Shown: positions 1 to 64,000 of the stretch, one piece after another | Layout of the letters: every line of letters starts with the position of its first letter | Position numbering within the stretch: the first letter of the stretch is position 1 | Assembly: GCA_012295275.1 (NCBI GenBank) | Contig: CM022679.1 | Location: forward strand, 10,106,001-10,170,000 | DNA: 64,000 bases | Origin: Chrysomallon squamiferum | Taxonomy: Eukaryota > Animalia > Mollusca | Direction: 5' to 3' | Made by a program: the position numbers and the translations under genes | Notes under the pieces: generated by a model | Told to the model about the DNA's origin: nothing | What the model saw: the letters and a program-made list of their open reading frames with translations, nothing else | Database searches by the model: none

Positions 1-379
1 ATAAATTTTGAACATAAAAACATGCACAGCTCGTGTAACGTCACAACAGTAATGAATCAACAGGTCTATAACATACAACAGATATCCCTGTATAATTTAT
101 ATACATATATACACACACACATACCCACAGAGAAAGAGTCCTGCTCTGCACTCACTGCACACTGCACTGAGATCTAATTATATGGATGGGTGACTAGAAA
201 ACCAAACTGTGTTACATTTATTTCACTCACTCAATCTTCTTCGTCTCTTATATTTTTCACTTGATGCAGTTCGTTTGTTGGTAGTAGTGGACTTGGTCTA
301 CGGCCAATACTTTTAAGTGGCAGCGAAAACAGTTTTTATTGGCAGGCTATAGTCTATATCAATAATCTACAAGCCTGAT

Positions 380-915
380 GACTGATGATATAAAACACCT
401 CTCAACTTGCAGATAAAAGTGTTGTGTACTGATAACTAATGATATAAAAACTTTGCAGCTGAAAGTATTGTATAACACTATATGTACTAAGAACTAATGA
501 AATAAACTTCGTAGCTAACAGCATAGTAAAAAGCTGTATGTATTAACAACTAATGATATAAACTTCGTAGCTAACAGAATAGTAAAAAGTAAATGTCTTA
601 GCTAGCTATATAGTGAAAATCTATAGAGAATTGATGATATAAACTTCATTAGCTAACAATGAAGGAAAAATCTGCATGCAGAGAGAATTAACAATATAAA
701 CTTTCAATCTTGTCATCATAGTAAAAAGCTGTGAGAATTAATGACACAAACTTTGTAGCTAACAGCATAGGAAATGTCTGTATATACTAATGACATAAAC
801 CTTGTAGCTAATAATAAAAAGCTGAATGTTCTGAGAAATAATGTTATAAATTTCATAGCTAACAGTCTAGTGAAAAGCCACATGTACTGATGATATTAAC
901 TTTATAGCTAACACT
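380..915. repeat. Diverged ~60-bp tandem repeat, ~9 copies
   Basis: Recurrent actaatgatataaacttcgtagctaacagcatagtaaaaagctg. Confidence 0.85.
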
Positions 916-1402
916 CAAACACGTTTTTACAACTTCCAGACTTGAAGAACATGGATCAAGGTAACATTTATTATGTGTTAAAGATTCTTAATGACAGAAT
1001 ACAGAGGTGGTGTTAAAATGACTGGAAAAGTAATTACGGAATTTCATCACTTTTTTCTTTATATTTTAATCACCATCTGATTGTAATTATATTTCTCCTA
1101 AATAAATAAATAAATAATTTTTAATATATTTTTAGTTTTAGCATAATTTGGTTAAATGAACATCAGTTTAATTTAAACCATTACTGCCCTAACATCAATT
1201 CTGAAAAGAGATTATCATTAAATATTTTATTTTAAAAAAAAAAAAAAAAAAAAAAAATAAAAATTTCAATATTTAATATCAAATAAAAACCACAGTAGAA
1301 TATTATAAAAAATTATCCTACAAAACTTTGGCATTTTCAACTCATCATCATCCAAAACCAAACAAAATAAAAGTTTTTAAAAACAAAAGCGCAATATTTT
1401 AC

Positions 1403-1451
1403 CTACATGATTACATGGAAGAACGCACACGAAACATGAACCATTTCCCAT
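1403..1451 (-). CDS. Candidate alternative first coding exon (Gly2 plus Cys N-terminus), phase 1
   Basis: tga ATG GGA AAT GGT TCA TGT...GTA G|gtaaaa; MGNGSCFVCVLPCNHV; same phase as the exon I donor; preceded by a ~350 nt CpG-containing island. Confidence 0.55.
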
Positions 1452-3184
1452 TCAGTATTTTAATAGATTCTGGTGGACAGCGTGCCACGAATGACCATTT
1501 AGCATCTTTTAGCTTTATAATCCTGTCAAATGCGCTCATGTCAGATGCATTTAGAGTGAAAACTACGGTGGAAGGCCCCTGAAGACTGCACACAACACTG
1601 GCCAATTAGCTGTAACAGGATGGAATAATCAAGCATGGTGTACTGAGCCGTAAACCGGTACAATATCATGCAGCATGTTCGATATTCAATGGATCCGCAA
1701 ACAGTCCCAACAGACTCGCTGCTCAATTGTAATTCACTTTAACAACGATGATGGATAGGAGTGATCTTTCCACTTCCATAATTTGTCAAGAGAAAGTGGT
1801 GGAATACAATGTTTTTCATGAAAAAAAAAAAAGTCTTAATTAAGCCAAGGACACAGTGTTCTAAAATGAAGTGTTGGTCCTCTTTTTTATTCTTTTTCTC
1901 AACATGCAATGATGTTCTGAAAAGTCCATTTAATCAAAAGTCACAGTGTCCTAAGATGAAGTTATTAAGTAATTTTTCTCAACATTCATATTTGTTTTAT
2001 CAAAGACCATTTCAGAGAAAGACATCTATCCTATAATAATTTAACAGGTCTGTTTGCAAGCTCTAAGACAATGAGGTAGAGACTTAAAATAAAGAATCAC
2101 ATCCTTTTTTAAAGATATCTGTCCAATGCCAGAAAATCAAATTAAGAATACAATGTGCAATAATGATTTAACAAATCTTGTCAAAGAATGAGATTTTTGT
2201 TTTACAGCTTTTGCATTGGTTAATCCTTTAAATTGGCAGAGAGAATCGTCTATATACACAGTACGAAAGCCACTTGTGGCAGACTCTGAAACCAGCCACT
2301 GGGCACTGGCTGAAATGGCAAGAATCCAATCAACCTTTAGCACTAATACCAGTAACAGGATCATAAAGAAAGATAATAGATGTAACAAAAGGATGCTTTC
2401 TGCTTATCAAATGCAGCATCAGATTCACTACTTAGATGGTTTCAAAAATCCAAAACTGCATAAACAGCTTGAAGAGAATCCAATTTTTAATGGTCCATCC
2501 ATCAATTTGATACTTTTAATGGACAGAAAATTTTCATATCACAATCAGGAAGAATGCAGCAACATATTCCATGCTTTAATATTGATCTATTGTCTAAAAT
2601 AAGTGCTAAAACCCAAGGACCAAAAAAAAAAAAGATATAATCAAATGATCAAGCTCTGGAAATGATGACCATATCCACTGATTATGAATTGCAGTGGAGT
2701 TTCAGCTCATAATCTATAACCAGTATCAAATTCAATGTTTAGAGATCTAAGGCTGTTGTGATGATCCCCATCTCAGTGGTAAAGCCATCAAGCTTAAAGG
2801 AATTGGACAAAGTCCAACAGCATCAAATCAGAGCTAAAAGGAGAGGTATAAAGCTATTAAGCCAAAAGATGTTCCCTTATCATCTTGTTTTTTTTTTTTA
2901 AATAGTAACTTGCTACCACTCTGCTTATCATTCTGAAAATATCCCGAAAATAAATTCTGATAAATATTTCAAATATGTAACTTTTATCTCCCAAATTTTT
3001 AATGATAAAACAAAATATTAATTCATCTTAGTTTTAATTTATTGTAAGTATATGGATCCCATACTCATTCAAAATGATAAAAGTTGTGTTATAAGAACTT
3101 ATAACACTCCATTTTGTATAACTTTTGTTTAATATTCTCACTTTTAAACCAGCTGATAATAAAAATCTTTACTAATGTTAAAAT

Positions 3185-3545
3185 AGGTCTATGGTAGCCT
3201 TTTATTTCCTGTAACAGTAGTCTATGATAAACTTGTTTTAAATGTAACAGTAGTCCATGACAGGAATGTCTTAACTGTAATAAAATTCCATGATATGCTT
3301 GTCTTAACTGTAACAGTAGTCTATCATAAACTTGTCTTAAATGTAACTGTAGCCCAGTACATGCTTGTTTCAACTTTAACATTGGTTCATAACAAGGCTT
3401 GTCTCAATTATAACAATAATCCACGACTTGTTTGTGTAAATGTCCTGCAATGCTTCTGTGAAAGTCCTGTCTTAACTATAAAAATCTGTGATAATCTTGC
3501 ATGCAGTGTAACAATAGCTACACGACATTAATTGTAACTACAGCC
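3185..3545. repeat. 33-bp minisatellite
   Basis: Unit ~cttgtcttaactgtaacagtagtctatgataaa; explains the 11-aa periodic ORF 3089..3382. Confidence 0.85.
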
Positions 3546-3618
3546 TATGGCAAACCTGCTTAAACATTGTGTATGCCTCTTCAGTGTGTTAAGTATTAGC
3601 TTTTCTGCATTCACGTAC

Positions 3619-3795
3619 CTTTCATTGGACTTCTCGTCATATGTAGTTGTAGTGGTGGTGGTGGGAAGACGTCTTCAGGTGTATGGGGTCCGTGGCCGTT
3701 GGGGACGTATCCCTGGCCACGATGAAGTAGGTCAGGCACTTGGGGCATTCCGACAGGCTTCGACTGCTGCATAGATGCTTGTTGTTTGGAGATGG
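3619..3795 (-). CDS. CASKIN: Caskin exon I (Pro-rich linker after SH3, phase 1 to 1)
   Basis: ttgcag|CC ATC...AAA G|gtacgt; 177 nt, GC-rich, open in the frame set by exon H: (T)ISKQQASMQQSKPVGMPQVPDLLHRGQGYVPNGHGPHTPEDVFPPPPLQLHMTRSPMK. No recognisable homology, so supported by phase and splice signals. Confidence 0.85.
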
Positions 3796-4003
3796 CTGCA
3801 ATTGATGTGAAGAAATAAATAAAAAAATAAATAAATAAATAAAAAAAACTTACAAAACAAGTTTTTAATAAAACAAGTGTGGCAGGCAGGTTGTTAAAAA
3901 CTTTGTGTAATATTTTTAATGCAAGTTATAACTGAGATATATACAGCAGTCAGGTGTGTTAGTGAGAGACATACAGAAAGAATAATAGAAGAGAGATTAA
4001 TAT

Positions 4004-4099
<96 letters not shown>

Positions 4100-6402
4100 T
4101 TTTTGAAAGATATAAAGAAAAAAGGGGCAGATACAAAAATGTTATACTGATGGAGAGATCGTGTTAGAAAGAAAAAAGAAAAAATAGATAAAATGTAGGA
4201 GGGTATGCATCTGAATATGACAGAGAATGGGGAAAAGAAGGGGGGGGGTGAGAGATAAAACAAATTTAACATAATGCATTAAAAAACAAAACTGCAGAAG
4301 AGATTATGCTTATTAATATGAAAACCTATAAAATATGTGTATACCAGGAAATGTTTTTAAAAAACTATTGAAATAAAATACTTTTTAATTTTGTGTCACA
4401 AAATGGGGTCAAATGATAATTACAACCATGTGGCTAAAACAGAAAATCTGAAGACATTCAATAAGTTTCTACAAGTCATTATTTTTGTACTTGTAAAATA
4501 AAAAAAACCTGTAGCTAATAATAAAGTATGACAGCAAGTTTTTGTGATGTCATAAAAATGTTTTCAGGAAATAAACAAAAATGGAAGCCTTTGTTCATCT
4601 CCACATCCATTCCTGTTTTATAGTTACAAGTTTTTATTTTTATTTTATTATGATTATTATTATTATTATTCTTTTTTTTTTTAAATACTGACAATGGATA
4701 AACTATACTTAACCCTTTTTTTTGCATGATGAGAAATATTTTAACAAAAAAATAAAATTCAGTATAAAGATAATTTAAAACATGAATTAAAAAAAAAAAA
4801 TATATATATATATATATATATTAACCTCTTTAAAAAGGTAAAGTAAAAAAAAAACCTCAAACCTTAGTCTATATGAAATATGATAACTTATTTTTGTCAC
4901 TGAACTGAACCGAACAAGACCAATATCAATAGCAAATGCAAAATGATTTACAATTCAGCTAAGGTGAAAATATTCAAGTTAAACTGTGGCTAAAAAAAAC
5001 CCCATCTCCACATTTAACTATCTGTGCAGGAAACTGTAATTATCATTTGTTGATAATTCATGTAACATATGCTGTAAGCTGCCAGATAAAACTAACATGT
5101 CAACAACTCTTTATTTTCCTATTTGTTTCTGCTTTATGATTCTTTATGAATCTTTTTACTTAGATAATTTGTTGCTATTTTCAACAAAAAAACGTGGCAT
5201 GTTTTCAAGACAAATTCGTAATCTATCAGATTAGGGTCATAATTTCGGAGAAACATGAGTATTACAGTCGTGATCTTTTAAGAAAATTGAATATTATGTC
5301 AGAAACGCGTCATTAAATATAACCGATCGTTTTTTTAAAAAAAAAAAATAAAAATAATAAAAAAATATTTTTACTCAGCCTGTCTAGATTTTTCGCTTTA
5401 CTCAGTCTGTTTAGTATATTGTTATTTTATTTTTTTCCCCTTCTTCATGATCGGCTACGTATTTTCTTACCAGGGTTATAAACCACACATGTTGTGTGTA
5501 TCACTGTTTCAGTTGAGTAATAAAACAAGTGAGGTTATTGTTTTTAGGCAATAAATTCAACCATCTGTCAAATACGTTAATCTCCATATACAAATCAGCA
5601 CAAACAAAATGTGGAAAGATCATGCCTTGTCAACTATGCTGGTAACTTTCTTCTACTGATATTTACTGTGTCGGTTTTTTTATTTTTTTTTTTTTTTTTT
5701 TTGTTGTTGAAAGTATTTAAAAGTAACAAGACAAGATTGAAAGATACCCAGATAAAAAAAGACAAAAGAGATATAGGAGAGGGGGAAGATTAAGTAGTGA
5801 GTGAGTGAGTGAGTGAGTGAGTGATAAAGAGGGGAAAGAATGAAAGAGAAAAACAGTAAAAGAAAAATAGAAAATCTGAAACAAAAAAAACAGATTAACA
5901 GACAAATAAAAAGACAATAGATTTTGACTGAGAGGGAGATGCTAAAGCAGAAAGAAATGGATACAATGAAGTACAAAGGGAGAGAGAGAGAAGAGTACAT
6001 TTATTTTTTGTGGAAAATTGATTAATTTTATTAGTACAAAAAATAAGATAAAATAAATTAAAATAAAATAAAATAAAATAAATAAATAAATAAATAATAG
6101 TAATAATAATATTATAAGATAGATCTGTAATTTTATAATTAATTTATTTACAGTTTAGACAGAAATTCAAAAAAACAAAAATCAGCTCATTCATAGAAAA
6201 AGCTTGACATCCGTGAAAACAGAACATTTTAAAACATCTATTAAATTCATGAATGAAAATAAAGTGTCAACTGGTATGTATTACATAACTTTAACAGAAC
6301 GACCGACTGCTTCAAATATTCTAAAAATTATTGCCCCTAATCTGTCCTGTAAGGAAAAAATTTCACACATACAAACAGACATACATAATAATGTACACTT
6401 AC

Positions 6403-6514
6403 TTTGACTGTCCACAAGAACAACATGGTTGGATGGGAATAGGCCAGTTTTGGCCATTCTGCCTGGCTGAATTATCTGACCCTTCCAGATGCCATCAGGT
6501 TTCTGTTCCAGCAC
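6403..6514 (-). CDS. CASKIN: Caskin exon H (C-terminal half of SH3, phase 0 to 1)
   Basis: ctgcag|GTG CTG...CAA A|gtaagt; 112 nt; VLEQKPDGIWKGQIIQPGRMAKTGLFPSNHVVLVDSQ. Confidence 0.95.
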
Positions 6515-6676
6515 CTGCAGTAACACAAAGTAACACAGTGTATGCGTTTTGTTAAAACAGAAACATTGTTATACAAGTGGCTTATCTCAAAAATTTGGTG
6601 TGAGTTGATGTACAAAGTGTGCATATCTGATAAAATATATGGCAAAATAGAGAATATTTCTGAATTATGTCGTTTA

Positions 6677-6709
<33 letters not shown>

Positions 6710-6727
6710 GATTATTATTATTATTAT

Positions 6728-6762
<35 letters not shown>

Positions 6763-7419
6763 ATACTAGTAGTTGTTGTTGTTGTTGTTGTTGTAGTAGT
6801 TATTTATTTATTTATTTATTTATTTCTTCATTTATTTTTAAATAACAAAATCAACACATTTCTTGCCTATACAAATTACACACAAACTAAAAATTAATAA
6901 AAGCATTGGTAAAAAAATAAACAATAAAATAAAAATAAATACAATTTTCATTAAACATTGAAAAGAAAATGATTAAAAGGGAAAAATATAAAATAAATAA
7001 ATAAATGATAATAATGATGATAATAATAATAATTGAATAATTTAGTGATACTGTAAAATTATAAATACAACACAAGATGATAAATTTACAATACATTAAA
7101 AACATGGAACTGAAGTCGGTAATAAGCTGACAAACCAAGAAAGACAACTCTTAATAGCTTGTCGTTTCAAGTGTTTAGGGAAATTCCAGAATATTAGCAT
7201 TCAAACGTAAAAACACACACAAACACACAAAAACACAAATCAGATGTGATTATTTAATCTTTGAAAATCTCAAAGCCTCTATAAAATGTTATACAGCTTA
7301 ATAAAAAGTAGCAAATGAATATCCCCAGCACAAAGTTCATATGATGTTGAATACAAATAAATGGATCAGTGTTATATAAATGCTGGTGTATCATTCTTAA
7401 ATCTTTTAACATATTTTTT

Positions 7420-7795
7420 TTTTTTTATCTGTAACACAAAAACTCTGTAAGATAAAACACTCTTTGCAACACATAAATTCTCCAACACAAAATTGCTAAA
7501 AAAAAATGTGTGCAACACAAAAACATTAACACATAAAGTCAAATAATAAACACTAACTGTATCATATCAAACCTCTATAATACAAATAATCTCTCTGTAA
7601 CACACACTCTCTTCAAAACAAAAACTCTAAATCAAACTCTCTACAACACAAAAACTCTGTAACATAAACTCTTATAACACAAAAAACTCTACAGCACACA
7701 AAAAAAAAAAAAAAATCTACAACAAAAATTCTCTAACACACAAAATCTCTCTCTATAACATAAAAAAGCCCAGTAAAAAAACTCTCTCTACAACA
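7420..7795. repeat. Diverged short-unit tandem repeat (~17-20 bp)
   Basis: Recurrent aactctgtaacacaaa-like units. Confidence 0.7.
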
Positions 7796-8136
7796 GGCCA
7801 GTGTTGGAATGTGCTGTACGTAGATGGTCAGTGTGGTTTATGTTTGTTTTCATCAGGTTTGACGACTGGCAGAGAAAGTGATTAAACCTGAGTGACATGC
7901 TGACTCTCACCTGTCATTCTCGTGTTCATTTACCTGGTGTTGTTTTGTTTTTTGTTTTTGTTTTTTTACCTATCTGCTGAACAGTGGAAGAATTCAACAG
8001 AGTGCTGCTACTTCAGTTTAACACACTGGAGTTCTGTTTTCAGTTCTCAGTAACTGGCATGTGTATATGTACACAACAGGCTCAGTTTATTATGGTTATT
8101 ATTATCATTTTAAATTATTTTCTATTACTGTTACTT

Positions 8137-8183
<47 letters not shown>

Positions 8184-8794
8184 TTATTTATAAATCTATT
8201 TATTTATTTGTTATTTTATTTATTTATTTGTTATTTTATTTATTTATTTATTTTGTTGTTGTTGTTGTTTGTTTTGGGGTAGTTGTTTGCACACTAACAC
8301 TTGAACATTAAAGCATGTATGAATTAATTTAAGATGCACAAAATAAGGGATTGAGCCCTGTTATGGAAAAAAAGGGGTCACTTAAATTATGCTGGATGTA
8401 GTTTTCAAGATGGGTGATATTAAAAAAAAAATAATAATAATTAGTGATAAGAAAAAAACAACAATATAAATATATATATAAATCTGTTCAGGGGCATGTG
8501 TGAAGGTTTACATGTGAGACAGAAATCATACATAATTCATACATACCAAACATGAATAGAAACATAAACAATTACTAAAGGTGCAGAGATATGTAAACAG
8601 CAGTGACACAGGTTAATATCACTAATCGTAATTAAGGGATTAGAAACGACAAGCTGTAATCCAGTAATCATTGTCATGTAACAAGAAGAGCAAAAAACCC
8701 AATGATGATAATGATGATGATGACAACATTAGCAATATTTTGTTTTTGTTTTCTGATTTCAGTCACTCTCCATCAATGAACTGCTTTCTTTTAC

Positions 8795-8800
8795 ATCATC

Positions 8801-8846
<46 letters not shown>

Positions 8847-8851
8847 TTATA

Positions 8852-8884
<33 letters not shown>

Positions 8885-8970
8885 GTCATAATTATAGCAA
8901 CAACAATAGTAATAATTGTAAAAATTATTATAACTGCATTCATAATCACAATAAAAATGATGCTGATGAA

Positions 8971-9054
<84 letters not shown>

Positions 9055-9105
9055 AATAATAATAATAACAATAACAATGATAATAATAATGATGATGATG
9101 ATGAT
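8795..9105. repeat. Compound trinucleotide microsatellite (AAT/ATT/GAT/CAT)
   Basis: Directly visible; source of the homopolymer ORFs 8671..9189. Confidence 0.95.
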
Positions 9106-9558
9106 AAAACACCTCCTCAAGCTCCCAAAATAAGCCAGAATGAAATACAAGAAATTACCGAATGCTCCAACAAACTCCAGATGTAACATGTTGGCTTTGC
9201 TATTTATATTTGTTTTAGTACTAAGTGATCTGTTTTGTTTCCCAGAATATGTCTGAACTGTGTCAGTTCAGGTATAAACCATGCCACACAGTGAGTGAGT
9301 GAGTCATTCTCATATACATACATATATACTATGCTAATCAATGCAAGGTTCATATCAAATAGTATGTAAAACAGATAATATAACATAACGTATGGTGTAA
9401 TATAAAATGATGTATGTGCTTAGGTATGCATACAAATAATAACATACCTTTCCCCCCTCCAGAAAAAAAAGAAGAAAATAAAACACACCATCAGATCTCT
9501 AAATATATGTAAAGTTAAACACAGAGAGTAATAGACGCTGCAAAATATACCCATGCCC

Positions 9559-9635
<77 letters not shown>

Positions 9636-9708
9636 AACAGAGAGAGAGAGAGAGAGAAACAGAGAAACTGAGAGAAAAACAGAGAAACTGAGAGAGAGAG
9701 AAACAGAG

Positions 9709-9767
<59 letters not shown>

Positions 9768-12282
9768 GAGAAACAGACAGACAGAGAGAGAGACGTGTTC
9801 TGTATTTAAATATATATGCATTCATTCACATCAAAATACATGGCCAAAATACCTACAAATTAAATTTTTTTTGAAAATACAGTAGTTAAAAAAAAAAAAA
9901 AAAAAAAAAACTGTATAAAAATATAATGATAAATGATATATAAAAAAAATTTATATTTAAAAAAAAAAAAGACTATAATAAACAAATAAAAAAAAAAAAA
10001 AAGACTAAAATTTATATCAAATTAAAGAAAAGAACATTGTAAACAAAATAAATGGAACAAAAAAAAAAAGTCTTGTTAAACAAAGGACATTTAAGCAACC
10101 CAATAATAACTGGAAGAAATAAATAAAAGAAATGAAGAGAAATAAACAACAACGATCAACGGCTAAGTCCAAAAACACACACTGATCTCCGAAGCCAGTA
10201 AAACACTTCTACACAGCAATCTGATCTCCACTACAAAAGAGTTACAGGTAACTCAACCCTCCTTGAAAGGCAGTGCTAAAACCTCTCTACCCATACTTAC
10301 CTAAGCATAATCCCATAAAACACCTCGTTAAGGTAAGACCAACTCAAAGCATTGACAAAATTAACACATACAGAAAAATGTTTGACTTCTAGCCATTTCG
10401 CAACATCTGAATGATTAAAAAAAAACAAAAAAAAATTTCCCTCCTTTTTTTTTTTTCGTGATTTTTTAGGTTTTTACTTTTTTTTTTTTTTCTCTCTTTC
10501 CTGACAGAGATATTATCACAAGTGGTTGGGATGTGCACAAAAGGTGTCAAATTAATCCCCACTACAAGGGGAGGGAAGTGCTTAGTCAACACGTGTTGAA
10601 AGAAGAGTTCGCTTCTCTTTTCTGTTAAAAAACGTTTTTTCTCTTTGATGTTGACCTTTTTGAATTTTTTTTACAACTTCGGACCATCCTGCCAATGTCT
10701 ATAAAGAAATTCCAGATTTATAATACTCTTCTTCTCATTTATGTTATTTTATTTCTATCTTTCTTGGTTCCTTTTTGTGGGTTTATCTTACTTTTAAAAA
10801 AAAAAAAATGAAAACAACAACAACAAAACAAAATGGGTGAACACAAAAGATCAAACATAAAAATCAAACCTCAGAATTATCAGTCGAAGCAGTTAGAAAT
10901 ATAATGCACAATTTTATGTTTGCTAACAGAATAAAAATTTATAAATATGTATTTTAAAATTTATTTTAAATGTCTATTCTATGAATTTAAATGAAATAAA
11001 TGTTTTAAGTTTAATCAGATTTCATTTTACGAGGTACTTCTAAGTTTTAATATTTCACAACTAGATGTCAGTTAAATTAGAATCTTCAAATCAGTTTTTT
11101 TTGTTTGTTCTGTTCAAATTCTTTTGAAGAGTGTCTGTGTGTGTTTGTGGGCATATATGTGTGTCCATGTATTTTCGAGTATATTTAAATGTTTTTTTTT
11201 TTTGTGTTTTAACCTACATATATTTGTACATATATGTTCATATCTATCTGTCTATTTGTTTGTCTGTCTGTCTGTATATATATATATATATAAAAACAAG
11301 AAAAAGATTTATACCCATAAATTAAAAAATAATAATATATTAAAAAAATAAATAAATACAATTTTATTAAACAAGTGACAGATCTGTGTCAGAAACTCAG
11401 AATATATATAAAGATAGAAAATGAATACGACACAGCAGAATCAGTACATGAATATAAACTAATACATTAACACAACACGGTAAAGTGACTGTTATAAATA
11501 CCACACTTCAAGTCACTATTTTAAATTAACATAACTCAAGACTACATACATACATACATTTACCTCGATACTAACAGACCCATGTAATTCTAGTGTCAAG
11601 ATGTCACTGATGGCTGGGATTCACCCTCAAATTACTGCCACCCTGCGGACTTGTGTGTTTGTTCAGTTCACAGTTTATTAATATGAATGTAGATTAGTCA
11701 CTGCATAAACACAAATATTGCAACTCGTCACTGTGTACATATATACAGTGTGACACAGTGACCAGTGTGTGTGTGTGTGCTGTACTTAGTGTAACCGAGG
11801 TAAGCAAGGTGACACCTCTGTTGTCACATACAGGGTGTAACCGTACAGTGTCAACCCTCAGACAGTTTTACGATGTCTTTCGCCACCAGGTTTACTGTAC
11901 ATCATCAACCAGTGGGGAAAAAAAAAAAATTAAAAAAAAAATAATAATAATAATACTACCCTCAGAGAAAGGGTGTGGAATGAGGGAAAGGAGAAGACTG
12001 GGGGTAGGGGAAGAGGAAGGTTTTAGTATGGATGCTTGTAGAATATTATTGAAGCAAAATTAAAAATGTTTTTTTTTTTTTTATTTTTTTAAATGAATGA
12101 AGTTGTTAAGTAAATATTAGTTATAGTAGTGGTAGTGGTACTGGTAACTGTGGTGGCAGTAATTGTGGTAGTAGTGGAAGTAATGGTGGTGGTAATGGTG
12201 GTGGTGATGGTGGTGGTGGTGATGATGGCAGTGATTCTAGCAACAGTGGCAGTTCCAGTAATAGTGGCAGCAGTAGTAGTGA

Positions 12283-12323
<41 letters not shown>

Positions 12324-12982
12324 TCTGGAACAGCAGTCATACTAGTAGCAGAAATAATGATAATAAATAACTGTAACAAAAACAAAAATAATACCAATAC
12401 CATTCAATAACTGTGAGCAATATTAATAGATGACATTAACACAGCAACAATAAATCATAAATAACAGAAGTTAAAACAAAAAAAAATCATGACCAAGTTA
12501 CATATCATGTCTAAGTAAATGAAAAAAAGCCAAGTTGTGAGTACATGGCAATTCAATCAAGGCGTTTGATTTGAGTGAGAATCCAGGTATTTACTGACAG
12601 GTGATGGATCTAGGTTGATACGGACAATACTTCTCTGTGCTGCCAAGTGAAAACAGACAAGTGGATTTAAACCAAGGACAAAGGTTTTCCTCTGATGGTC
12701 CAAGCTCATTCTGTTCTGTTTTATTTATCATTGTATGTGAAGTTTTTATTTTATTTTAATTTATTTTTACTTTTTGTCGTTTTTTGTTGTTATTGCCATA
12801 CAGATTGTAGCTAACTGACAAATGCTTTACAGAAACTTGATAATCTGACAGAGATGTATAATATAATAAATAAAGAAGGTAAATAAATAGGTAAAAAGTA
12901 ACTGCTGATTCAAAAAATGTGTGAGTTTAAAAAAACATTATAAATACTGAAGGGATTAAAAAACAATAATTTTCACACTCGC

Positions 12983-13131
12983 ATGTGAAATATCAGTTTT
13001 TATTGTTCAGTATAAAGATACATATATCAGAATAATAAAACAGCAGGCTTCAAATGACAGTATGTTTATTGTGACAGCTTCTTAAAGCCATCTGACTGAC
13101 TCATAGGAAATAAAACAGATAGCTGTTAAAC
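12983..13131 (+). repeat. Left arm of long-range inverted repeat
   Basis: Reverse complement of 16071-16204 with few differences. Confidence 0.9.
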
Positions 13132-13544
13132 AAAACTCATGCATGCCTACATAGATGTGTGTGAGTGCATGTTGTGCATGTGTGTGTGTGTTTCTGTATC
13201 TCTATCTATTTATATATGTATATATGTATATATGCATGTATCTGTGTGAGTGTGTGTGTGGGGGGGGCAGGTATGTATGTATGTATGTATGTATGTGTTT
13301 ATATATATATATAATTCAGTGACATAAACATATTAAAATGTAACTGAAACATAATATTTCAGATGAACACCACCTTTTCCACAGACTGTTTTCAAGGTAT
13401 CCCATAACAGGTTTATGATATAATCCAAAGAATAAACATTTGGTTCAAAAACCCAGAGATTACAATAAACAAGGACGAAGTACATAATCCAGGTATAACG
13501 ACAACATGTCAAAGTTTAAAAAAAAAACAACCAAAAACACCTAC

Positions 13545-13586
13545 CTTTGCCTTACGAACAAAACATCCACACCCGAATATCTCCAT
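13545..13586 (-). CDS. Candidate alternative first coding exon joining exon H
   Basis: ATG GAG...GCA AAG|gtaggt; MEIFGCGCFVRKAK, phase 0 as exon H requires. Confidence 0.45.
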
Positions 13587-14059
13587 TTTGAATATGATCC
13601 ATCCACAGAACAGAAGAAACAAAAAAAAATAAAAAATAACAAATCCCTAAAATTCCACAGTGACACAAAGAAAAAGCCCTTATCACAGTGTCCTTGCAAA
13701 TGGTAATCTCTTCACTTCTGAAAGGGTAGAAATTAATAAATGGACAGGAGAAAAAGAAATAGAAAAAAAAAAAACTTGGCAGAGAGCTGTTTATTGTATT
13801 CTGTGATCCCAGCACAGCACAAGCAGATGTGTTGATTTGGTGTTTGGAAATTCCACTGGACAGGGTTCACCTTCGTCTCTGTGTGTTGACAAAAGCCTGC
13901 CTCTCAAACATTTGTATAACAGTGAATGATCAAAGCAGGGAGACTCAACATTACTTGGCCCAGGCATGCTGCATTCTTGACATGTGTAATACTGTTAGCT
14001 GATGGCCTTCGTATCAGTGGAGAGCAAAAAAGAGAGAGAGAGAAAGAGAGACACAGAGA

Positions 14060-15540
14060 GAGAGACAGAGAGATGACCCACTGTCCCATGTAATACTGGC
14101 TGTTTGATACACCAGTATTGGCTTTTTGACATATAATTCTGTTACATATTTGTATTACAATGCAGAGAAACTTAACCTTATCTGACACAGGTATCTTACT
14201 TTCTTGATATATATATCATGAAAGTAAGATACCTGGGTCAGATAAAGTTGAGCATCTCTGTTTTGGTATATATGTATATATATAAAACATGTATCTATGT
14301 ATGAAAGCCTCTATGCCTTTAGACTGAGGACAGAGTACCCATCATCCCATGTACAACTTGCTGTTTTAACAGCCATTATTAACTTCTCTTTTAGACATAC
14401 CTAAAATAGCTTATATAAAACTACAGTGAAAAAAAAAAAAAAAAAACCCACCAAAACATTATCTGACCCCCAGTATCCCTCATTCTGGAGATAAAACACT
14501 GAAGACATTTTACAATTATGAACAAAGAGAATCGATGACCCATTGTTCCATTTGCTTCTTGAAGTTTTATTAACCTCTCCAAACTTTAAAAAACCCCACA
14601 ACTGACACATATAACTCAATTAGCATACATTATTACACTGCAGAAAAATCCAACCTTATCTGACCAAAGAATCTAGCATTCTTGATATATAAAAAAATAA
14701 AGTTTTTTTTTTTTTTTTTTTAATTTAGGGTAGAGAACAGAAGACCCCACCATCTGATAAGTAACTTGCTATTTTTATGAACCAATCCCAAACTCCTTCT
14801 TTTTTTTTTTTTTTTTTAAATACATGCAGTATTATTAGTCGATATAAAACTGCAGGAAAACTCAATCTCACCTGATGCAGGTATCATCATGCACTTTTGA
14901 AATATGAAATAAGGAAACGCTTTTATAACTTTGGGAAGAAGATAGAAGATCTCCATCAGATATGCTTCTTGTGGTTTTTATGAGCCAGTTGTAAATACTT
15001 CTTTTTTTCTTCTGTCTTATATAATACTGTTAACTTATGCAAAAATGCATTCTTAATATATGATGATATACTAAAGGTCTTTTTGACACTGTGCAGAGGA
15101 AAGATCTTCTACCATTTCATATGCTAGTTCTAGTCTTATTTGCCAGCATCAGTTGTTGTTTTTTTTGACATATTAAAACTGTTATTTTATATTAGAGGCA
15201 GAGGCAGAGACAGAAACTCAACATTACCTGACATGGGTACCTTGCATTCTCCACACATTCAATAACATTAGCAGAAAGCTTTAATAACTGTGGACAGAAA
15301 AAAACCCAGCTTGCTCACTATCAAATGTACTACGTGCATTTTTTACAAACGAATAAATTACAACAACATTTCTAGTTTATATTAAAAACACAGGGAAAAC
15401 ACAGCATTAATTAGCATGTCAAATGCTGGCTTATAGTTTAGCTCAAGGCCTGCATGACTGTGGGTGGGAGAGAGAGAGAACAGATGATGACCCACTGAAT
15501 CATACACTACTTGTAGTTTTATGAGCCAGTGTTTGTTTTG
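14060..15540. repeat. Old diverged ~200-bp tandem repeat, ~7 copies
   Basis: gcag.aaaac..aac.ttatctgac...g.atc..gcattcttgatat recurs near 14162, 14455, 14641, 14852 and 15211. Confidence 0.7.
14163..14260. repeat. Near-perfect palindrome centred on a short TA run
   Basis: cagagaaacttaaccttatctgacacaggtatcttactttcttgatata / tatatcatgaaagtaagatacctgggtcagataaagttgagcatctctg. Confidence 0.9.
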
Positions 15541-16070
15541 GGCTTTATCGGATGATACATAAGCTCTTCACTGTGTGTATGAATCATACAGAGAAGTGGA
15601 TCTGAGTGTGTTCAAACTGAAAGAGAACCCTATAAATCAATTGGTGTCCAGTTTACCTGTCTCACCTGAACTGACCTCGTCAGGTCACCAGGTCGAGACA
15701 TGTTTTAATACTGTGTGGGGATACAAAAAAAAAAGTATACACATAAAATATATTTTGGACATGTTTTTATCCTCCACATGTTTAGAATATACAAAACATG
15801 TATACTTTTAAGTTAATACAAGTTTCATATTTAAATATATCTATTTCAGATAATAAGATATTCAGAAATTACAATATATATGCTTTGAAAATTCTTCGAG
15901 ATTTATAGCCATACAATGATACGTGTAAATATATATGTACATCATGTGTGTGTGGTGTGTGTGTTTAAATCTGATAATTAATGTGTGTGTGTCTGTCTGT
16001 CTGTCAGTCTATTCTCTTTATGTGTTTATGTAAATATATATGTATTTATGTATATCTGTTCGTGTGTTCA

Positions 16071-16204
16071 GTTTAACAGCTATCTGTTTTATTTCCTATG
16101 AGTCAGATGGCTTTAAGAAGCTGTCACAATAAAAGTACTGTCATTTGAAGCCTGCTGTTTTACTCTGATCTTTATTTTGAACAATAAAAACTGGTATTTC
16201 ACAT
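16071..16204 (-). repeat. Right arm of long-range inverted repeat
   Basis: gtttaacagctatctgttttatttcctatgagtcagatggctttaagaagctgtcacaataaa... is the reverse complement of the 12983-13131 arm. Confidence 0.9.
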
Positions 16205-17035
16205 ATAATATACTTCACTGTATGATCCGATAACTGAGTGAAGGAATGGATGAATGGATGAACGGATGAACAATTTTTTATTATTCGTATTTTCTAATGT
16301 TTGTTTCGAACTCTGTGATATAACTACGAGTTATAAATCATTTTTGTGGTTATGTAAATTTTATATTTATCTTCTCACAACTCTAAGATTTTTAACAACC
16401 TTTAATAACCACTGTATCGCTGTTTCTTTATGTTATTTCATTTTGTGTTGTTTTTATTTTGTGTTTTTTTTCTAAAGGAAAATATTGGTCTAAAGTCACT
16501 GTATGAGTCTGAATTAAAAGCAAGGTATCTCCAACCATTATGTTTAACAGGAAGAAAAAGTCCTAACAGACAGGATTTTCTCATGCCCCTTTTTTTCTCT
16601 CACACTGTGTAATAATTAAATGAATTTGACCTTTATGCGTGAACTTTACTGTTACATAAATCCTTTTTCCCTCAAGTCCGCATTACTTGAAAATTATTTT
16701 CCATTCTGTACCTGACAGACTTAAGTAAAAAGCCGGAATGCAGTGCCTGTGCATGTTTTTCAGTGTTAAAAAGTTCTTTGTGATTTTCATAATGCGTAAA
16801 TACTTCATGAATAATTTTAAATAGACACTTCTCTACACCTTTTGTTGGCTGTCTGCATGTAATAATCAATTTGTTCCTTAGAAAGGTGGCTGCTGTTGTG
16901 TTTGGATACAAGTCAAATTGTCACCGTTTGTACTGGACCAGTGAGGTAGAAAAGACTCAATATTATTTCTATTATGACCATTAATCAGTTACAGGTAATA
17001 TTATCATACAGCAAAATGTGCAGTAATAAAAAATG

Positions 17036-17066
<31 letters not shown>

Positions 17067-18401
17067 CATAAAAAAAATACCACACCACCCTGTTAATTGT
17101 GAAGGGTATATCATGTATTGTTATTTTCATAAAATGCATTAACTTTAATTTATATACATACATATATATATATATATATATAAAAGAAAGAATCAAACAG
17201 AAACAAACATACATGTATCCCTTAGATACAGATGGACGTGGGCTTGAATTCTATTTAAAGTATTGAAACCTCAACACTTTTATGAAGAAAAAGCCTGAAG
17301 GCCATATTGCTTGTCTTGGACAGTTTTTTTAATTTTTAATTTTTTTTTTTTTCATTTTTTCATTTTTTTTTTTTTAAATTCTACTACAGACTTACTTATT
17401 TTTCATACATCAATCTTTATTAAAAAAAATAAATAAAATGTATATTAGATTCCCTGACCGTCCCAACACTAAAACCAGCTGACAAATTTTCAAACAGATC
17501 TCTTTAAACATCAGTTAAACCAGTCCCATCCATCAGTATTCTGTGCTGCGCGCAAAGCCCATACATACACAACTGAACGTCTAATGAGAGGAGAAAGAAC
17601 ATCTGTTAGCTGAGGTCAGGGGTGAGAACTGTACACACCAAGGGAGAAACCAGACTAGCAAACAGGTGTTGTGTTTACCTTTCGTTTACCTGGCAATTGT
17701 ATTTAAATGTGTAGCAATTACAACTGTTGGGTGGAGAGTTCAAACGGCTTTGGGGTATATTCCGACTGGAGCTGATGTATTTGTTACATGTACTGTTGAA
17801 ATTAACACGATTCTGATACATTATATCAAATACACGTGGCTTACAATGGCTCATCTGTGCGGGTTTAATGATTCAGTTAAAACGTTTTTAAAACTATTAG
17901 AGGTTTCAGTGACAGGCATGTTATTTTAACCTTTGAAAGCACTGATGAGAAAATATAAAAATCATGTGTTTTAATTTTGTCAAAAGCATGCCTTTGTGAA
18001 CCGTGCCTGAAGGTAAATAAGATGCACAGTAGTCAGATGACAAAGTGGTTAGTTATAGCAGCACTGATTTGAAATCATGTATCATATCCATTCACATGCA
18101 CGAACACACAGAATACCTTTTTTTTTAGATTTAACATACATATCCAACAGCTTACGTCATTGCCTTCAATTTCTACATATGTAATGTGAATGTATTTTAC
18201 CAACACATATATAGAGTTTCTTAAATATGTTTTAATGTATATATACATGTAAATTGAAGTCTACATATATAACAAGAATATATTTCACACACACACACAC
18301 ACACACACTTTCTTAGATATGCTCTGGTTTAACATATATGCATATCAGTTGTGTCTACATATAAAACATGAATACATTTCACACACACACACACACACAC
18401 A

Positions 18402-18468
<67 letters not shown>

Positions 18469-18799
18469 ACACTCTCTCACACACACACACACTCCAAAAC
18501 CCCTCATCTATCACAGTGCAGGAACATAATGTTCAAAGTTCAGATAAACCAAACATTCAAAAAAAAAAAAAAGCAGTTTCTAGTGTACACACATCTGTAT
18601 AATACCTAGCTAGATAAACATATACATACATGCAAGAAATGTTGTAATAAATACCTGTACCTCTAATTATTATAACACCTTGATCATTACCTATTTTTAG
18701 CGTACATCACCTTTCCAGACTATTTAAAAGATAATTAGTGGCTCACTTCTGAATATGTTTAAAAGTGGCAAAATGTAAATGAAATGTATAATGAATGTT

Positions 18800-19085
18800 T
18801 AAAAACGCTGCAGTACAAAAAAAATGTATATATTAGCTGTTGGATTGCCCTAGCACAAAAAATGTATTGGCTATTGGGGTTGCCTCAGCATCAGAACTAT
18901 AATGACTGTTCAGTTTCCCTAGAACCAAATAATATATATATATATATTGGCTAGAATGTGCCCCAGAATAAAAAGGATACTGGCTATTGAATTTCCCCAA
19001 AACAAAATATATATTGATTAGCTACTGGTTTGCCCTAGCATAAAAAAAAAAAAAATACGTGCTATTGGGTTGCCCCAACAAAAAT
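18800..19085. repeat. Diverged ~35-40-bp tandem repeat
   Basis: Recurrent tattggctattgggttgccccagcacaaaa. Confidence 0.75.
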
Positions 19086-19497
19086 AAAATAAATAAAAAA
19101 AAAGATGCATTGCCATTTTGTACAAATATATTATAAGAAAAAAAGAAATTTCAAATAAAATGTTCAGATTATGATTTATAATTAATGAAATAATAGACTG
19201 AAAAATGAATGAAAATGTGTTTTCCTTTTTATAAAAAAGAAAAAAAAAAAGAAATTCAGTAACAAGAAGTCCCTGGCTGTCTATGCCTACCCATCCATCA
19301 TCATCTTTTTCTCTCTTTCTCTCTCTTTCACACAATTACACATACACAAACATAAACACAAAATCCATCACACAGACGTACCGTAACAAAAAAATAATAA
19401 ACATTAAAAACACACTTTATCAAAAAAAAAACACACAAAGACTTGACGACACAAAATACTAACTCGGTTATTAACGATGAAAGAAAAGAAATCTTAC

Positions 19498-19592
19498 TGT
19501 AATGATATCCCCCTCTTTAAAAGAAAGACTCTGCGGGTCGTACAAGCTAAAGTAATCCTTGACAGCCCTGGCTTGACATGCAGAACTTGCTT
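19498..19592 (-). CDS. CASKIN: Caskin exon G (N-terminal half of SH3, phase 1 to 0)
   Basis: atttcag|AA GCA...ACA|gtaaga; 95 nt; (E)ASSACQARAVKDYFSLYDPQSLSFKEGDIIT (cf. Caskin EASAALQVRATKDY...GDIIT). Confidence 0.95.
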
Positions 19593-20537
19593 CTGAAATA
19601 AATGAAAAAAGAAATAATTAGAATTATACACCAATTTTATGCAGGAATTTATCACTGAAAAACAGAAAATTTACTTCTGGTTTTTTTGACGGTATTATAA
19701 AAACTTACCTCTGAAAAAAAAGAAAAGGTAAGTTTTTCAATGGTTTTTATAAGAGAAAGTAGAAAAATGAAATTTTGAGTGCAATTTTACATACAGATAA
19801 AACAGTGCTAAACTTCATTTCTGACATGTTTATGAAGATATTTTTTTCATAAATGCAGGTATTTAAGCATTGTAAAATGAAAGCTTTAGTGTACAGTATT
19901 TCATCTATCTGCTTCATAAATCTGGCCTCAATATTTATTGTCATTTTTGTCAATTTTGCTTCTTGATGAATATTAATAGTGTTTGTTATGCAATAGAATA
20001 TTTCCAAATGACACTAAATCAATGGAGGAGGAAAAAAATGGGGGTAGGAATTTAAAAATATGTTTTTTCAAAAACAGCTGTGTCAATAAAAACAGAAATT
20101 CAAGACGTCCTAATAAATAAATAAAACTTTATTTTAAAAAGTAGTTTAATAAAGATTGAAATTCAAGATCTTCTGAACAAACAAGAAAAGAGAAAAATAA
20201 ATTTCATTAAAAGCAATTCTAAGAAAGATAAATTTAAGACCTCTTGAAGAATAAAAAAAGAGATATAAATAAAAACCTCTTAATGTACTAAATTTTTTTT
20301 TTATTTTTTTTTTTTTTTTTTATAAACAGTGTATTTCAGCAGAAACGGAAGACTAACTGAACAAGACCATAAATGATTTTATGCCAATACTGAATGTGAT
20401 GAGCATGTGAACTAACAAAACAGGCAAGAAATCACTTTATAATCTTTATAACATTAAAGATGGTTAATTTTCTCAACCTCTTCAAACAAAAAATTTTAAG
20501 AAAAAAGAAACCAGAAGAAAAAAAAAAAAAAAACTGA

Positions 20538-20568
<31 letters not shown>

Positions 20569-20828
20569 TAAAAAAAAAAGTCTTAAAGTTAAACAGAAAT
20601 AAAGTTTAGATGTTAATAAATAAAAGTATTTTAAATTCCTCTTGCTAAAAACATTTACATTCGGCTGCCAAATTCTCCACATCATTAATTCTGCAGCTGC
20701 ACACACCTCTTTACCTTCGTCTCAACCTCCATTCTCTATCTTGTACATGGACAATTTGTAAACGACAGACAGGAATACATAAACTAAATGAGATAACTGT
20801 GGAACTGCTATTTTGTTTTTTTTGCTTT

Positions 20829-20859
<31 letters not shown>

Positions 20860-21274
20860 CAGTGAAACTTTAGTTCAAGAAAAAAAAAAAAAAAATGAAG
20901 GCAAAGAAGAAAAAGAAGTATACTGGCAAAAAAAATTATCGTAGAAAAAAAGAACAATTTCTATTTTCAACATCCTGTTTGCTATTTTTACTGCAAGTTG
21001 TATAACACACATTCTTTGACTGTTTGTCTTTCTATATATGGCCTTGATTTAAAACCATGGAAACCAATCTGATCAGAAAGAAGTATAGTTCTGAGTGTCC
21101 AAGAAAAGTTTAGAAATTTTTTTTAGTATTTGGAATCAAATAAGTGTTTTGTGTGCATCTTTTTTGTATCTATGAGTATGTGTGTATAAGCATGAACTGT
21201 ATGTATGAACCTATGTATGTATCTTGGCATGTTTGTATCTGTGAAAAACCTATCTGATGTTACTGTTCAATAAA

Positions 21275-21445
21275 ATCAAGGGATTTTTGTATATGCACAA
21301 ATAAGAAAGTACATAACACAGTCTTTGATAAAACAGCTAAGAGATACCATTTGGATTTGGAATCAGCCCAACAGAAGAACTGTAGAGGATTGATCCTATA
21401 ACCTATCTGATCTCACAGCAGCCCTTTAACTACTGAACTACCAAA
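21275..21445 (-). mobile_element. Degraded fragment of the same SINE family
   Basis: aagggatttttgtatatgcac...gtacataacacagtctttgata...ggattgatcct...tactgaacta parallels the 29655-29823 segment. Confidence 0.5.
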
Positions 21446-23622
21446 CACTCCTCTATGAAGTAATCACAAACCGTTTCAAAGACTAAATGTCCTGAGTTAA
21501 TACATAGATATCCTGTAAATAACAAATCTAAGCAATATATTGCAGGTAATGACTTTATTTAGTTATATATTTATTTATTTACTTAATTTATTTATTTATT
21601 TATTTATTTATCACTTGCCCATACAAAACACTAATTTCATATTCTTCTAGTAAACCCAAAATAATAACAGTTATTTTGTTTACAAAAACCAACATCAAAA
21701 AAAAAAAAAATAAAAAAACTCATCAATCATCTCCAATTTGTCAAAAAAAACGATCATGTTTTTACAGACAGAGAATCTCAGATTTGTGTTTGTCTCCTGT
21801 GATCAGCAGTCTGTTTCATCACAATCACACAATCAATAAGAAAAGTTACAAAAACATGTAAAGAAATCATGGTTTTAAAAACCCATCAGAAAACGAATCA
21901 GGAACCCTATACAATCACTCAGAGAGCCAGGCTTATTATTATTATTATTATTAAACAAGTGACGTTGTGAGAGTGCGTTCGTGTGAAAAACCATTTAGCA
22001 AAAACGTGCAATACTTAGAACTTACAAGTTCTAGATGTGGTTACAGTCTCAGGCAGGTATGCAGTGTCAGGTATTTTCTGCTGCGTGGTTACTATGATAG
22101 TTATGGGATCATCATGCAGAAATGCATTACGCTGTATTGTTATTATGACAGCAATGATTGATGAAGCTAATTTATATTTCTGTGGAATTTCCAAAGCTAT
22201 GTTTAGGTTTCTCATTGTGGAACCAGATCCACATATTTTGACCTTTGGTAGAAGTTAACAAAATTTGTATTGAGCTATGTCAAATGTTTTCAAGTATCAG
22301 TCATGATTTTGATCAGCTTGTAGTCGTAGTGACAATACATTTGAGTTATACTAAGAGAATATTTTGGTTTCATATTTTCATTGGTACAGTACAGTGCCTT
22401 TATATTGTACATTTCTACCATGGATGAAATTTCTACTGGTAAATTACTATACCCAGCTTGGTTGCAAAGAAGTTAAACATTCATTTCATGTATATTGGTT
22501 CTGTTTGTCTACATCTTTTTCTTCCCTCTGTATATTAAGTACATGAGTTATTAATTAAAGAAACTTGCACTGCCATTAACTACTGTATAGATAATATTTA
22601 TTACCTTTATCTATTCCCATTATATAATTATCACATATATTTCTAATTACTTAATTATTCAGTTACTTAACAGGGAAACACACATAGCTACCATTCTATG
22701 ATGGATCTTGTTAATGACTGACAAATTAGAAAGAATCATAAATAGCTATTGCTCGTGATAAAAGAAGACAGAAGACTATATACCATAGGTTTTGATAATA
22801 AATATTAAAATGTGTAAAATGAAACTGAAAATTCTTGAGATGGGAAAAATTATGGGAAAATTTCAACAAATGATATCAATGGTCAAAATGTCAAAACATT
22901 TCAGTGGTCAAAATATCAACATCTTTGAAGGACCAAAATTTAAAGCCAATTGTCAAAACACACGTGGATCAAACAGTGCAAGTAAAAATGCTGAAATACT
23001 GAAACATCTGTAAATCTACTACAGACAACAGAATGTCTTTTGTTGTCATTCAAGTGCAACCACTGAGCTAAAACACCTTCACTTTCATCCATCACATCAC
23101 ATTATTTGCTAACACAGCATAAACGTCTCAATGAAGAAAATAGACAATTTTCATATCTAGTAACTCTACTGAGTCTATAATGACTACAAATACTGACTTC
23201 AGTGAAACTTGACCTATTTTGTATTCCATTTATTTTCTTTTTTTTTTTTTTTTTTTGAACTGTACCATACATATTATTCTTCTTTATTTCTTTTTTTTTT
23301 TTTAACCATAGCTATTTACACATACATTTATTAGGTAGAGTTAGCATGTTTATAAACAGAAACTAGCCTCCCACATGAAAAACAACCAGATAAGAAAAGC
23401 CATAATGTGCTCTCATCTACTGTTTGTACACAGATTAGCAAACCTAACATCAGAAACATTCACAGAAGTGGGCCATACAAACAGACACGCAGAATCAAAC
23501 ATTTCCTTTTTAATTTAGTAAGTATATTATGTATTTGTATATAGATAAAAACTTCTGAGACTTCAGTATACAGGAGATTAATGTGTGTGTGTGTGTGTGT
23601 GAGGAAATTGGTCAGATGTTTT

Positions 23623-23677
<55 letters not shown>

Positions 23678-23880
23678 GTTTCTCTTTTTCTCTAATTCTT
23701 TCCATTTAATTTTTTTCTCACTTTTTCTCTCTAATTCTTTCTGTGTTTCTCTCTGTGTCTTCTTATTCATGTTGTTTTTCTACATATTTCATCATTCTTG
23801 TACCTTTTTTTCTCTATTTGGCCTGTGTATCATTATTTATTCATATATGTCTGCATTTTAACCTGCATGATTATGATTAT

Positions 23881-23946
<66 letters not shown>

Positions 23947-25276
23947 CCCCTCCAAACCAACATGTTTCCCATTCAATACCAACCACAACAGCATCGTCTG
24001 AAGATGTGCCAACAACGCTGATGTCATGACGCTTTTGGCAGGAATGCACTCTGACTATTATAAATGTGTTTGCATTAACAGAATGCAAATCTTTGTACCT
24101 TATATAATAGCATTTCATTTATAGCTTGAGTAGGAGGGCAAGTACATGTTAATGTATCATTAATCAGTTGCACCTCTTCAAACATTTGTTGCTGAAAAAA
24201 AAACATCTGACTGAAGATGGGATCTGATGTTAGTGGAATTCATAAAAAGAACTAGTGTGTATTATTATTAATTTGAAAGGAGCTGAGGCCCATCATTTTT
24301 ATTTTTTATTTTTTTTATATATAATGTTACATATAAGTCAGATAAAGATTACCAAGGTCTGTTTCATCTTTTTTAATTTACTGGTTTTTTTTTATTTTTT
24401 TATAGCAAATTGAAAAAAAATGAATGTTTAATAATAAACTAACAGAAAAATAAGAAACAGAAGCTTGGAAAGAAATCAAAATGTGAATAGGTGAGTGTGT
24501 GTGTCTGTGCATGTGTACATGCTGTGTGTGTCTGTTTGTCTGTATGTGTGTGTATGTAGACTGATTTGTATTATATGTTATCAGATTATTAGTATTCTGC
24601 TACTGTGACTGAAAGTTACATTCATAGTGCCCCATGTCTCATACAAATTAGATGTTCTCTCAATACAGGTCAGATGTTCCTTTAACTGACTCTTGTTATT
24701 TTTACAATTTTCACTGATTAAAAAAAAAAAATGTTGAGGTACATTAGCTTGCTAAAATTAATATGTTAAACAAATTTAAACTTCAATTTTAGATTATTAA
24801 CATATAATTATTGATAATGTTTTTCGTTATTATTATTAGTTTTTTAAACATGCTTGTACATATTTACATACATGGATACATATACACATATATATGTATA
24901 CATACATACATACATACATACATACATACATACATACATAAACACAGATAGATCTTTCTAACCATCTATCCATAAATACAAACCTAGAATCTAACACACA
25001 CACACACTGAATTTGTAAACAAACATCATACATTTCTCCCTAATTGTATCCATTTTAAAAAGTAACTGAACTGCATGCTCTATTTGATAACCTCACACAA
25101 ACACATGTGGAGTGAACTGTGTAAATATTTTCATGCATGTGTTAAAACACTTGCCTGCTTTTTCCCTTGTTGTGCAATGTTTGTACAGATATTAACGGTA
25201 ATGTTTGTAGAAAAAACTGCACTTTATTTATTTATACAGTGACGAAGAGAAAATTGTCTGTGTAATACTTTCTCAT

Positions 25277-25324
<48 letters not shown>

Positions 25325-25361
25325 AACTTGCATGTTTTAGATTTTGTTTTGAAGAGGAGAG

Positions 25362-25450
<89 letters not shown>

Positions 25451-25812
25451 AAGAAAGATGTTTATATACAGAGAATGATTAATAGTTAAAAGATATACTA
25501 AATTTATTTAGCATTAAAAAACACATTAAAAAGGATAGAAGCCATTAACAATGACAACATAATTACCAAAGTCAACCTTATGTGAATGTGTATATATATA
25601 TGTATATATATATATATATATATACTTATTAAGTTTATTTAAATGAAAACCAGTATCATAAATGGGATTTCTTTTTTAATGAAACATCATCTATGTATTT
25701 GAAATTTAACTAAAAAAAAAAAAAAAATAAAAAAAGAAATAATATTTTTAAAACTGTCTAACACGTCACATCAAAAATTAAGTGACTAAAAAAAATGTAC
25801 ATCAGAGCTTAC

Positions 25813-25888
25813 CTGGCACGCCCTGCCCCACACACGCACAACCCACACAGTCCTTCCCCCCAAGACACTGTGGCAGGCAGAACTTCAT
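25813..25888 (-). CDS. Candidate alternative first coding exon (Cys-rich N-terminus) joining exon G
   Basis: In-frame TGA 4 codons upstream; ATG...CCA G|gtaagc; MKFCLPQCLGGKDCVGCACVGQGVP, then G+AA = E gives an in-frame join to exon G; GC-rich island. Confidence 0.6.
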
Positions 25889-26364
25889 ATCAGCACCTCA
25901 CTAATCCAAACTCCAAATCTTCCCCAAAAAAACAAGATTATCTAGATTATCTACATCTCCATCACTGTACCTCCTCCATAATTCCTTAATTTTTTTCTTT
26001 ATTTATTTTGTTTTTCTTTACATTTTTCATTTTTTTTCACTTTTTTTACATTTTGACTTCAGGCAGCCAGCTTGGTAAACAACAAGCTTCTTTTTCTTGT
26101 ACAGGAAGGAAGACCAAATAGCAAGGGCCAGATCAGAAATAGACTAGAAGTAAAAATATACTCTGCAACGACTCTACACAGACCCCCACAGTTTCACATA
26201 ATTGAGCTGGGCTTGTTTGTCAAGACATTGTTTTTCCAGGTATGAGATGATGAATGCTGAAGAAGAAAAAGATGTTGATTTTTTTTTTTTTTTTTTTTTT
26301 ACGCGAGAGCAATAGTTCGTTCACTAAGCAGTAGTGGTTTGCTCATCAGAAACAACACTTTGTC

Positions 26365-26395
<31 letters not shown>

Positions 26396-26665
26396 AACAG
26401 AAAAAAAAACCAAAAAAAACCAGAAGTGCCAGTTGTACTCAGTCTAACAGGATGTGTGTATGGAATATCTTGGAATTTGATCAACATCAACAGAGTGGGT
26501 TTATGATGCAAGGCAGATGGGAAGAGGAATCCTGCAGAAGATGTGGTGTGTTGTGTGTTGTTTGTGTGTGTGTGTGTGTGTGTGTGTGCAGTTGTTGTTT
26601 GTTTGTTTGTGTTTGCTTGTGCATATGGTCATTTTGTACACGTAAAATGGTTTGCTTGTGTCTAT

Positions 26666-26712
<47 letters not shown>

Positions 26713-28125
26713 GTGTTCTTGTGCTAAACAGACATGCATTAAATTAGTATTAAATTAGTTTAATTAAATATATTACAACAAATCTGCCTGCTTTATTTGC
26801 ACTGAATAACTTGTTATTTTTCTGTCTCTATATAAGCTTGGGTATTTTTCACAAACAGAAGAGAAAAAATGACTTATAGGCCAACATTTTGCATTATTAA
26901 TTCTGAAAATGGTCTCGTATTCTGATAAGCTTTACAACATTGCAGACATCTACAAACAACATTAAGATGACAACTGCCATGAACAGAAAGTTAAAAAAGA
27001 AAAATGATGATTTATCACATCTGAATAAACCATTAGATATTTACAAGACCCCCCAAAAAAAGCAAAGACTCTAGAACTTGACCATTATCTGAAGCAATTA
27101 AAACAACTTTAATCTTTCAGGAACAAAAATGGGTTTTTGGGGGATAGGCTATAATTAAAAGTGTTTCTGTTTGAGTGCAGCTATCTTCGAGTGAGGTAGG
27201 GAATCCAAGTGAAATGTTTGTTAAAACAACACCTCTAACACGTCGAGCAGTTTGATAAGCACTTTGGGCTAATTATTACCTCGTCAGACGTAATGAGCAA
27301 TCTCCCGTTTCTCGTTAAGTGCTTGATTGCAACCCTCTCAGGTGTGAGCAGACAGGTAAAAATAGCTTGTACCTTTTCAACAGATACAAATGCACTTACA
27401 TGTGCACACACACACACACACACACAAAATAAAGAGCAATTCAGATGTTTCTAAAATAAAAAGTTTGAAAATTCAAAATTGTCCATTTGGTCTACATTTT
27501 TAAAGTATTTTTTCTCTAGGTTTAGTCTCACAGAATACTTGATACTACAAGTATTATTAAAAAATCTGCCTTCATGTCTACAAAAAAAAAAAAAAAAATT
27601 ACCTAGAGGACAGAATTTTCCAAAACATGATATGTTTTTTCTTTGATCAAAACTTCAAACATTTACAGAAATATTACATGAACTATTTTGAAATTACACA
27701 TTACATCACAATTTTGAAATAACAAAATGAAAATGTACTGCCATCACAATATTAAATTACTATTATTTATTATAAACTTAAGAATTTGTAATATCCATCT
27801 TAAACGTGACAGCATGTACCGTGTAGTTTGATATACAATCCAGAATACAGCAGTAATGGGAAAGAACCAAAATGATACACCAAGAGACTTTACTCTTTAA
27901 GCAAGGAATCTAATACTGTTTACAGTCCCCACTCCCTATTATAAACTGTATTATAAAGTTGAGACATCTATTACATCTGGGTGTTAATAAAACATGCTAT
28001 TCAGTTAGACATAACAGTTCATAGAGAACAGTTCACAGAGTGCTGTTATTAAGAAGGATTATGACTGTAAGACTATCTTCAGGAACATTGTAATTATACA
28101 GCTAAAAATAAATAAATAAAAAATA

Positions 28126-28158
<33 letters not shown>

Positions 28159-29510
28159 CAGGCAGACACACTCACAAAAACACACACATAGATATATAAA
28201 TTTAATTATATACTGCTTCATTACATATATTAAATTTTAATATATTTTGACATATGCGGATTCTGTTTTAAGATTAGTTTAATAAATAAGTAGGCATAAT
28301 ATTCATGTCTCTGAGTGTATGTGTTAAATGTTGAATAAATCAGTTTCATTGTCAAGTAAATCTGTTCTATATGTCTTACTTATTTCATTTTAAAATGAAA
28401 AAAAAAGAAATACAATGAGTTTAACAAATAACAAGTTTTAAACTGAATTTTTATATAAATGTCTGGTTATGGTCCCCTCTTGTACATTAATATTCAATAA
28501 TATTAAGATACTGAATTTTTTTGAGAATGTCAGAATTTATAAATTTAATTCCATCATTAAAAGACTCATTATTAGAGCCTCTGAATTTTTCATGTTAATG
28601 TAATTCATAGGTTTTAAAATAAATTTTAAAAAGAAGACAAAAAAAGGGAACACACTTGTTATTTGTTTTTTATTCACCAATCAGCTAATTTATGTTACAG
28701 TATCATGTTTTCTGAAGCCATCTTAAAAATTTAAATAAGCTTAAATTCATTAATTAGTTGGCTTTTTGTTCTTTGCATTAAAAACAAAATTAAAAGTCTG
28801 ACATATTTAATTGTTTTTAATCTATAAAGAACTAAACTGTATGCAGAGAAAAAAAAAAAAAAAATTTAAAATTAATTGGCTCTAATCTCATTTCTTTAAT
28901 GGAAACAAAAAGAAGAAAAGTAAAATAAATTAAACAACAACAAACAAAAAAAATCACTAATTTGCTTTACAAGTAATTTTTTTTATCTTTCTGTTTAAAT
29001 TACTTCAGACTGTAATTAAGAAAGAAAGAAATGGTAACTTCCCATGAAATAGGTTTTATCAGGATAAATGGTAAGAACAAAGAACCTGCTACATTTAAGG
29101 AAACAAAGATATCTGCATTAAATACCATAATTTTATTTATTTTTCTCCCCGTGTCTGTCTGTCTACTTATACATCTGTCTCATTGCCTGTCTGTCTGACT
29201 GTCCATCTATGTATCTGAATACCTTTCTGTAAGCTTGTCTATCTGCCTTTCTTGTAACCTTCATCTATTTTGGTTTACATCAATTGCTGGAATATTCTAA
29301 GGGAGCTAACTCTGAGAACCAAGGAAACTCATTTAGATGATGGAAGAGTTGCATGGTTTTGAAATTCACAACAGCATAATGATTCACTTGATGAATGTAA
29401 ATTCATTTACTTCATGTTTGTTCTTTGTATGTTTTTTGGACACTCATTTCCACAATGAATGAATGATTCTTTGTTTTAATGAAGGTTTAAGTCATTTTAA
29501 TGTTAATTTG

Positions 29511-29833
29511 AAGAAGAAAATGTTTTATTTAATGAGACACTCATCACATTATATTTAAGATTACATGGAGTCAGACTTATGATTAAGGACCACTCAGTTA
29601 ACAAGAAGAAACCTGCTTCTGTCAGATCATGGGCTGTTCTTTCAAAATAACAACAAGGGATATTTTATGTGCACCATCCCAGAAACAGGAGAGTACATAC
29701 CATTAACTTTTGTATAGCAAATATGGAGCACTGACTGGAATGAGAAATAGAACATTGGGTCCAGTAAGGAAGATTGATCTGACAACTCACTGCATTTTGA
29801 GCAGATGCTCTACCATTGAGCTAGACCTTGTTC
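29511..29833 (-). mobile_element. tRNA-derived SINE, near full-length diverged copy
   Basis: Minus-strand head has a tRNA-like A box (TAGCTCAATGG, 29813-29823) and a degenerate B-box-like segment. The body motif aaggga...ttttatgtgcaccatcccag..acagga recurs elsewhere in the window. Confidence 0.7.
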
Positions 29834-31744
29834 TTTAATATTAATTAATACTAAATATCAGACACAAAGGTTTTGAATAATCACATGAGTGAGGAATTCT
29901 ACTAAGACAACTTCAAAGTTAGTTTTATCAAGTAGCAGCTAAGTATCCTTTGTAAAATATTAACAGACCTTTTCAAAGACAAAAAAAGCATGTAATGCAG
30001 CTGCTTTTTAAAAAAAAAAAAGTTTTTATACAAAGCAGTGACAGGACATTGGTTGGAATGGAGAAAAAAGTGCAGTGGGTTCTGTAGCTGAACGTTCTAC
30101 GAAAGAATGCGGTAACGTAAAACAAGGAGGTGAAGAGAGAAAGAAGGGGAGATCTATTATAACGTCACTGAGAGGTTATCACTGGGGTTAATAAGAAAGC
30201 TCTCCCCACCCAACACCTGTGAGTAAGACAGAGAGAGAGAACACAGGCCGAGATGTCACAACAACTACTACAGCAGTGATTTACAAAATTATTTACTGCC
30301 TCTGGAGAGAAAAAAGAAAAAAGTAAAAATAACCCAAAACAAAAAAACTTGGGCAAAGCCAGCATTCTAGGCCACCATTAGCAAAACACCAGTTTTGTGA
30401 AAGTAAAAAAAAAAAAAAGAGACATCAAAAGAAATAACTGCAGCTGAAAGAAAAAAAATATCTTCCTTTTCATGCCCCATTTACAGATGTATTCAGAAAA
30501 TAACTCGGGCCAGATCAGGAATATATCACCTTCTCATGCCCCATTTGCTAATCTGATTTGAAAATGATTCTCAGTTATGAGAGAGTAATAGGTATTAAAT
30601 GTTTTGTTCCAAAAATAAAAATGAATGTTTGATTTTAGAATGTGCACAGAATGAAAATAAACAGAAACAATGAATGAATGAATGAATGAATAAATAAATA
30701 AATAAATAAATAAATATATAAATTTTCTTAACATTATTAAAAATTCTGAAAACAAAACTATACAGTAATGACATAATATTTTTAATGAATTATTTCAAAA
30801 GCTTGTTATATGTATTTTAACCTCAATTTTAAGAATGCTAAACAGTAACCCCTCCAAAAAAAAGAAAAAAGAAGAAATATTATAAAATGGGTTTAATATT
30901 TCACTCAATAAATAAAATACATACACATTTCTTGAAAGAAATCCTGTGGCCATAAACCTGATGAAATGAATCAAGTGTTTATTCAAAAGAAAAATATTTC
31001 ACACTAAACAGCTCACGTGAAGTTCACAATTTCATTCAGTCACGTTTTGGAAGTTCGTGCAGTTTCCTGTCTTTAGAAAAGTTATTTAAAAAGCTGCTTT
31101 GATACTTTCCAGCAGAAATAGACTCTTAGTTGTGTTTTCTCAAAAATATTATTATCACAAAAAAAAAAATCAAGTGCTCAGAGCATGATAACCATCATAA
31201 TAAAAATATGATGTGAGCATTAAATAAACAGTCGTTCAATTTGTCAGTCGAGCTTTTCAAGATATTTCATGCTCAGGAGGAATTTTTATTTTCAACAACC
31301 AGCCAAAACTGACTGACACTGGTGTGAAATCATTCAAGTACAATAAATAAATAAATAAATAAATATTAATCTTGTTTTCCCAAGATGTAGCATTGGCCTA
31401 CGTTTTTCTCTATCATATCATTTACTATACAAAACCTAGTGTTATTATTTCTTACATCACGAATTTCAAATGCTACAATGCTACGATTGTTTGTTATATG
31501 TTTCGACCACAAATAACAGATCGGTGAATTCCTACTGACAAGATTATAATGGTTAATCCTATTGCTGGGATTATCCCCAAATCTTCTTCTTCTTACCTGA
31601 ACCAGTGTGAAATCACAGTTTTACTTGTTTAACAAATGGGATAAGAAAACAACTCATGCATGACCACACAGTTGATGATGGGAAAAGCTGGAGTGATCTT
31701 CATGTTGACAAATAAGAGCACACTTTTGTGGGTTTTTTAAAGAC

Positions 31745-32130
31745 TACCTGTATTTAATGTTGTTAATATCTACCTGTATTTAACAATTTAACATTAATAC
31801 TTACCTGTATTTAATTTTTTCTAATACTTACCTGTATTTAACCTTGACAAATACCTATCTGTATTTAACACTAATACCTACTTGTATTTAATGTCATTTA
31901 ATATCTATCTGTATTTAACATCATCTAATATCTACCTGTTTTTAATGTTTTCTAATACTCACCTGTTTTTAACATTATCCAATACCTATCTGCATTTAAC
32001 ACTAATACCTACCTGTATTTAACATTGTCAAATATTTACCTATATTTAACACTGTGTAAAAACCTACCTGTATTTAACACTGTCTAATACCAACCAAGTT
32101 TTAATATCATACAATACCTACCTGTATTTA
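31745..32130. repeat. ~27-bp minisatellite, ~15 copies, carrying CAGGTA on the minus strand
   Basis: Unit ~taatacctacctgtatttaacattgtc. Confidence 0.9.
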
Positions 32131-32873
32131 TTTAATAAACCTAGTACACAACAACACAGGTAGAACTTGTGTTATGATTTATGACACACAAGAACACAGC
32201 AGGTGGTAACAGTGAGGTAAATGAACTTTTAAAGGATACATTTTCATTTTATTTCTTTCTTTTCTTTACACTATGTAAACAGGATGATTAAAACACAGTT
32301 TAGAATTAATTTAAAGTATACATTTCATGATGAGAAGTGAATGGGTAAATACAAGGTCATTAAGCAGACTTTGTGCAATTTAAATATTTTTATAACTTCT
32401 GCTCTGTGCATGATAGATATGATGAGTGAAGAGGATAAAAAAGAAAATTCATTTTTTTTTTTTATATTTTTTTTTTTTTTTTTTTAAATTTTTATTGTTT
32501 GAGAGTCTTAATCTTCAATATTATCACCGTCATTATTGATATAAATCATGATATGATTCTGAAGTTCTAGAAAACATTTTGTAGCTGATTTTCAGTTACA
32601 CCATAAGGAGATAAGTCAGGTTGTATATTCTGTATATGTTCAAGTTTTGTTTTCCATCCAGTCTTAATATAATATATATATATATATATTTTTTTTCTCT
32701 CATTTATATCTTAACAAACTGAAATAATCCAATACTGAATAAACAAAATTTTAGCTTAGTTCTTGTGTATGTCTGTGTGTTTGTGTGTGATTATTATGTT
32801 GTTACTATATGCACACACAGTTACAAACACATACACACAACATGCAGCAGCGCATAATCATAAGCACACATGT

Positions 32874-32905
<32 letters not shown>

Positions 32906-33662
32906 ACACACAGTTACAAACACACACACACACAACATGCAGGGGCACATAATCATAAATGCACATGTACACACACAAACACACACACACACACAAACAC
33001 ACAGACACACACACACACACACACTATTATAATCCTGGATTCTGAACTCGAGTTTGTTACATATTATACCATGGGACAATAACGAACAATAACACAGAAA
33101 CTTCACAGCAGTGACTATCATACATTTCAAATGAGAGGGTACACTGTCATATGGATCTTTCAATGAGGTCCACTGAAGCAAGAAATTCCTGTAGTAAGTT
33201 GACACTCCCATCCATAACACGCCATAGGAAAATCTGTCACACGATTTTAGTTCTATTATACTAACATCGTTCTTTGTTGTTGTTGTTGTTGATGTAATTC
33301 TTGGAGAATTTTAGTACTGGTGTTGTTATTGTTAGTTATCATCATTGCTATTATTATTATTATTATTATTATTGTACCAAGTTTTGTTACAAATCTTTCA
33401 AATCCATGCAAATTTTTTTTTTTTTATCACAAGTGTGTTTTATAAAAGGTAGGTTATATTTACTTAATAACATTGCTGTCAGTATTAAATTATTGTTACT
33501 TAGTGATAGTAATGTTTACTTAAAACAATTATTTACTTTAAAAAAATATTCATTATTATCTTACTTAAAATAACAAAATAACAGTAGGTTGCTTAGATAC
33601 AATAATATTTACATGAAAATGTAACTGATAATAAATTTTAGTAATATTTAAATATATCTGCA

Positions 33663-33704
<42 letters not shown>

Positions 33705-36427
33705 ATTTTAAATATAAAGACATATTTTTTAACACATATAAAAGAAATAGGACAGTAAAAAACAAAACTAATACTTTTTTTTACTTAAACAACAAACAAT
33801 AAATATTGATGTTATAAATGTCAAATATTAAGAGCAAGAAGACAGTTATTTCCTTAATTTCATTATAACTCAACACTTCATACTTCAATACATCATTTTC
33901 CTCCTGGAAAAGCTCAGCTGATTAATAACCTAGATCCTTAAACAGACAAGATTAACTAAATGTTTAATAATACATTAAATGTGATTTAAAACAGAAATAT
34001 CTGTTTCAGTTGTAAATTTGTCATGTTTCGAGATGTCTGTAAACACTGTTAAAGAGTTCTGGAAGTAAGAAAGTGTATGAATGAGCAAGTGAGAGGGAAA
34101 GAGTGAGAGGGAAAGAATGGGAGGGAGAGAAAGAAGGGTGAGAAGTGGATACTAAAAGAATGAATAAGTGAAAAGAAATGGCAGAGGAAAAAAGAAAAAG
34201 AAATTGGTTATTTTAAGGAATGAGAGAAGAAGGTGAAAGAAAGAAGAACACGAGGAAAGAGAGATAAAGAGAAAGAGAGAATATTAAGAGTGAGAAAAAG
34301 GGAAAGAAAAAGTAATAAGAAGAACATCAGATGGAAGGAAAGTCAGAGAAAAAGAAGTAACCCAGGAGAAGGATAGAGAGAGGGGAGACAGAAAGAGAGA
34401 AAAAAAAAAACAAGAGAAAAATGAGAAATAAAAAATGAAAAAGACACAGAGAAGAAAGTGTGTGTATGAAGCCAGAGTGAACTGTAAACATAAAAATAAT
34501 CTAGTAATGAAAAGAACTCAAGAGACACCGGACAGACAGACGGAGAAAAGCAGTTTTAGATAAAGGAAGAGAAAAACAATACACTCGTAAATCCAGGCAG
34601 AGATACACGTAAACACAGCTGCTAACACTAAATAATTCCAGATAAACGCCAGGCAGGGGTAAAATGTTCCTACTTACAGATTACAGCAGTATGTATCAAA
34701 CACACACACACACAGGTAAATAAATCTCCAGTACCTGTATATCTCTACCAGTGTAATATCCAACCACCTCCGTCTGTTCTTAATACATCTTCAAGTCTGC
34801 CGTATAAAGCATATCCCAGACACTGGCTTGAATAAAATAACTATGAATCATATACACAAGTATGTCAACTCCTGTGTGATCCCTTTTCATATGCTTAGCT
34901 GTGGGTTAAGATAAAGACATTTACTCAGGTTTTTCCCCAAAGGTGTTGCATGTACCAAAGATTATATTTAAAAAGTATATCCAGATACAAAATACGCAGT
35001 ACAAACTGAAAATGTATCAACAACTTGTATTTTATATTCAGAGTTGTGACAAATGTAAGTACACAAACAACTTGATCTTAAAGACACATGGTATAAACTG
35101 AATGGTTTATACAGAAGTGTATCAACAATTTACAATTATATATTCACAGGACAAATTGTATAAAGAAGTCAGTCAACAACATGATATTATACTGTATGTA
35201 TACTAGAGGTATATTTTATATATATATATATATATGCAGTATAAACTAGAGGCTATATATAGAAGCATATTAAAAACGTATTATAATTTATACATATACA
35301 GTAGAAGCTGTGTGTGTGTGTGTGTGTGTGTGTATTTAAAAGTACTTTAAACCAAAGATTATATAGAGAGAAATAAATTACAAAAGCAGTGTAAAATTAA
35401 GGTTGTATAAAGATGTATAAAACATGACTTACTATTATATATAAAAGATATAAACTGAAGCTTTTACACAGAACTGCAGCAACAAACAGGTAATAACTTA
35501 ATGCGTATTTGACTAACAGCATGAAGACTGTAAGGACAACAGTGAAAACAATCGTGGACAAGCACTACCCACGAACAAAGAAGAAAACTCTGATCAGTCA
35601 CGCACATAACACATAAATGATAGATGATACTGCAGTTAGCTTACTCACTGTGGATGTTTTAAACCAAGTAACACACCAACATGGCATATTTTTCAGTATG
35701 TAATATACTGTAAAAATTTATCAGTTTAAATACAATTTGAAGAGATAATTAAAGTAAAACAAAGAAGAAAATAAAATGCATATTAAAAACAAGTGAAGTT
35801 AAATGATATTTAATATTTAAAGGTTATTATTAGATGTTAGGTTGTGTGCCTGTGTATAAATATATATATCTGTGTGTGTGTGTGTGTGTGTGTGTGTGGA
35901 TATGGTTTGTTTCTGGTTTTGTTTTTTAGTAAAGGTAGCAAAATAGAGAAAGAACCTGATGATATTCCATCAGCTAACTGTTAATTAGCACATTTTTAAA
36001 TACACATAGTTCAATATACAGGAAAGAAAAGTCTTTGAAAAATCAGGCATGCAACACTTGTTAGAACGGCACATTGTCTAACACATGCCACTAATGAGAA
36101 TGGATCTTCAGACCCATCATACATCATACCAATGTTCTTATCACAGAGCTTCAAATCACACTAGTTTAATTCTGAATTCAAATAACAATGACTGTTGTAA
36201 CAAGAAAAATAAATCAGAGTTGTGAAAGAAACAACAGACAAATACAGGACTAAATAAACAGTTAATCATGAATTACTAAATGCATTAGGACCAGATCTGG
36301 GAACCCCTCCTCCATAAAAAACCCCAAGGCAACCCTGAAACCAAAATAACAGGTTTTAAATTTAAATGTTAAATGAGTGACTTTTGATCTGTCAGTTCTA
36401 ATAATAATACAAAATATATGGATACAA

Positions 36428-36512
<85 letters not shown>

Positions 36513-36802
36513 GAGACAAAAACAGAGTCATTGAGAGAGTGAGAGAGTTATAGATACGAATGTATGTAAATACACCTGCTTACAGTCAATAATATAAGAT
36601 AAAGACAAAGAATTTTTACTAAATACAGGAGAATGTCATATGTAAGTCACATTTCTTTTGTACCTAGATTCAAATTAAAACTTCGGAATGCTTAAGAACC
36701 ATGTAAGATTATTCTACCATCTTTGTATCATCAAATTATATACTGTTTATTATCTGGGACTTATAAATATAATTTAAATACATAAATACATAGTAGTAAT
36801 AA

Positions 36803-36833
<31 letters not shown>

Positions 36834-37408
36834 AAGAAGAAGAAAGAAGAAGGAGAAGAAGAAGAAGAAGAAAAATATTTGTAAACACACATATATAAAC
36901 CCCATATAAAATAGAATAAATTTATGCTTACGTTTAATTCTTTAGTTACTTAATATTAAATATATATTTAAAAAAATAAAATAAAATAAAAATATAAATA
37001 AAATGTGCAAAAAATATTTAATCATTTCACAAATACCCAATAGACAAATATTTTCTTTTTCACATATTTTTCAATTTTGACAAATATCTGATAGCTAAAC
37101 ATATTTTATTTTTTTATTTATTTACATTTTGTTTAAATGTTCGTAGATTATAATTATTAGTTAGCTCACCTTTCATTAAGAAACAAAAACCAAAATCAAA
37201 TGACAGCAGCTTGTTCATACTTTCTAGTGTTAACATGACAAGAATCTGTTTTCTGTTACGACACAGAAATATAAAAAGTAACTGAACTGGGTGTCATAAC
37301 AAATACTTTGATACCACACAAGTAGTAGATTGTTATACCTGCCATATAAATGGGAAATAAATAATAATAAAAAAATAATAATAATAACCTTTAAATAACA
37401 TAGTACCA

Positions 37409-37445
<37 letters not shown>

Positions 37446-38983
37446 TTATTTTTTAAAATATTTTTTCACTTATGAAGCTATTTTTTTGCATGTAATTTTC
37501 ATGTGCATTATATTTGAAATACATTTTTGTAAAGATGACATATCTAATACTCAGCAGGGACAAAAAAATGTGAGCACCTTTTTTCTTTTTTCAAGACCTA
37601 AATTTCAATTTAACACAGACAGCTTCAAAAGGCATAGCAAATGAAAATTCTGAATTCATTCCTTCTGAGGAAAAGGGAATAAAAATAAAAATAATGTAAA
37701 CAGAATCCTGTCATAATGAATGATAACTTAATATGAATATAAACAATTCCACATGATGTTTGTATGTATAATTTGATAAAGACAGATTGCTAATAGGAAA
37801 GAAAAACAGATGGACAGAGATAAACAGATGGGGAGAGAGATGAAGACAGTGAAAAGGGGAGAGATACAGAGAAAGAGAGAGAGAGAGAGAGAACAACAAA
37901 GAGGAGGAGGCAGAGAGAAATAAAGAGAAATAAAGAGAATAGATTATCAAGTGAAGATTTCAATCCAAGCATGTGAAGAAAACTGGTTCAAGAAACAGGA
38001 TAACACATACCACAGATTTTCATATAAACACCTGTATATTAAATATGAAAATACTATGTTGATGATAATAATAATAATAATATTAGTTTAGTATTGATTT
38101 TAAATCTGTCAGAATTTGGTAATTATTTATTAACTACTCGACAACCATCACTGAAAAAAAAAAAAAAAAAAAAAAATCATCAAATCTTTCAAACTGATGT
38201 ACATTCTAGACTGACTGTTCTATACGAACTCAAAACCATGAAACCACAGTTTAAATACAAGCTATCATCAACAGTTTTTTTTTTTATAACGAACAAAAAA
38301 CAAAATGACAGTTTCATAACAAGCCAATATTTATCTGTCTCTCAATGTGGAGGACTGTAGTTATCTGATAATAAACTTTATTTTTAAAGCTCAACGTGAT
38401 CTTTAATATATGCAGACATTTATCCTGTGGTGTGTAATATACATGTCATATGGTACACTTGACATAAATATTTACAAGTGAAAAAATAAATACAGTTAAA
38501 GGACTTCTGAGTACATATGATACAGGACCTCAAGTTCTGGCAGATATTAAAAATATCTGAATTTTTTTTTTTTTTTTTTTTTTTTAATCATGTTTGTAGA
38601 ATATGGTTTCAAAAATCAGATGTCCCAGAACATTTTGTAATACTGCTTTTAAAAATATTGTTTGTATATATATATATATATATATATGGTGTAAACTTGT
38701 ATTGTTTGAACACATTTTCAAATAACATTCAACTATTTCACTCTGTCTCAACTGAGTCACCATTTATTTTTACAACCTGTTTGACATATTTATATATGTA
38801 TTTTATTATTGTTCAATATTTTTTCATTTTTATTGATTTTTTTTTAAATATAAAAGGCATTTTAGTATATTACTGTCATAAAGTGATAAACAAAAGAAAT
38901 TTTAACATCAGAATTTATTTTAATATAAAGAATGATTAGCATACCATCTTTTTTTAAAGTTGACAAAGCTTAGGAAATGTACT

Positions 38984-39006
38984 GGTCAAGAGCCAGAAGG
39001 TCTTAA

Positions 39007-39071
<65 letters not shown>

Positions 39072-39110
39072 CATATGCTATATGCACTTAAGACCTTCTG
39101 GATCTTGACC
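38984..39110. repeat. Inverted repeat enclosing a (TA)n tract
   Basis: ggtcaagagccagaaggtcttaagtgcatata...(ta)n...tatatgcacttaagaccttctggatcttgacc; one mismatch between arms. Confidence 0.92.
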
Positions 39111-39124
39111 CTTTTGGTGTGACT

Positions 39125-39245
39125 GGGATTTATTATCTGTTAGCAGTAAAAAAATGTTTTATGTGCACCTTCCCATAAATAGGAAAGCAAACACAGTTGC
39201 CTCTGATAAATTTATTTGGGAGGACTAGTTGGAATGGGAAACAGA
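39125..39245 (-). mobile_element. Degraded fragment of the same SINE family
   Basis: ttagcag...ttttatgtgcaccttcccataaatagga...gttggaatgggaa matches the SINE body. Confidence 0.5.
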
Positions 39246-39418
39246 ATAAGATCATCTTGATTACAAAAATATCAGTCACAGTTCAAGATATTAAAAAACT
39301 CAGTCATAGTAAAAAATGTTTAGACATGATTCAAGATAATGAGAAACATGATTCAATGTATTTTGTAAACATGATACATCAGTTGTGTTTCAAAATTTAC
39401 CACTTACATGATGAAATC

Positions 39419-39745
39419 ATGATTCAAAATATCCCAAAAATATGACAATCATGATTAAAAATATACCAAAAATATGACAATTATGGTTCAAAATGTACCA
39501 AAAATATGACAATTATAATTCAAAATATACCACAAATATGACAATCCTGATTCAAAATATATAAAAAAAAGTATGACAATCATGGTTCAAAATATGCCAA
39601 AAATATGCCAACAATGATTCAAAATATACCAAAAGTATGACAATCATGATTCAAAATATACCAAACACATGACCATCAGGATTCAAAATAAACCAAATAC
39701 AAGACAATCATGATTCAAAATAAACCAAATACAAGTCATAATTCA
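39419..39745. repeat. 32-bp minisatellite, ~10 copies
   Basis: Unit atgattcaaaatataccaaaaatatgacaatc. Confidence 0.92.
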
Positions 39746-41101
39746 AATTACTGGGGGAAAAAAAAAAAAAAAAAAAATGGCAAAAATTCTAAAAACGTGA
39801 TATCCTCATTATCCTTGAACAATATTTAGATATAAAAAAAAAAAAAAAAACCCTGAAAAAAACATACCTAGAAATTATTACATTTTTAAAAAAAAATTTT
39901 AACCTTCAAAAATTTTAATACAGTTGTTGGAGGAGGCGAGACAGAAGACAGGTGACGACTGATGATTCAGTAGCTTCAGGTGGAGAAAAAAAGCTGCACA
40001 GCATGCTGGTCCCATCTGTCATCGTCTCATCAACTGGGACTGAATTATTCTCTGCAAGGCAACAATACCCCCAGTCACTGGAGCACTGGCAGGCTTCTTT
40101 CCACCCGAGAAGCCTGCACAACACTCGGTTTGTTCGCAGAGCTATAAAAGAGATTAAGAGCTCAGAGCCTACCCTGTGAGCAAACACACATGGGACAAAC
40201 GTCCTCGTTATGCAAGGCAAAGTTGCATAAAATGACTGGGACAAAGACGGCAGTGTGTGTGCAGTGGGTTTTTAAAATGAAGAAGAAGAAAGAATGAAAG
40301 AAAGAAAGAAAAAAAAAAAATTAGTCTTATAATGACGCGATTTGAAAAAAAATGTAAAAATTTTTTTTTTTTTTTTTTTTTTTGGTTAAGGAGAAAAATA
40401 TTTTTAAAAACTAAATAATTTTTTTATTTTTATTTTTATTTTTATTGTTCCTGTTCTTATAACAAAACAAAGAACACAGAACTGCTGAAAGTTTCGTAAG
40501 ATGGTTGACCCAAGGTGATCCTGACCTTGTTCGACCTGCGACCTCACGACCTCAGACAAATGCCTCAAATCTTCTGGTACTGAAAAGGTTGTGTTTTTAC
40601 CACCAGCGGAGGTTTGTGTTTGTTAGTGAGTTATTTATCCAAACCACACAATGGCTTTTCTGATGCTCAGGTGAAGTGAAAAAACCAACAACAATAACAT
40701 AATAATATCAGCTCATTATTTCTGATAACCATTTGTCAACAATTTTTTTTTTTTTTTCTCTTCAAGATTTTTAAGGTGTTCTGTGCAGAGTGTTAAAGAA
40801 AGGGAACAAAATATCTTGAAGTGGAAAGTGAATGATGTATAATGTTGATAAATTATCAGGTTCAATATCTGAAGATATCAGGTATTCTGAAGTAGTAAAT
40901 TTATCTTTCAAACACACGATGATTCAAATTGAAATCGGTATAAAATAAAAAAATTAAAAAATAACAATAAAATAAAATAATAATAAATATTGAAAAGACA
41001 ATTAATGTCTAACAATAAATATTATTAAAAAAAATAAACAAAAAACAGTTGGTAGCAGTAGAAGTAGCTGTAGCATCTGCAGTAGTAGTAGTAGTAATAA
41101 C

Positions 41102-41158
<57 letters not shown>

Positions 41159-41326
41159 CATAATATTAAAACATTTTTTTTTTTTAAATATAAAAAAATA
41201 AACCCAACAGATACATAACAACAACCACAACAATAAAAATCTTTATAAAAAAAATTCCTCTAACAATAAAAACAAAAACAAACTAAATTAACACATAATC
41301 ATCACAACATTTTTTTATCAACTTAC

Positions 41327-41435
41327 CTTTTAAAATATGCTTCAGTTCTTTGGCCGCCTTGTTGGACGTGAACTTGTTCACAATGTCCAGCGCTGTCTGG
41401 TCGTAAGAGTTTGGCTTGTTTACATCAATGCCACA
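41327..41435 (-). CDS. CASKIN: Caskin exon F (last ankyrin repeat and linker, phase 0 to 1)
   Basis: ctttcag|TGT GGC...AAA G|gtaagt; 109 nt; CGIDVNKPNSYDQTALDIVNKFTSNKAAKELKHILK. Confidence 0.95.
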
Positions 41436-41704
41436 CTGAAAGCAGAGAAGAGTTATCACAGAACTGGCACCACATGTTTACAATGAGACGTTTACAATGA
41501 GACGACGTTTACGAAACAAGAACGTTTACGCTCACCACTGACTGCACCCAGTGATTCGCTAGCTAGTGTGTGTCTGTCTGTCTGCCTGCCTGCCTACCCA
41601 CTTTGCCCAGCTGATCTGCACAGTAGTGGATCAGAATGCAGATACATGTACACAACTGTGTGTGTGAATAGTGAGTGCAGGCTTTGGTAATCTTATTACA
41701 CAGA

Positions 41705-41737
<33 letters not shown>

Positions 41738-43039
41738 GGTTATAACAGATTACTAAAGATGGATAATTTTTTTTAAATTGTCAATAATAGTCTGTAGAAA
41801 ATAATTATTTTTAAAATTATTTATAACAGATTTTTTTTTTTTTTTTTTTTTTATTTATATATAATAGTTGATTGATAATATTTATTTTATTTATTTTAAA
41901 TAATAGTCGATATAATATATAATTATTGTTTAAATTAAAATAATGGTTAATAATATATCTTTTAAAATTATGTATAATAAGCCTGTTTGTTCTGAATTCA
42001 TAAAAACTGTGATAATGTTTGTTTATTTTAAAGAAAGAAAATATTTTAATTCATAAATATTTATTAAAATTATCGCTGAACTTCATGACTGAAAAAAGTT
42101 AAAACGAAATAAAACAACAGAACAAAGTCTATTATTATTAGATGGGGAAAAAACTGTGTGAGTGTTTGTACTGTGTGTACTTATTTCAATATGCTTTTTA
42201 ATTAATTTATTATTAGATTAACTCTATAAAACTCATTGACATCACATTAATTTTAAATTAAAAAAAAAAAAAAAAAATTAATGTAAATTTTTCTTTATTA
42301 TAAAGAAGATTTTTTTTTTTGGGGGTCATATATGTAATATTTCTTCCTTTCCTCTGCTTTTCTTGGTTTATCTTTTATTTCTTGTTCTCATTATTTACAT
42401 TTCTTTCATTCTCTCTTTCAGACACACACACATAAACATACACATGTGTATGTATGTATGTATGTATGTATGTGTGTGCATGTATGTATGTATATGTGTA
42501 TGCATGTATATGTATATATGTATAGACACACACAAACACTTAAAAGGTAATTATTAATATTCAGATCTATTGACATTTGTTACCCAATGTGGTTAACTAA
42601 CAAAAACAGCAACGATTTTAACTGATCTTTACATATTAATTACTCTGCATTTCATGTCACTTTATTTTCTTTTCTCCTTCTGTATCAAGATTTCTTCCTT
42701 TCACCACCTATCACAAAATGCGTCTTCACATTATCTGTGCACAGCCAATTTGCATTTTATGGTTTATTTATCTACCAGCAAAAACCTTACTGCACTAAAT
42801 ATGCAAACTTCTTATATCAACAACTGCATTGTAAAACTCACCAATGTTGATATAAGAATTTACTCTGGTAATAAATCTTATAAATAATACACTTTCTATC
42901 ATCTGTACATAAACAAAAAAGCCCCTTTGACCTAGAGAAAATTAACAAGCTTAATTTGTATGACAGACACATAGCCAAAATATGCTAGGAAGTGAATGAA
43001 ATAATTAGATACCCATATCGAATGACAGAGAATGCAAGG

Positions 43040-43600
43040 GTAACATGGTAACAGTATATCTGCATTGTTATGTAAGCAGTCTGTAGTTGAAAGTCCAGTT
43101 TTAACACTTCGTTGGTAACATTTTATCTGTGTTATGTCAGCATTCTACAAGTTTTAACAAGTTATTGGTGATATATGTCCTGAACTTTCTGTTTACTGCA
43201 GTTTTAAACTATGACGTTGGTAATATATTTGTATTATGAATCATTCTATATTCATTATACAAATTTTAACATGTTATTGGTAATATGTTATCCAAACTTA
43301 CTGTTTACTAGTTTTAAATATATGGAGATATGGAGATAGTAATATATTTATATTATGAATGCATTCTATATTCATTATACAAGTTTTAACACATAACTGG
43401 TAAAATATTATTAAAATTTTCTCCATTTACTACAGTGGTTTTAATATACAGGGTTGGTAACATATTTGTATTATTAACATGTTCTGTATCACTCATGCAA
43501 ATTTTAATAGGTTATTGGTAATATATTACCTAAACTTTATTAATACATAGGGTTGGTCACATGTCTGGATTATCTAAACTTTATCTATTATATATATTTA
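43040..43600. repeat. Diverged ~55-65-bp tandem repeat
   Basis: Recurrent gttttaac....ttggtaatatatt. Confidence 0.7.
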
Positions 43601-45222
43601 CATTATTTTTTTTTTAAATTAATATCTCTTTTATTTAAATTTTAATTTAAATAATAATTGATAATATATCTGCTTTCTCAAACCTTTTTCTTTTTTTTGG
43701 TGTAAACATTTGATTTACTAGTTAAATTAATTAACACTAAATAGTAAATAGGTGTGCATAAAATCTGAATCTCCATATGTGCATACACCAATTTTTTTTT
43801 TAACAATAAAGAAAATGAAAAAAAATAAAAAATTCAGATAAATATAAAACTATTAATCTGATTAAAACAATTAACAAGGAATGTATAAGGTTTGAAAAAT
43901 TAAATTAACTACAAATTAAAATAAATGTATGAAGTTCACCTACTTTAGTCATTCTCATTCGAATGTAACTTGGTCTTCCTGCCATGGATTTAGATATGAA
44001 CCAGTTGTATTTTTCATTAGACATCTTTATAAATTAATTATATCCACAAGTTTAAAAAATTCCAAGAAAAAGATCCAGCAACACACTTATATGAATCCAT
44101 TTTCGTAAAGAATTAAATTTCACTTTAAAAAACAGCACTTTTAATATTATAAAAAGGAAAAAAAAGAAAAAAAAAGAAAAAAAGAAAGGAAAGCCACTTT
44201 TGTAAAATCCAGTGAAATTATTTGTTTTCGTTTTTTTCTTAACAATTCAAAAAAACCTCACAATGTTACGAATTCAATGAAATTTTATATGAATTTTGAT
44301 TTCTTTATATTTTTCCAATACACAACTCAATTTCATAAGCAACAACAAAAAGAAACAATAGATCTCCCTTCCATGAAATTAATTGAAATTTTGAAGGTGT
44401 TTTTTTTTTTTTTTAAGGATATAGTTAAGATCCTAATAAATATTAAAGAACAAGAAAAAAAGAAACAGTTCTTTGAATTATTTGCTAATCAGCTGATACG
44501 TTTTTTGAGGAAAAGTTAACAACAAAAAACTATCTTATTATTAATTAACTCTTAAACGCAGGAACAAGAAAAAAAAAGAGGATAAAAATCCAGATTAATA
44601 TTTTGGCGATTGTTTCCAAAACAGCAAAGAAAATGTAAACACAAAAAATATTCCTATAATTCCTGGTAAACATTTATATTATGATTATGTCATTCCAGCA
44701 GAACAGTACAAAATTCAACAGAAGAATCAAAATCAAAATCATCTAATCCAGAAGTATTTGTATTTCTTGATGTTTTTCCATGTTTTGTATTAAAGCAAGT
44801 TACCAGTTCAGTAAATATTCCTATAAATTCAGGCCCAGTTGAAAATTGCTGTATTTTCCTTCATCTTTTGCAATAATATAACTGAGAACTGATCCAAGAA
44901 ATAGAGAGAAATTAAAAAAAAGATTTCAGTAAATCAGAAAACATTTGTAATTTTTAGTACAAGATATAAATAATATAGCAAAGAAATGATCCTCAAAAAA
45001 CAAAGAAACAGAAAAATAAAAACATTTATATAAATCAGAGTATATTTGAAATTTTTAGTTATGAATTTTTAATTATTATTTTTTTTTTGCAACAGAGAGT
45101 CAAATCAAGAAACTAAAACAGAAAAAACCCCAAAACAAACAACAAACATTTCTATAAATCCTGATAAATTTGCAATTTCAGAACTGAATCTCCACAACTT
45201 TCTGAAAACACCAAAGAACAAG

Positions 45223-45253
<31 letters not shown>

Positions 45254-45629
45254 AAGAAAGACATCCATTCTCACAACTCCAGGAAAAGATTATTGTGTAT
45301 TTTACTACTTGGGCCAACATCTAACCCAGTAAACACCAGCAAAAGAAAACAGGTGTGACTGATTATATCAGAAATGAAGTAAACACAAACATTTCAACAC
45401 GCTTTTAACCTCTGTTTTGCACAAAATGAAGGAATTCCTCAGTAAGTTGGGTAATAAAGGAAAGTCAAAAGAAACGGTTACCACCATCAATCAACAAGAC
45501 TGTTGAAATAAAAAAAAAAAAAAAAAAAACAACACTTATGGAGATTAAATCGATTGTAAACATGACTTCCAAATTAGTACATTGGTTGTAACTTGCAGGT
45601 GAAAAACAACAAGCAATAATTCACAGAAT

Positions 45630-46130
45630 TCTAAGGAGTAAATCCCCAAATCCAATGTAGTAAATCCCAAAATCCAAAATAGAAAATTTCAAAAACCTAG
45701 GCACTAAAATCCAAAATCAAATGTAGTAAATCCCAAAATCCAGTACAGAAAATTCCAAAATCCTAGCAGTGAATCCCAAAATCTGATATAGTGAATGCCA
45801 AAATCCAATGTAGTAAATCCTGAATCCAATATAGAAAATTCTAAAACCCAAAATCCAGAATAGTAAATTCTAAATTGTAAGCAGTAAACTTCAGAATCCT
45901 AAGTAGCAAATACCAAAATCCAAAAGCACTAAATCCAAGAATTCTAAACAGCAGTATCATAATCCTAAGCAATAATAAACAAATCCTTAGCTTAAATCCC
46001 CAAACCTCCAAGCAGCTAATCAGAGACTCCCTAGCTGTAAATCTCAGAAAACTAAGAAATAAATCCCAGAATCCCAAGCAGTATATCCCAAAATGCTAAG
46101 CAGCAAATCCTAGAATCCTAAGTAATAAAT
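45630..46130. repeat. ~21-bp diverged minisatellite
   Basis: Recurrent aaatcccaaaatcctaagtagt. Confidence 0.85.
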
Positions 46131-47473
46131 TCTTCTCCCCCAAAATTAAAATTATTCAAAGAAAACATGTCCAACTTATTCATCATGGAACGTAACAGGA
46201 AAACAATTACTGGGTGCTTATGAACTTGAATATTAAAAAAAAAAAAAAAAAAGCAAAATTGCTAAGAGAAATACCTAAAAAATATGCACTGACATTAAAT
46301 AAAAGATCAGATCTGATAATAGCTTATGACATACAGAAACAAATATGTTATGGCGAAATGAAATTGCATTAATACATTAAGTTCCATAGCAAGTATAAGT
46401 AGAAACAGCTCTAAAAACAATGTGTATATGTGTGTGTGTGTGTGTGTGTGATATTCCTCTCTATTTATACTTACAAGATATTAAAGTGCCTAACCTCCTG
46501 CCAGCCGGAAGATATAGACATCAATAGTGATGAGGATTGAGGGATTTTTTTACAGGGCGTAAATGTCACAACAGAGATAAAACCATCAAGATAAAGTATG
46601 GGCAACCTGTTTCTTAACTGTATCATGCTCTCCTTATACTAACACGAAAAATGTAGGTTAATTTTGTTAAATAGTGAAGCACTTGTAGATTGATTCAGAG
46701 AAGACAAGAGGAATCCCATTACTTAAATTGAGCTTTCAGATGTAGAATGGGTTTTTTTTTTTTTTTTTTTTTTTTTGTAATGGAATAAATATTAATTAAA
46801 ATGAGAAGTTTTCAGAATGATTGGCAGACCATTGGTGACATTATTGTTTCAGTTTGAAATTTTGAATTGTTTATAACCAAATCATACGCGTAAATAAATA
46901 AAAGATATTAATTAATTAGTTAATTAAAATAAATGAATAAATTAATGAAATTTGTAATTTTAATTGAGAGAGAAAGAAAGAGGAAGAGATTTAGAAATAC
47001 TTCATCCAGAGAGAGAGATGGAAAGAAATATATCTAGAGAGAAAGAAAAAGAAAGAGAAACAGACTGACAAACAAGAAGAACTGAATTTTGCTATTCCTA
47101 TTTCAGTGTGTAAGTAATTTATAAAATAAATGTGACAACTTCGGAACAAAATTATTCCCTGTGCTATCGTTAGTTTGGTTATGAGTTTGTTAAGTGTTAT
47201 AGCAAATTGTTCACAGCAACTCTCAAAATACAACAAAAGCCTTCAGTTTTACTGAGTTCATAAAAATATACTCCCAGGAGTGAGATGAATATGAGAAATA
47301 AATGAAGAGCTTGTCAAATAAAATGACAAACACTCCAGACTACTTCATCTTGGTATCAAACATTTCATCTTTTTATTTCAACTTAATGCAGTTAGAACAT
47401 GAATTCAAATTATTGGAATTGTTCTATATGTTTTATGGCCATCATTTTAAATTGTCTCTAAACAGCATCTTTA

Positions 47474-47513
<40 letters not shown>

Positions 47514-48385
47514 ACGTCTCATAATATGATATGAGTAATATTTAAGCTTCATGTACATTTTTATTTCATTAGTTGTATTATTTTTGTTATTGTTGTTGTT
47601 GTAAATAACATCTTTAAACCTATAAATGTATATAGAAGTATGTCTCATAATACAAGATGAGAAACATAACCTTCATGTATATTTTCATTTCATTAGTAAT
47701 GTCATTTTTGTTACAGTTGTTATTAAAAGATACTGGCTATGAAACTCTTGTGTTAGTTACTACCAACTTTCTTTTCATTTAATTTTTTTTCTTTCCAAGT
47801 TTTCTACTTATGTCTTGTCTTTTCTGTTTATATTAATGTGTATCTCACTCTAATCTGTATCTATATGTGTCTGTGCATCCACTTTCCATTCTGTATTTAT
47901 TGTTTTCCCTTTCTCCCTCTCTCCTTCTCTCCCTTCTTCTCTTTATCTTTTCTCTCCCTTTCTCTTTTTCTCCCCTTTCTCTCCTTCTCTCCTTTTTTCC
48001 TCTCTCCCTCCCTTGCCAAGTAACTTTAAAATTAAAGCCTATTTCAAATGATAGCAGCTACATTACGGTATGTTACTAGTGCCAACACATCCAGATAAAC
48101 TCTGACCACGAGGCCATGTGCAGTACTGAAAGACAGATCAGTCTTTTCATCAGAGCTGGAACTGATACAGCCAGTTGTGTGTCAGGCAGAGAGAAAGCTG
48201 GCAGTCTATGGCCAGGTACCTGAGCCATCCTCGGTGTCAGTGTTATCAGCAGGGTGTTCAAGTTTTATTTCACAAACACGCTCATCACTCTGAATCTTCA
48301 AACTTCTCACATGTTCACTGCAGCTGGACAGTTTATCTTTTTATCTCTTGCAGGAAACTTGGTGATGCAGCCCTTGTGTTTTGTG

Positions 48386-48440
<55 letters not shown>

Positions 48441-50009
48441 GTGTGTGTGTGTTTATGTGTTGTGATGTGTTGTGTGTGTTGTTGATGCTGCCTCATGAGA
48501 GACAGAGACAGAGACAGAGACAAAGACAGAGACAAAGAGACAGAGACAGAGAGAGCAAGAGCAAGAGAGTGAGAGAAAAAAGAGAAAGACCATTAATCTT
48601 TTACATATAAAAATGTACATAGTTAATTTGTAATTTTTAAAGTTTTCTCTGACTTAAATTTTCTTAAGGTAACAATTCTTAGCCATTTCTGGAAAAGAAG
48701 AACATTGACTTAGAACTCCTCTGATACTGTGATGTAATTTCTAACGATGAAAAAGATGAGATTATTTCAACAAGCACATATGTACTCAAGTATAATATTT
48801 AAAAACAATTTCTTTTTCCTCATATAGTATACTTTGTTTTGACAAAATTACATGGTTTGCTCAATTTTCCAGTCTTGTTTTACTGCTAATTAACTGATAA
48901 CATTTTAAAAGAAACTTATTTTTTTTCTCATGAAAACACAGTCAAAGCTAACAATAAAATATTTTTCATTGTTTTATATAGATTATATTCATGTATGTAC
49001 CAAATTCTATAATAATAATAATAATAATATTTCTTTAAAAATAAGAAGTTTAAAAAATAAATGAAACATATTGTAAGAATATAAAAACCAGTAAAAAAAA
49101 TAATAATAATATTAATAATACAACTAGAAATTACCTTAATTAGTAAAGAAATGAATGAATGAATGAATGAATATGGAAGTATACTCATTGAAGTTGACAG
49201 TGAATATCTTGTTTTTTTTAATATCCTAGTTAATCATCTGATAAAAATCATGTAAAAATAATAATAAACAACTGCTAATATCTGCTGAATGAATCATTGA
49301 TATAAATTTTTTATTTTTGTTTGTTTATTTTTTTTTTTCCTAAAATCAATTTTTCTAAATGTTTATTTAAGTCTGGGATTGCTTTTTGTGACACCCCCCC
49401 ACTTTTAATTTTTTTGTTTTGTTCAAAAGAACAAATTTAATAGTCATTTTAAAAAGTAAAAAAAGCTATTTATTTTAAATTTAAAGAATCGGTTGCGTTT
49501 TTTTTTTGATATTTCTTTTTATGAATATTTAAATAATTTTAACTCAATATTAAATTTAAAAGAAATAAGCGTATTTACTATATTGTAGTTCAGTGACTTT
49601 TAATTTATATATGTGTCTGCATTTGTGTGTGTGTGTGTGTGTTTGTTTGTGTGTGTGTGTGTGTGTGTGTGTCTGTGTCTGTGTATGTAAACAGAACCTA
49701 TGTATGTGAACTTGTAATGTTATCATTTACATTTTTTTTGAACAAAAATTTAAAAACAAAATTCTTCAAAGAATGCAATTTACTTTACCTTCTTTCTACT
49801 TCATGTATCAAACATTTTTTTTTAAAAAAAATTATTTTTATTTATTTTTCAAGACTATGAACACCAGCCAAGCTTTCTACACTACCATACCAATAAGTTG
49901 TAGATCACCTTTCAGTAGAAAACGCACCTGTAATATTTCATGGCCGTACAAAGTGGCAGGTGGCAGTTACAGGTAATCATCAGACTTCTTACAAACATCA
50001 ATTACCTAC

Positions 50010-50027
50010 CTGGAAACAATTCTTCAT
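50010..50027 (-). CDS. Candidate alternative first coding exon joining exon F
   Basis: ATG AAG AAT TGT TTC CAG|gtaggt; MKNCFQ, phase 0, giving MKNCFQ-CGIDVNK. Confidence 0.4.
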
Positions 50028-50154
50028 TTGAAAAAAAAAGCCAGATAAAAGGAAATGACTCAACTGTGTACTGAAGTAAGGGTTCATGTCGGTTGACTGG
50101 TGTGTGTGTGGTGTACACTCGTATTAACTAACACTTTGTTTCTCAATTCTTTCA

Positions 50155-51065
50155 GCGTGCCACTGGTTTAGCATGTAGTGTGCCACTGTTTAGAATGTAG
50201 CATGCCGCTGTTTAGAATGTAGCATGCCACTGTTTAGAATGTAGAATGCCGCTGTTTAGAATATAGCATGCCACTGTTTTGTATATAGTGTGCCACTGTT
50301 TAGAATACAGCATGCCACTGTTTAGAATATAGCATGCCGCTGTTTTGTATGTAGCGTGCCACTGTTTAGAATACAGCATGCCACTGTTTAGAATGTAGCA
50401 TGCCACTGTTTAGTATGTAGCGTGCCACTGTTTAGAATGCAGCGTGCCACTGTTTAGAATACAGAGTACCACTGTTTAGAATACAGAGTGCCACTGTTTA
50501 GAATACAGAGTGCCACTGTTTAGAATACAGCATGCCACTGTTTAGAATATAGCATGCCACTGTTTAGAATGTAGCATGCCACTGTTTAGAATACAACATG
50601 CCACTGTTTAGAATATAGCATGCCACTGTTTAGAATATAGCATGCCACTGTTTAGAATGTAGCATGCCGCTGTTTAGAATATAGAGTGCCACTGTTTAGA
50701 ATATAGAGTGCCACTGTTTGAAATATAGTGTGCCACTGTTTAGTATGTAGTGTGCCACTGTTTAGAATGCAGCATGCCACTGTTTAGAATACAGCATGCC
50801 ACTGTTTAGAATACAGCATGCCACTGTTTAGAATATAGCATGCCACTGTTTAAAATATAGCATGCCGCTGTTTAGAATGTAGCATGCCACTGTTTAGAAT
50901 ACAGCATGCCACTGTTTAGAATGTAGCATGCTATTGTTTAGAATATAGCATGCCACTGTTTAAAATATATCATGCCACTGTTTAGAATACAGCATGCCAC
51001 TGTTTAGAATACAGCATGCCACTGTTTAGAATATAGCATGCCACTGTTTAGAATACAACATGCAC
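50155..51065. repeat. Homogeneous 22-bp minisatellite, ~41 copies
   Basis: Unit gccactgtttagaatatagcat. Confidence 0.97.
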
Positions 51066-51772
51066 TTTATGGTAAGTCAAGACATTTTCTTCCAGCTATA
51101 CAGTACATGTCACATAAGGACATACCCAAGTTTAGAAATAGAAAACATTTGGACTGAAGTTGATAACATTTGTAAAATGCCAGTCATATTTTGCTCCTTG
51201 CCTCCTATAGGTGAGGATTATATATAGACAATTTACATGGTCATCATACTTTGTACTATATACAGAACTGGAAAATACCAAAGTTTAAAATTTTTTTAAA
51301 AATCCATAAAACCAACCTTTAGACTAAAGTGGTAACGTTTCCAAATTTTATTATCTGCTGATGAAGAATACATAAATAATAAATACACAGCCAATTAGAC
51401 ATTATATTTGGAACCATAATTTAAGAAAAATTTTAACTGTAATATTGGTAATATCTTATGCAATCTCTGAAATGTGAAATACCTCTTGCATGTTGATGAA
51501 AAATATAAATGACTTTAAAATTTCTGAATACGAAGCCTATCATTTACTGTACACTGAAATGATTCACAGCAAACCTAATAACAGATTTCTACATTTGTTC
51601 AAACTGTGAAGAACAATATTTCTGCTTCTTCATGGACAACACATTTCACTTCATAAACGAAAAAGAAAACAAGTCTGGCAATCAGTGTTGATGAAAAACA
51701 TGTACAAACTTTCAATACTAAAAAAACATGACCATCTTTTTATATGCTACAGTTGTTATCTTCAATATTTTG

Positions 51773-51871
<99 letters not shown>

Positions 51872-51903
51872 TAATAATAATAATAATCATCATCATCATC
51901 ATC

Positions 51904-51939
<36 letters not shown>

Positions 51940-52299
51940 AATAAAATAAAAAAATAAAAATTTCCAAAAAACTTTAAATCTATCTGATATGAAACCCAAA
52001 ATTTCAAAAATCTCATCTAAAACACCCAAGCCTTTACTCTCAAGCCTGGAGGGATACACAACTCCATACTAGTGCAAAGTGGTCCAGAAAAACAAACATG
52101 TGGACATGTTTATTTGCAGAACAGTAAAGCTGTCTAGCAGCTCCTAAATAAAAGACTCGTGCTGGTGTGTAATTACAAACACCTGTCTGCCCTGCACATC
52201 AGACTGCGATCATCAAGTCATCTCACATTTTTATAAACCAGTCACTCAAGTGGAAATACAAGTCAACAGGAGTTAAAAATAAAGAAAAAGAAAAGCTTG

Positions 52300-52780
52300 T
52301 CTCTACACATAGGTTGATAATCGCAGTCTACCCACAGGAGACTGATAATCACTATCTTCTCAAAGGAGGTTGGTAATCACTAGCTACACATAGGAGACTG
52401 ATAATCACTATCAACACACAGGAGACTGATAATCACTATCTTCCACAGGAGACTGATAATCACTATAGTCACAATTCCACAAACCTGGGGTACCAAAAAT
52501 AATAATAACAAGAACAACAATAAATAATAGGAGACTGGTAATCACTATCTTCCCATAGGAGACTGATAATCACTTTCTGCAGATAGGAGACAGGTAATCA
52601 CTGTCTACACATAGGAGACTGATAATCACTATATACACATAGCAGATGATAATCAATATCTACTCTTCCATAGGAGACTGATAATCACTATCTACCCATA
52701 GGAAAATGATCACTATCTACTCATAGGAGACTGATAATTACTATCTTCTCAAAGGAGATTGATAATCACTATCTTCACAT
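52300..52780. repeat. ~28-bp minisatellite, interrupted once
   Basis: Unit ataggagactgataatcactatctacac. Confidence 0.9.
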
Positions 52781-54744
52781 GCTTTTCTTTTTTATCATTA
52801 TTTTCTGTAGTAATTATAAACAGTAGTGTAATGACCAGAAGGTTTACTGGCTTAGTTGCTTAGTGGTGTAATGTATACTGATTGATTGTACTTGCATGCT
52901 TTGATTCTGTGAAATCTTTGGCATTTAAAAAAAAAAAACAGTATCTGTGTTCAGTAATATGATTCACTAAAATTGTGCATGTGTATGTGTATGTTTGTGG
53001 ATGCATGTGTATATGCAAGTGTATGTGTGCATGTGTATAATACAAAACTGAAAATTGCATTTTTTCAATACCAAGTACTACAAAAAGCTTTACCTTTTCA
53101 CATTCACACACAACCAATACAAACCATGATTCATAGAGCTCTGTGTAATTTAAAACATAATAAGATTCCCATATAAACCAACCTGGCTTGCTTATAATTA
53201 ACCATTTTCCAAAAAGCTATTCACAGAAAGGTTATAAATATACTTTTTTTTTTTCTTTCATTCTTATTTATATTTATGAGCAATCATCAAAACATTCAAA
53301 GAATCGACTATAAAAAAATTTTCACACAGTTTTATGTTTGAAATTTTCTGAAAGCTTTTACTTTCAATTATCATATAAGTAACATAATTCTTGTTTGTAA
53401 ATTTAAAGAATAATTTCTTAACAATAACCAATCTTACGGAAACTATATTTTTTTTTTTTTTTTTTTAAATCAAGATAATTAATGACTTTTATGCAGCCAC
53501 ATTTGATAAATAACTGATAAAATATCTTCAAGTTCCTATTCATGCTGCATAATAGGAAATGTAAGGATATAATAAAAGTCAAATGCAAATAAAAGAAATA
53601 CTCTTTTAGAAAAAAAACAAAACAAGAAAGCAATCCTCTAGCTGTCATTAAGAAATATAAAAAAAATTGCGTATAAAATATTCTAGGTATACCATTTTAA
53701 ATTTTGTATTAAGGTACAAAATTTAAATATTTTACCAAAATGTTTTTTTTCTTTTCAATAAACTATTTAATTACTGCATTCAACAATGTCAAAACATAAG
53801 TTCAACAAAGCTTGCAAGATAATTGACTGGTTGTGAAAAATTTAGGTCAGCAGTACCTTTAAAACATTTCAATTTTATAAAAAAAAAAAAAAAAAAAGGT
53901 TGAGAATTAATCTTAATGTAAACCTCAGATTTAAAAAAAAAAATTCTTAGCAGATAGACTAAGCATAATTTTTACATATAACAGCAGCAGACATATGCTT
54001 TAAATATGGATAAAGTTTGTTCATGATTTCAAAAACATTTTCTTCACATTCAGATGCATTCTGTGCTCTGATTTGAAATACACTCGATAATTCATATCTA
54101 TTTAAATTTTTCCATTTTATATACATGATAACACCCATCAAATTACACAAATTAACAATAAAAAATAAAAAAAAGACACTAAATTTATCTAAATTAAATT
54201 CAGTCATGCAATACATGTGGTAATTCAAAGCAAATTAGATGTAACTATTTTATAGCTATCCAGACAGTTATTTTCTAACATCATGGTTTACACACACTTA
54301 TGAACAACACCATAAAACATGCATTAAAATGTATCCAGTTTATAAATACATGTGAATAATGAGCATGAAAAATGTGTAAATTTTACTGAATCCTTTTAAA
54401 CGTACACACAGTATTTCAGATACAAACACATTTATTCAGACTGTCTCAAACATATATGAACACTATCTGAAACACAAACATACACATGTACATGTTTACT
54501 ATCTCAAACATGCAAACATGCATATTACTGCATACATGCATGTTATCTTTAAACATAAACCTGTACAAAATACTATCTCCATCACACAAACCCACATATA
54601 CCGACATTCGTAGAAAACACACACAGAGACACACAGACACACACATATATGGACACCATAATAAACATGTTTAAATATATATGGAGAGTGACTCATGCAG
54701 GTATACATGTTTTTGTAAAACAAGGCAAAACACAGAAAACTTAC

Positions 54745-54853
54745 GTCAAGCAGTAGTCTAACAACTTCTGTTTTGCCGTACAGAGCAGCTTCATGTAAAC
54801 ATGTTCCTTTTAAAGTCGCCCGATTTATGTCCATTCCAACCTGTAGCAGCAAC
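54745..54853 (-). CDS. CASKIN: Caskin exon E (ankyrin repeat, phase 2 to 0)
   Basis: gttacag|G TTG...GAC|gtaagt; 109 nt; [36 protein letters not shown], close to Caskin [21 protein letters not shown]. Confidence 0.96.
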
Positions 54854-54869
54854 CTGTAACATAAAATAA

Positions 54870-55287
54870 GTCAGATGTATTATACATCATTAATAATACT
54901 AGAGTTAAATACAAGATGCGTTACACACATTAATAGTAGTTTAAATAAAACAATGAGTACCATACTTAAATACAAGATGTGAAGTTAAATACAAGATGTA
55001 TTATATAATAATACAAGAGTTAAATACAGGATGTAATACATATTAATAATGTTAAATACAAGATGTATTACACAATAATAACACTAGATTTAAATACAAT
55101 ATACATTACATTAATAACACTAGAGTTAAATACAATATATATCACACATTAATAACACTAGATTTATATACAATATATATTACATTAATAACATTAGATT
55201 TATATACAATATATATATTACAGATTAATAACACTAGATTTAAATACAAAATGTCTCACACACATTAATAATATTGAAGTTAAATAC
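54870..55287. repeat. ~36-bp minisatellite upstream of exon E
   Basis: Unit ~taataacactagagttaaatacaagatgtattacacat. Confidence 0.85.
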
Positions 55288-55919
55288 TGTCTTTCCAAAT
55301 GACCACTTTTAATTATTATCGACATCAACCGTTGCTGATAATAAAGTTAAAAAATACAATTATCCCAATGTCATGTCTGAAGACGTTGCTTGTAAATGGT
55401 CATTTCAATACACTGTAAACATTAAATAAATCTGTACAAATCTGTGAATCGGTCTGTTTAATCATTTGTGCCTTTTTCTTTACTGTTTTCTTTGGGGGGT
55501 TTTTGTGAGGTTTTTGGGGGGTTTTTTGTTTGTTTTTTTTGCCTTTAGGAGTTTTCTACAACTACTCTGTAAACACCAGCGAACAAAATACTGAAGAAGA
55601 ACACACACACAAATCTGCGATTAACGCAATCACGGAACCTATATGACAAGGTATCTAATCTAGAAGCCATTCTTGTTATCCGTCTAGTCGCAGAGATAAC
55701 CCGGAGCTCTCGAAATATTTGTCTTGGGTAATAACAAGTCTGTTTACACCGACTGCACCTCCTGCGACCAAGTATCTTTGTTATCAAATCTAAATAACAC
55801 ACACAGACTTGACTTCTAATGTAGATGAGTGTTGTCTGTTTATCTGTTTCTAGAATGTCTGCTGTTACAGTGTGATAACTGTTCACTCAGTGATGGTAAA
55901 ACTCTTTACATGGATTGTT

Positions 55920-56049
55920 ATTTCTTTTAAAAATAGAAGTATGCTGGTTAATGGATTATTTTCTTATGAAAGAGAATCTGTTGGTGGATTTTTAATATTT
56001 ATACATACATACATACATACATACATACATACATACATACATACATACA

Positions 56050-56096
<47 letters not shown>

Positions 56097-56132
56097 GTAT
56101 TTTAAAGAGAATCTACTGGTGATTTTTAAATC

Positions 56133-56164
<32 letters not shown>

Positions 56165-56590
56165 GTATTTTTAATTATTATTTAAAAATAGAAAATTGGC
56201 TTGTGGATCATTTCTTTATGAAAGAAAATCTATTGATTGATTTTTAAAATATATATGTATATTTTTTTAATTATTATTTAAAAATAGAAAGCTGGTTTGT
56301 GGATTATTTCCTTAAGAAAGATGATCTACTGGAGGATTTTTACATTTTTTAAAACAATTCTTTTTTACTCCTTTTAGAATATTGGATAATGGATTATGAA
56401 ACAGTGGTGGATTTTTTTTTACATCTTTTAAATTCTCATTTAAACTTTTTAAAAAAAACCCAGAATACTGGTTAATGAATCATGTCCTTATGAAAGAGAA
56501 ACCATTGGTGGATTTTAAAAAATATTTATATTTTGTTATTTTTAAAAAAATAAAAAAAGAAGAAAATTGGTTAATTGATGGTGTACCATT
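55920..56590. repeat. Diverged tandem repeat with embedded (ACAT)n and (TA)n
   Basis: Recurrent aaaatagaa..tggtt..tggattatt...ttatgaaagagaatct..tggtggatttt. Confidence 0.7.
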
Positions 56591-56879
56591 CTTTTCTTAA
56601 GTTGAATTTGTATCCCAATTGTAAATTAGAAAAATAAAAAATAAATAAAAATAAAAGATTTTTTTTTTTTTTTTTTAAATATTTACATAAGATTAGAGTC
56701 TGATGTTTTGAGTTACACATATCCCAGTACCACTCCTCAGGTATAAAAAATCAAAACAACAAAAAAATCTTACAACAACCTGTCACGTTAAACAAATAAC
56801 AAACACATGTTTCTGTGAGCTAGCTATTGTGAAACATTTTCCTTCCTTCCCTTTAACACCCAACACATGATTTCTGTTA

Positions 56880-57170
56880 GTACACCTACAATACACGATA
56901 TCTATTACTGTATCTGTGTATGTACACCAATATCACGTTTTCTCTGTTATTCCATCTATATATATATACACCTATATCAAATTATCTCTATTACTATATG
57001 TACACGTATATCAAATTATCTCTATTATTATATTTATAAATACTCCTATATCAAATTATCTCTATTATTATATCTATAAATACTCCTATATCAAATTATC
57101 TCTGTTACTGTTATTATTGTATTTATGTGTTACACCTGTATCAGATGATTTCTATTATTATATCAGTGAG
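56880..57170. repeat. ~40-bp minisatellite abutting the exon D donor
   Basis: Recurrent tacacctatatcaaattatctctattattatat. Confidence 0.85.
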
Positions 57171-57179
57171 AACACCTAC

Positions 57180-57310
57180 GTAATGATGTCAGCGTGGCCA
57201 TTTTTGGCGGCCAGGTGAAGACAGGTGGTTTGACTGTTGTCTGTGAGATCCTTCTCATTGACCTCCAGGAGTCTGAGACACAGGTTGTTTCTCAACAGCA
57301 GCTCCACAAC
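57180..57310 (-). CDS. CASKIN: Caskin exon D (ankyrin repeat, phase 0 to 2)
   Basis: acccag|GTT GTG...ATT AC|gtaggt; 131 nt; [43 protein letters not shown](T). Confidence 0.95.
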
Positions 57311-57454
57311 CTGGGTATCAAATATAATAACAATACATAAATAAATAAAAAAATAAAAAAATAATGTAAAACAGTATTTCCACAAGCTGGAGTATAATAA
57401 TAATAATAATAATAATAATAGAAATATGTAAAACAGAGATTCCACAACCTAGAG

Positions 57455-57553
<99 letters not shown>

Positions 57554-57620
57554 AATAAATAAATAACATAAAACAATGTAGTATGAAAATAATATAAATA
57601 TGTAATGAAATATAAATAAA

Positions 57621-57675
<55 letters not shown>

Positions 57676-58804
57676 TAATATTAAAAACTTTTAAAATAAT
57701 AAAATAAAAGGTTTCTGCCAAGTGTTATTTAAAAAAAAAAAACAGTGAAAAAAAAGGAAAGAAAAAGACATCATGTTTCATAATATGAGGGAAAAGACTT
57801 TTAACGATAAATCACTGTTTAATAATAAAAATAATAATAACAATAACAATAATAATAACAGTAACATAAAGAAGTATGCATATCATATGACAGAATTATT
57901 TTATGTGTTTCATTTTCAAACTGGCATATAAATTATTAATTAATTAATGAAACTTAGAAGGAAAAAACAACTGATTATTAAAAAGTATAGGATTAAGACA
58001 TTTATAACATTGTAAAATTTAGGCAAAGCAGGTAAACTCATTTTGTTAACATCAGTAACAAATAGCATTAAAAGACTGAGTGGAACAGACTTTTTCTCTA
58101 CACCTGTTTAGAAAATACAAGGCAGTATGACAAGAAGTCCATTTTACAACACTTGCAGGTGCAAAACTACATTACTTTCCACCTGTTTCTGTGCATACCT
58201 AATTTACCTGGGAGTTAAACAGTAAATATTTTAAACTTGCTAACCAGCTTGTGGCATTTCTTAAAAGGTTAGCTCTTCCACGTGAAGAGGTTTCTGAGAA
58301 CAGTGAGATTAAACAAGTGTTTGTAATTTTACAGAACATCGAGGTGTGATGTATTTTAAAACTGATAAATACAGAGAGCATTTTGAAAAGATAAATGGAT
58401 AATATTTAGTCCGAATTATTTTTTAAAAGATAATATTTTATGTGATGGATTGTGAAAACATGAATATAGAATATTATACTGTGTAGAGTATTTTGGTAAT
58501 ATAGTAATACAGTAGTGCTGTATTTTTTAAAAAGATTTTGTGTTTAGAAAAGATTGTTTGATGTATTCTGAAACAAACTATTTCAGGGAAGAGAACATGT
58601 TTCTTTTTAAATTGTCTGTTTATGAAGTATATAAAGTTAAAACACAAGAAAAATCACTAAAACTAAATTGAACATATTAAACTCTTGCTAAATTATCTAC
58701 CATTACTTTACGCTGATCAATGTTTCTCTAATTTACAAAATTAATAAAAAATTATAAAGTTTTTTGGATTAGAAACCATTTTTTGTTAACAGTTTGTTTT
58801 TTAC

Positions 58805-58900
58805 CCTGTATCGTCCAAATTCACAGCCAAGATCTAGAGGGGTTTTATTTTCTTTGTTGGCCACTGTGGGATCTCCATGATGTAACAGCAACAAGTTAGC
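58805..58900 (-). CDS. CASKIN: Caskin exon C (ankyrin repeat, phase 0 to 0)
   Basis: tttcag|GCT...AGG|gtaaaa; 96 nt; ANLLLLHHGDPTVANKENKTPLDLGCEFGRYR (cf. Caskin KTPLDLACEFGR). Confidence 0.95.
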
Positions 58901-60375
58901 CTGAAAGTAAAATAAAATAAAATAAAATGAAATAAAATAAAATAAAATAAAATATAATAAAATAAGATAAAATTAAGAATAATTAATATATGGAGAGTGA
59001 CATCTTAACAAGTTTTAAGTTCAAGAATACCATTTTAATATCAACGGTTATTATGTTATGAATAGAAGTTCTGAAACGGTGAGATCTAACAAAACCTGAC
59101 TAAAGTTAAATGACAAGGAGCAATGGATCCTCTTACAACATGAGTGTGTATTCCATGAACTCTTATACACAGGTTTTACAGCACTGATGTGAATGGGTAA
59201 TAAAAATACAGGTTAGTATAAAATAATAATAAAGAAGTGTTAAAAACGGGAGAGAGAGATTAACTTATGTAAATCTCAGAAATAATAAAGTTGTTTTCTG
59301 TTCATGATAATTCAATTTAAAGGAAGAGTGAGCTGTTAATATAAAATTATTTTGTTTCTGGATTCAATTAGAAACTTGTTAATGTGCTATGTTAATGTCT
59401 GTACTGAGTGTCTGTGTGTCTGTGTGTGTGTGTGTGTGTCTGTCTTTGTGTTTATATATGTACTCATCTTCTCCTTTGCATACACACACAATCTATATTT
59501 CTACATGACTATTTCTCACACACATACATTTATATTTCTACATGACTATGTATGTCTATAAACAGCAGTGATATCAGTTACCTAAGCATTTTTTTTTTTA
59601 TATTTACACGTGTACAGGAAGGAAATATGGGTTGTGACATATGAGTTTTATTTGCCTGTATGAGAACAGATACAGGGGTAACAAAGTGTTATGTCATAGA
59701 TCAGTCTCACAGGTGATGGTGAGTCACTGAATAAATGTCACCATATTTCTTTATAAACTAAATGTGTCAGTAAATAAATTTTGTTTAAAAAAAAAAAACA
59801 GGGAAAAAAACTACAACAATAATCAACCCAACATTCGATTTAAAGACCAGTTCTTTTCTTTGTGACATTCTGGTAATAATAAAAATGTGTGTGTTCCTCT
59901 TTTTCATGTATGTTTGATGTATGTGCAGGTTTTGTGTTCTACTGTTTGTGTATTGTTTGTATGCTGTGAGTGTGCAGGTATTTTTCTGCATATTTATGTT
60001 TTAGCTTCTTTCTTGATCTTTTTTAAAAATAGAAATAATACTATAAATTCTTAGAAATTCTTAATTTTTGGTTTGTTATATATATTCCTAAACAATTGTT
60101 TTAGAAAGACTGTAACAGAGAAGAAAACAGCGAGATAGATTGAGTGATTAAAAGACAGAGAGATAGAAAAGAACTGAGAAAGAAAAAGGGGCTGTAAGAG
60201 ATGTTAGAAAGAGAGGGGGAAGATACAGACAAATGAAGGTGAAGTGTATATACAAGAGTAGAAAAAACTCTTCACAGACCAAGTCAAACATAAGAATTTA
60301 ATAAACTGGTCGTGCAAAATTCCAATTTTGAAAATGATTTTAAAAATAATAATGATGTACCTTGTGACATCATTC

Positions 60376-60440
<65 letters not shown>

Positions 60441-60618
60441 CATACTCACACACACTTAAGAAACCCAAATACTATTACAATAATTACTATCATATTCCAT
60501 TTCCTTGCAATACATTTCTAAATCATCATATATAACAAACCATTGCTATAATAATACAGACATCTCGTATATTTCAGTTCAACCTTACTGTACATCGGAA
60601 AGTTTATTTATTACTGAC

Positions 60619-60764
60619 CACATCAAAATTTCCATGCTGACAGGCAAGATGCATGGGCGTGTCTCCATTCTGTGCGTGCAGGTTGACAGGTGACCCGTAC
60701 TGTAGTAGAATGTGAACTGGTTCCGACTTGCCCTGCCAGGCTGCATAGTGCAGAGGAATCATAC
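60619..60764 (-). CDS. CASKIN: Caskin exon B (ankyrin repeats, phase 1 to 0)
   Basis: ttttactag|GT ATG ATT...GAT GTG|gtcagt; 146 nt; GMIPLHYAAWQGKSEPVHILLQYGSPVNLHAQNGDTPMHLACQHGNFDV; PLHYAAWQG is characteristic of Caskin. Confidence 0.95.
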
Positions 60765-61242
60765 CTAGTAAAACAGTGAAATAGTAAAATAAAGGTATAT
60801 GTTTATGTATATTTTTGTGTTGGGTATAGTGCTTTTATAATTATGAAAAGTAAGTTTGAAAAAGATGGCAGTATATATAATGAATGAGAGAGAGAGAGAG
60901 AGAGACAGAGCAAGAGAATGAGAATGATGGAGAATGGGAGGAAGGTAAGGGGAGAGGTGAAAGAAGGAAGGGAAGGAATGAGAGGGAGGGAGGGAGGGAG
61001 GGAGGGAGAGAGAGAGAGAGAAAACAGATGATTGAACATTTTTGTTTCTATATTAATATAAATAGCTTACAGATTTTTTATGACATTTTAAGACAGAGAG
61101 AGAAGAAATAGGATTTAAAAAATTATTACAACACTTCCAGAAAACATTATTCATTTACATCACATCAAATCATTTACAGTGACACTTAAGTATAAAAAAT
61201 ATCTTTATTTTCACTGAAATGGCAACTGAGAGAGAGAGAGAG

Positions 61243-61303
<61 letters not shown>

Positions 61304-62405
61304 GAAATAGACAGAGACAGAGACAGAGATGAGAAGAAAGACAGAAGAAGAGAAATACAGAATGTTATTATTAAATAACTTTAAAAAAAAATTAAGTGAC
61401 TTTTTACTGAAAGACATTAAAAACATTTCTCGGTGCAAGAGAATTTTTGTCAACATCAAACAGTTTTTATCAACACTCAACATAACTCTGACATGTCTGT
61501 TATTATAAAGATTGAAACATTTTATCCAATACAGACAAAAGCCATAAAACATTTGATTTCTTTTTAATATGAAAGATGAATATTTCAACAACTTCAAAAA
61601 GGTATATTCTTACCATCCAAATTTTTAACTCTAAACCTAATTTGATAAACCTTTTTTTTTTTTTTTTTATTTTTTTTTGTTTTTTATATTATTTCTTTCA
61701 CTTTTTGTTGAAAAATACATTAATTTAAAACCAGTATATGATTTTTTTTTTTTTTAAAGTTAAAATTTAGAATTTTTCTTCGTCTCTAAATATGCGTGTC
61801 AGTTTTATGACAATTTATATTTGTAGAATTGTGTGTAAAAAATGAAGATTCTTCTAGGAACTGGAGTCAATTAATTTTTACAACTTCAAACTCACTGAAG
61901 CAGATTTTTATGTTGGTTGATTTAAAAAGAAATACTGATAAAACTTTTTAGTTCACAGATAAAAAAGCCTTTAATCCACAACCAATGCAATTTAATTAAA
62001 AGTAAGTTCTGCAAAGAAAATACTCAGGGATATATTTTAGTGCTCAGGAATTTTTCAGTAACAGTTTTGACTGTTAATATCTCTGAATGAAAAACAATAC
62101 AAATTTTTAACCAAGAAAACAAAAGAAAAAAAAGAAAAAGCTTAATTTTATACTAAAAAAAAAAAAAAAAAAAAAAAGAAAATATCCCGAGAATTAAACA
62201 AAATTATATATCCATTATAAAAACAAAATAAAAGATAACCTTTAAAATATTAAAAAAAAACCATTTCCTTTCTTTTACTTATACCCATTTAATAACTGAT
62301 ATATATCACACCTATCTGTGTTATAAAAGTGCTATAACAAATATAAGAATACTATAACACCATTAGTTACCAAATTTAAATGGTTCTATTACGGTGTGTA
62401 TTTGC

Positions 62406-62468
<63 letters not shown>

Positions 62469-62478
62469 TGTTATTTAC

Positions 62479-62576
62479 CTTTTTCATCTCTGATTTCAGT
62501 GGAAGCACCATTTTCAAGAAGCAACCTCATCACCTCAGTGTTACTCATAAGAGCAGCTTGATGTAGAGCTGACATT
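62479..62576 (-). CDS. CASKIN: Caskin-family protein, coding exon A (ankyrin repeat; first exon inside window, phase 2 to 1)
   Basis: tttttcag|A ATG TCA...GAA AAA G|gtaaat; 98 nt; xMSALHQAALMSNTEVMRLLLENGASTEIRDEKG, matching Caskin [34 protein letters not shown] (recalled human CASKIN1). Confidence 0.93.
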
Positions 62577-62589
62577 CTGAAAAAGTAAA

Positions 62590-62950
62590 TATTAAATAGT
62601 ATCAGAGCTTTCTGAAATTATACCAAATTGTAGAGCATTCTAAAGTAATATTAAATTATAGCGCTTTTTGAAATAATACTAAATTGTACAGCATTCTAAA
62701 GTAATATTAAATTGTAGAGCATTCTAAAGTAATATTAAATTGTAGAGCATTCTGAAATAATATTACATTGTAGAGCTTTCTAAAGTAATATTAAATTGTA
62801 GAGCATTCTGAAATAATACTAAATTGTAGAGCATTCTAAAGTAATATTAAATTGTAGAACATTCTGAAATAATATTACATTGTAGAGCTTTCTGAAATAT
62901 TACACTGTAGAGCATTCTGAAATATTAAATTGCAGAGCATTCTGAAATAC
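62590..62950. repeat. 28-bp minisatellite resembling the exon A acceptor junction, ~13 copies
   Basis: Unit tgtagagcattctgaaataatattaaat versus the junction tgtagagctgacattctgaaaaagtaaatattaaat. Confidence 0.9.
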
Positions 62951-64000
62951 AAATTAATCATAAATTCTAGAGCAGACATTCTTGAATATTAAGTATTAAA
63001 TCCATAAACAGTGTTAAAGTGAAAAGAATTCCAAAATAATAAATCCACCAAAATTCTGAAATAAAAAGAAAAATACTGAACTCTTCTTGAGCAGACCTGA
63101 AATAACAGTCAACTATACAGCACATATTAAATAACAACAAATATTTAACTGCAAAGGATATGAGATCAGAGCTAAACAATTAAGTATGGATAAATAATAA
63201 AATTACTGATTCATTTTTTTTTTTCTGTATGTTAAGACTAAATTACAAGGCAACATTTAGCCAGAGGCAATGAACAAAATTTGTTTTAAAAAATTAAAAG
63301 AATGATTATCATCAACAGCATCTAGTTAACAAAATAACAATGATAAAGTATAATGTTGTATGCAATGCCAAGTTATTACCCAGCTTAAGGGTTCCAAAGT
63401 TATTACTTCTATTGTTTATTTATTTATTTGTTTGTTCATGTATTTGTTTATTTGTTTATTTATTTTAATGTTATAAAAATAACAAGTCTTGCAAAAAATG
63501 ATATTTTATGGGTACAGGTGATATAAAAAATTTCAAGGATTAACTGATAATGTCACCAAATGACAAATCAAGATGAAAACATAAATGTCATTTTTTTGTG
63601 TGTTTCGACAAAATGATCAATAAAATTAAATTAAATGTCTTTTATGTCCTTAAATTAATTTTATTTATATTTTTGTCCAAACACATAAGTACATGTGACT
63701 CATATACTAATTCATATACACACGCATTCATACACAAACATATATACACCGATGACACACCCCCACCTAAAAACACATATACACTAAAATAATACACATA
63801 ATAATTATTACGGTTTATAATATATTTGATTTACAAGGTAAACAGAGTTACTTCCCTTGGCAAATACAAATTATTGTTATTATTTAATAGATTTGTTTTG
63901 CCTAAAATTAATACCAGTCTTCCATAATACATTTAATTTAAAATCTTGATATGAAACTTAAATGAGTAATTGACAAAGTCATTAAACTGCCCCTAATATA

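What the first reader, a model, noticed from the sequence alone, without database searches (positions are those of the whole stretch)
1403..50027. Battery of intronic alternative first exons that may give truncated Caskin isoforms interchangeable lipid-anchor N-termini
Seen: the long introns contain high-complexity islands with an ATG (often just after an in-frame stop), a short open frame and a good 5' splice site. Four match the phase needed downstream and carry Cys near the N-terminus: MKNCFQ|CGID (50010-50027, to exon F), MKFCLPQCLGGKDCVGCACVGQGVP|E (25813-25888, to exon G), MEIFGCGCFVRKAK|V (13545-13586, to exon H) and MGNGSCFVCVLPCNHV (1403-1451, after exon I). Related units are MGLLVSR, MGLCL, MPCWCVTW and MCVCSQ. 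Established: Gly2 directs N-myristoylation by NMT, and N-proximal Cys clusters are typical DHHC S-palmitoylation sites (Src-family SH4, GAP-43, alternative first exons of PSD-95/SAP97). Inference: a multi-promoter system making a nested series (most ANK lost; SH3 onward; half-SH3 onward; tail only), each membrane-tethered. I know of no such description for Caskin. Caveat: some donor/ATG/phase coincidences are expected by chance in 64 kb.
Basis: partly seen in the sequence, partly recalled or inferred. Interest (0 to 1): 0.85.

Follow-up and report, generated by a model that had tools for sequence, protein, structure and literature searches.

The report
Conserved cysteine-tipped short Caskin isoform
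An intron of this snail's gene for the nerve-cell scaffold Caskin holds a small exon, matched in other snails and in clams, that likely starts a shorter protein lacking the ankyrin repeats and tipped with cysteines predicted to take a fatty-acid membrane anchor; the three other proposed start exons remain unproven.

Summary
The window holds nine exons (A-I, minus strand) of a gastropod Caskin gene, 83-96% identical to Gigantopelta aegis caskin-2-like. All four proposed units are at the stated places and in phase, but they are not equal. The unit at 25813-25888 is real: homologous Cys-rich leaders are joined to the same SH3 exon in annotated proteins of six other molluscs (three gastropods, three bivalves), and three oysters share its C-[LIV]-P-x-C motif. 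It gives an ankyrin-less SH3-SAM-SAM isoform, likely S-palmitoylated (untested). Relatives confirm a multi-start design, but only before exons F (7 of 14 RefSeq mollusc sets) and G (9 of 14), never with a coding leader before H or after I (0 of 14), and many of their leaders are basic or featureless rather than Cys-rich. The other three units have no homologue among 516 fetched proteins, and each has a flaw. Shuffles: chance level at ordinary donor strength, about 4% for the two strong-donor units. No paper found describes such Caskin isoforms. The scan had no Caskin note, only an analogous MAGI case on other DNA.

The parts
25813..25888 (-). G-alt: conserved alternative first coding exon, 25 codons + 1 nt, five Cys (C-x3-C-x5-C-x2-C-x-C), phase-1 donor; its homologues are joined to exon G
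   Evidence: Sequence; donor 13.0 bits; homologous leaders in Patella, Biomphalaria, Nucella, Potamilus, Sinanodonta, Mercenaria score 54-88 against shuffled maxima 39-48, 0 of 40 shuffles each; alignment.
50010..50027 (-). F-alt candidate: 6 codons, strong phase-0 donor; unproven (my estimate about 0.45)
   Evidence: Donor 12.2 bits; 7 of 14 relatives' sets have some leader before F; no homologous peptide; in-frame ATG at 50087 upstream; beside a tandem array
13545..13586 (-). H-alt candidate: 14 codons, two Cys plus basic end, phase-0 donor; unproven (about 0.3); may be the 3' part of a 173-nt frame-breaking exon starting at 13717
   Evidence: Donor 10.8 bits; no homologue; 0 of 14 sets with a leader before H; acceptor before 13717 and out-of-frame ATG at 13602; RNA contigs join G to H
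1403..1451 (-). I-alt candidate: Gly2 plus three Cys, weak phase-1 donor; unproven (about 0.2)
   Evidence: Donor 4.8 bits with a 7.4-bit out-of-frame donor 4 nt upstream; stop one codon before the ATG, most complex upstream sequence of the introns; no homologue; no joint or loose end listed at 1403
40173..40191 (-). Minor candidate, 6 codons, two Cys, phase fits exon G; unproven
   Evidence: Donor 9.2 bits; no homologue
10301..10316 (-). Minor candidate, Gly2-x-Cys4, phase 1: out of frame with exon H, in frame with exon I only if H is skipped; unproven
   Evidence: Donor 10.7 bits; no joint listed
62479..62576 (-). Caskin exon A (ankyrin repeat)
   Evidence: 91% to Gigantopelta P0001 residues 65-97
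60619..60764 (-). Caskin exon B (ankyrin repeats)
   Evidence: 90% to P0001 97-147; Pfam Ank E 4.9e-11
58805..58900 (-). Caskin exon C (ankyrin repeat)
   Evidence: 83% to P0001 146-186
57180..57310 (-). Caskin exon D (ankyrin repeat)
   Evidence: 96% to P0001 177-221
54745..54853 (-). Caskin exon E (ankyrin repeat)
   Evidence: 92% to P0001 222-257; Pfam Ank E 3.5e-5
41327..41435 (-). Caskin exon F (end of the ankyrin region; begins with a Cys codon)
   Evidence: tblastn to P0001 247-293; boundaries
19498..19592 (-). Caskin exon G (first half of SH3); acceptor for G-alt
   Evidence: 89% to P0001; Pfam SH3_2 profile positions 2-25, below the curated cutoff on its own; RNA G-to-H
6403..6514 (-). 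Caskin exon H (second half of SH3)
   Evidence: 85% to P0001; RNA joints in 3 of 4 runs
3619..3795 (-). Caskin exon I (linker after SH3)
   Evidence: 90% to P0001 364-421; RNA joint 3795/6403 at depth 51-142

Best explanation
The intron before the SH3 exon of this gastropod Caskin gene holds a first coding exon (25813-25888) matched in other snails and in clams, which likely starts from an internal promoter and is predicted to give an ankyrin-less SH3-SAM-SAM Caskin whose flexible N-terminal cysteines are likely S-palmitoylated. Shown: the exon's sequence, phase and donor; homologous leaders joined to the same exon in six other molluscs; further unrelated leaders before exons F and G in relatives, so the gene has several starts. 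Inferred: a promoter of its own; use in this species; palmitoylation by DHHC enzymes; the effect, a membrane-held isoform in which the anchor lies a short linker ahead of an SH3 that in human Caskin1 binds lipid, and which could seed SAM polymers at the membrane without ankyrin partners. The F-side unit is plausible but unproven; the H-side and I-side units and the minor units are more likely chance or non-coding/poison exons.
For: Homologous leaders: Patella vulgata X4 (P0125, XP_055955086.1), Biomphalaria glabrata X5 (P0140, XP_055874761.1), Nucella (P0018), Potamilus (P0156), Sinanodonta (P0157), Mercenaria (P0015); each finds G-alt as its best match in all six frames of the window, score 54-88, 0 of 40 shuffles reaching it. 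C-[LIV]-P-x-C near the start occurs in 11 of 516 fetched proteins, all of them leaders joined to exon G, from 9 species. What is kept is the N-proximal pair of Cys among hydrophobic residues; the rest of the leader drifts in length and sequence. AlphaFold2 model of P0125: residues 1-27 pLDDT under 50, SH3 and both SAM domains folded; SH3_2 passes Pfam's cutoff in P0125, P0140, P0156. Other leaders at the same junction are polybasic (Patella X3, Dreissena X6, Mya X6, unnamed P0025/P0252, P0382/P0399), a second common way to bind membranes (established knowledge). [quoted passage not shown]
Against: No lipidation assay or predictor was available. The orthologous proteins are gene-model predictions; that RefSeq models usually rest on RNA-seq is general knowledge, not checked per model. 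Gastropod leaders keep four Cys in C-x3-C-x5/6-C-x2-C spacing, which could bind a metal. Oyster leaders match only by motif (score 27-28, not above shuffles). Several leaders in relatives have no anchor-like feature (Pecten X4, Ostrea X12, oyster MLLTA-type). The model has low overall confidence (mean pLDDT 46) and 18 sequences, so it cannot exclude a small metal-dependent fold.
Confidence: 0.65

Rival explanations
1. The full battery is real: all four units are first exons from separate promoters and all give lipid-anchored, nested Caskin isoforms, three of them with lineage-specific peptides.
For: All four are in phase. Strong-donor Cys units exceed shuffles even without G-alt (14-17 of 400). 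Leaders before F turn over between lineages, so lack of homology is expected for some. GC upstream of the F, H and I units is at percentile 96-99. No vetigastropod or second neomphaline isoform set was among the fetched proteins, so the closest relatives were not sampled.
Against: 0 of 14 RefSeq mollusc sets have a coding leader before H or after I; no homologue of the three peptides among 516 proteins; I-alt's in-frame donor is the weaker of two; F-alt has an in-frame upstream ATG that would bury its Cys; H-alt would leave half an SH3; chance level at ordinary donor strength (74-90 of 400).
Confidence: 0.1
2. G-alt is a real first exon, but its cysteines bind zinc or form disulfide/metal-bridged dimers rather than taking palmitate.
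For: Four Cys in fixed spacing, ending in CxxC, in 4 of 4 gastropod leaders (window, Patella, Biomphalaria, Nucella).
Against: Three bivalve leaders keep only three of the Cys and the oyster leaders two, so a four-Cys site is not conserved while the N-proximal pair is; the leader is predicted unstructured.
Confidence: 0.17
3. The H-side and I-side units (and the 10316 unit) are real exons but act as frame-breaking cassette (poison) exons or as non-coding 5' exons; their Cys-rich frames are incidental.
For: Each has an upstream acceptor as pyrimidine-rich as the true ones (13717, 0.76; 1609, 0.71; 10406, 0.81; true 0.62-0.86), and inclusion gives a stop. Relatives have isoform models that start at internal Met codons inside or after H without a leader (Mizuhopecten X1-X4, Patella X5).
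Against: Such acceptors are common: 260 of 2000 random positions have one at >=0.8 within 200 nt. No such joints were listed. The internal-Met models may be incomplete.
Confidence: 0.25
4. All units, G-alt included, are chance ATG-donor coincidences in a TG-rich genome.
For: About 8 in-phase Cys/Gly2 units are expected by chance at ordinary donor strength.
Against: G-alt is homologous to leaders of six other molluscs at the same junction.
Confidence: 0.02

Closest known systems
Annotated short Caskin isoforms of other molluscs (Patella vulgata caskin-2 X4 XP_055955086.1; Biomphalaria glabrata X5 XP_055874761.1; Potamilus KAK3586043.1; Sinanodonta KAL3876272.1; Magallana gigas X3 XP_011429218.3)
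   Same: Same Cys leader (oysters: motif only), same junction, same SH3-SAM-SAM product.
   Different: They are automatic database models with no functional note seen; I found no paper that points them out.
[quoted passage not shown]
   Same: An alternative N-terminal exon supplies N-proximal Cys to a neuronal scaffold.
   Different: There the swap is at the tip and the main domains stay; here the exon lies deep in the gene and drops the whole ankyrin region. Palmitoylation is shown there, only predicted here.
Shank3 intragenic promoters (PMC4113141, abstract and outline seen)
   Same: A synaptic scaffold with several internal starts giving isoforms with different localisation.
   Different: The abstract mentions no lipid-anchor leaders; promoters are mapped there, inferred here; only two internal entry points with coding leaders (before F and G) are seen in molluscs.
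Drosophila Ckn and other insect Caskins
   Same: Short Caskin forms: the listed insect proteins carry SAM but no Ank or SH3 Pfam hits, and several start with a Cys in the first four residues (P0106, P0108, P0110, P0367). PMC5020537 (passage) says Ckn differs in domain composition.
   Different: Those are the main forms in insects, start after the SH3, and show no similarity to the window's leaders. The original Ckn paper was not held and was not read.
Scan note e1-7506352: Cys-rich alternative first exon of an arthropod MAGI gene
   Same: Internal Cys-rich first exon that replaces an N-terminal domain of a scaffold.
   Different: Another gene family and phylum; an unchecked AI note, not tested here.

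Membership tests
Caskin family | N-terminal ankyrin repeats | tested here: met
   Exons A-E 83-96% to Gigantopelta caskin-2-like; Pfam Ank on exons B and E
Caskin family | Single SH3 after the ankyrin repeats | tested here: met
   Exons G and H match the two halves of SH3_2 (each alone below cutoff) and 85-89% to P0001, whose SH3_2 passes the cutoff; spliced G-H in RNA
Caskin family | Tandem SAM domains and Caskin tail | not testable with these tools
   Lie beyond the window's end and no genome is held; tandem SAMs present in the orthologues, tail only below Pfam's cutoff
Palmitoylated N-terminal splice variant (PSD-95 alpha / GRIP1b kind) | Alternative exon that supplies the protein's N-terminus | tested here: met
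   For G-alt: homologous leaders begin annotated proteins of six species; in-frame stop 4 codons upstream, no acceptor within 350 nt. Not met by evidence for the other three units.
Palmitoylated N-terminal splice variant (PSD-95 alpha / GRIP1b kind) | Conserved Cys within the first ~10 residues | tested here: met
   C-[LIV]-P-x-C in the window and 9 species
Palmitoylated N-terminal splice variant (PSD-95 alpha / GRIP1b kind) | Demonstrated S-acylation and Cys-dependent membrane targeting | not testable with these tools
   Needs biochemistry
Palmitoylated N-terminal splice variant (PSD-95 alpha / GRIP1b kind) | Core domains retained, only the tip swapped | tested here: not met
   G-leader isoforms lack all ankyrin repeats: it works like these variants but is built differently
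Intragenic-promoter nested isoform series (Shank3 kind) | Several internal starts giving nested N-terminal truncations | tested here: inconclusive
   Seen in relatives before F (7 of 14 sets) and G (9 of 14), not before H or after I (0 of 14); in this species only G-alt is supported
Intragenic-promoter nested isoform series (Shank3 kind) | Mapped transcription start sites | not testable with these tools
   Only contigs were available, which cannot show starts
N-myristoylated SH4-like anchor (1403-1451 unit) | Gly2 at a true protein start plus nearby Cys | tested here: inconclusive
   Gly2 and three Cys are in the sequence, but exon use is unsupported

The most novel reading that the evidence does not exclude
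Invertebrate Caskin is an ancient multi-promoter gene whose internal first exons form a kit of interchangeable membrane anchors (di-Cys, Gly2-Cys, polybasic) set in front of the SH3 or the SAM tail; this snail uses several, including lineage-specific ones before F, H and after I; and the ankyrin-less Caskin of insects is such an internal-start isoform that became the main form.
Probability: 0.15. Interest if true: 0.75.

Novelty: new variant of a known kind. Interest (0 to 1): 0.5.

Why it matters
Caskins are described in the papers I read as full-length scaffolds, with membrane contact proposed through the SH3-lipid interaction and partners. A Cys leader kept between gastropods and bivalves suggests a second, ankyrin-less, probably acylated class of Caskin, which would tie SAM-polymer scaffolding and LAR-type phosphatase signalling directly to the membrane under reversible control. 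It can be tested at once in laboratory molluscs, since Biomphalaria has the annotated isoform, and it prompts a look for like isoforms in vertebrate CASKIN1/2 and for the origin of the short insect form. The principle itself (alternative N-termini with palmitoylation; internal promoters in scaffolds) is well known.

Tried and rejected
No whole genome is held for the window, so exons beyond I and a second look at the locus were not possible. RNA (4 runs, 1 study, contigs only, stretch 1200-11250): no joint or loose end listed at 1403, at 10301 or from 13545; 71 loose ends and 115 pieces were not shown and contigs drop rare forms, so this is no evidence of absence. Cover over 1447-3640 in all 4 runs (pieces at depth about 3-10) was considered as a long 5' UTR of the 1403 unit and set aside: one piece (3481-3640) runs unspliced across exon I's donor and other intron parts are covered as deeply, which fits pre-mRNA or DNA in the libraries. 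Two of the three main contigs begin 204 and 205 nt upstream of H, and F+G is 204 nt, so they start at F's acceptor; this could mark a branch there (another upstream exon or unspliced intron) but is only a weak hint. Metagenome scan with exon I gave one 36% match (L001), judged unrelated and not used. Relatives' other leaders (basic, MLCL-type, F-type) were searched against the matching introns: no credible homologue; the best non-G-alt hit (44, P0214 at 52590) contains a stop and lies in a tandem array. The best window hits of oyster leaders are low-complexity or antisense. The bacterial promoter scan does not apply to this animal gene and was ignored. The 50%-representative search added two unnamed basic Gly2 leaders before G but no homologue of the F, H or I units. 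Upstream ATGs do not discriminate: the real G-alt has five within 150 nt. Paper searches for a prior description: (listings and abstract starts only; none on Caskin first exons or acylation); term look-ups in PMC12646245 and PMC6856520 found no 'isoform', 'splic' or 'palmitoyl'. The library lacks most subscription papers, the Drosophila Ckn paper was not held, and no supplements were read; palmitoyl-proteome supplements could list Caskins.
Full report
Gene and host. The minus strand carries nine collinear exons (A-I) that match residues 65-421 of Gigantopelta aegis caskin-2-like (P0001) at 83-96% identity. A-F cover the ankyrin region, G and H the two halves of the SH3 and I the following linker. 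The host is therefore inferred to be a gastropod close to Gigantopelta. No genome is held for it. RNA contigs from 3 of 4 runs of one study join G to H, H to I and I to a further exon at depth 51-142; that exon starts in phase 1.

The observation. The supporting details are uneven. Donor scores are 13.0 (25813), 12.2 (50010), 10.8 (13545) and 4.8 bits (1403), against 4.7-12.1 for true donors B-I; the 1403 unit has a stronger out-of-frame donor 4 nt upstream (matrix from recalled frequencies). The 50027 ATG is preceded by an in-frame ATG at 50087 and sits beside a 22-bp tandem array, not in complex sequence. Of the minor units only 40191 fits the next exon.

Chance. Counting distinct in-phase ATG-donor units with two Cys in 12 residues or Gly2 plus Cys, over five introns (54 kb): 11, 4 and 3 at donor thresholds 4.5, 8 and 10 bits; antisense 6, 1 and 0; local dinucleotide shuffles 7.7-8.1, about 1, and 0.3, reached by 74-90, 10-20 and 3-4 of 400 shuffles. 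Without the G-side unit, 14-17 of 400 shuffles still reach the remaining two strong units. The criteria were set after the units were seen, so this is mild support for the F- and H-side units and none for the I-side or minor ones.

Conservation decides one unit. Three homologue searches, three cluster look-ups of 10 clusters each (at most 15 members listed per cluster) and one profile search gave 516 proteins. Six begin with a clear homologue of the 25888 peptide joined to exon G: Patella vulgata X4, Biomphalaria glabrata X5, Nucella lapillus, Potamilus streckersoni, Sinanodonta woodiana and Mercenaria mercenaria. Each finds 25888 as its best hit in all six frames of the window (score 54-88; shuffled maxima 39-48; 0 of 40 each). 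The motif C-[LIV]-P-x-C near the start occurs in 11 of the 516 proteins, all leaders before G, from nine species including three oysters; the oyster leaders share the motif only (score 27-28). Gastropods keep four Cys in fixed spacing, other bivalves three, oysters two; the rest of the leader drifts. None of the 516 proteins resembles the F-, H- or I-side peptides or the three minor ones tested, though a 6-residue peptide could not be recognised anyway.

The multi-start design is real in molluscs but narrower than proposed. Of 14 RefSeq mollusc isoform sets (some incomplete; Magallana is represented by one isoform), 9 have at least one leader before G and 7 before F; none has a coding leader before H or after I. 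Mizuhopecten X1-X4 and Patella X5 start at or next to internal Met codons in or after H. Single species have several: Patella one before F and two before G, Biomphalaria one and two, Ostrea two and three. Leaders before G include Cys types and polybasic types (Patella X3, Dreissena X6, Mya X6, unnamed P0025/P0252 and P0382/P0399), but also types with neither (Pecten X4, Ostrea X12). Leaders before F are mostly not Cys-rich, although very short ones (Patella, Ostrea, Lingula) put exon F's own first Cys at position 3 or 4. No homologue of these other leaders was found in the window's introns.

How it likely works. Shown: G-alt's frame is closed by a stop four codons upstream and has no acceptor within 350 nt, so it can only supply an N-terminus; its homologues give SH3-SAM-SAM proteins without ankyrin repeats. 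An AlphaFold2 model of the Patella isoform (18 sequences, mean pLDDT 46) leaves residues 1-27 unstructured and folds the SH3 and SAMs. [quoted passage not shown] I put exon reality at about 0.95 and acylation at about 0.65-0.7. The main rival for the Cys is metal binding; the loss of the distal Cys in bivalves argues against it.

The other units. F-side (about 0.45): strong donor and a junction used by relatives; two of three RNA contigs start at F's acceptor within one base, a weak hint of a branch; but the upstream in-frame ATG would move the Cys away from the tip. H-side (about 0.3): strong donor and good ATG context, but it would cut the SH3 in half, has an out-of-frame ATG 16 nt upstream and an acceptor at 13717 that would make it a stop-bearing cassette. 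I-side (about 0.2): Gly2, three Cys, a stop just before the ATG and the most complex upstream sequence, but the in-frame donor is the weaker one.

Known and new. The principle is known (alternative palmitoylated N-termini; Shank3 intragenic promoters, PMC4113141, abstract seen). The G-leader isoforms already stand in databases as automatic models. Seven searches on Caskin (listings only) and term look-ups in two Caskin papers found no description of internal first exons or acylation; subscription papers, the Drosophila Ckn paper and supplements were not seen. The scan's own notes held nothing by sequence and, by words, an analogous MAGI case on other DNA (unchecked). Listed insect Caskins have SAM domains only, and several begin with a Cys near the tip, which fits but does not show the bolder reading.

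Verdict. One conserved, apparently undescribed Cys-leader first exon and a real multi-start architecture; the four-member lipid-anchor battery is not established. New variant of a known kind; interest 0.5.

Noticed in passing
window 50154-51063: Tandem array of 41 copies of a 22-bp unit (89% matches) directly upstream of the F-side candidate; a second, looser 28-bp array at 52315-52779.
   Followed up: partly
window 31963-32025 (minus strand): Two near-identical ATG + 4-codon + strong donor units (12.2 and 14.0 bits), 50 nt apart, both in phase with exon G; they look like copies of a local repeat.
   Followed up: no
   Followed up: partly
window 15657-15701 (minus strand): One ATG followed by three donors (9.4, 12.4 and 8.7 bits), two in phase with exon H; no Cys.
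   Followed up: no
window 1447-1930 against 2020-2330 and 3060-3420: RNA contigs differ from the window at 0-4 letters per 290-410 nt just upstream of the I-side ATG but at 9-19 per 270-500 nt further up; could be constraint, but other intron pieces are also low.
   Followed up: no
proteins P0382, P0399 (unnamed): Leaders before exon G with Gly2, Trp residues and a Lys/Arg cluster, apparently from another animal lineage: a further anchor-like type at the same junction.
   Followed up: no
proteins P0106, P0108, P0110, P0367, P0074 (arthropods): Short arthropod Caskins with SAM hits only start just before the exon-I-like segment, several with Cys near the tip; chelicerates have both long and short forms.
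   Followed up: partly
proteins P0004 and P0234: Patella and Lottia share the same three residues (Met-Gly-Thr) before exon F, which places Gly2 and Cys4 in the Patella isoform.
   Followed up: no

Follow-up and report, generated by a model that had tools for sequence, protein, structure and literature searches.

Fyn/Lck and G-alpha-i carry both a myristoyl and a palmitoyl group on N-termini of the SH4 type. Myristoylation often primes the palmitoylation of nearby cysteines (PMC7373427). A short alternative N-terminus that contains cysteine can also alter the membrane targeting of a synaptic scaffold: palmitoylated N-terminal variants, established by experiment and keeping the core domains of the protein, are reported for PSD-95, SAP97 alpha and GRIP1b/GRIP2b (PMC6365469). 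Caskins are scaffold proteins of nerve cells. They have been described as soluble scaffolds with protein-interaction domains only, and Drosophila Ckn as one that 'differs in domain composition' (both in PMC5020537). Head-to-tail oligomerisation of the SAM tandems is reported for human Caskins and depends on their concentration (PMC4994250). The listings and opening lines of abstracts of the Caskin literature contained no description of a lipid-anchored Caskin isoform.

We found that 64,000 nt of DNA from Chrysomallon squamiferum (the window) contains the 5' half of a Caskin gene on the minus strand, identified by its matches to Pfam, to PDB and to homologues. Exon I retrieved a single protein, Gigantopelta aegis caskin-2-like (P0001), with which nine exons in the window share 83-97% identity, as befits a gastropod closely related to G. 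aegis. The exon at 60607-60789 encodes the N-terminal ankyrin repeats expected of a Caskin (Pfam Ank, E 6.7e-12), and the SH3 domain is of the Caskin type (Pfam SH3_2, E 5e-4). The first SH3 exon had three PDB matches, of which the best two were the SH3 domains of Caskin-2 and Caskin-1 (E about 0.005); the last ankyrin exon, used as a PDB query, had no match. These matches bear out the initial annotation, which had taken the gene for a Caskin. It had also placed SAM domains downstream, as is probable from P0001, the closest homologue, in which ankyrin repeats and SH3 are followed by two SAM domains and the Caskin tail. Judged from P0001, the SAM tandem and tail would fall outside the window, the next exon matching P0001 from residue 424. 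Features of the locus are listed in Table 1.

Table 1. Features of the Caskin locus in the window (window positions; a slash marks the exon/intron boundary).
Feature	Positions	Strand	Remarks
Splice donor, intron side GTAAAA	1397..1402	-	TAG/GTAAAA; X5 identical at +1 to +6
Candidate coding part, alternative first exon	1403..1451	-	16 codons MGNGSCFVCVLPCNHV (1451-1404) + G at 1403
Low-polymorphism CpG-containing block	1426..1877	.	likely promoter or enhancer; bounds chosen from data
Predicted 5'UTR	1452..1492	-	41 nt, or 37 nt with start at G1488; ATG-free; predicted from motifs
Initiator-like TCATTC	1489..1494	-	6/6 to TCAKTY; A+1 = 1492
TATA box TATAAAG	1513..1519	-	TATAWAAR matched at positions 1-6 of 8; initiator A follows at 27 nt
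Caskin exon I	3619..3795	-	phase 1 to 1; donor AAG/GTACGT at 3619; 90% identical to P0001
Caskin SH3 exon, second half (SH3b)	6403..6514	-	homologue and domain matches
Caskin SH3 exon, first half (SH3a)	19498..19592	-	phase-1 acceptor
Conserved Cys-rich alternative first exon	25813..25888	-	starts MKFCLPQC; 25 codons, 4 Cys; phase-1 donor CAG/GTAAGC; fits SH3a acceptor
Ankyrin-repeat exons, long isoform	41327..62575	-	P0001 matches
Ankyrin match positions	~62575-62477, 60765-60613, 58900-58778, 57265-57179, 54852-54745, 41435-41327	-	P0001

The intron that follows exon I contains a candidate alternative first exon, 2.2 kb from exon I. On the minus strand, TGA (1454-1452) is followed directly by an ATG at 1451, 16 codons plus a G, and a splice donor; this arrangement, the starting point of the initial annotation, was confirmed letter by letter. 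The donor is in phase 1, as is that of exon I, and GC content drops from 0.40 to 0.22 across it. The donor has no G at +5, and the start context is weak (T at -3, with G at +4 and an out-of-frame ATG 7 nt later). We rejected an in-frame cassette exon, which the stop preceding the ATG and the lack of any AG between 1451 and the donor's own AG argue against. A 64-codon frame at 1605-1414 was also rejected; it ends in a stop ahead of the donor.

The 16-residue peptide begins Met-Gly and contains Cys6, Cys9 and Cys13. It fits at residues 3-7 the PROSITE-type pattern for N-myristoylation, and with three cysteines near Gly2 it resembles the myristoyl and palmitoyl anchors to which the initial annotation had likened it. 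Like SH4-type N-termini (Fyn/Lck, G-alpha-i), it has Met-Gly, small residues at 5 and 6 and Cys within the first 13. As in PSD-95, SAP97 and the GRIP variants, a short alternative Cys-containing N-terminus is proposed to alter the membrane targeting of a scaffold. In contrast to those variants, the product starting at 1451 is a prediction, would add a myristoyl-Gly, and would drop the ankyrins, SH3 and exon I.

We asked how often such an arrangement occurs by chance. An ATG with an open frame of up to 40 codons leading to a phase-1 AG/GTRA donor was listed 23 times on the minus and 17 times on the plus strand of the window; two of the 40 rows were script artefacts (stop at codon 2), and those on the plus (non-coding) strand used 11 donors. 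Only the row starting at 1451 fits the myristoylation pattern inside its own codons. In 150 simulated order-4 Markov strands of 58 kb, a donor preceded by the pattern turned up at a rate of 0.02 per strand, or 0.007 where at least two Cys were required; at least three Cys were found in none of the 150. These simulations overstate the surprise because the feature at 1451 was chosen after being seen, and the rarity on its own is suggestive only.

The exon that follows exon I is in the phase that the donor at 1403 needs. We examined assembled RNA contigs of four runs from one study (X1-X4), which show presence but not absence and from which rare forms are dropped. The contig containing exon I had a depth of 51-142 in X1-X3, and its loose ends led to SH3b on one side and, on the other, to a new exon that lies left of the window. 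As judged by eye in each of these three runs, the new exon supplies the rest of an Asp codon begun by one G and then encodes H-L-E-N, in line with residues 424-428 of P0001. That is, in all three RNA runs that cover exon I the next exon is phase 1, as the initial annotation had supposed, and the donor at 1403 would therefore join it in frame, phase 1 meeting phase 1.

The only spliced form in the RNA contigs joins exon I across the candidate element, as the long isoform requires. In the four runs, the contig ends nearest to 1403 were at 1596, 1493, 1522 and 1447, with no loose end at 1403; since contigs lose rare forms, we did not take this as refutation. All four runs had a contig over about 1600-1766 at 3.6-5.4x. 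We did not count this coverage as expression because positions 1-689, downstream of the candidate donor, are similarly covered (2.7-5.1x in X1 and X3) and because an invariant, GC-richer block assembles better. Elsewhere in the same region, read-through of the exon I donor (minus strand, 3619-3611) reaches a stop after two further codons, and one 4x X1 RNA contig crosses this donor by 22 nt; if the intron after exon I were retained, the product would contain ankyrins and SH3 alone. In addition, an annotated Mizuhopecten isoform (X3, P0139) skips the exon I equivalent and joins SH3 directly to the next exon, which accords with exon I being phase 1 at both ends.

The DNA upstream of the ATG is distinct in composition. 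Positions 1452-1790 have 42% GC and 10 CpG (o/e 0.66, versus 0.28 for the window), and rank among 339-nt windows in the top 1.1% by CpG count and the top 1.9% by GC. The only other match to the block within the window is a 39-nt segment downstream of it (2133-2171, 79%), and we rejected a repeat or transposon since the window holds no other copy of the block. The region is thus CpG-containing and non-repetitive, as had been noted at the outset. An ATTGG (reverse CCAAT) at 1606-1602 was spotted by eye. There was no match to an Rfam family at gathering score, and the block folds without excess stability (z +0.88; 83 of 100 shuffles fold equally well). Other non-repetitive intronic blocks with 44-46% GC, at 39900-40300, 41450-41700 and 47990-48400, resemble 1426-1877 and may likewise be promoters or enhancers. 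Near 40012, an open frame rich in Cys and starting MGPACC has no phase-1 AG/GTRA donor within 40 codons.

We found that the block varies little between individuals. We compared the window to sequences from five runs in two studies: the four RNA runs and X5, which comes from another individual, is of unrecorded type but covers introns evenly as DNA would, and has one contig over 1315-3810. X5 had 1 substitution in the 339 nt from 1452 to 1790 and 81 in the 3023 nt outside the block (2.7%; Poisson P=0.001), two short pieces of X5 not being displayed in the comparison; with bounds chosen from the data (1426-1877), P was 7e-5. Similarly, X3 had 1 difference in 1522-1877 (356 nt) versus 7 in 1-505, and X1 had none in 1596-1877 (282 nt) versus 5 in 325-547 (223 nt). 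X4 had none in 1447-1766 (320 nt), and X2 had 1 in 1493-1877 (385 nt). Selection thus acts on the promoter side, or that side at least does not vary. Low polymorphism signals function but does not distinguish a promoter from an enhancer.

The coding part behaves differently from the promoter side. The TATA and initiator motifs, ATG, Gly2, Cys6/9/13 and donor are all intact in X5, in which a 2-nt insertion near the donor merely extends the A run. However, the 49 nt of the candidate coding part contain 2 substitutions in X5, versus 1.3 expected at the background rate: a synonymous change at 1425 in the Cys9 codon and His15Arg at 1408. The tail of the candidate peptide is not visibly constrained.

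Motifs of a core promoter, of which the initial annotation had made no use, lie upstream of the ATG. TCAKTY, which the initiator-like sequence matches, is the Drosophila initiator consensus (PMC4581360 Table 1). Spacing between TATA and initiator is given as 27-34 with an optimum of 30-31, and 29 is regarded as the normal lower limit for mouse (PMC1779604 section 8); the spacing of 27 at this locus is at the low edge of that range and is marginal. A pyrimidine-purine step found by eye (C/G at 1489/1488) would give a TATA spacing of 31 and leave the first ATG unchanged. TATA promoters with pyrimidine-purine starts have been reported in an annelid, another spiralian (PMC7854359); our literature search found no comparable promoter data for molluscs.

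All nine ATGs upstream of 1451 and up to 1900 (1819-1498) precede the predicted start, and by these motifs the core promoter leaves 1451 as the first ATG. The window has 2672 ATGs, of which seven are the first after a TATA and initiator pair (37 with loose motifs), and among the 422 ATGs with GC-rich upstream DNA 1451 is the only one, 26 having TATA alone before them; the motifs behind these counts were picked after the sequence had been viewed. The nine ATGs amount to no depletion of ATG in the block. The initial annotation had read 1452-1790 as a 5'UTR or promoter. TATA, initiator and low polymorphism are consistent with a promoter; with eight of the nine upstream ATGs inside the region, and a predicted 5'UTR of no more than about 37-41 nt, a promoter is the better reading for most of it.

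The candidate N-terminus was absent from the proteins retrieved for comparison. We compared it to 401 proteins (the best 120 of 1967, 161 further cluster members of which a few were not Caskins, and the best 120 of 146 shorter proteins), with 322 distinct N-termini. None of the 401 matched; the best local score was 27, versus 28.5 for shuffled peptides. Three proteins had non-canonical MG starts, none of which fits the myristoylation pattern. The sample represents the close lineage by one gene model, so that a young exon would be missed. A metagenome contig (L001), the sole locus among the matches listed, was rejected as an orthologous intron, having 61% GC and a 16-residue chance match.

Caskins with SAM domains only do occur. 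Mollusc Caskins in the sample show many alternative starts; for Patella vulgata (X5, P0122) and Mizuhopecten yessoensis (X4, P0144), the annotation includes an isoform of the SAM-only kind. In addition, many of the arthropod caskins listed have only SAM domains in precomputed Pfam assignments. Like the predicted product, these proteins have two SAM domains and the tail without ankyrins or SH3. Unlike the 1451 peptide, none starts with an acylation motif; the mollusc ones are automatic gene models, and P0122 simply starts within the X1 sequence, at Met450, and gains no N-terminus of its own.

We also found a conserved alternative first exon in the same gene, starting at 25888. Its peptide matches the N-termini of six gastropod and bivalve proteins with scores of 54-88 (shuffled maximum 48), and each of the six continues into the SH3 exon. 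The isoforms, from Patella (X4), Biomphalaria (X5), Nucella, Mercenaria, Potamilus and Sinanodonta, start MK(F/L)C(L/I)P.C; oysters have a weaker version, MLC(V/VP). The 25888 exon likely gives rise to a palmitoylated, ankyrin-less Caskin and is better supported than the 1451 exon. Like the candidate at 1451, it is a Cys-rich alternative first exon with a phase-1 donor. The two are not homologous: the 25888-type exon precedes and keeps SH3, lacks Gly2 and shows conservation between classes.

Other possible starts were seen between the SH3 exons and in related proteins. On the minus strand, 10316-10301 encodes MGLCL plus a G with a perfect phase-1 donor (TAG/GTAAGT) and an upstream CpG o/e of 0.66; spliced to exon I it would give a further Gly2/Cys4 start, and no homologue was seen. 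At 15258-15228, also minus, ten codons from MCGECK lead to a phase-1 donor (CAG/GTAATG) and may be there by chance. Six lophotrochozoan isoforms (P0002, P0029, P0047, P0121, P0196, P0223) have MGT-Cys, polybasic or Cys-Cys starts that precede the last ankyrin exon or the SH3 exon. Their sequences suggest repeated use of membrane-targeting N-termini; no orthologues of these six starts were found in the window.

Based on these results, we give about an even chance to the proposal that an internal promoter and first exon produce a lineage-restricted, dually acylated, SAM-only Caskin isoform. The phase of the next exon, the TATA/initiator pair with 1451 first after it, the constraint, the drop in GC and the simulated rarity argue for it, as does the use of internal first exons by mollusc Caskins (the 25888 exon and the annotated SAM-only P0122 and P0144). 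Against it are the 0 of 401 N-terminal matches, in a comparison that the 25888 exon passes with ease, the coding part without visible constraint, the weak start context, the marginal spacing, a TATA match of 6/8, the missing +5 G, and a sole spliced RNA form that skips the element. The low polymorphism fits an enhancer too. The block could instead be a non-coding element under constraint, such as an intronic enhancer, at whose edge a small ORF, a donor and TATA and initiator motifs lie by chance. The constraint on upstream DNA rather than on the last codons is consistent with this, as are the lack of a homologous N-terminus, the ATG-to-donor arrangements on the non-coding strand and the undepleted ATGs. 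However, a three-Cys myristoylation pattern, an in-frame donor, a TATA and initiator pair with 1451 first and a GC step would then all coincide at one edge, and we consider this main alternative less likely.

There are two further explanations. The internal promoter and first exon could be real but translation could begin at a later Met, either because transcription starts upstream among uORFs or because the weak ATG is bypassed, giving a soluble SAM-only Caskin. The internal Met of Patella X5 and the weak context at 1451 fit with such a product, and a uORF from 1539 overlaps the 1451 ATG out of frame. We nonetheless judge it improbable: a start at 1492-1488 leaves no upstream ATG, +4 is G, the frame continues into the next exon, and the acylation motif is itself rare by chance. 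Finally, TAG/GT at 1403 could be a zero-length recursive splice point, AG/GT being both acceptor-like and donor-like, or it could lie in the end region of a transcript of the long isoform that retains the intron; low-depth RNA contigs over the intron upstream would fit with either. The pyrimidine tract is poor, though, +5 is not G and exon I is only 2.2 kb away, and the promoter motifs are left unexplained. Contigs of the same low depth (3-5x) are also present over 1-689 downstream, which is what pre-mRNA or DNA background would give. We hold this last explanation to be very improbable.

In the proposed dually acylated isoform, the block in the intron after exon I would act as an internal TATA/initiator promoter, with transcription from about 1492-1488. 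The transcript would have a leader of 37-41 nt and a 49-nt coding start, would be spliced at 1403 into the phase-1 next exon, and would be translated from 1451, its first ATG. The product, predicted to be ~1020 aa, would consist of the 16 residues and the equivalent of P0001 424-1430; that is, it would keep the two SAM domains and Caskin tail and lack ankyrin repeats, SH3 and exon I. Removal of Met would expose Gly2 for myristoylation, followed by predicted palmitoylation at Cys6, Cys9 and Cys13. Anchored by both lipids, the SAM tandem would become concentrated at the membrane with no need of partners for ankyrin or SH3, which would promote its head-to-tail oligomerisation. Since SAM oligomerisation depends on concentration, membrane anchoring would favour local polymerisation.

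More broadly, and tentatively, a ladder of internal promoters may swap the ankyrin (and SH3) targeting of mollusc Caskins for lipid anchors. The 25888 exon would be an ancient rung of palmitoylation type, and the 1451 exon a younger, myristoyl-plus-palmitoyl one that brings a bare SAM tandem to the membrane, and there the tandem would serve as a seed or cap for polymers of Caskin. The surprise is moderate, as a lipidated alternative N-terminus is already known as a mechanism; what would be new here is the Caskin family, the dual acylation and the shedding of whole domains. If the proposal is true, this would be the first lipid-anchored Caskin, and a membrane-anchored SAM-only form would provide a direct means to nucleate Caskin oligomers at the membrane. 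An invertebrate lineage would then have come, within another family of scaffolds, to the same device as PSD-95 and GRIP1.

What the first reader, a model, noticed from the sequence alone, without database searches (positions are those of the whole stretch)
25813..26260. MKFCLPQCLGGKDCVGCACVGQGVP: best-supported alternative first exon, replacing all ankyrin repeats
Seen: near-consensus donor CAG|gtaagc, upstream in-frame stop, five Cys in 19 residues, exact phase-1 join giving ...GVP-E-ASSACQARAVKDY with an intact SH3. Non-repetitive sequence continues upstream to about 26260. Its start resembles the spliced MKNCFQCG of the 50010 unit. Inference: a palmitoylated (or metal-binding) SH3-first isoform.
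Basis: partly seen in the sequence, partly recalled or inferred. Interest (0 to 1): 0.75.

Follow-up and report, generated by a model that had tools for sequence, protein, structure and literature searches.

The report
Ankyrin-less caskin with cysteine-rich start
Inside a long intron of a snail's gene for the nerve-cell scaffold protein caskin lies a short cysteine-rich coding stretch that is conserved in other snails and in clams; it likely starts a shortened caskin without its ankyrin repeats, probably tied to membranes by an attached fatty acid, a design known from other synaptic scaffolds.

Summary
The feature is real. The host is a gastropod caskin gene (ankyrin repeats, SH3; 83-96% identical to Gigantopelta aegis caskin). 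The 76-nt coding segment 25888-25813 joins the SH3 exon in phase 1 without stops. The sequence signals alone are weak: 5 of 12 strong donors in this intron pass the same test. Homology settles it. Database caskin models of three gastropods and three clams begin with the same motif (7-10 of the first 11 residues identical) joined at the same point. A profile of homologue N-termini picks only this segment among 3921 window peptides. No spliced RNA was seen here; one RNA contig reads through the donor. The transcription start is unknown. Palmitoylation of Cys4/Cys8 is the likeliest function (about 0.6, untested). A four-cysteine metal site is not conserved in bivalves. The likeness to the 50010 unit is no support. 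The design parallels PSD-95alpha, GRIP1b and Gab1beta. My paper searches found no description for caskin. The scan's notes hold no caskin finding, only similar start exons in other genes.

The parts
25813..25888 (-). Coding part of the alternative start exon, 25 codons + 1 nt, MKFCLPQCLGGKDCVGCACVGQGVP
   Evidence: homologues; profile test
25807..25812 (-). Splice donor gtaagc (phase 1)
25898..25903 (-). Two in-frame stops (TAG TGA) three codons above the ATG
25889..26274 (-). Putative 5' leader, upper end uncertain; 8 upstream ATGs whose short frames all end by 25951
   Evidence: RNA contigs of runs X1-X3 lie on parts of it, up to 26265 where the tool cut them
19498..19592 (-). First SH3 exon, acceptor shared by the ankyrin-bearing and ankyrin-less forms
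6403..6514 (-). Second SH3 exon
3619..3795 (-). Next exon (proline-rich linker); SAM exons lie beyond the window
41327..41435 (-). Last ankyrin-region exon, whose phase-1 donor competes for the same acceptor
54745..54853 (-). Ankyrin exon (absent from the short form)
57180..57310 (-). Ankyrin exon (absent from the short form)
58805..58900 (-). Ankyrin exon (absent from the short form)
60619..60764 (-). Ankyrin exon (absent from the short form)
62479..62576 (-). Ankyrin exon (absent from the short form); earlier exons lie beyond the window

Best explanation
The segment 25888-25813 is a conserved coding segment in the caskin intron just before the SH3 exon; it is likely the start exon of a caskin isoform that swaps all ankyrin repeats for a 25-residue tag whose Cys4 and Cys8 are probably S-palmitoylated, which would hold the scaffold at membranes. 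Shown: reading frame, splice phase, conservation, and the same join in other molluscs' gene models. Inferred: an internal promoter above about 26274 drives the transcript; it is spliced 25813>19592 here; the tag is acylated; and the membrane-held SH3-SAM-SAM-tail protein clusters partners there without the ankyrin-bound ones. About 0.93 for the isoform, times about 0.65 for acylation as its main job.
For: Homologous N-termini joined directly to the SH3 exon: Patella vulgata XP_055955086.1, Biomphalaria glabrata XP_055874761.1, Nucella lapillus KAL8610495.1 (each 10 of the first 11 residues identical); Potamilus KAK3586043.1, Sinanodonta KAL3876272.1, Mercenaria XP_053393505.1 (each 7 of 11). 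A profile from the three clams alone finds the segment as best of 3921 peptides, E 1.3e-4, next E 5.9. Conservation is concentrated in M-K-[FL]-C-[LI]-P-x-C, while the rest varies in length (23-35 residues) and sequence (alignment), as for a short N-terminal modification tag. Of 36 proteins joined to the SH3 exon without the last ankyrin exon, 13 carry this or the oyster two-Cys start, 4 another Cys-first start and 9 a polybasic start; 10 carry neither. Precedents read as passages: PSD-95alpha/SAP97alpha palmitoylated at Cys3/Cys5 instead of an L27 domain, and GRIP1b (PMC6365469); Gab1beta, which lacks its PH domain and is palmitoylated (PMC6176924). Human Caskin1 SH3 binds a lipid rather than peptides (PMC7830187 passages), and the snail SH3 keeps the non-canonical cleft.
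Against: No spliced read-out in this species: the one RNA contig that covers the donor (run X1, depth 4.7) runs on into the intron and no joint was listed. Palmitoylation has no consensus motif (PMC5992399 passage), and the basic residues that often follow acylated cysteines are few here (at most 1-2 per 10 residues in the six close homologues). Four cysteines kept in gastropods are more than an anchor needs. The homologues are gene models; their read support was not seen. The 26 of 36 count has no control against random N-termini and repeats related species.
Confidence: 0.6

Rival explanations
1. Same isoform, but the cysteines bind zinc (C4-x3-C8-x5-C14-x2-C17), as the cysteine/histidine N-terminus of SAP102 does, alone or as a switch against acylation.
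For: Four Cys at 4, 8, 14, 17 in the window, Patella and Biomphalaria; four in Nucella with one longer gap. SAP102 N-terminal cysteines bind zinc and are not palmitoylated; zinc chelation by the PSD-95 N-terminus impairs its palmitoylation (PMC10620527 passages).
Against: The three clams have three Cys and no His in the tag; oyster forms have two Cys. The window tag has no His.
Confidence: 0.13
2. Same isoform, but the tag is a protein-binding or dimerising motif, or mainly supplies a start codon, and the point is the loss of the ankyrin repeats.
For: Several unrelated start exons join the same SH3 exon in molluscs, 10 of 36 without a Cys or basic signature. Many arthropod hits have SAM domains only, so caskin forms without ankyrins are common.
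Against: A mere start codon would not keep K-[FL]-C-[LI]-P-x-C between snails and clams.
Confidence: 0.2
3. In this species the segment is not spliced to the SH3 exon: a relic or a chance intronic frame.
For: Only unspliced RNA contigs were seen; ATG-plus-donor candidates are common in this intron; the single Gigantopelta model has no such isoform.
Against: Intact frame, donor and phase, with 13 of the first 17 residues identical to limpet and pond-snail homologues; unique profile hit. The runs are shallow metatranscriptome contigs, in which unspliced RNA or DNA can occur.
Confidence: 0.07

Closest known systems
PSD-95alpha / SAP97alpha / PSD-93alpha versus the L27-bearing beta forms (PMC6365469, passages)
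   Same: An alternatively encoded short N-terminus with two cysteines in the first ten residues replaces a protein-interaction domain of a neuronal scaffold.
   Different: Different family (MAGUK). Spacing there is Cys3/Cys5, here Cys4/Cys8 plus further Cys. Here a whole ankyrin array (about 290 residues) is lost. Acylation is proven there and untested here.
GRIP1b and GRIP2b/pABP-L (PMC6365469, passages)
   Same: N-terminal splice variant of about 18-19 residues that is palmitoylated.
   Different: No folded domain is dropped there; PDZ scaffold.
Gab1beta (PMC6176924, passages)
   Same: Adaptor isoform lacking its N-terminal domain, held at membranes by N-terminal palmitoylated cysteines.
   Different: There the cysteines are the leftover last helix of the PH domain; here they come from a dedicated, conserved exon.
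SAP102 zinc-binding N-terminus (PMC10620527, passages)
   Same: Cysteine-rich N-terminus on a scaffold.
   Different: SAP102's motif is Cys- and His-rich and long; this tag has no His and four Cys only in gastropods.
Database isoforms of mollusc caskin, e.g. Patella caskin-2 isoform X4, Biomphalaria isoform X5
   Same: Same exon, same join: the isoform already exists as automatic gene models.
   Different: Named only as numbered isoforms; no description found in searches.

Membership tests
Caskin (host gene) | N-terminal ankyrin repeats followed by one SH3 domain | tested here: met
   Nine window exons match P0002 residues 65-421 at 83-96%; Pfam Ank and SH3_2 on P0002. The short isoform omits the repeats.
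Caskin (host gene) | Non-canonical SH3 cleft (K290 and R319 in human CASKIN2, PMC5020537 passages) | tested here: met
   Window SH3 has Lys at the first position and Ile, not Trp, at the position of R319, read from the ungapped line-up with mammalian caskin-2 hits.
Caskin (host gene) | Tandem SAM domains | tested here: inconclusive
   Beyond the window. Present in the nearest homologue and in the Patella short isoform, whose best solved matches are Caskin-1/2 SAM tandems.
Palmitoylated N-terminal scaffold isoforms (PSD-95alpha / GRIP1b type) | Alternative exon encodes a distinct short N-terminus | tested here: met
   by homology and frame, not by RNA of this species.
Palmitoylated N-terminal scaffold isoforms (PSD-95alpha / GRIP1b type) | Conserved cysteines within the first ten residues | tested here: met
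   Cys4 and Cys8 in the window and in 5 of the 6 close homologues; 7 and 11 in Nucella, whose model has three extra residues in front.
Palmitoylated N-terminal scaffold isoforms (PSD-95alpha / GRIP1b type) | Demonstrated S-acylation and Cys-dependent membrane targeting | not testable with these tools
   Needs acyl-biotin exchange and localisation.
SAP102-type zinc-binding N-terminus | Cys- and His-rich motif with a conserved set of four ligands | tested here: not met
   No His in the window tag; four Cys in 3 of the 6 close homologues (gastropods), three in the clams.
SAP102-type zinc-binding N-terminus | Measured zinc binding | not testable with these tools
   Needs a peptide assay.
Alternative first exon (strict sense) | Own transcription start, with no spliced exon above it | tested here: inconclusive
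   Contigs of X2 and X3 run to 26265, past the AG at 26257, so they are not spliced there, but contigs cannot show a start.
Alternative first exon (strict sense) | Spliced junction seen in RNA | tested here: inconclusive
   No joint; one shallow contig reads through the donor; only the exon's own side was laid.

The most novel reading that the evidence does not exclude
Caskin in molluscs and their relatives carries a set of alternative start exons that all splice onto the SH3 exon and encode different membrane tags (two-cysteine acyl, cysteine plus basic, polybasic), turning the ankyrin scaffold into a membrane-anchored protein whose lipid-sensing SH3 sits next to the bilayer, in a layout like the Src head; in snails the four-cysteine tag may switch between zinc and palmitate.
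Probability: 0.3. Interest if true: 0.6.

Novelty: new variant of a known kind. Interest (0 to 1): 0.38.

Why it matters
Caskins are described as six ankyrin repeats, SH3, two SAM domains and a disordered tail (PMC6856520, PMC7830187, passages), and their SH3 has been called either vestigial or lipid-binding (PMC5020537, PMC7830187). A start exon kept by both snails and clams that puts a likely lipid anchor four residues ahead of that SH3 suggests the domain works at the membrane. It gives a small, testable tag in animals with well-studied neurons. The principle is known from MAGUKs, GRIP and Gab1, and the isoform already sits unremarked in gene models, so the gain is a new conserved case, not a new kind of system.

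Tried and rejected
RNA: 4 runs listed, 3 on record as RNA, all from one study. On 25770-26360 they gave shallow contigs, no joint, and one read-through of the donor. Most depth was unrelated contigs on the A-rich repeat, and X4 covered only that repeat. No whole genome is held. Pfam finds nothing on the tag. A search of shorter proteins with the Nucella N-terminus gave 1 hit among 11 candidates, SH3 only. The 130 new representatives at 50% identity held no homologous tag; 28 had an SH3, none directly after a short start. An oyster-only profile does not find the window segment and the seven-bivalve profile ranks it first only weakly (E 2.4), so homology of the oyster M-L-C-V-P-L-C start is likely but unproven. 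The tag was not seen in listed members for Mytilus, scallops, Dreissena, Mya, cephalopods, Lingula or nemerteans; lists are capped (15 of 364 and 15 of 17 in two clusters), so this is not absence. 21 other alternative N-termini found no match below E 0.1 in the window. AlphaFold on 9 sequences gave pLDDT about 30 for the tag and says nothing on metal binding. ESM Atlas gave no usable hit for the Patella tag. Use as an internal cassette after the last ankyrin exon via the AG at 26257 would hit a stop after 27 residues, so it is rejected as a coding route. The Drosophila caskin paper (PMC3486645) was not held; I rely only on PMC5020537's remark that the fly form differs in domain make-up. No supplements were read; isoform tables in genome papers could mention this form.

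Full report
Observation. On the minus strand an ATG at 25888 opens 25 codons plus one base to CAG|gtaagc at 25813. Two in-frame stops lie three codons upstream, and Cys stand at 4, 8, 14, 17 and 19. The acceptor at 19592 begins with two bases that complete Glu, so the join is in phase, and the chain with the next two exons has no stop.

Host gene. A 40-residue stretch around the SH3 exon found one protein among 3 candidates, caskin-2-like of the snail Gigantopelta aegis, at 94%. Nine window exons match it at 83-96% over residues 65-421. Pfam gives it ankyrin repeats, SH3 and two SAM domains. The window is therefore inferred to come from a related gastropod. The candidate lies in the 21.7-kb intron between the last ankyrin-region exon (donor 41327, phase 1) and the SH3 exon, so a transcript starting at it would lack residues 1-293 of the long form.

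Chance. Of 12 donors with at least 8 of 9 consensus matches in this intron, 5 have an in-frame ATG after a stop in phase 1; at 7 matches it is 16 of 53.

Conservation. A search with residues 294-640 of the Gigantopelta protein listed the best 120 of 1449 hits, and members of 20 clusters were then read. Of 271 stored proteins, 197 had the SH3; 150 of these reach it through the last ankyrin exon, 36 through something else, and 11 start inside it. Six of the 36 begin with the window's motif and join at the same residue: Patella vulgata isoform X4, Biomphalaria glabrata isoform X5 and Nucella lapillus (10 of the first 11 residues identical), and the clams Potamilus, Sinanodonta and Mercenaria (7 of 11). 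Seven proteins from four oyster species begin M-L-C-V-P-L-C or M-L-C-V-C at the same join. A profile of ten such N-termini, without the window sequence, scored the candidate 26.4 bits (E 1.6e-6) among 3921 six-frame peptides; the next scored 6.1 and the best in 20 shuffled windows 10.5. The three clams alone gave 19.8 bits (E 1.3e-4). The oyster-only profile missed it. These homologues are gene models. That RefSeq isoform models usually rest on RNA reads is recalled knowledge; I did not see their reads. The gastropod-bivalve split is Cambrian (recalled).

RNA. Three RNA runs of one study and one run of unknown kind hold part of the stretch. Laid on 25770-26360, run X1 gave a contig from 25985 to 25788 that crosses the donor unspliced; X2 and X3 gave contigs from 26265 down to 26076 and 26113; no joint was listed. 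This neither shows nor refutes the junction: depth is 3-10, and unspliced RNA or DNA can be present. It counts mildly against. The X2 and X3 contigs include the pyrimidine tract before the AG at 26257, so they are not spliced there; the true 5' end is unknown.

Mechanism. Conservation is confined to the first eight to eleven residues, with Cys4 and Cys8 shared by all six close homologues, a third Cys at 14 in five of them (18 in Nucella), and a fourth only in gastropods. Short cysteine-bearing N-termini from alternative exons are palmitoylated in PSD-95alpha, SAP97alpha and GRIP1b (PMC6365469, passages), and Gab1beta loses its PH domain and is held at membranes by N-terminal palmitoylation (PMC6176924, passages). 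Other start segments at the same caskin join look like membrane tags too: 9 polybasic and 4 other Cys-first among the 36, against 10 with neither (no control, related species repeated). The SH3 that follows keeps the non-canonical cleft of human CASKIN2, and the human Caskin1 SH3 binds lysophosphatidic acid (PMC7830187, passages). Caskin SAM tandems oligomerise (PMC4994250, passages). I therefore favour an acylated, membrane-held SH3-SAM-SAM form, at about 0.6 overall; acylation, targeting and clustering are all inferred. Zinc binding has a precedent in SAP102 (PMC10620527, passages), but a four-ligand set is not conserved in bivalves (0.13). A protein-binding or start-only role gets 0.2, and no use in this species 0.07.

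The 50010 unit. Its frame has another ATG 20 codons higher, 2 of 3 strong donors in that intron have a phase-0 ATG frame, and none of 21 other alternative N-termini matches it. Short forms that start at the 41435-type exon do exist in Patella, Lingula, oysters, scallop and Biomphalaria, so such an exon may exist here, but 50010 is unproven and lends nothing to this finding.

Literature and earlier notes. Searches for caskin with isoform and domain terms (5 papers), palmitoyl (21 papers, 20 listed), Drosophila terms (20 of 112 listed), mollusc (3 papers), short-isoform terms (20 of 488 listed, none with caskin) and gastropod terms (15 of 1118 listed, none with caskin) showed no title or abstract start on an ankyrin-less or acylated caskin. 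In PMC6856520 the words isoform, splice and palmit do not occur. Most subscription papers are outside the library. The scan's notes hold nothing near this place and nothing on caskin; three notes describe similar start exons in UBA1 and Trio, unchecked here.

Verdict. A real, conserved alternative start exon of mollusc caskin; a new variant of a known design; interest 0.38.

Noticed in passing
window 26228-25951, minus strand: Eight upstream ATGs in the putative leader; four are followed at once by a stop and all frames end before the main ATG. Background is 90 of 1337 minus-strand ATGs (post hoc P about 0.001). Possible translational control, or an effect of A-rich sequence.
   Followed up: partly
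window 26270-26257 and 27450-27150, minus strand: A strong acceptor-like tract ends at 26257. About 1 kb above lies a CpG-richer patch (7 CpG in 250 nt, second highest in the intron) with a TGACG site at 27282 and a donor-like GAG|gtaata at 27280: a possible promoter or non-coding first exon for this isoform.
   Followed up: partly
window 19711-19703, minus strand: A pyrimidine tract followed by cagag|gtaagt, a donor scoring 12.3 on the gene's own matrix, 117 nt above the SH3 acceptor; possible recursive splice site or end of another exon.
   Followed up: no
window 55800-55560, minus strand: CpG observed/expected 1.07 against 0.28 for the window; may be another internal promoter. Potamilus and Mya have short forms starting at the next exon.
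   Followed up: partly
window 40300-39920, minus strand: GC-rich (48%) non-repetitive island with the most CpG in the intron and an open frame of over 100 codons ending without a clear in-phase donor.
   Followed up: partly
window 50063-50010, minus strand: The 50010 donor is preceded by a T-rich tract and YAG, so it also fits a recursive splice site (AG|GT); it sits next to a 41-copy 22-nt tandem array at 50154-51063.
   Followed up: partly
proteins P0047, P0122, P0205, P0239, P0252, P0257, P0188, P0007, P0003: Other caskin start segments with membrane-tag looks: adjacent Cys plus lysine-rich (P0047, unnamed), polybasic (limpet, cephalopod-like, Dreissena, Mya, the nemertean Tubulanus), M-L-C-L-x-K-R (pulmonates), and M-G-T-C at the previous exon (Patella X2).
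   Followed up: partly
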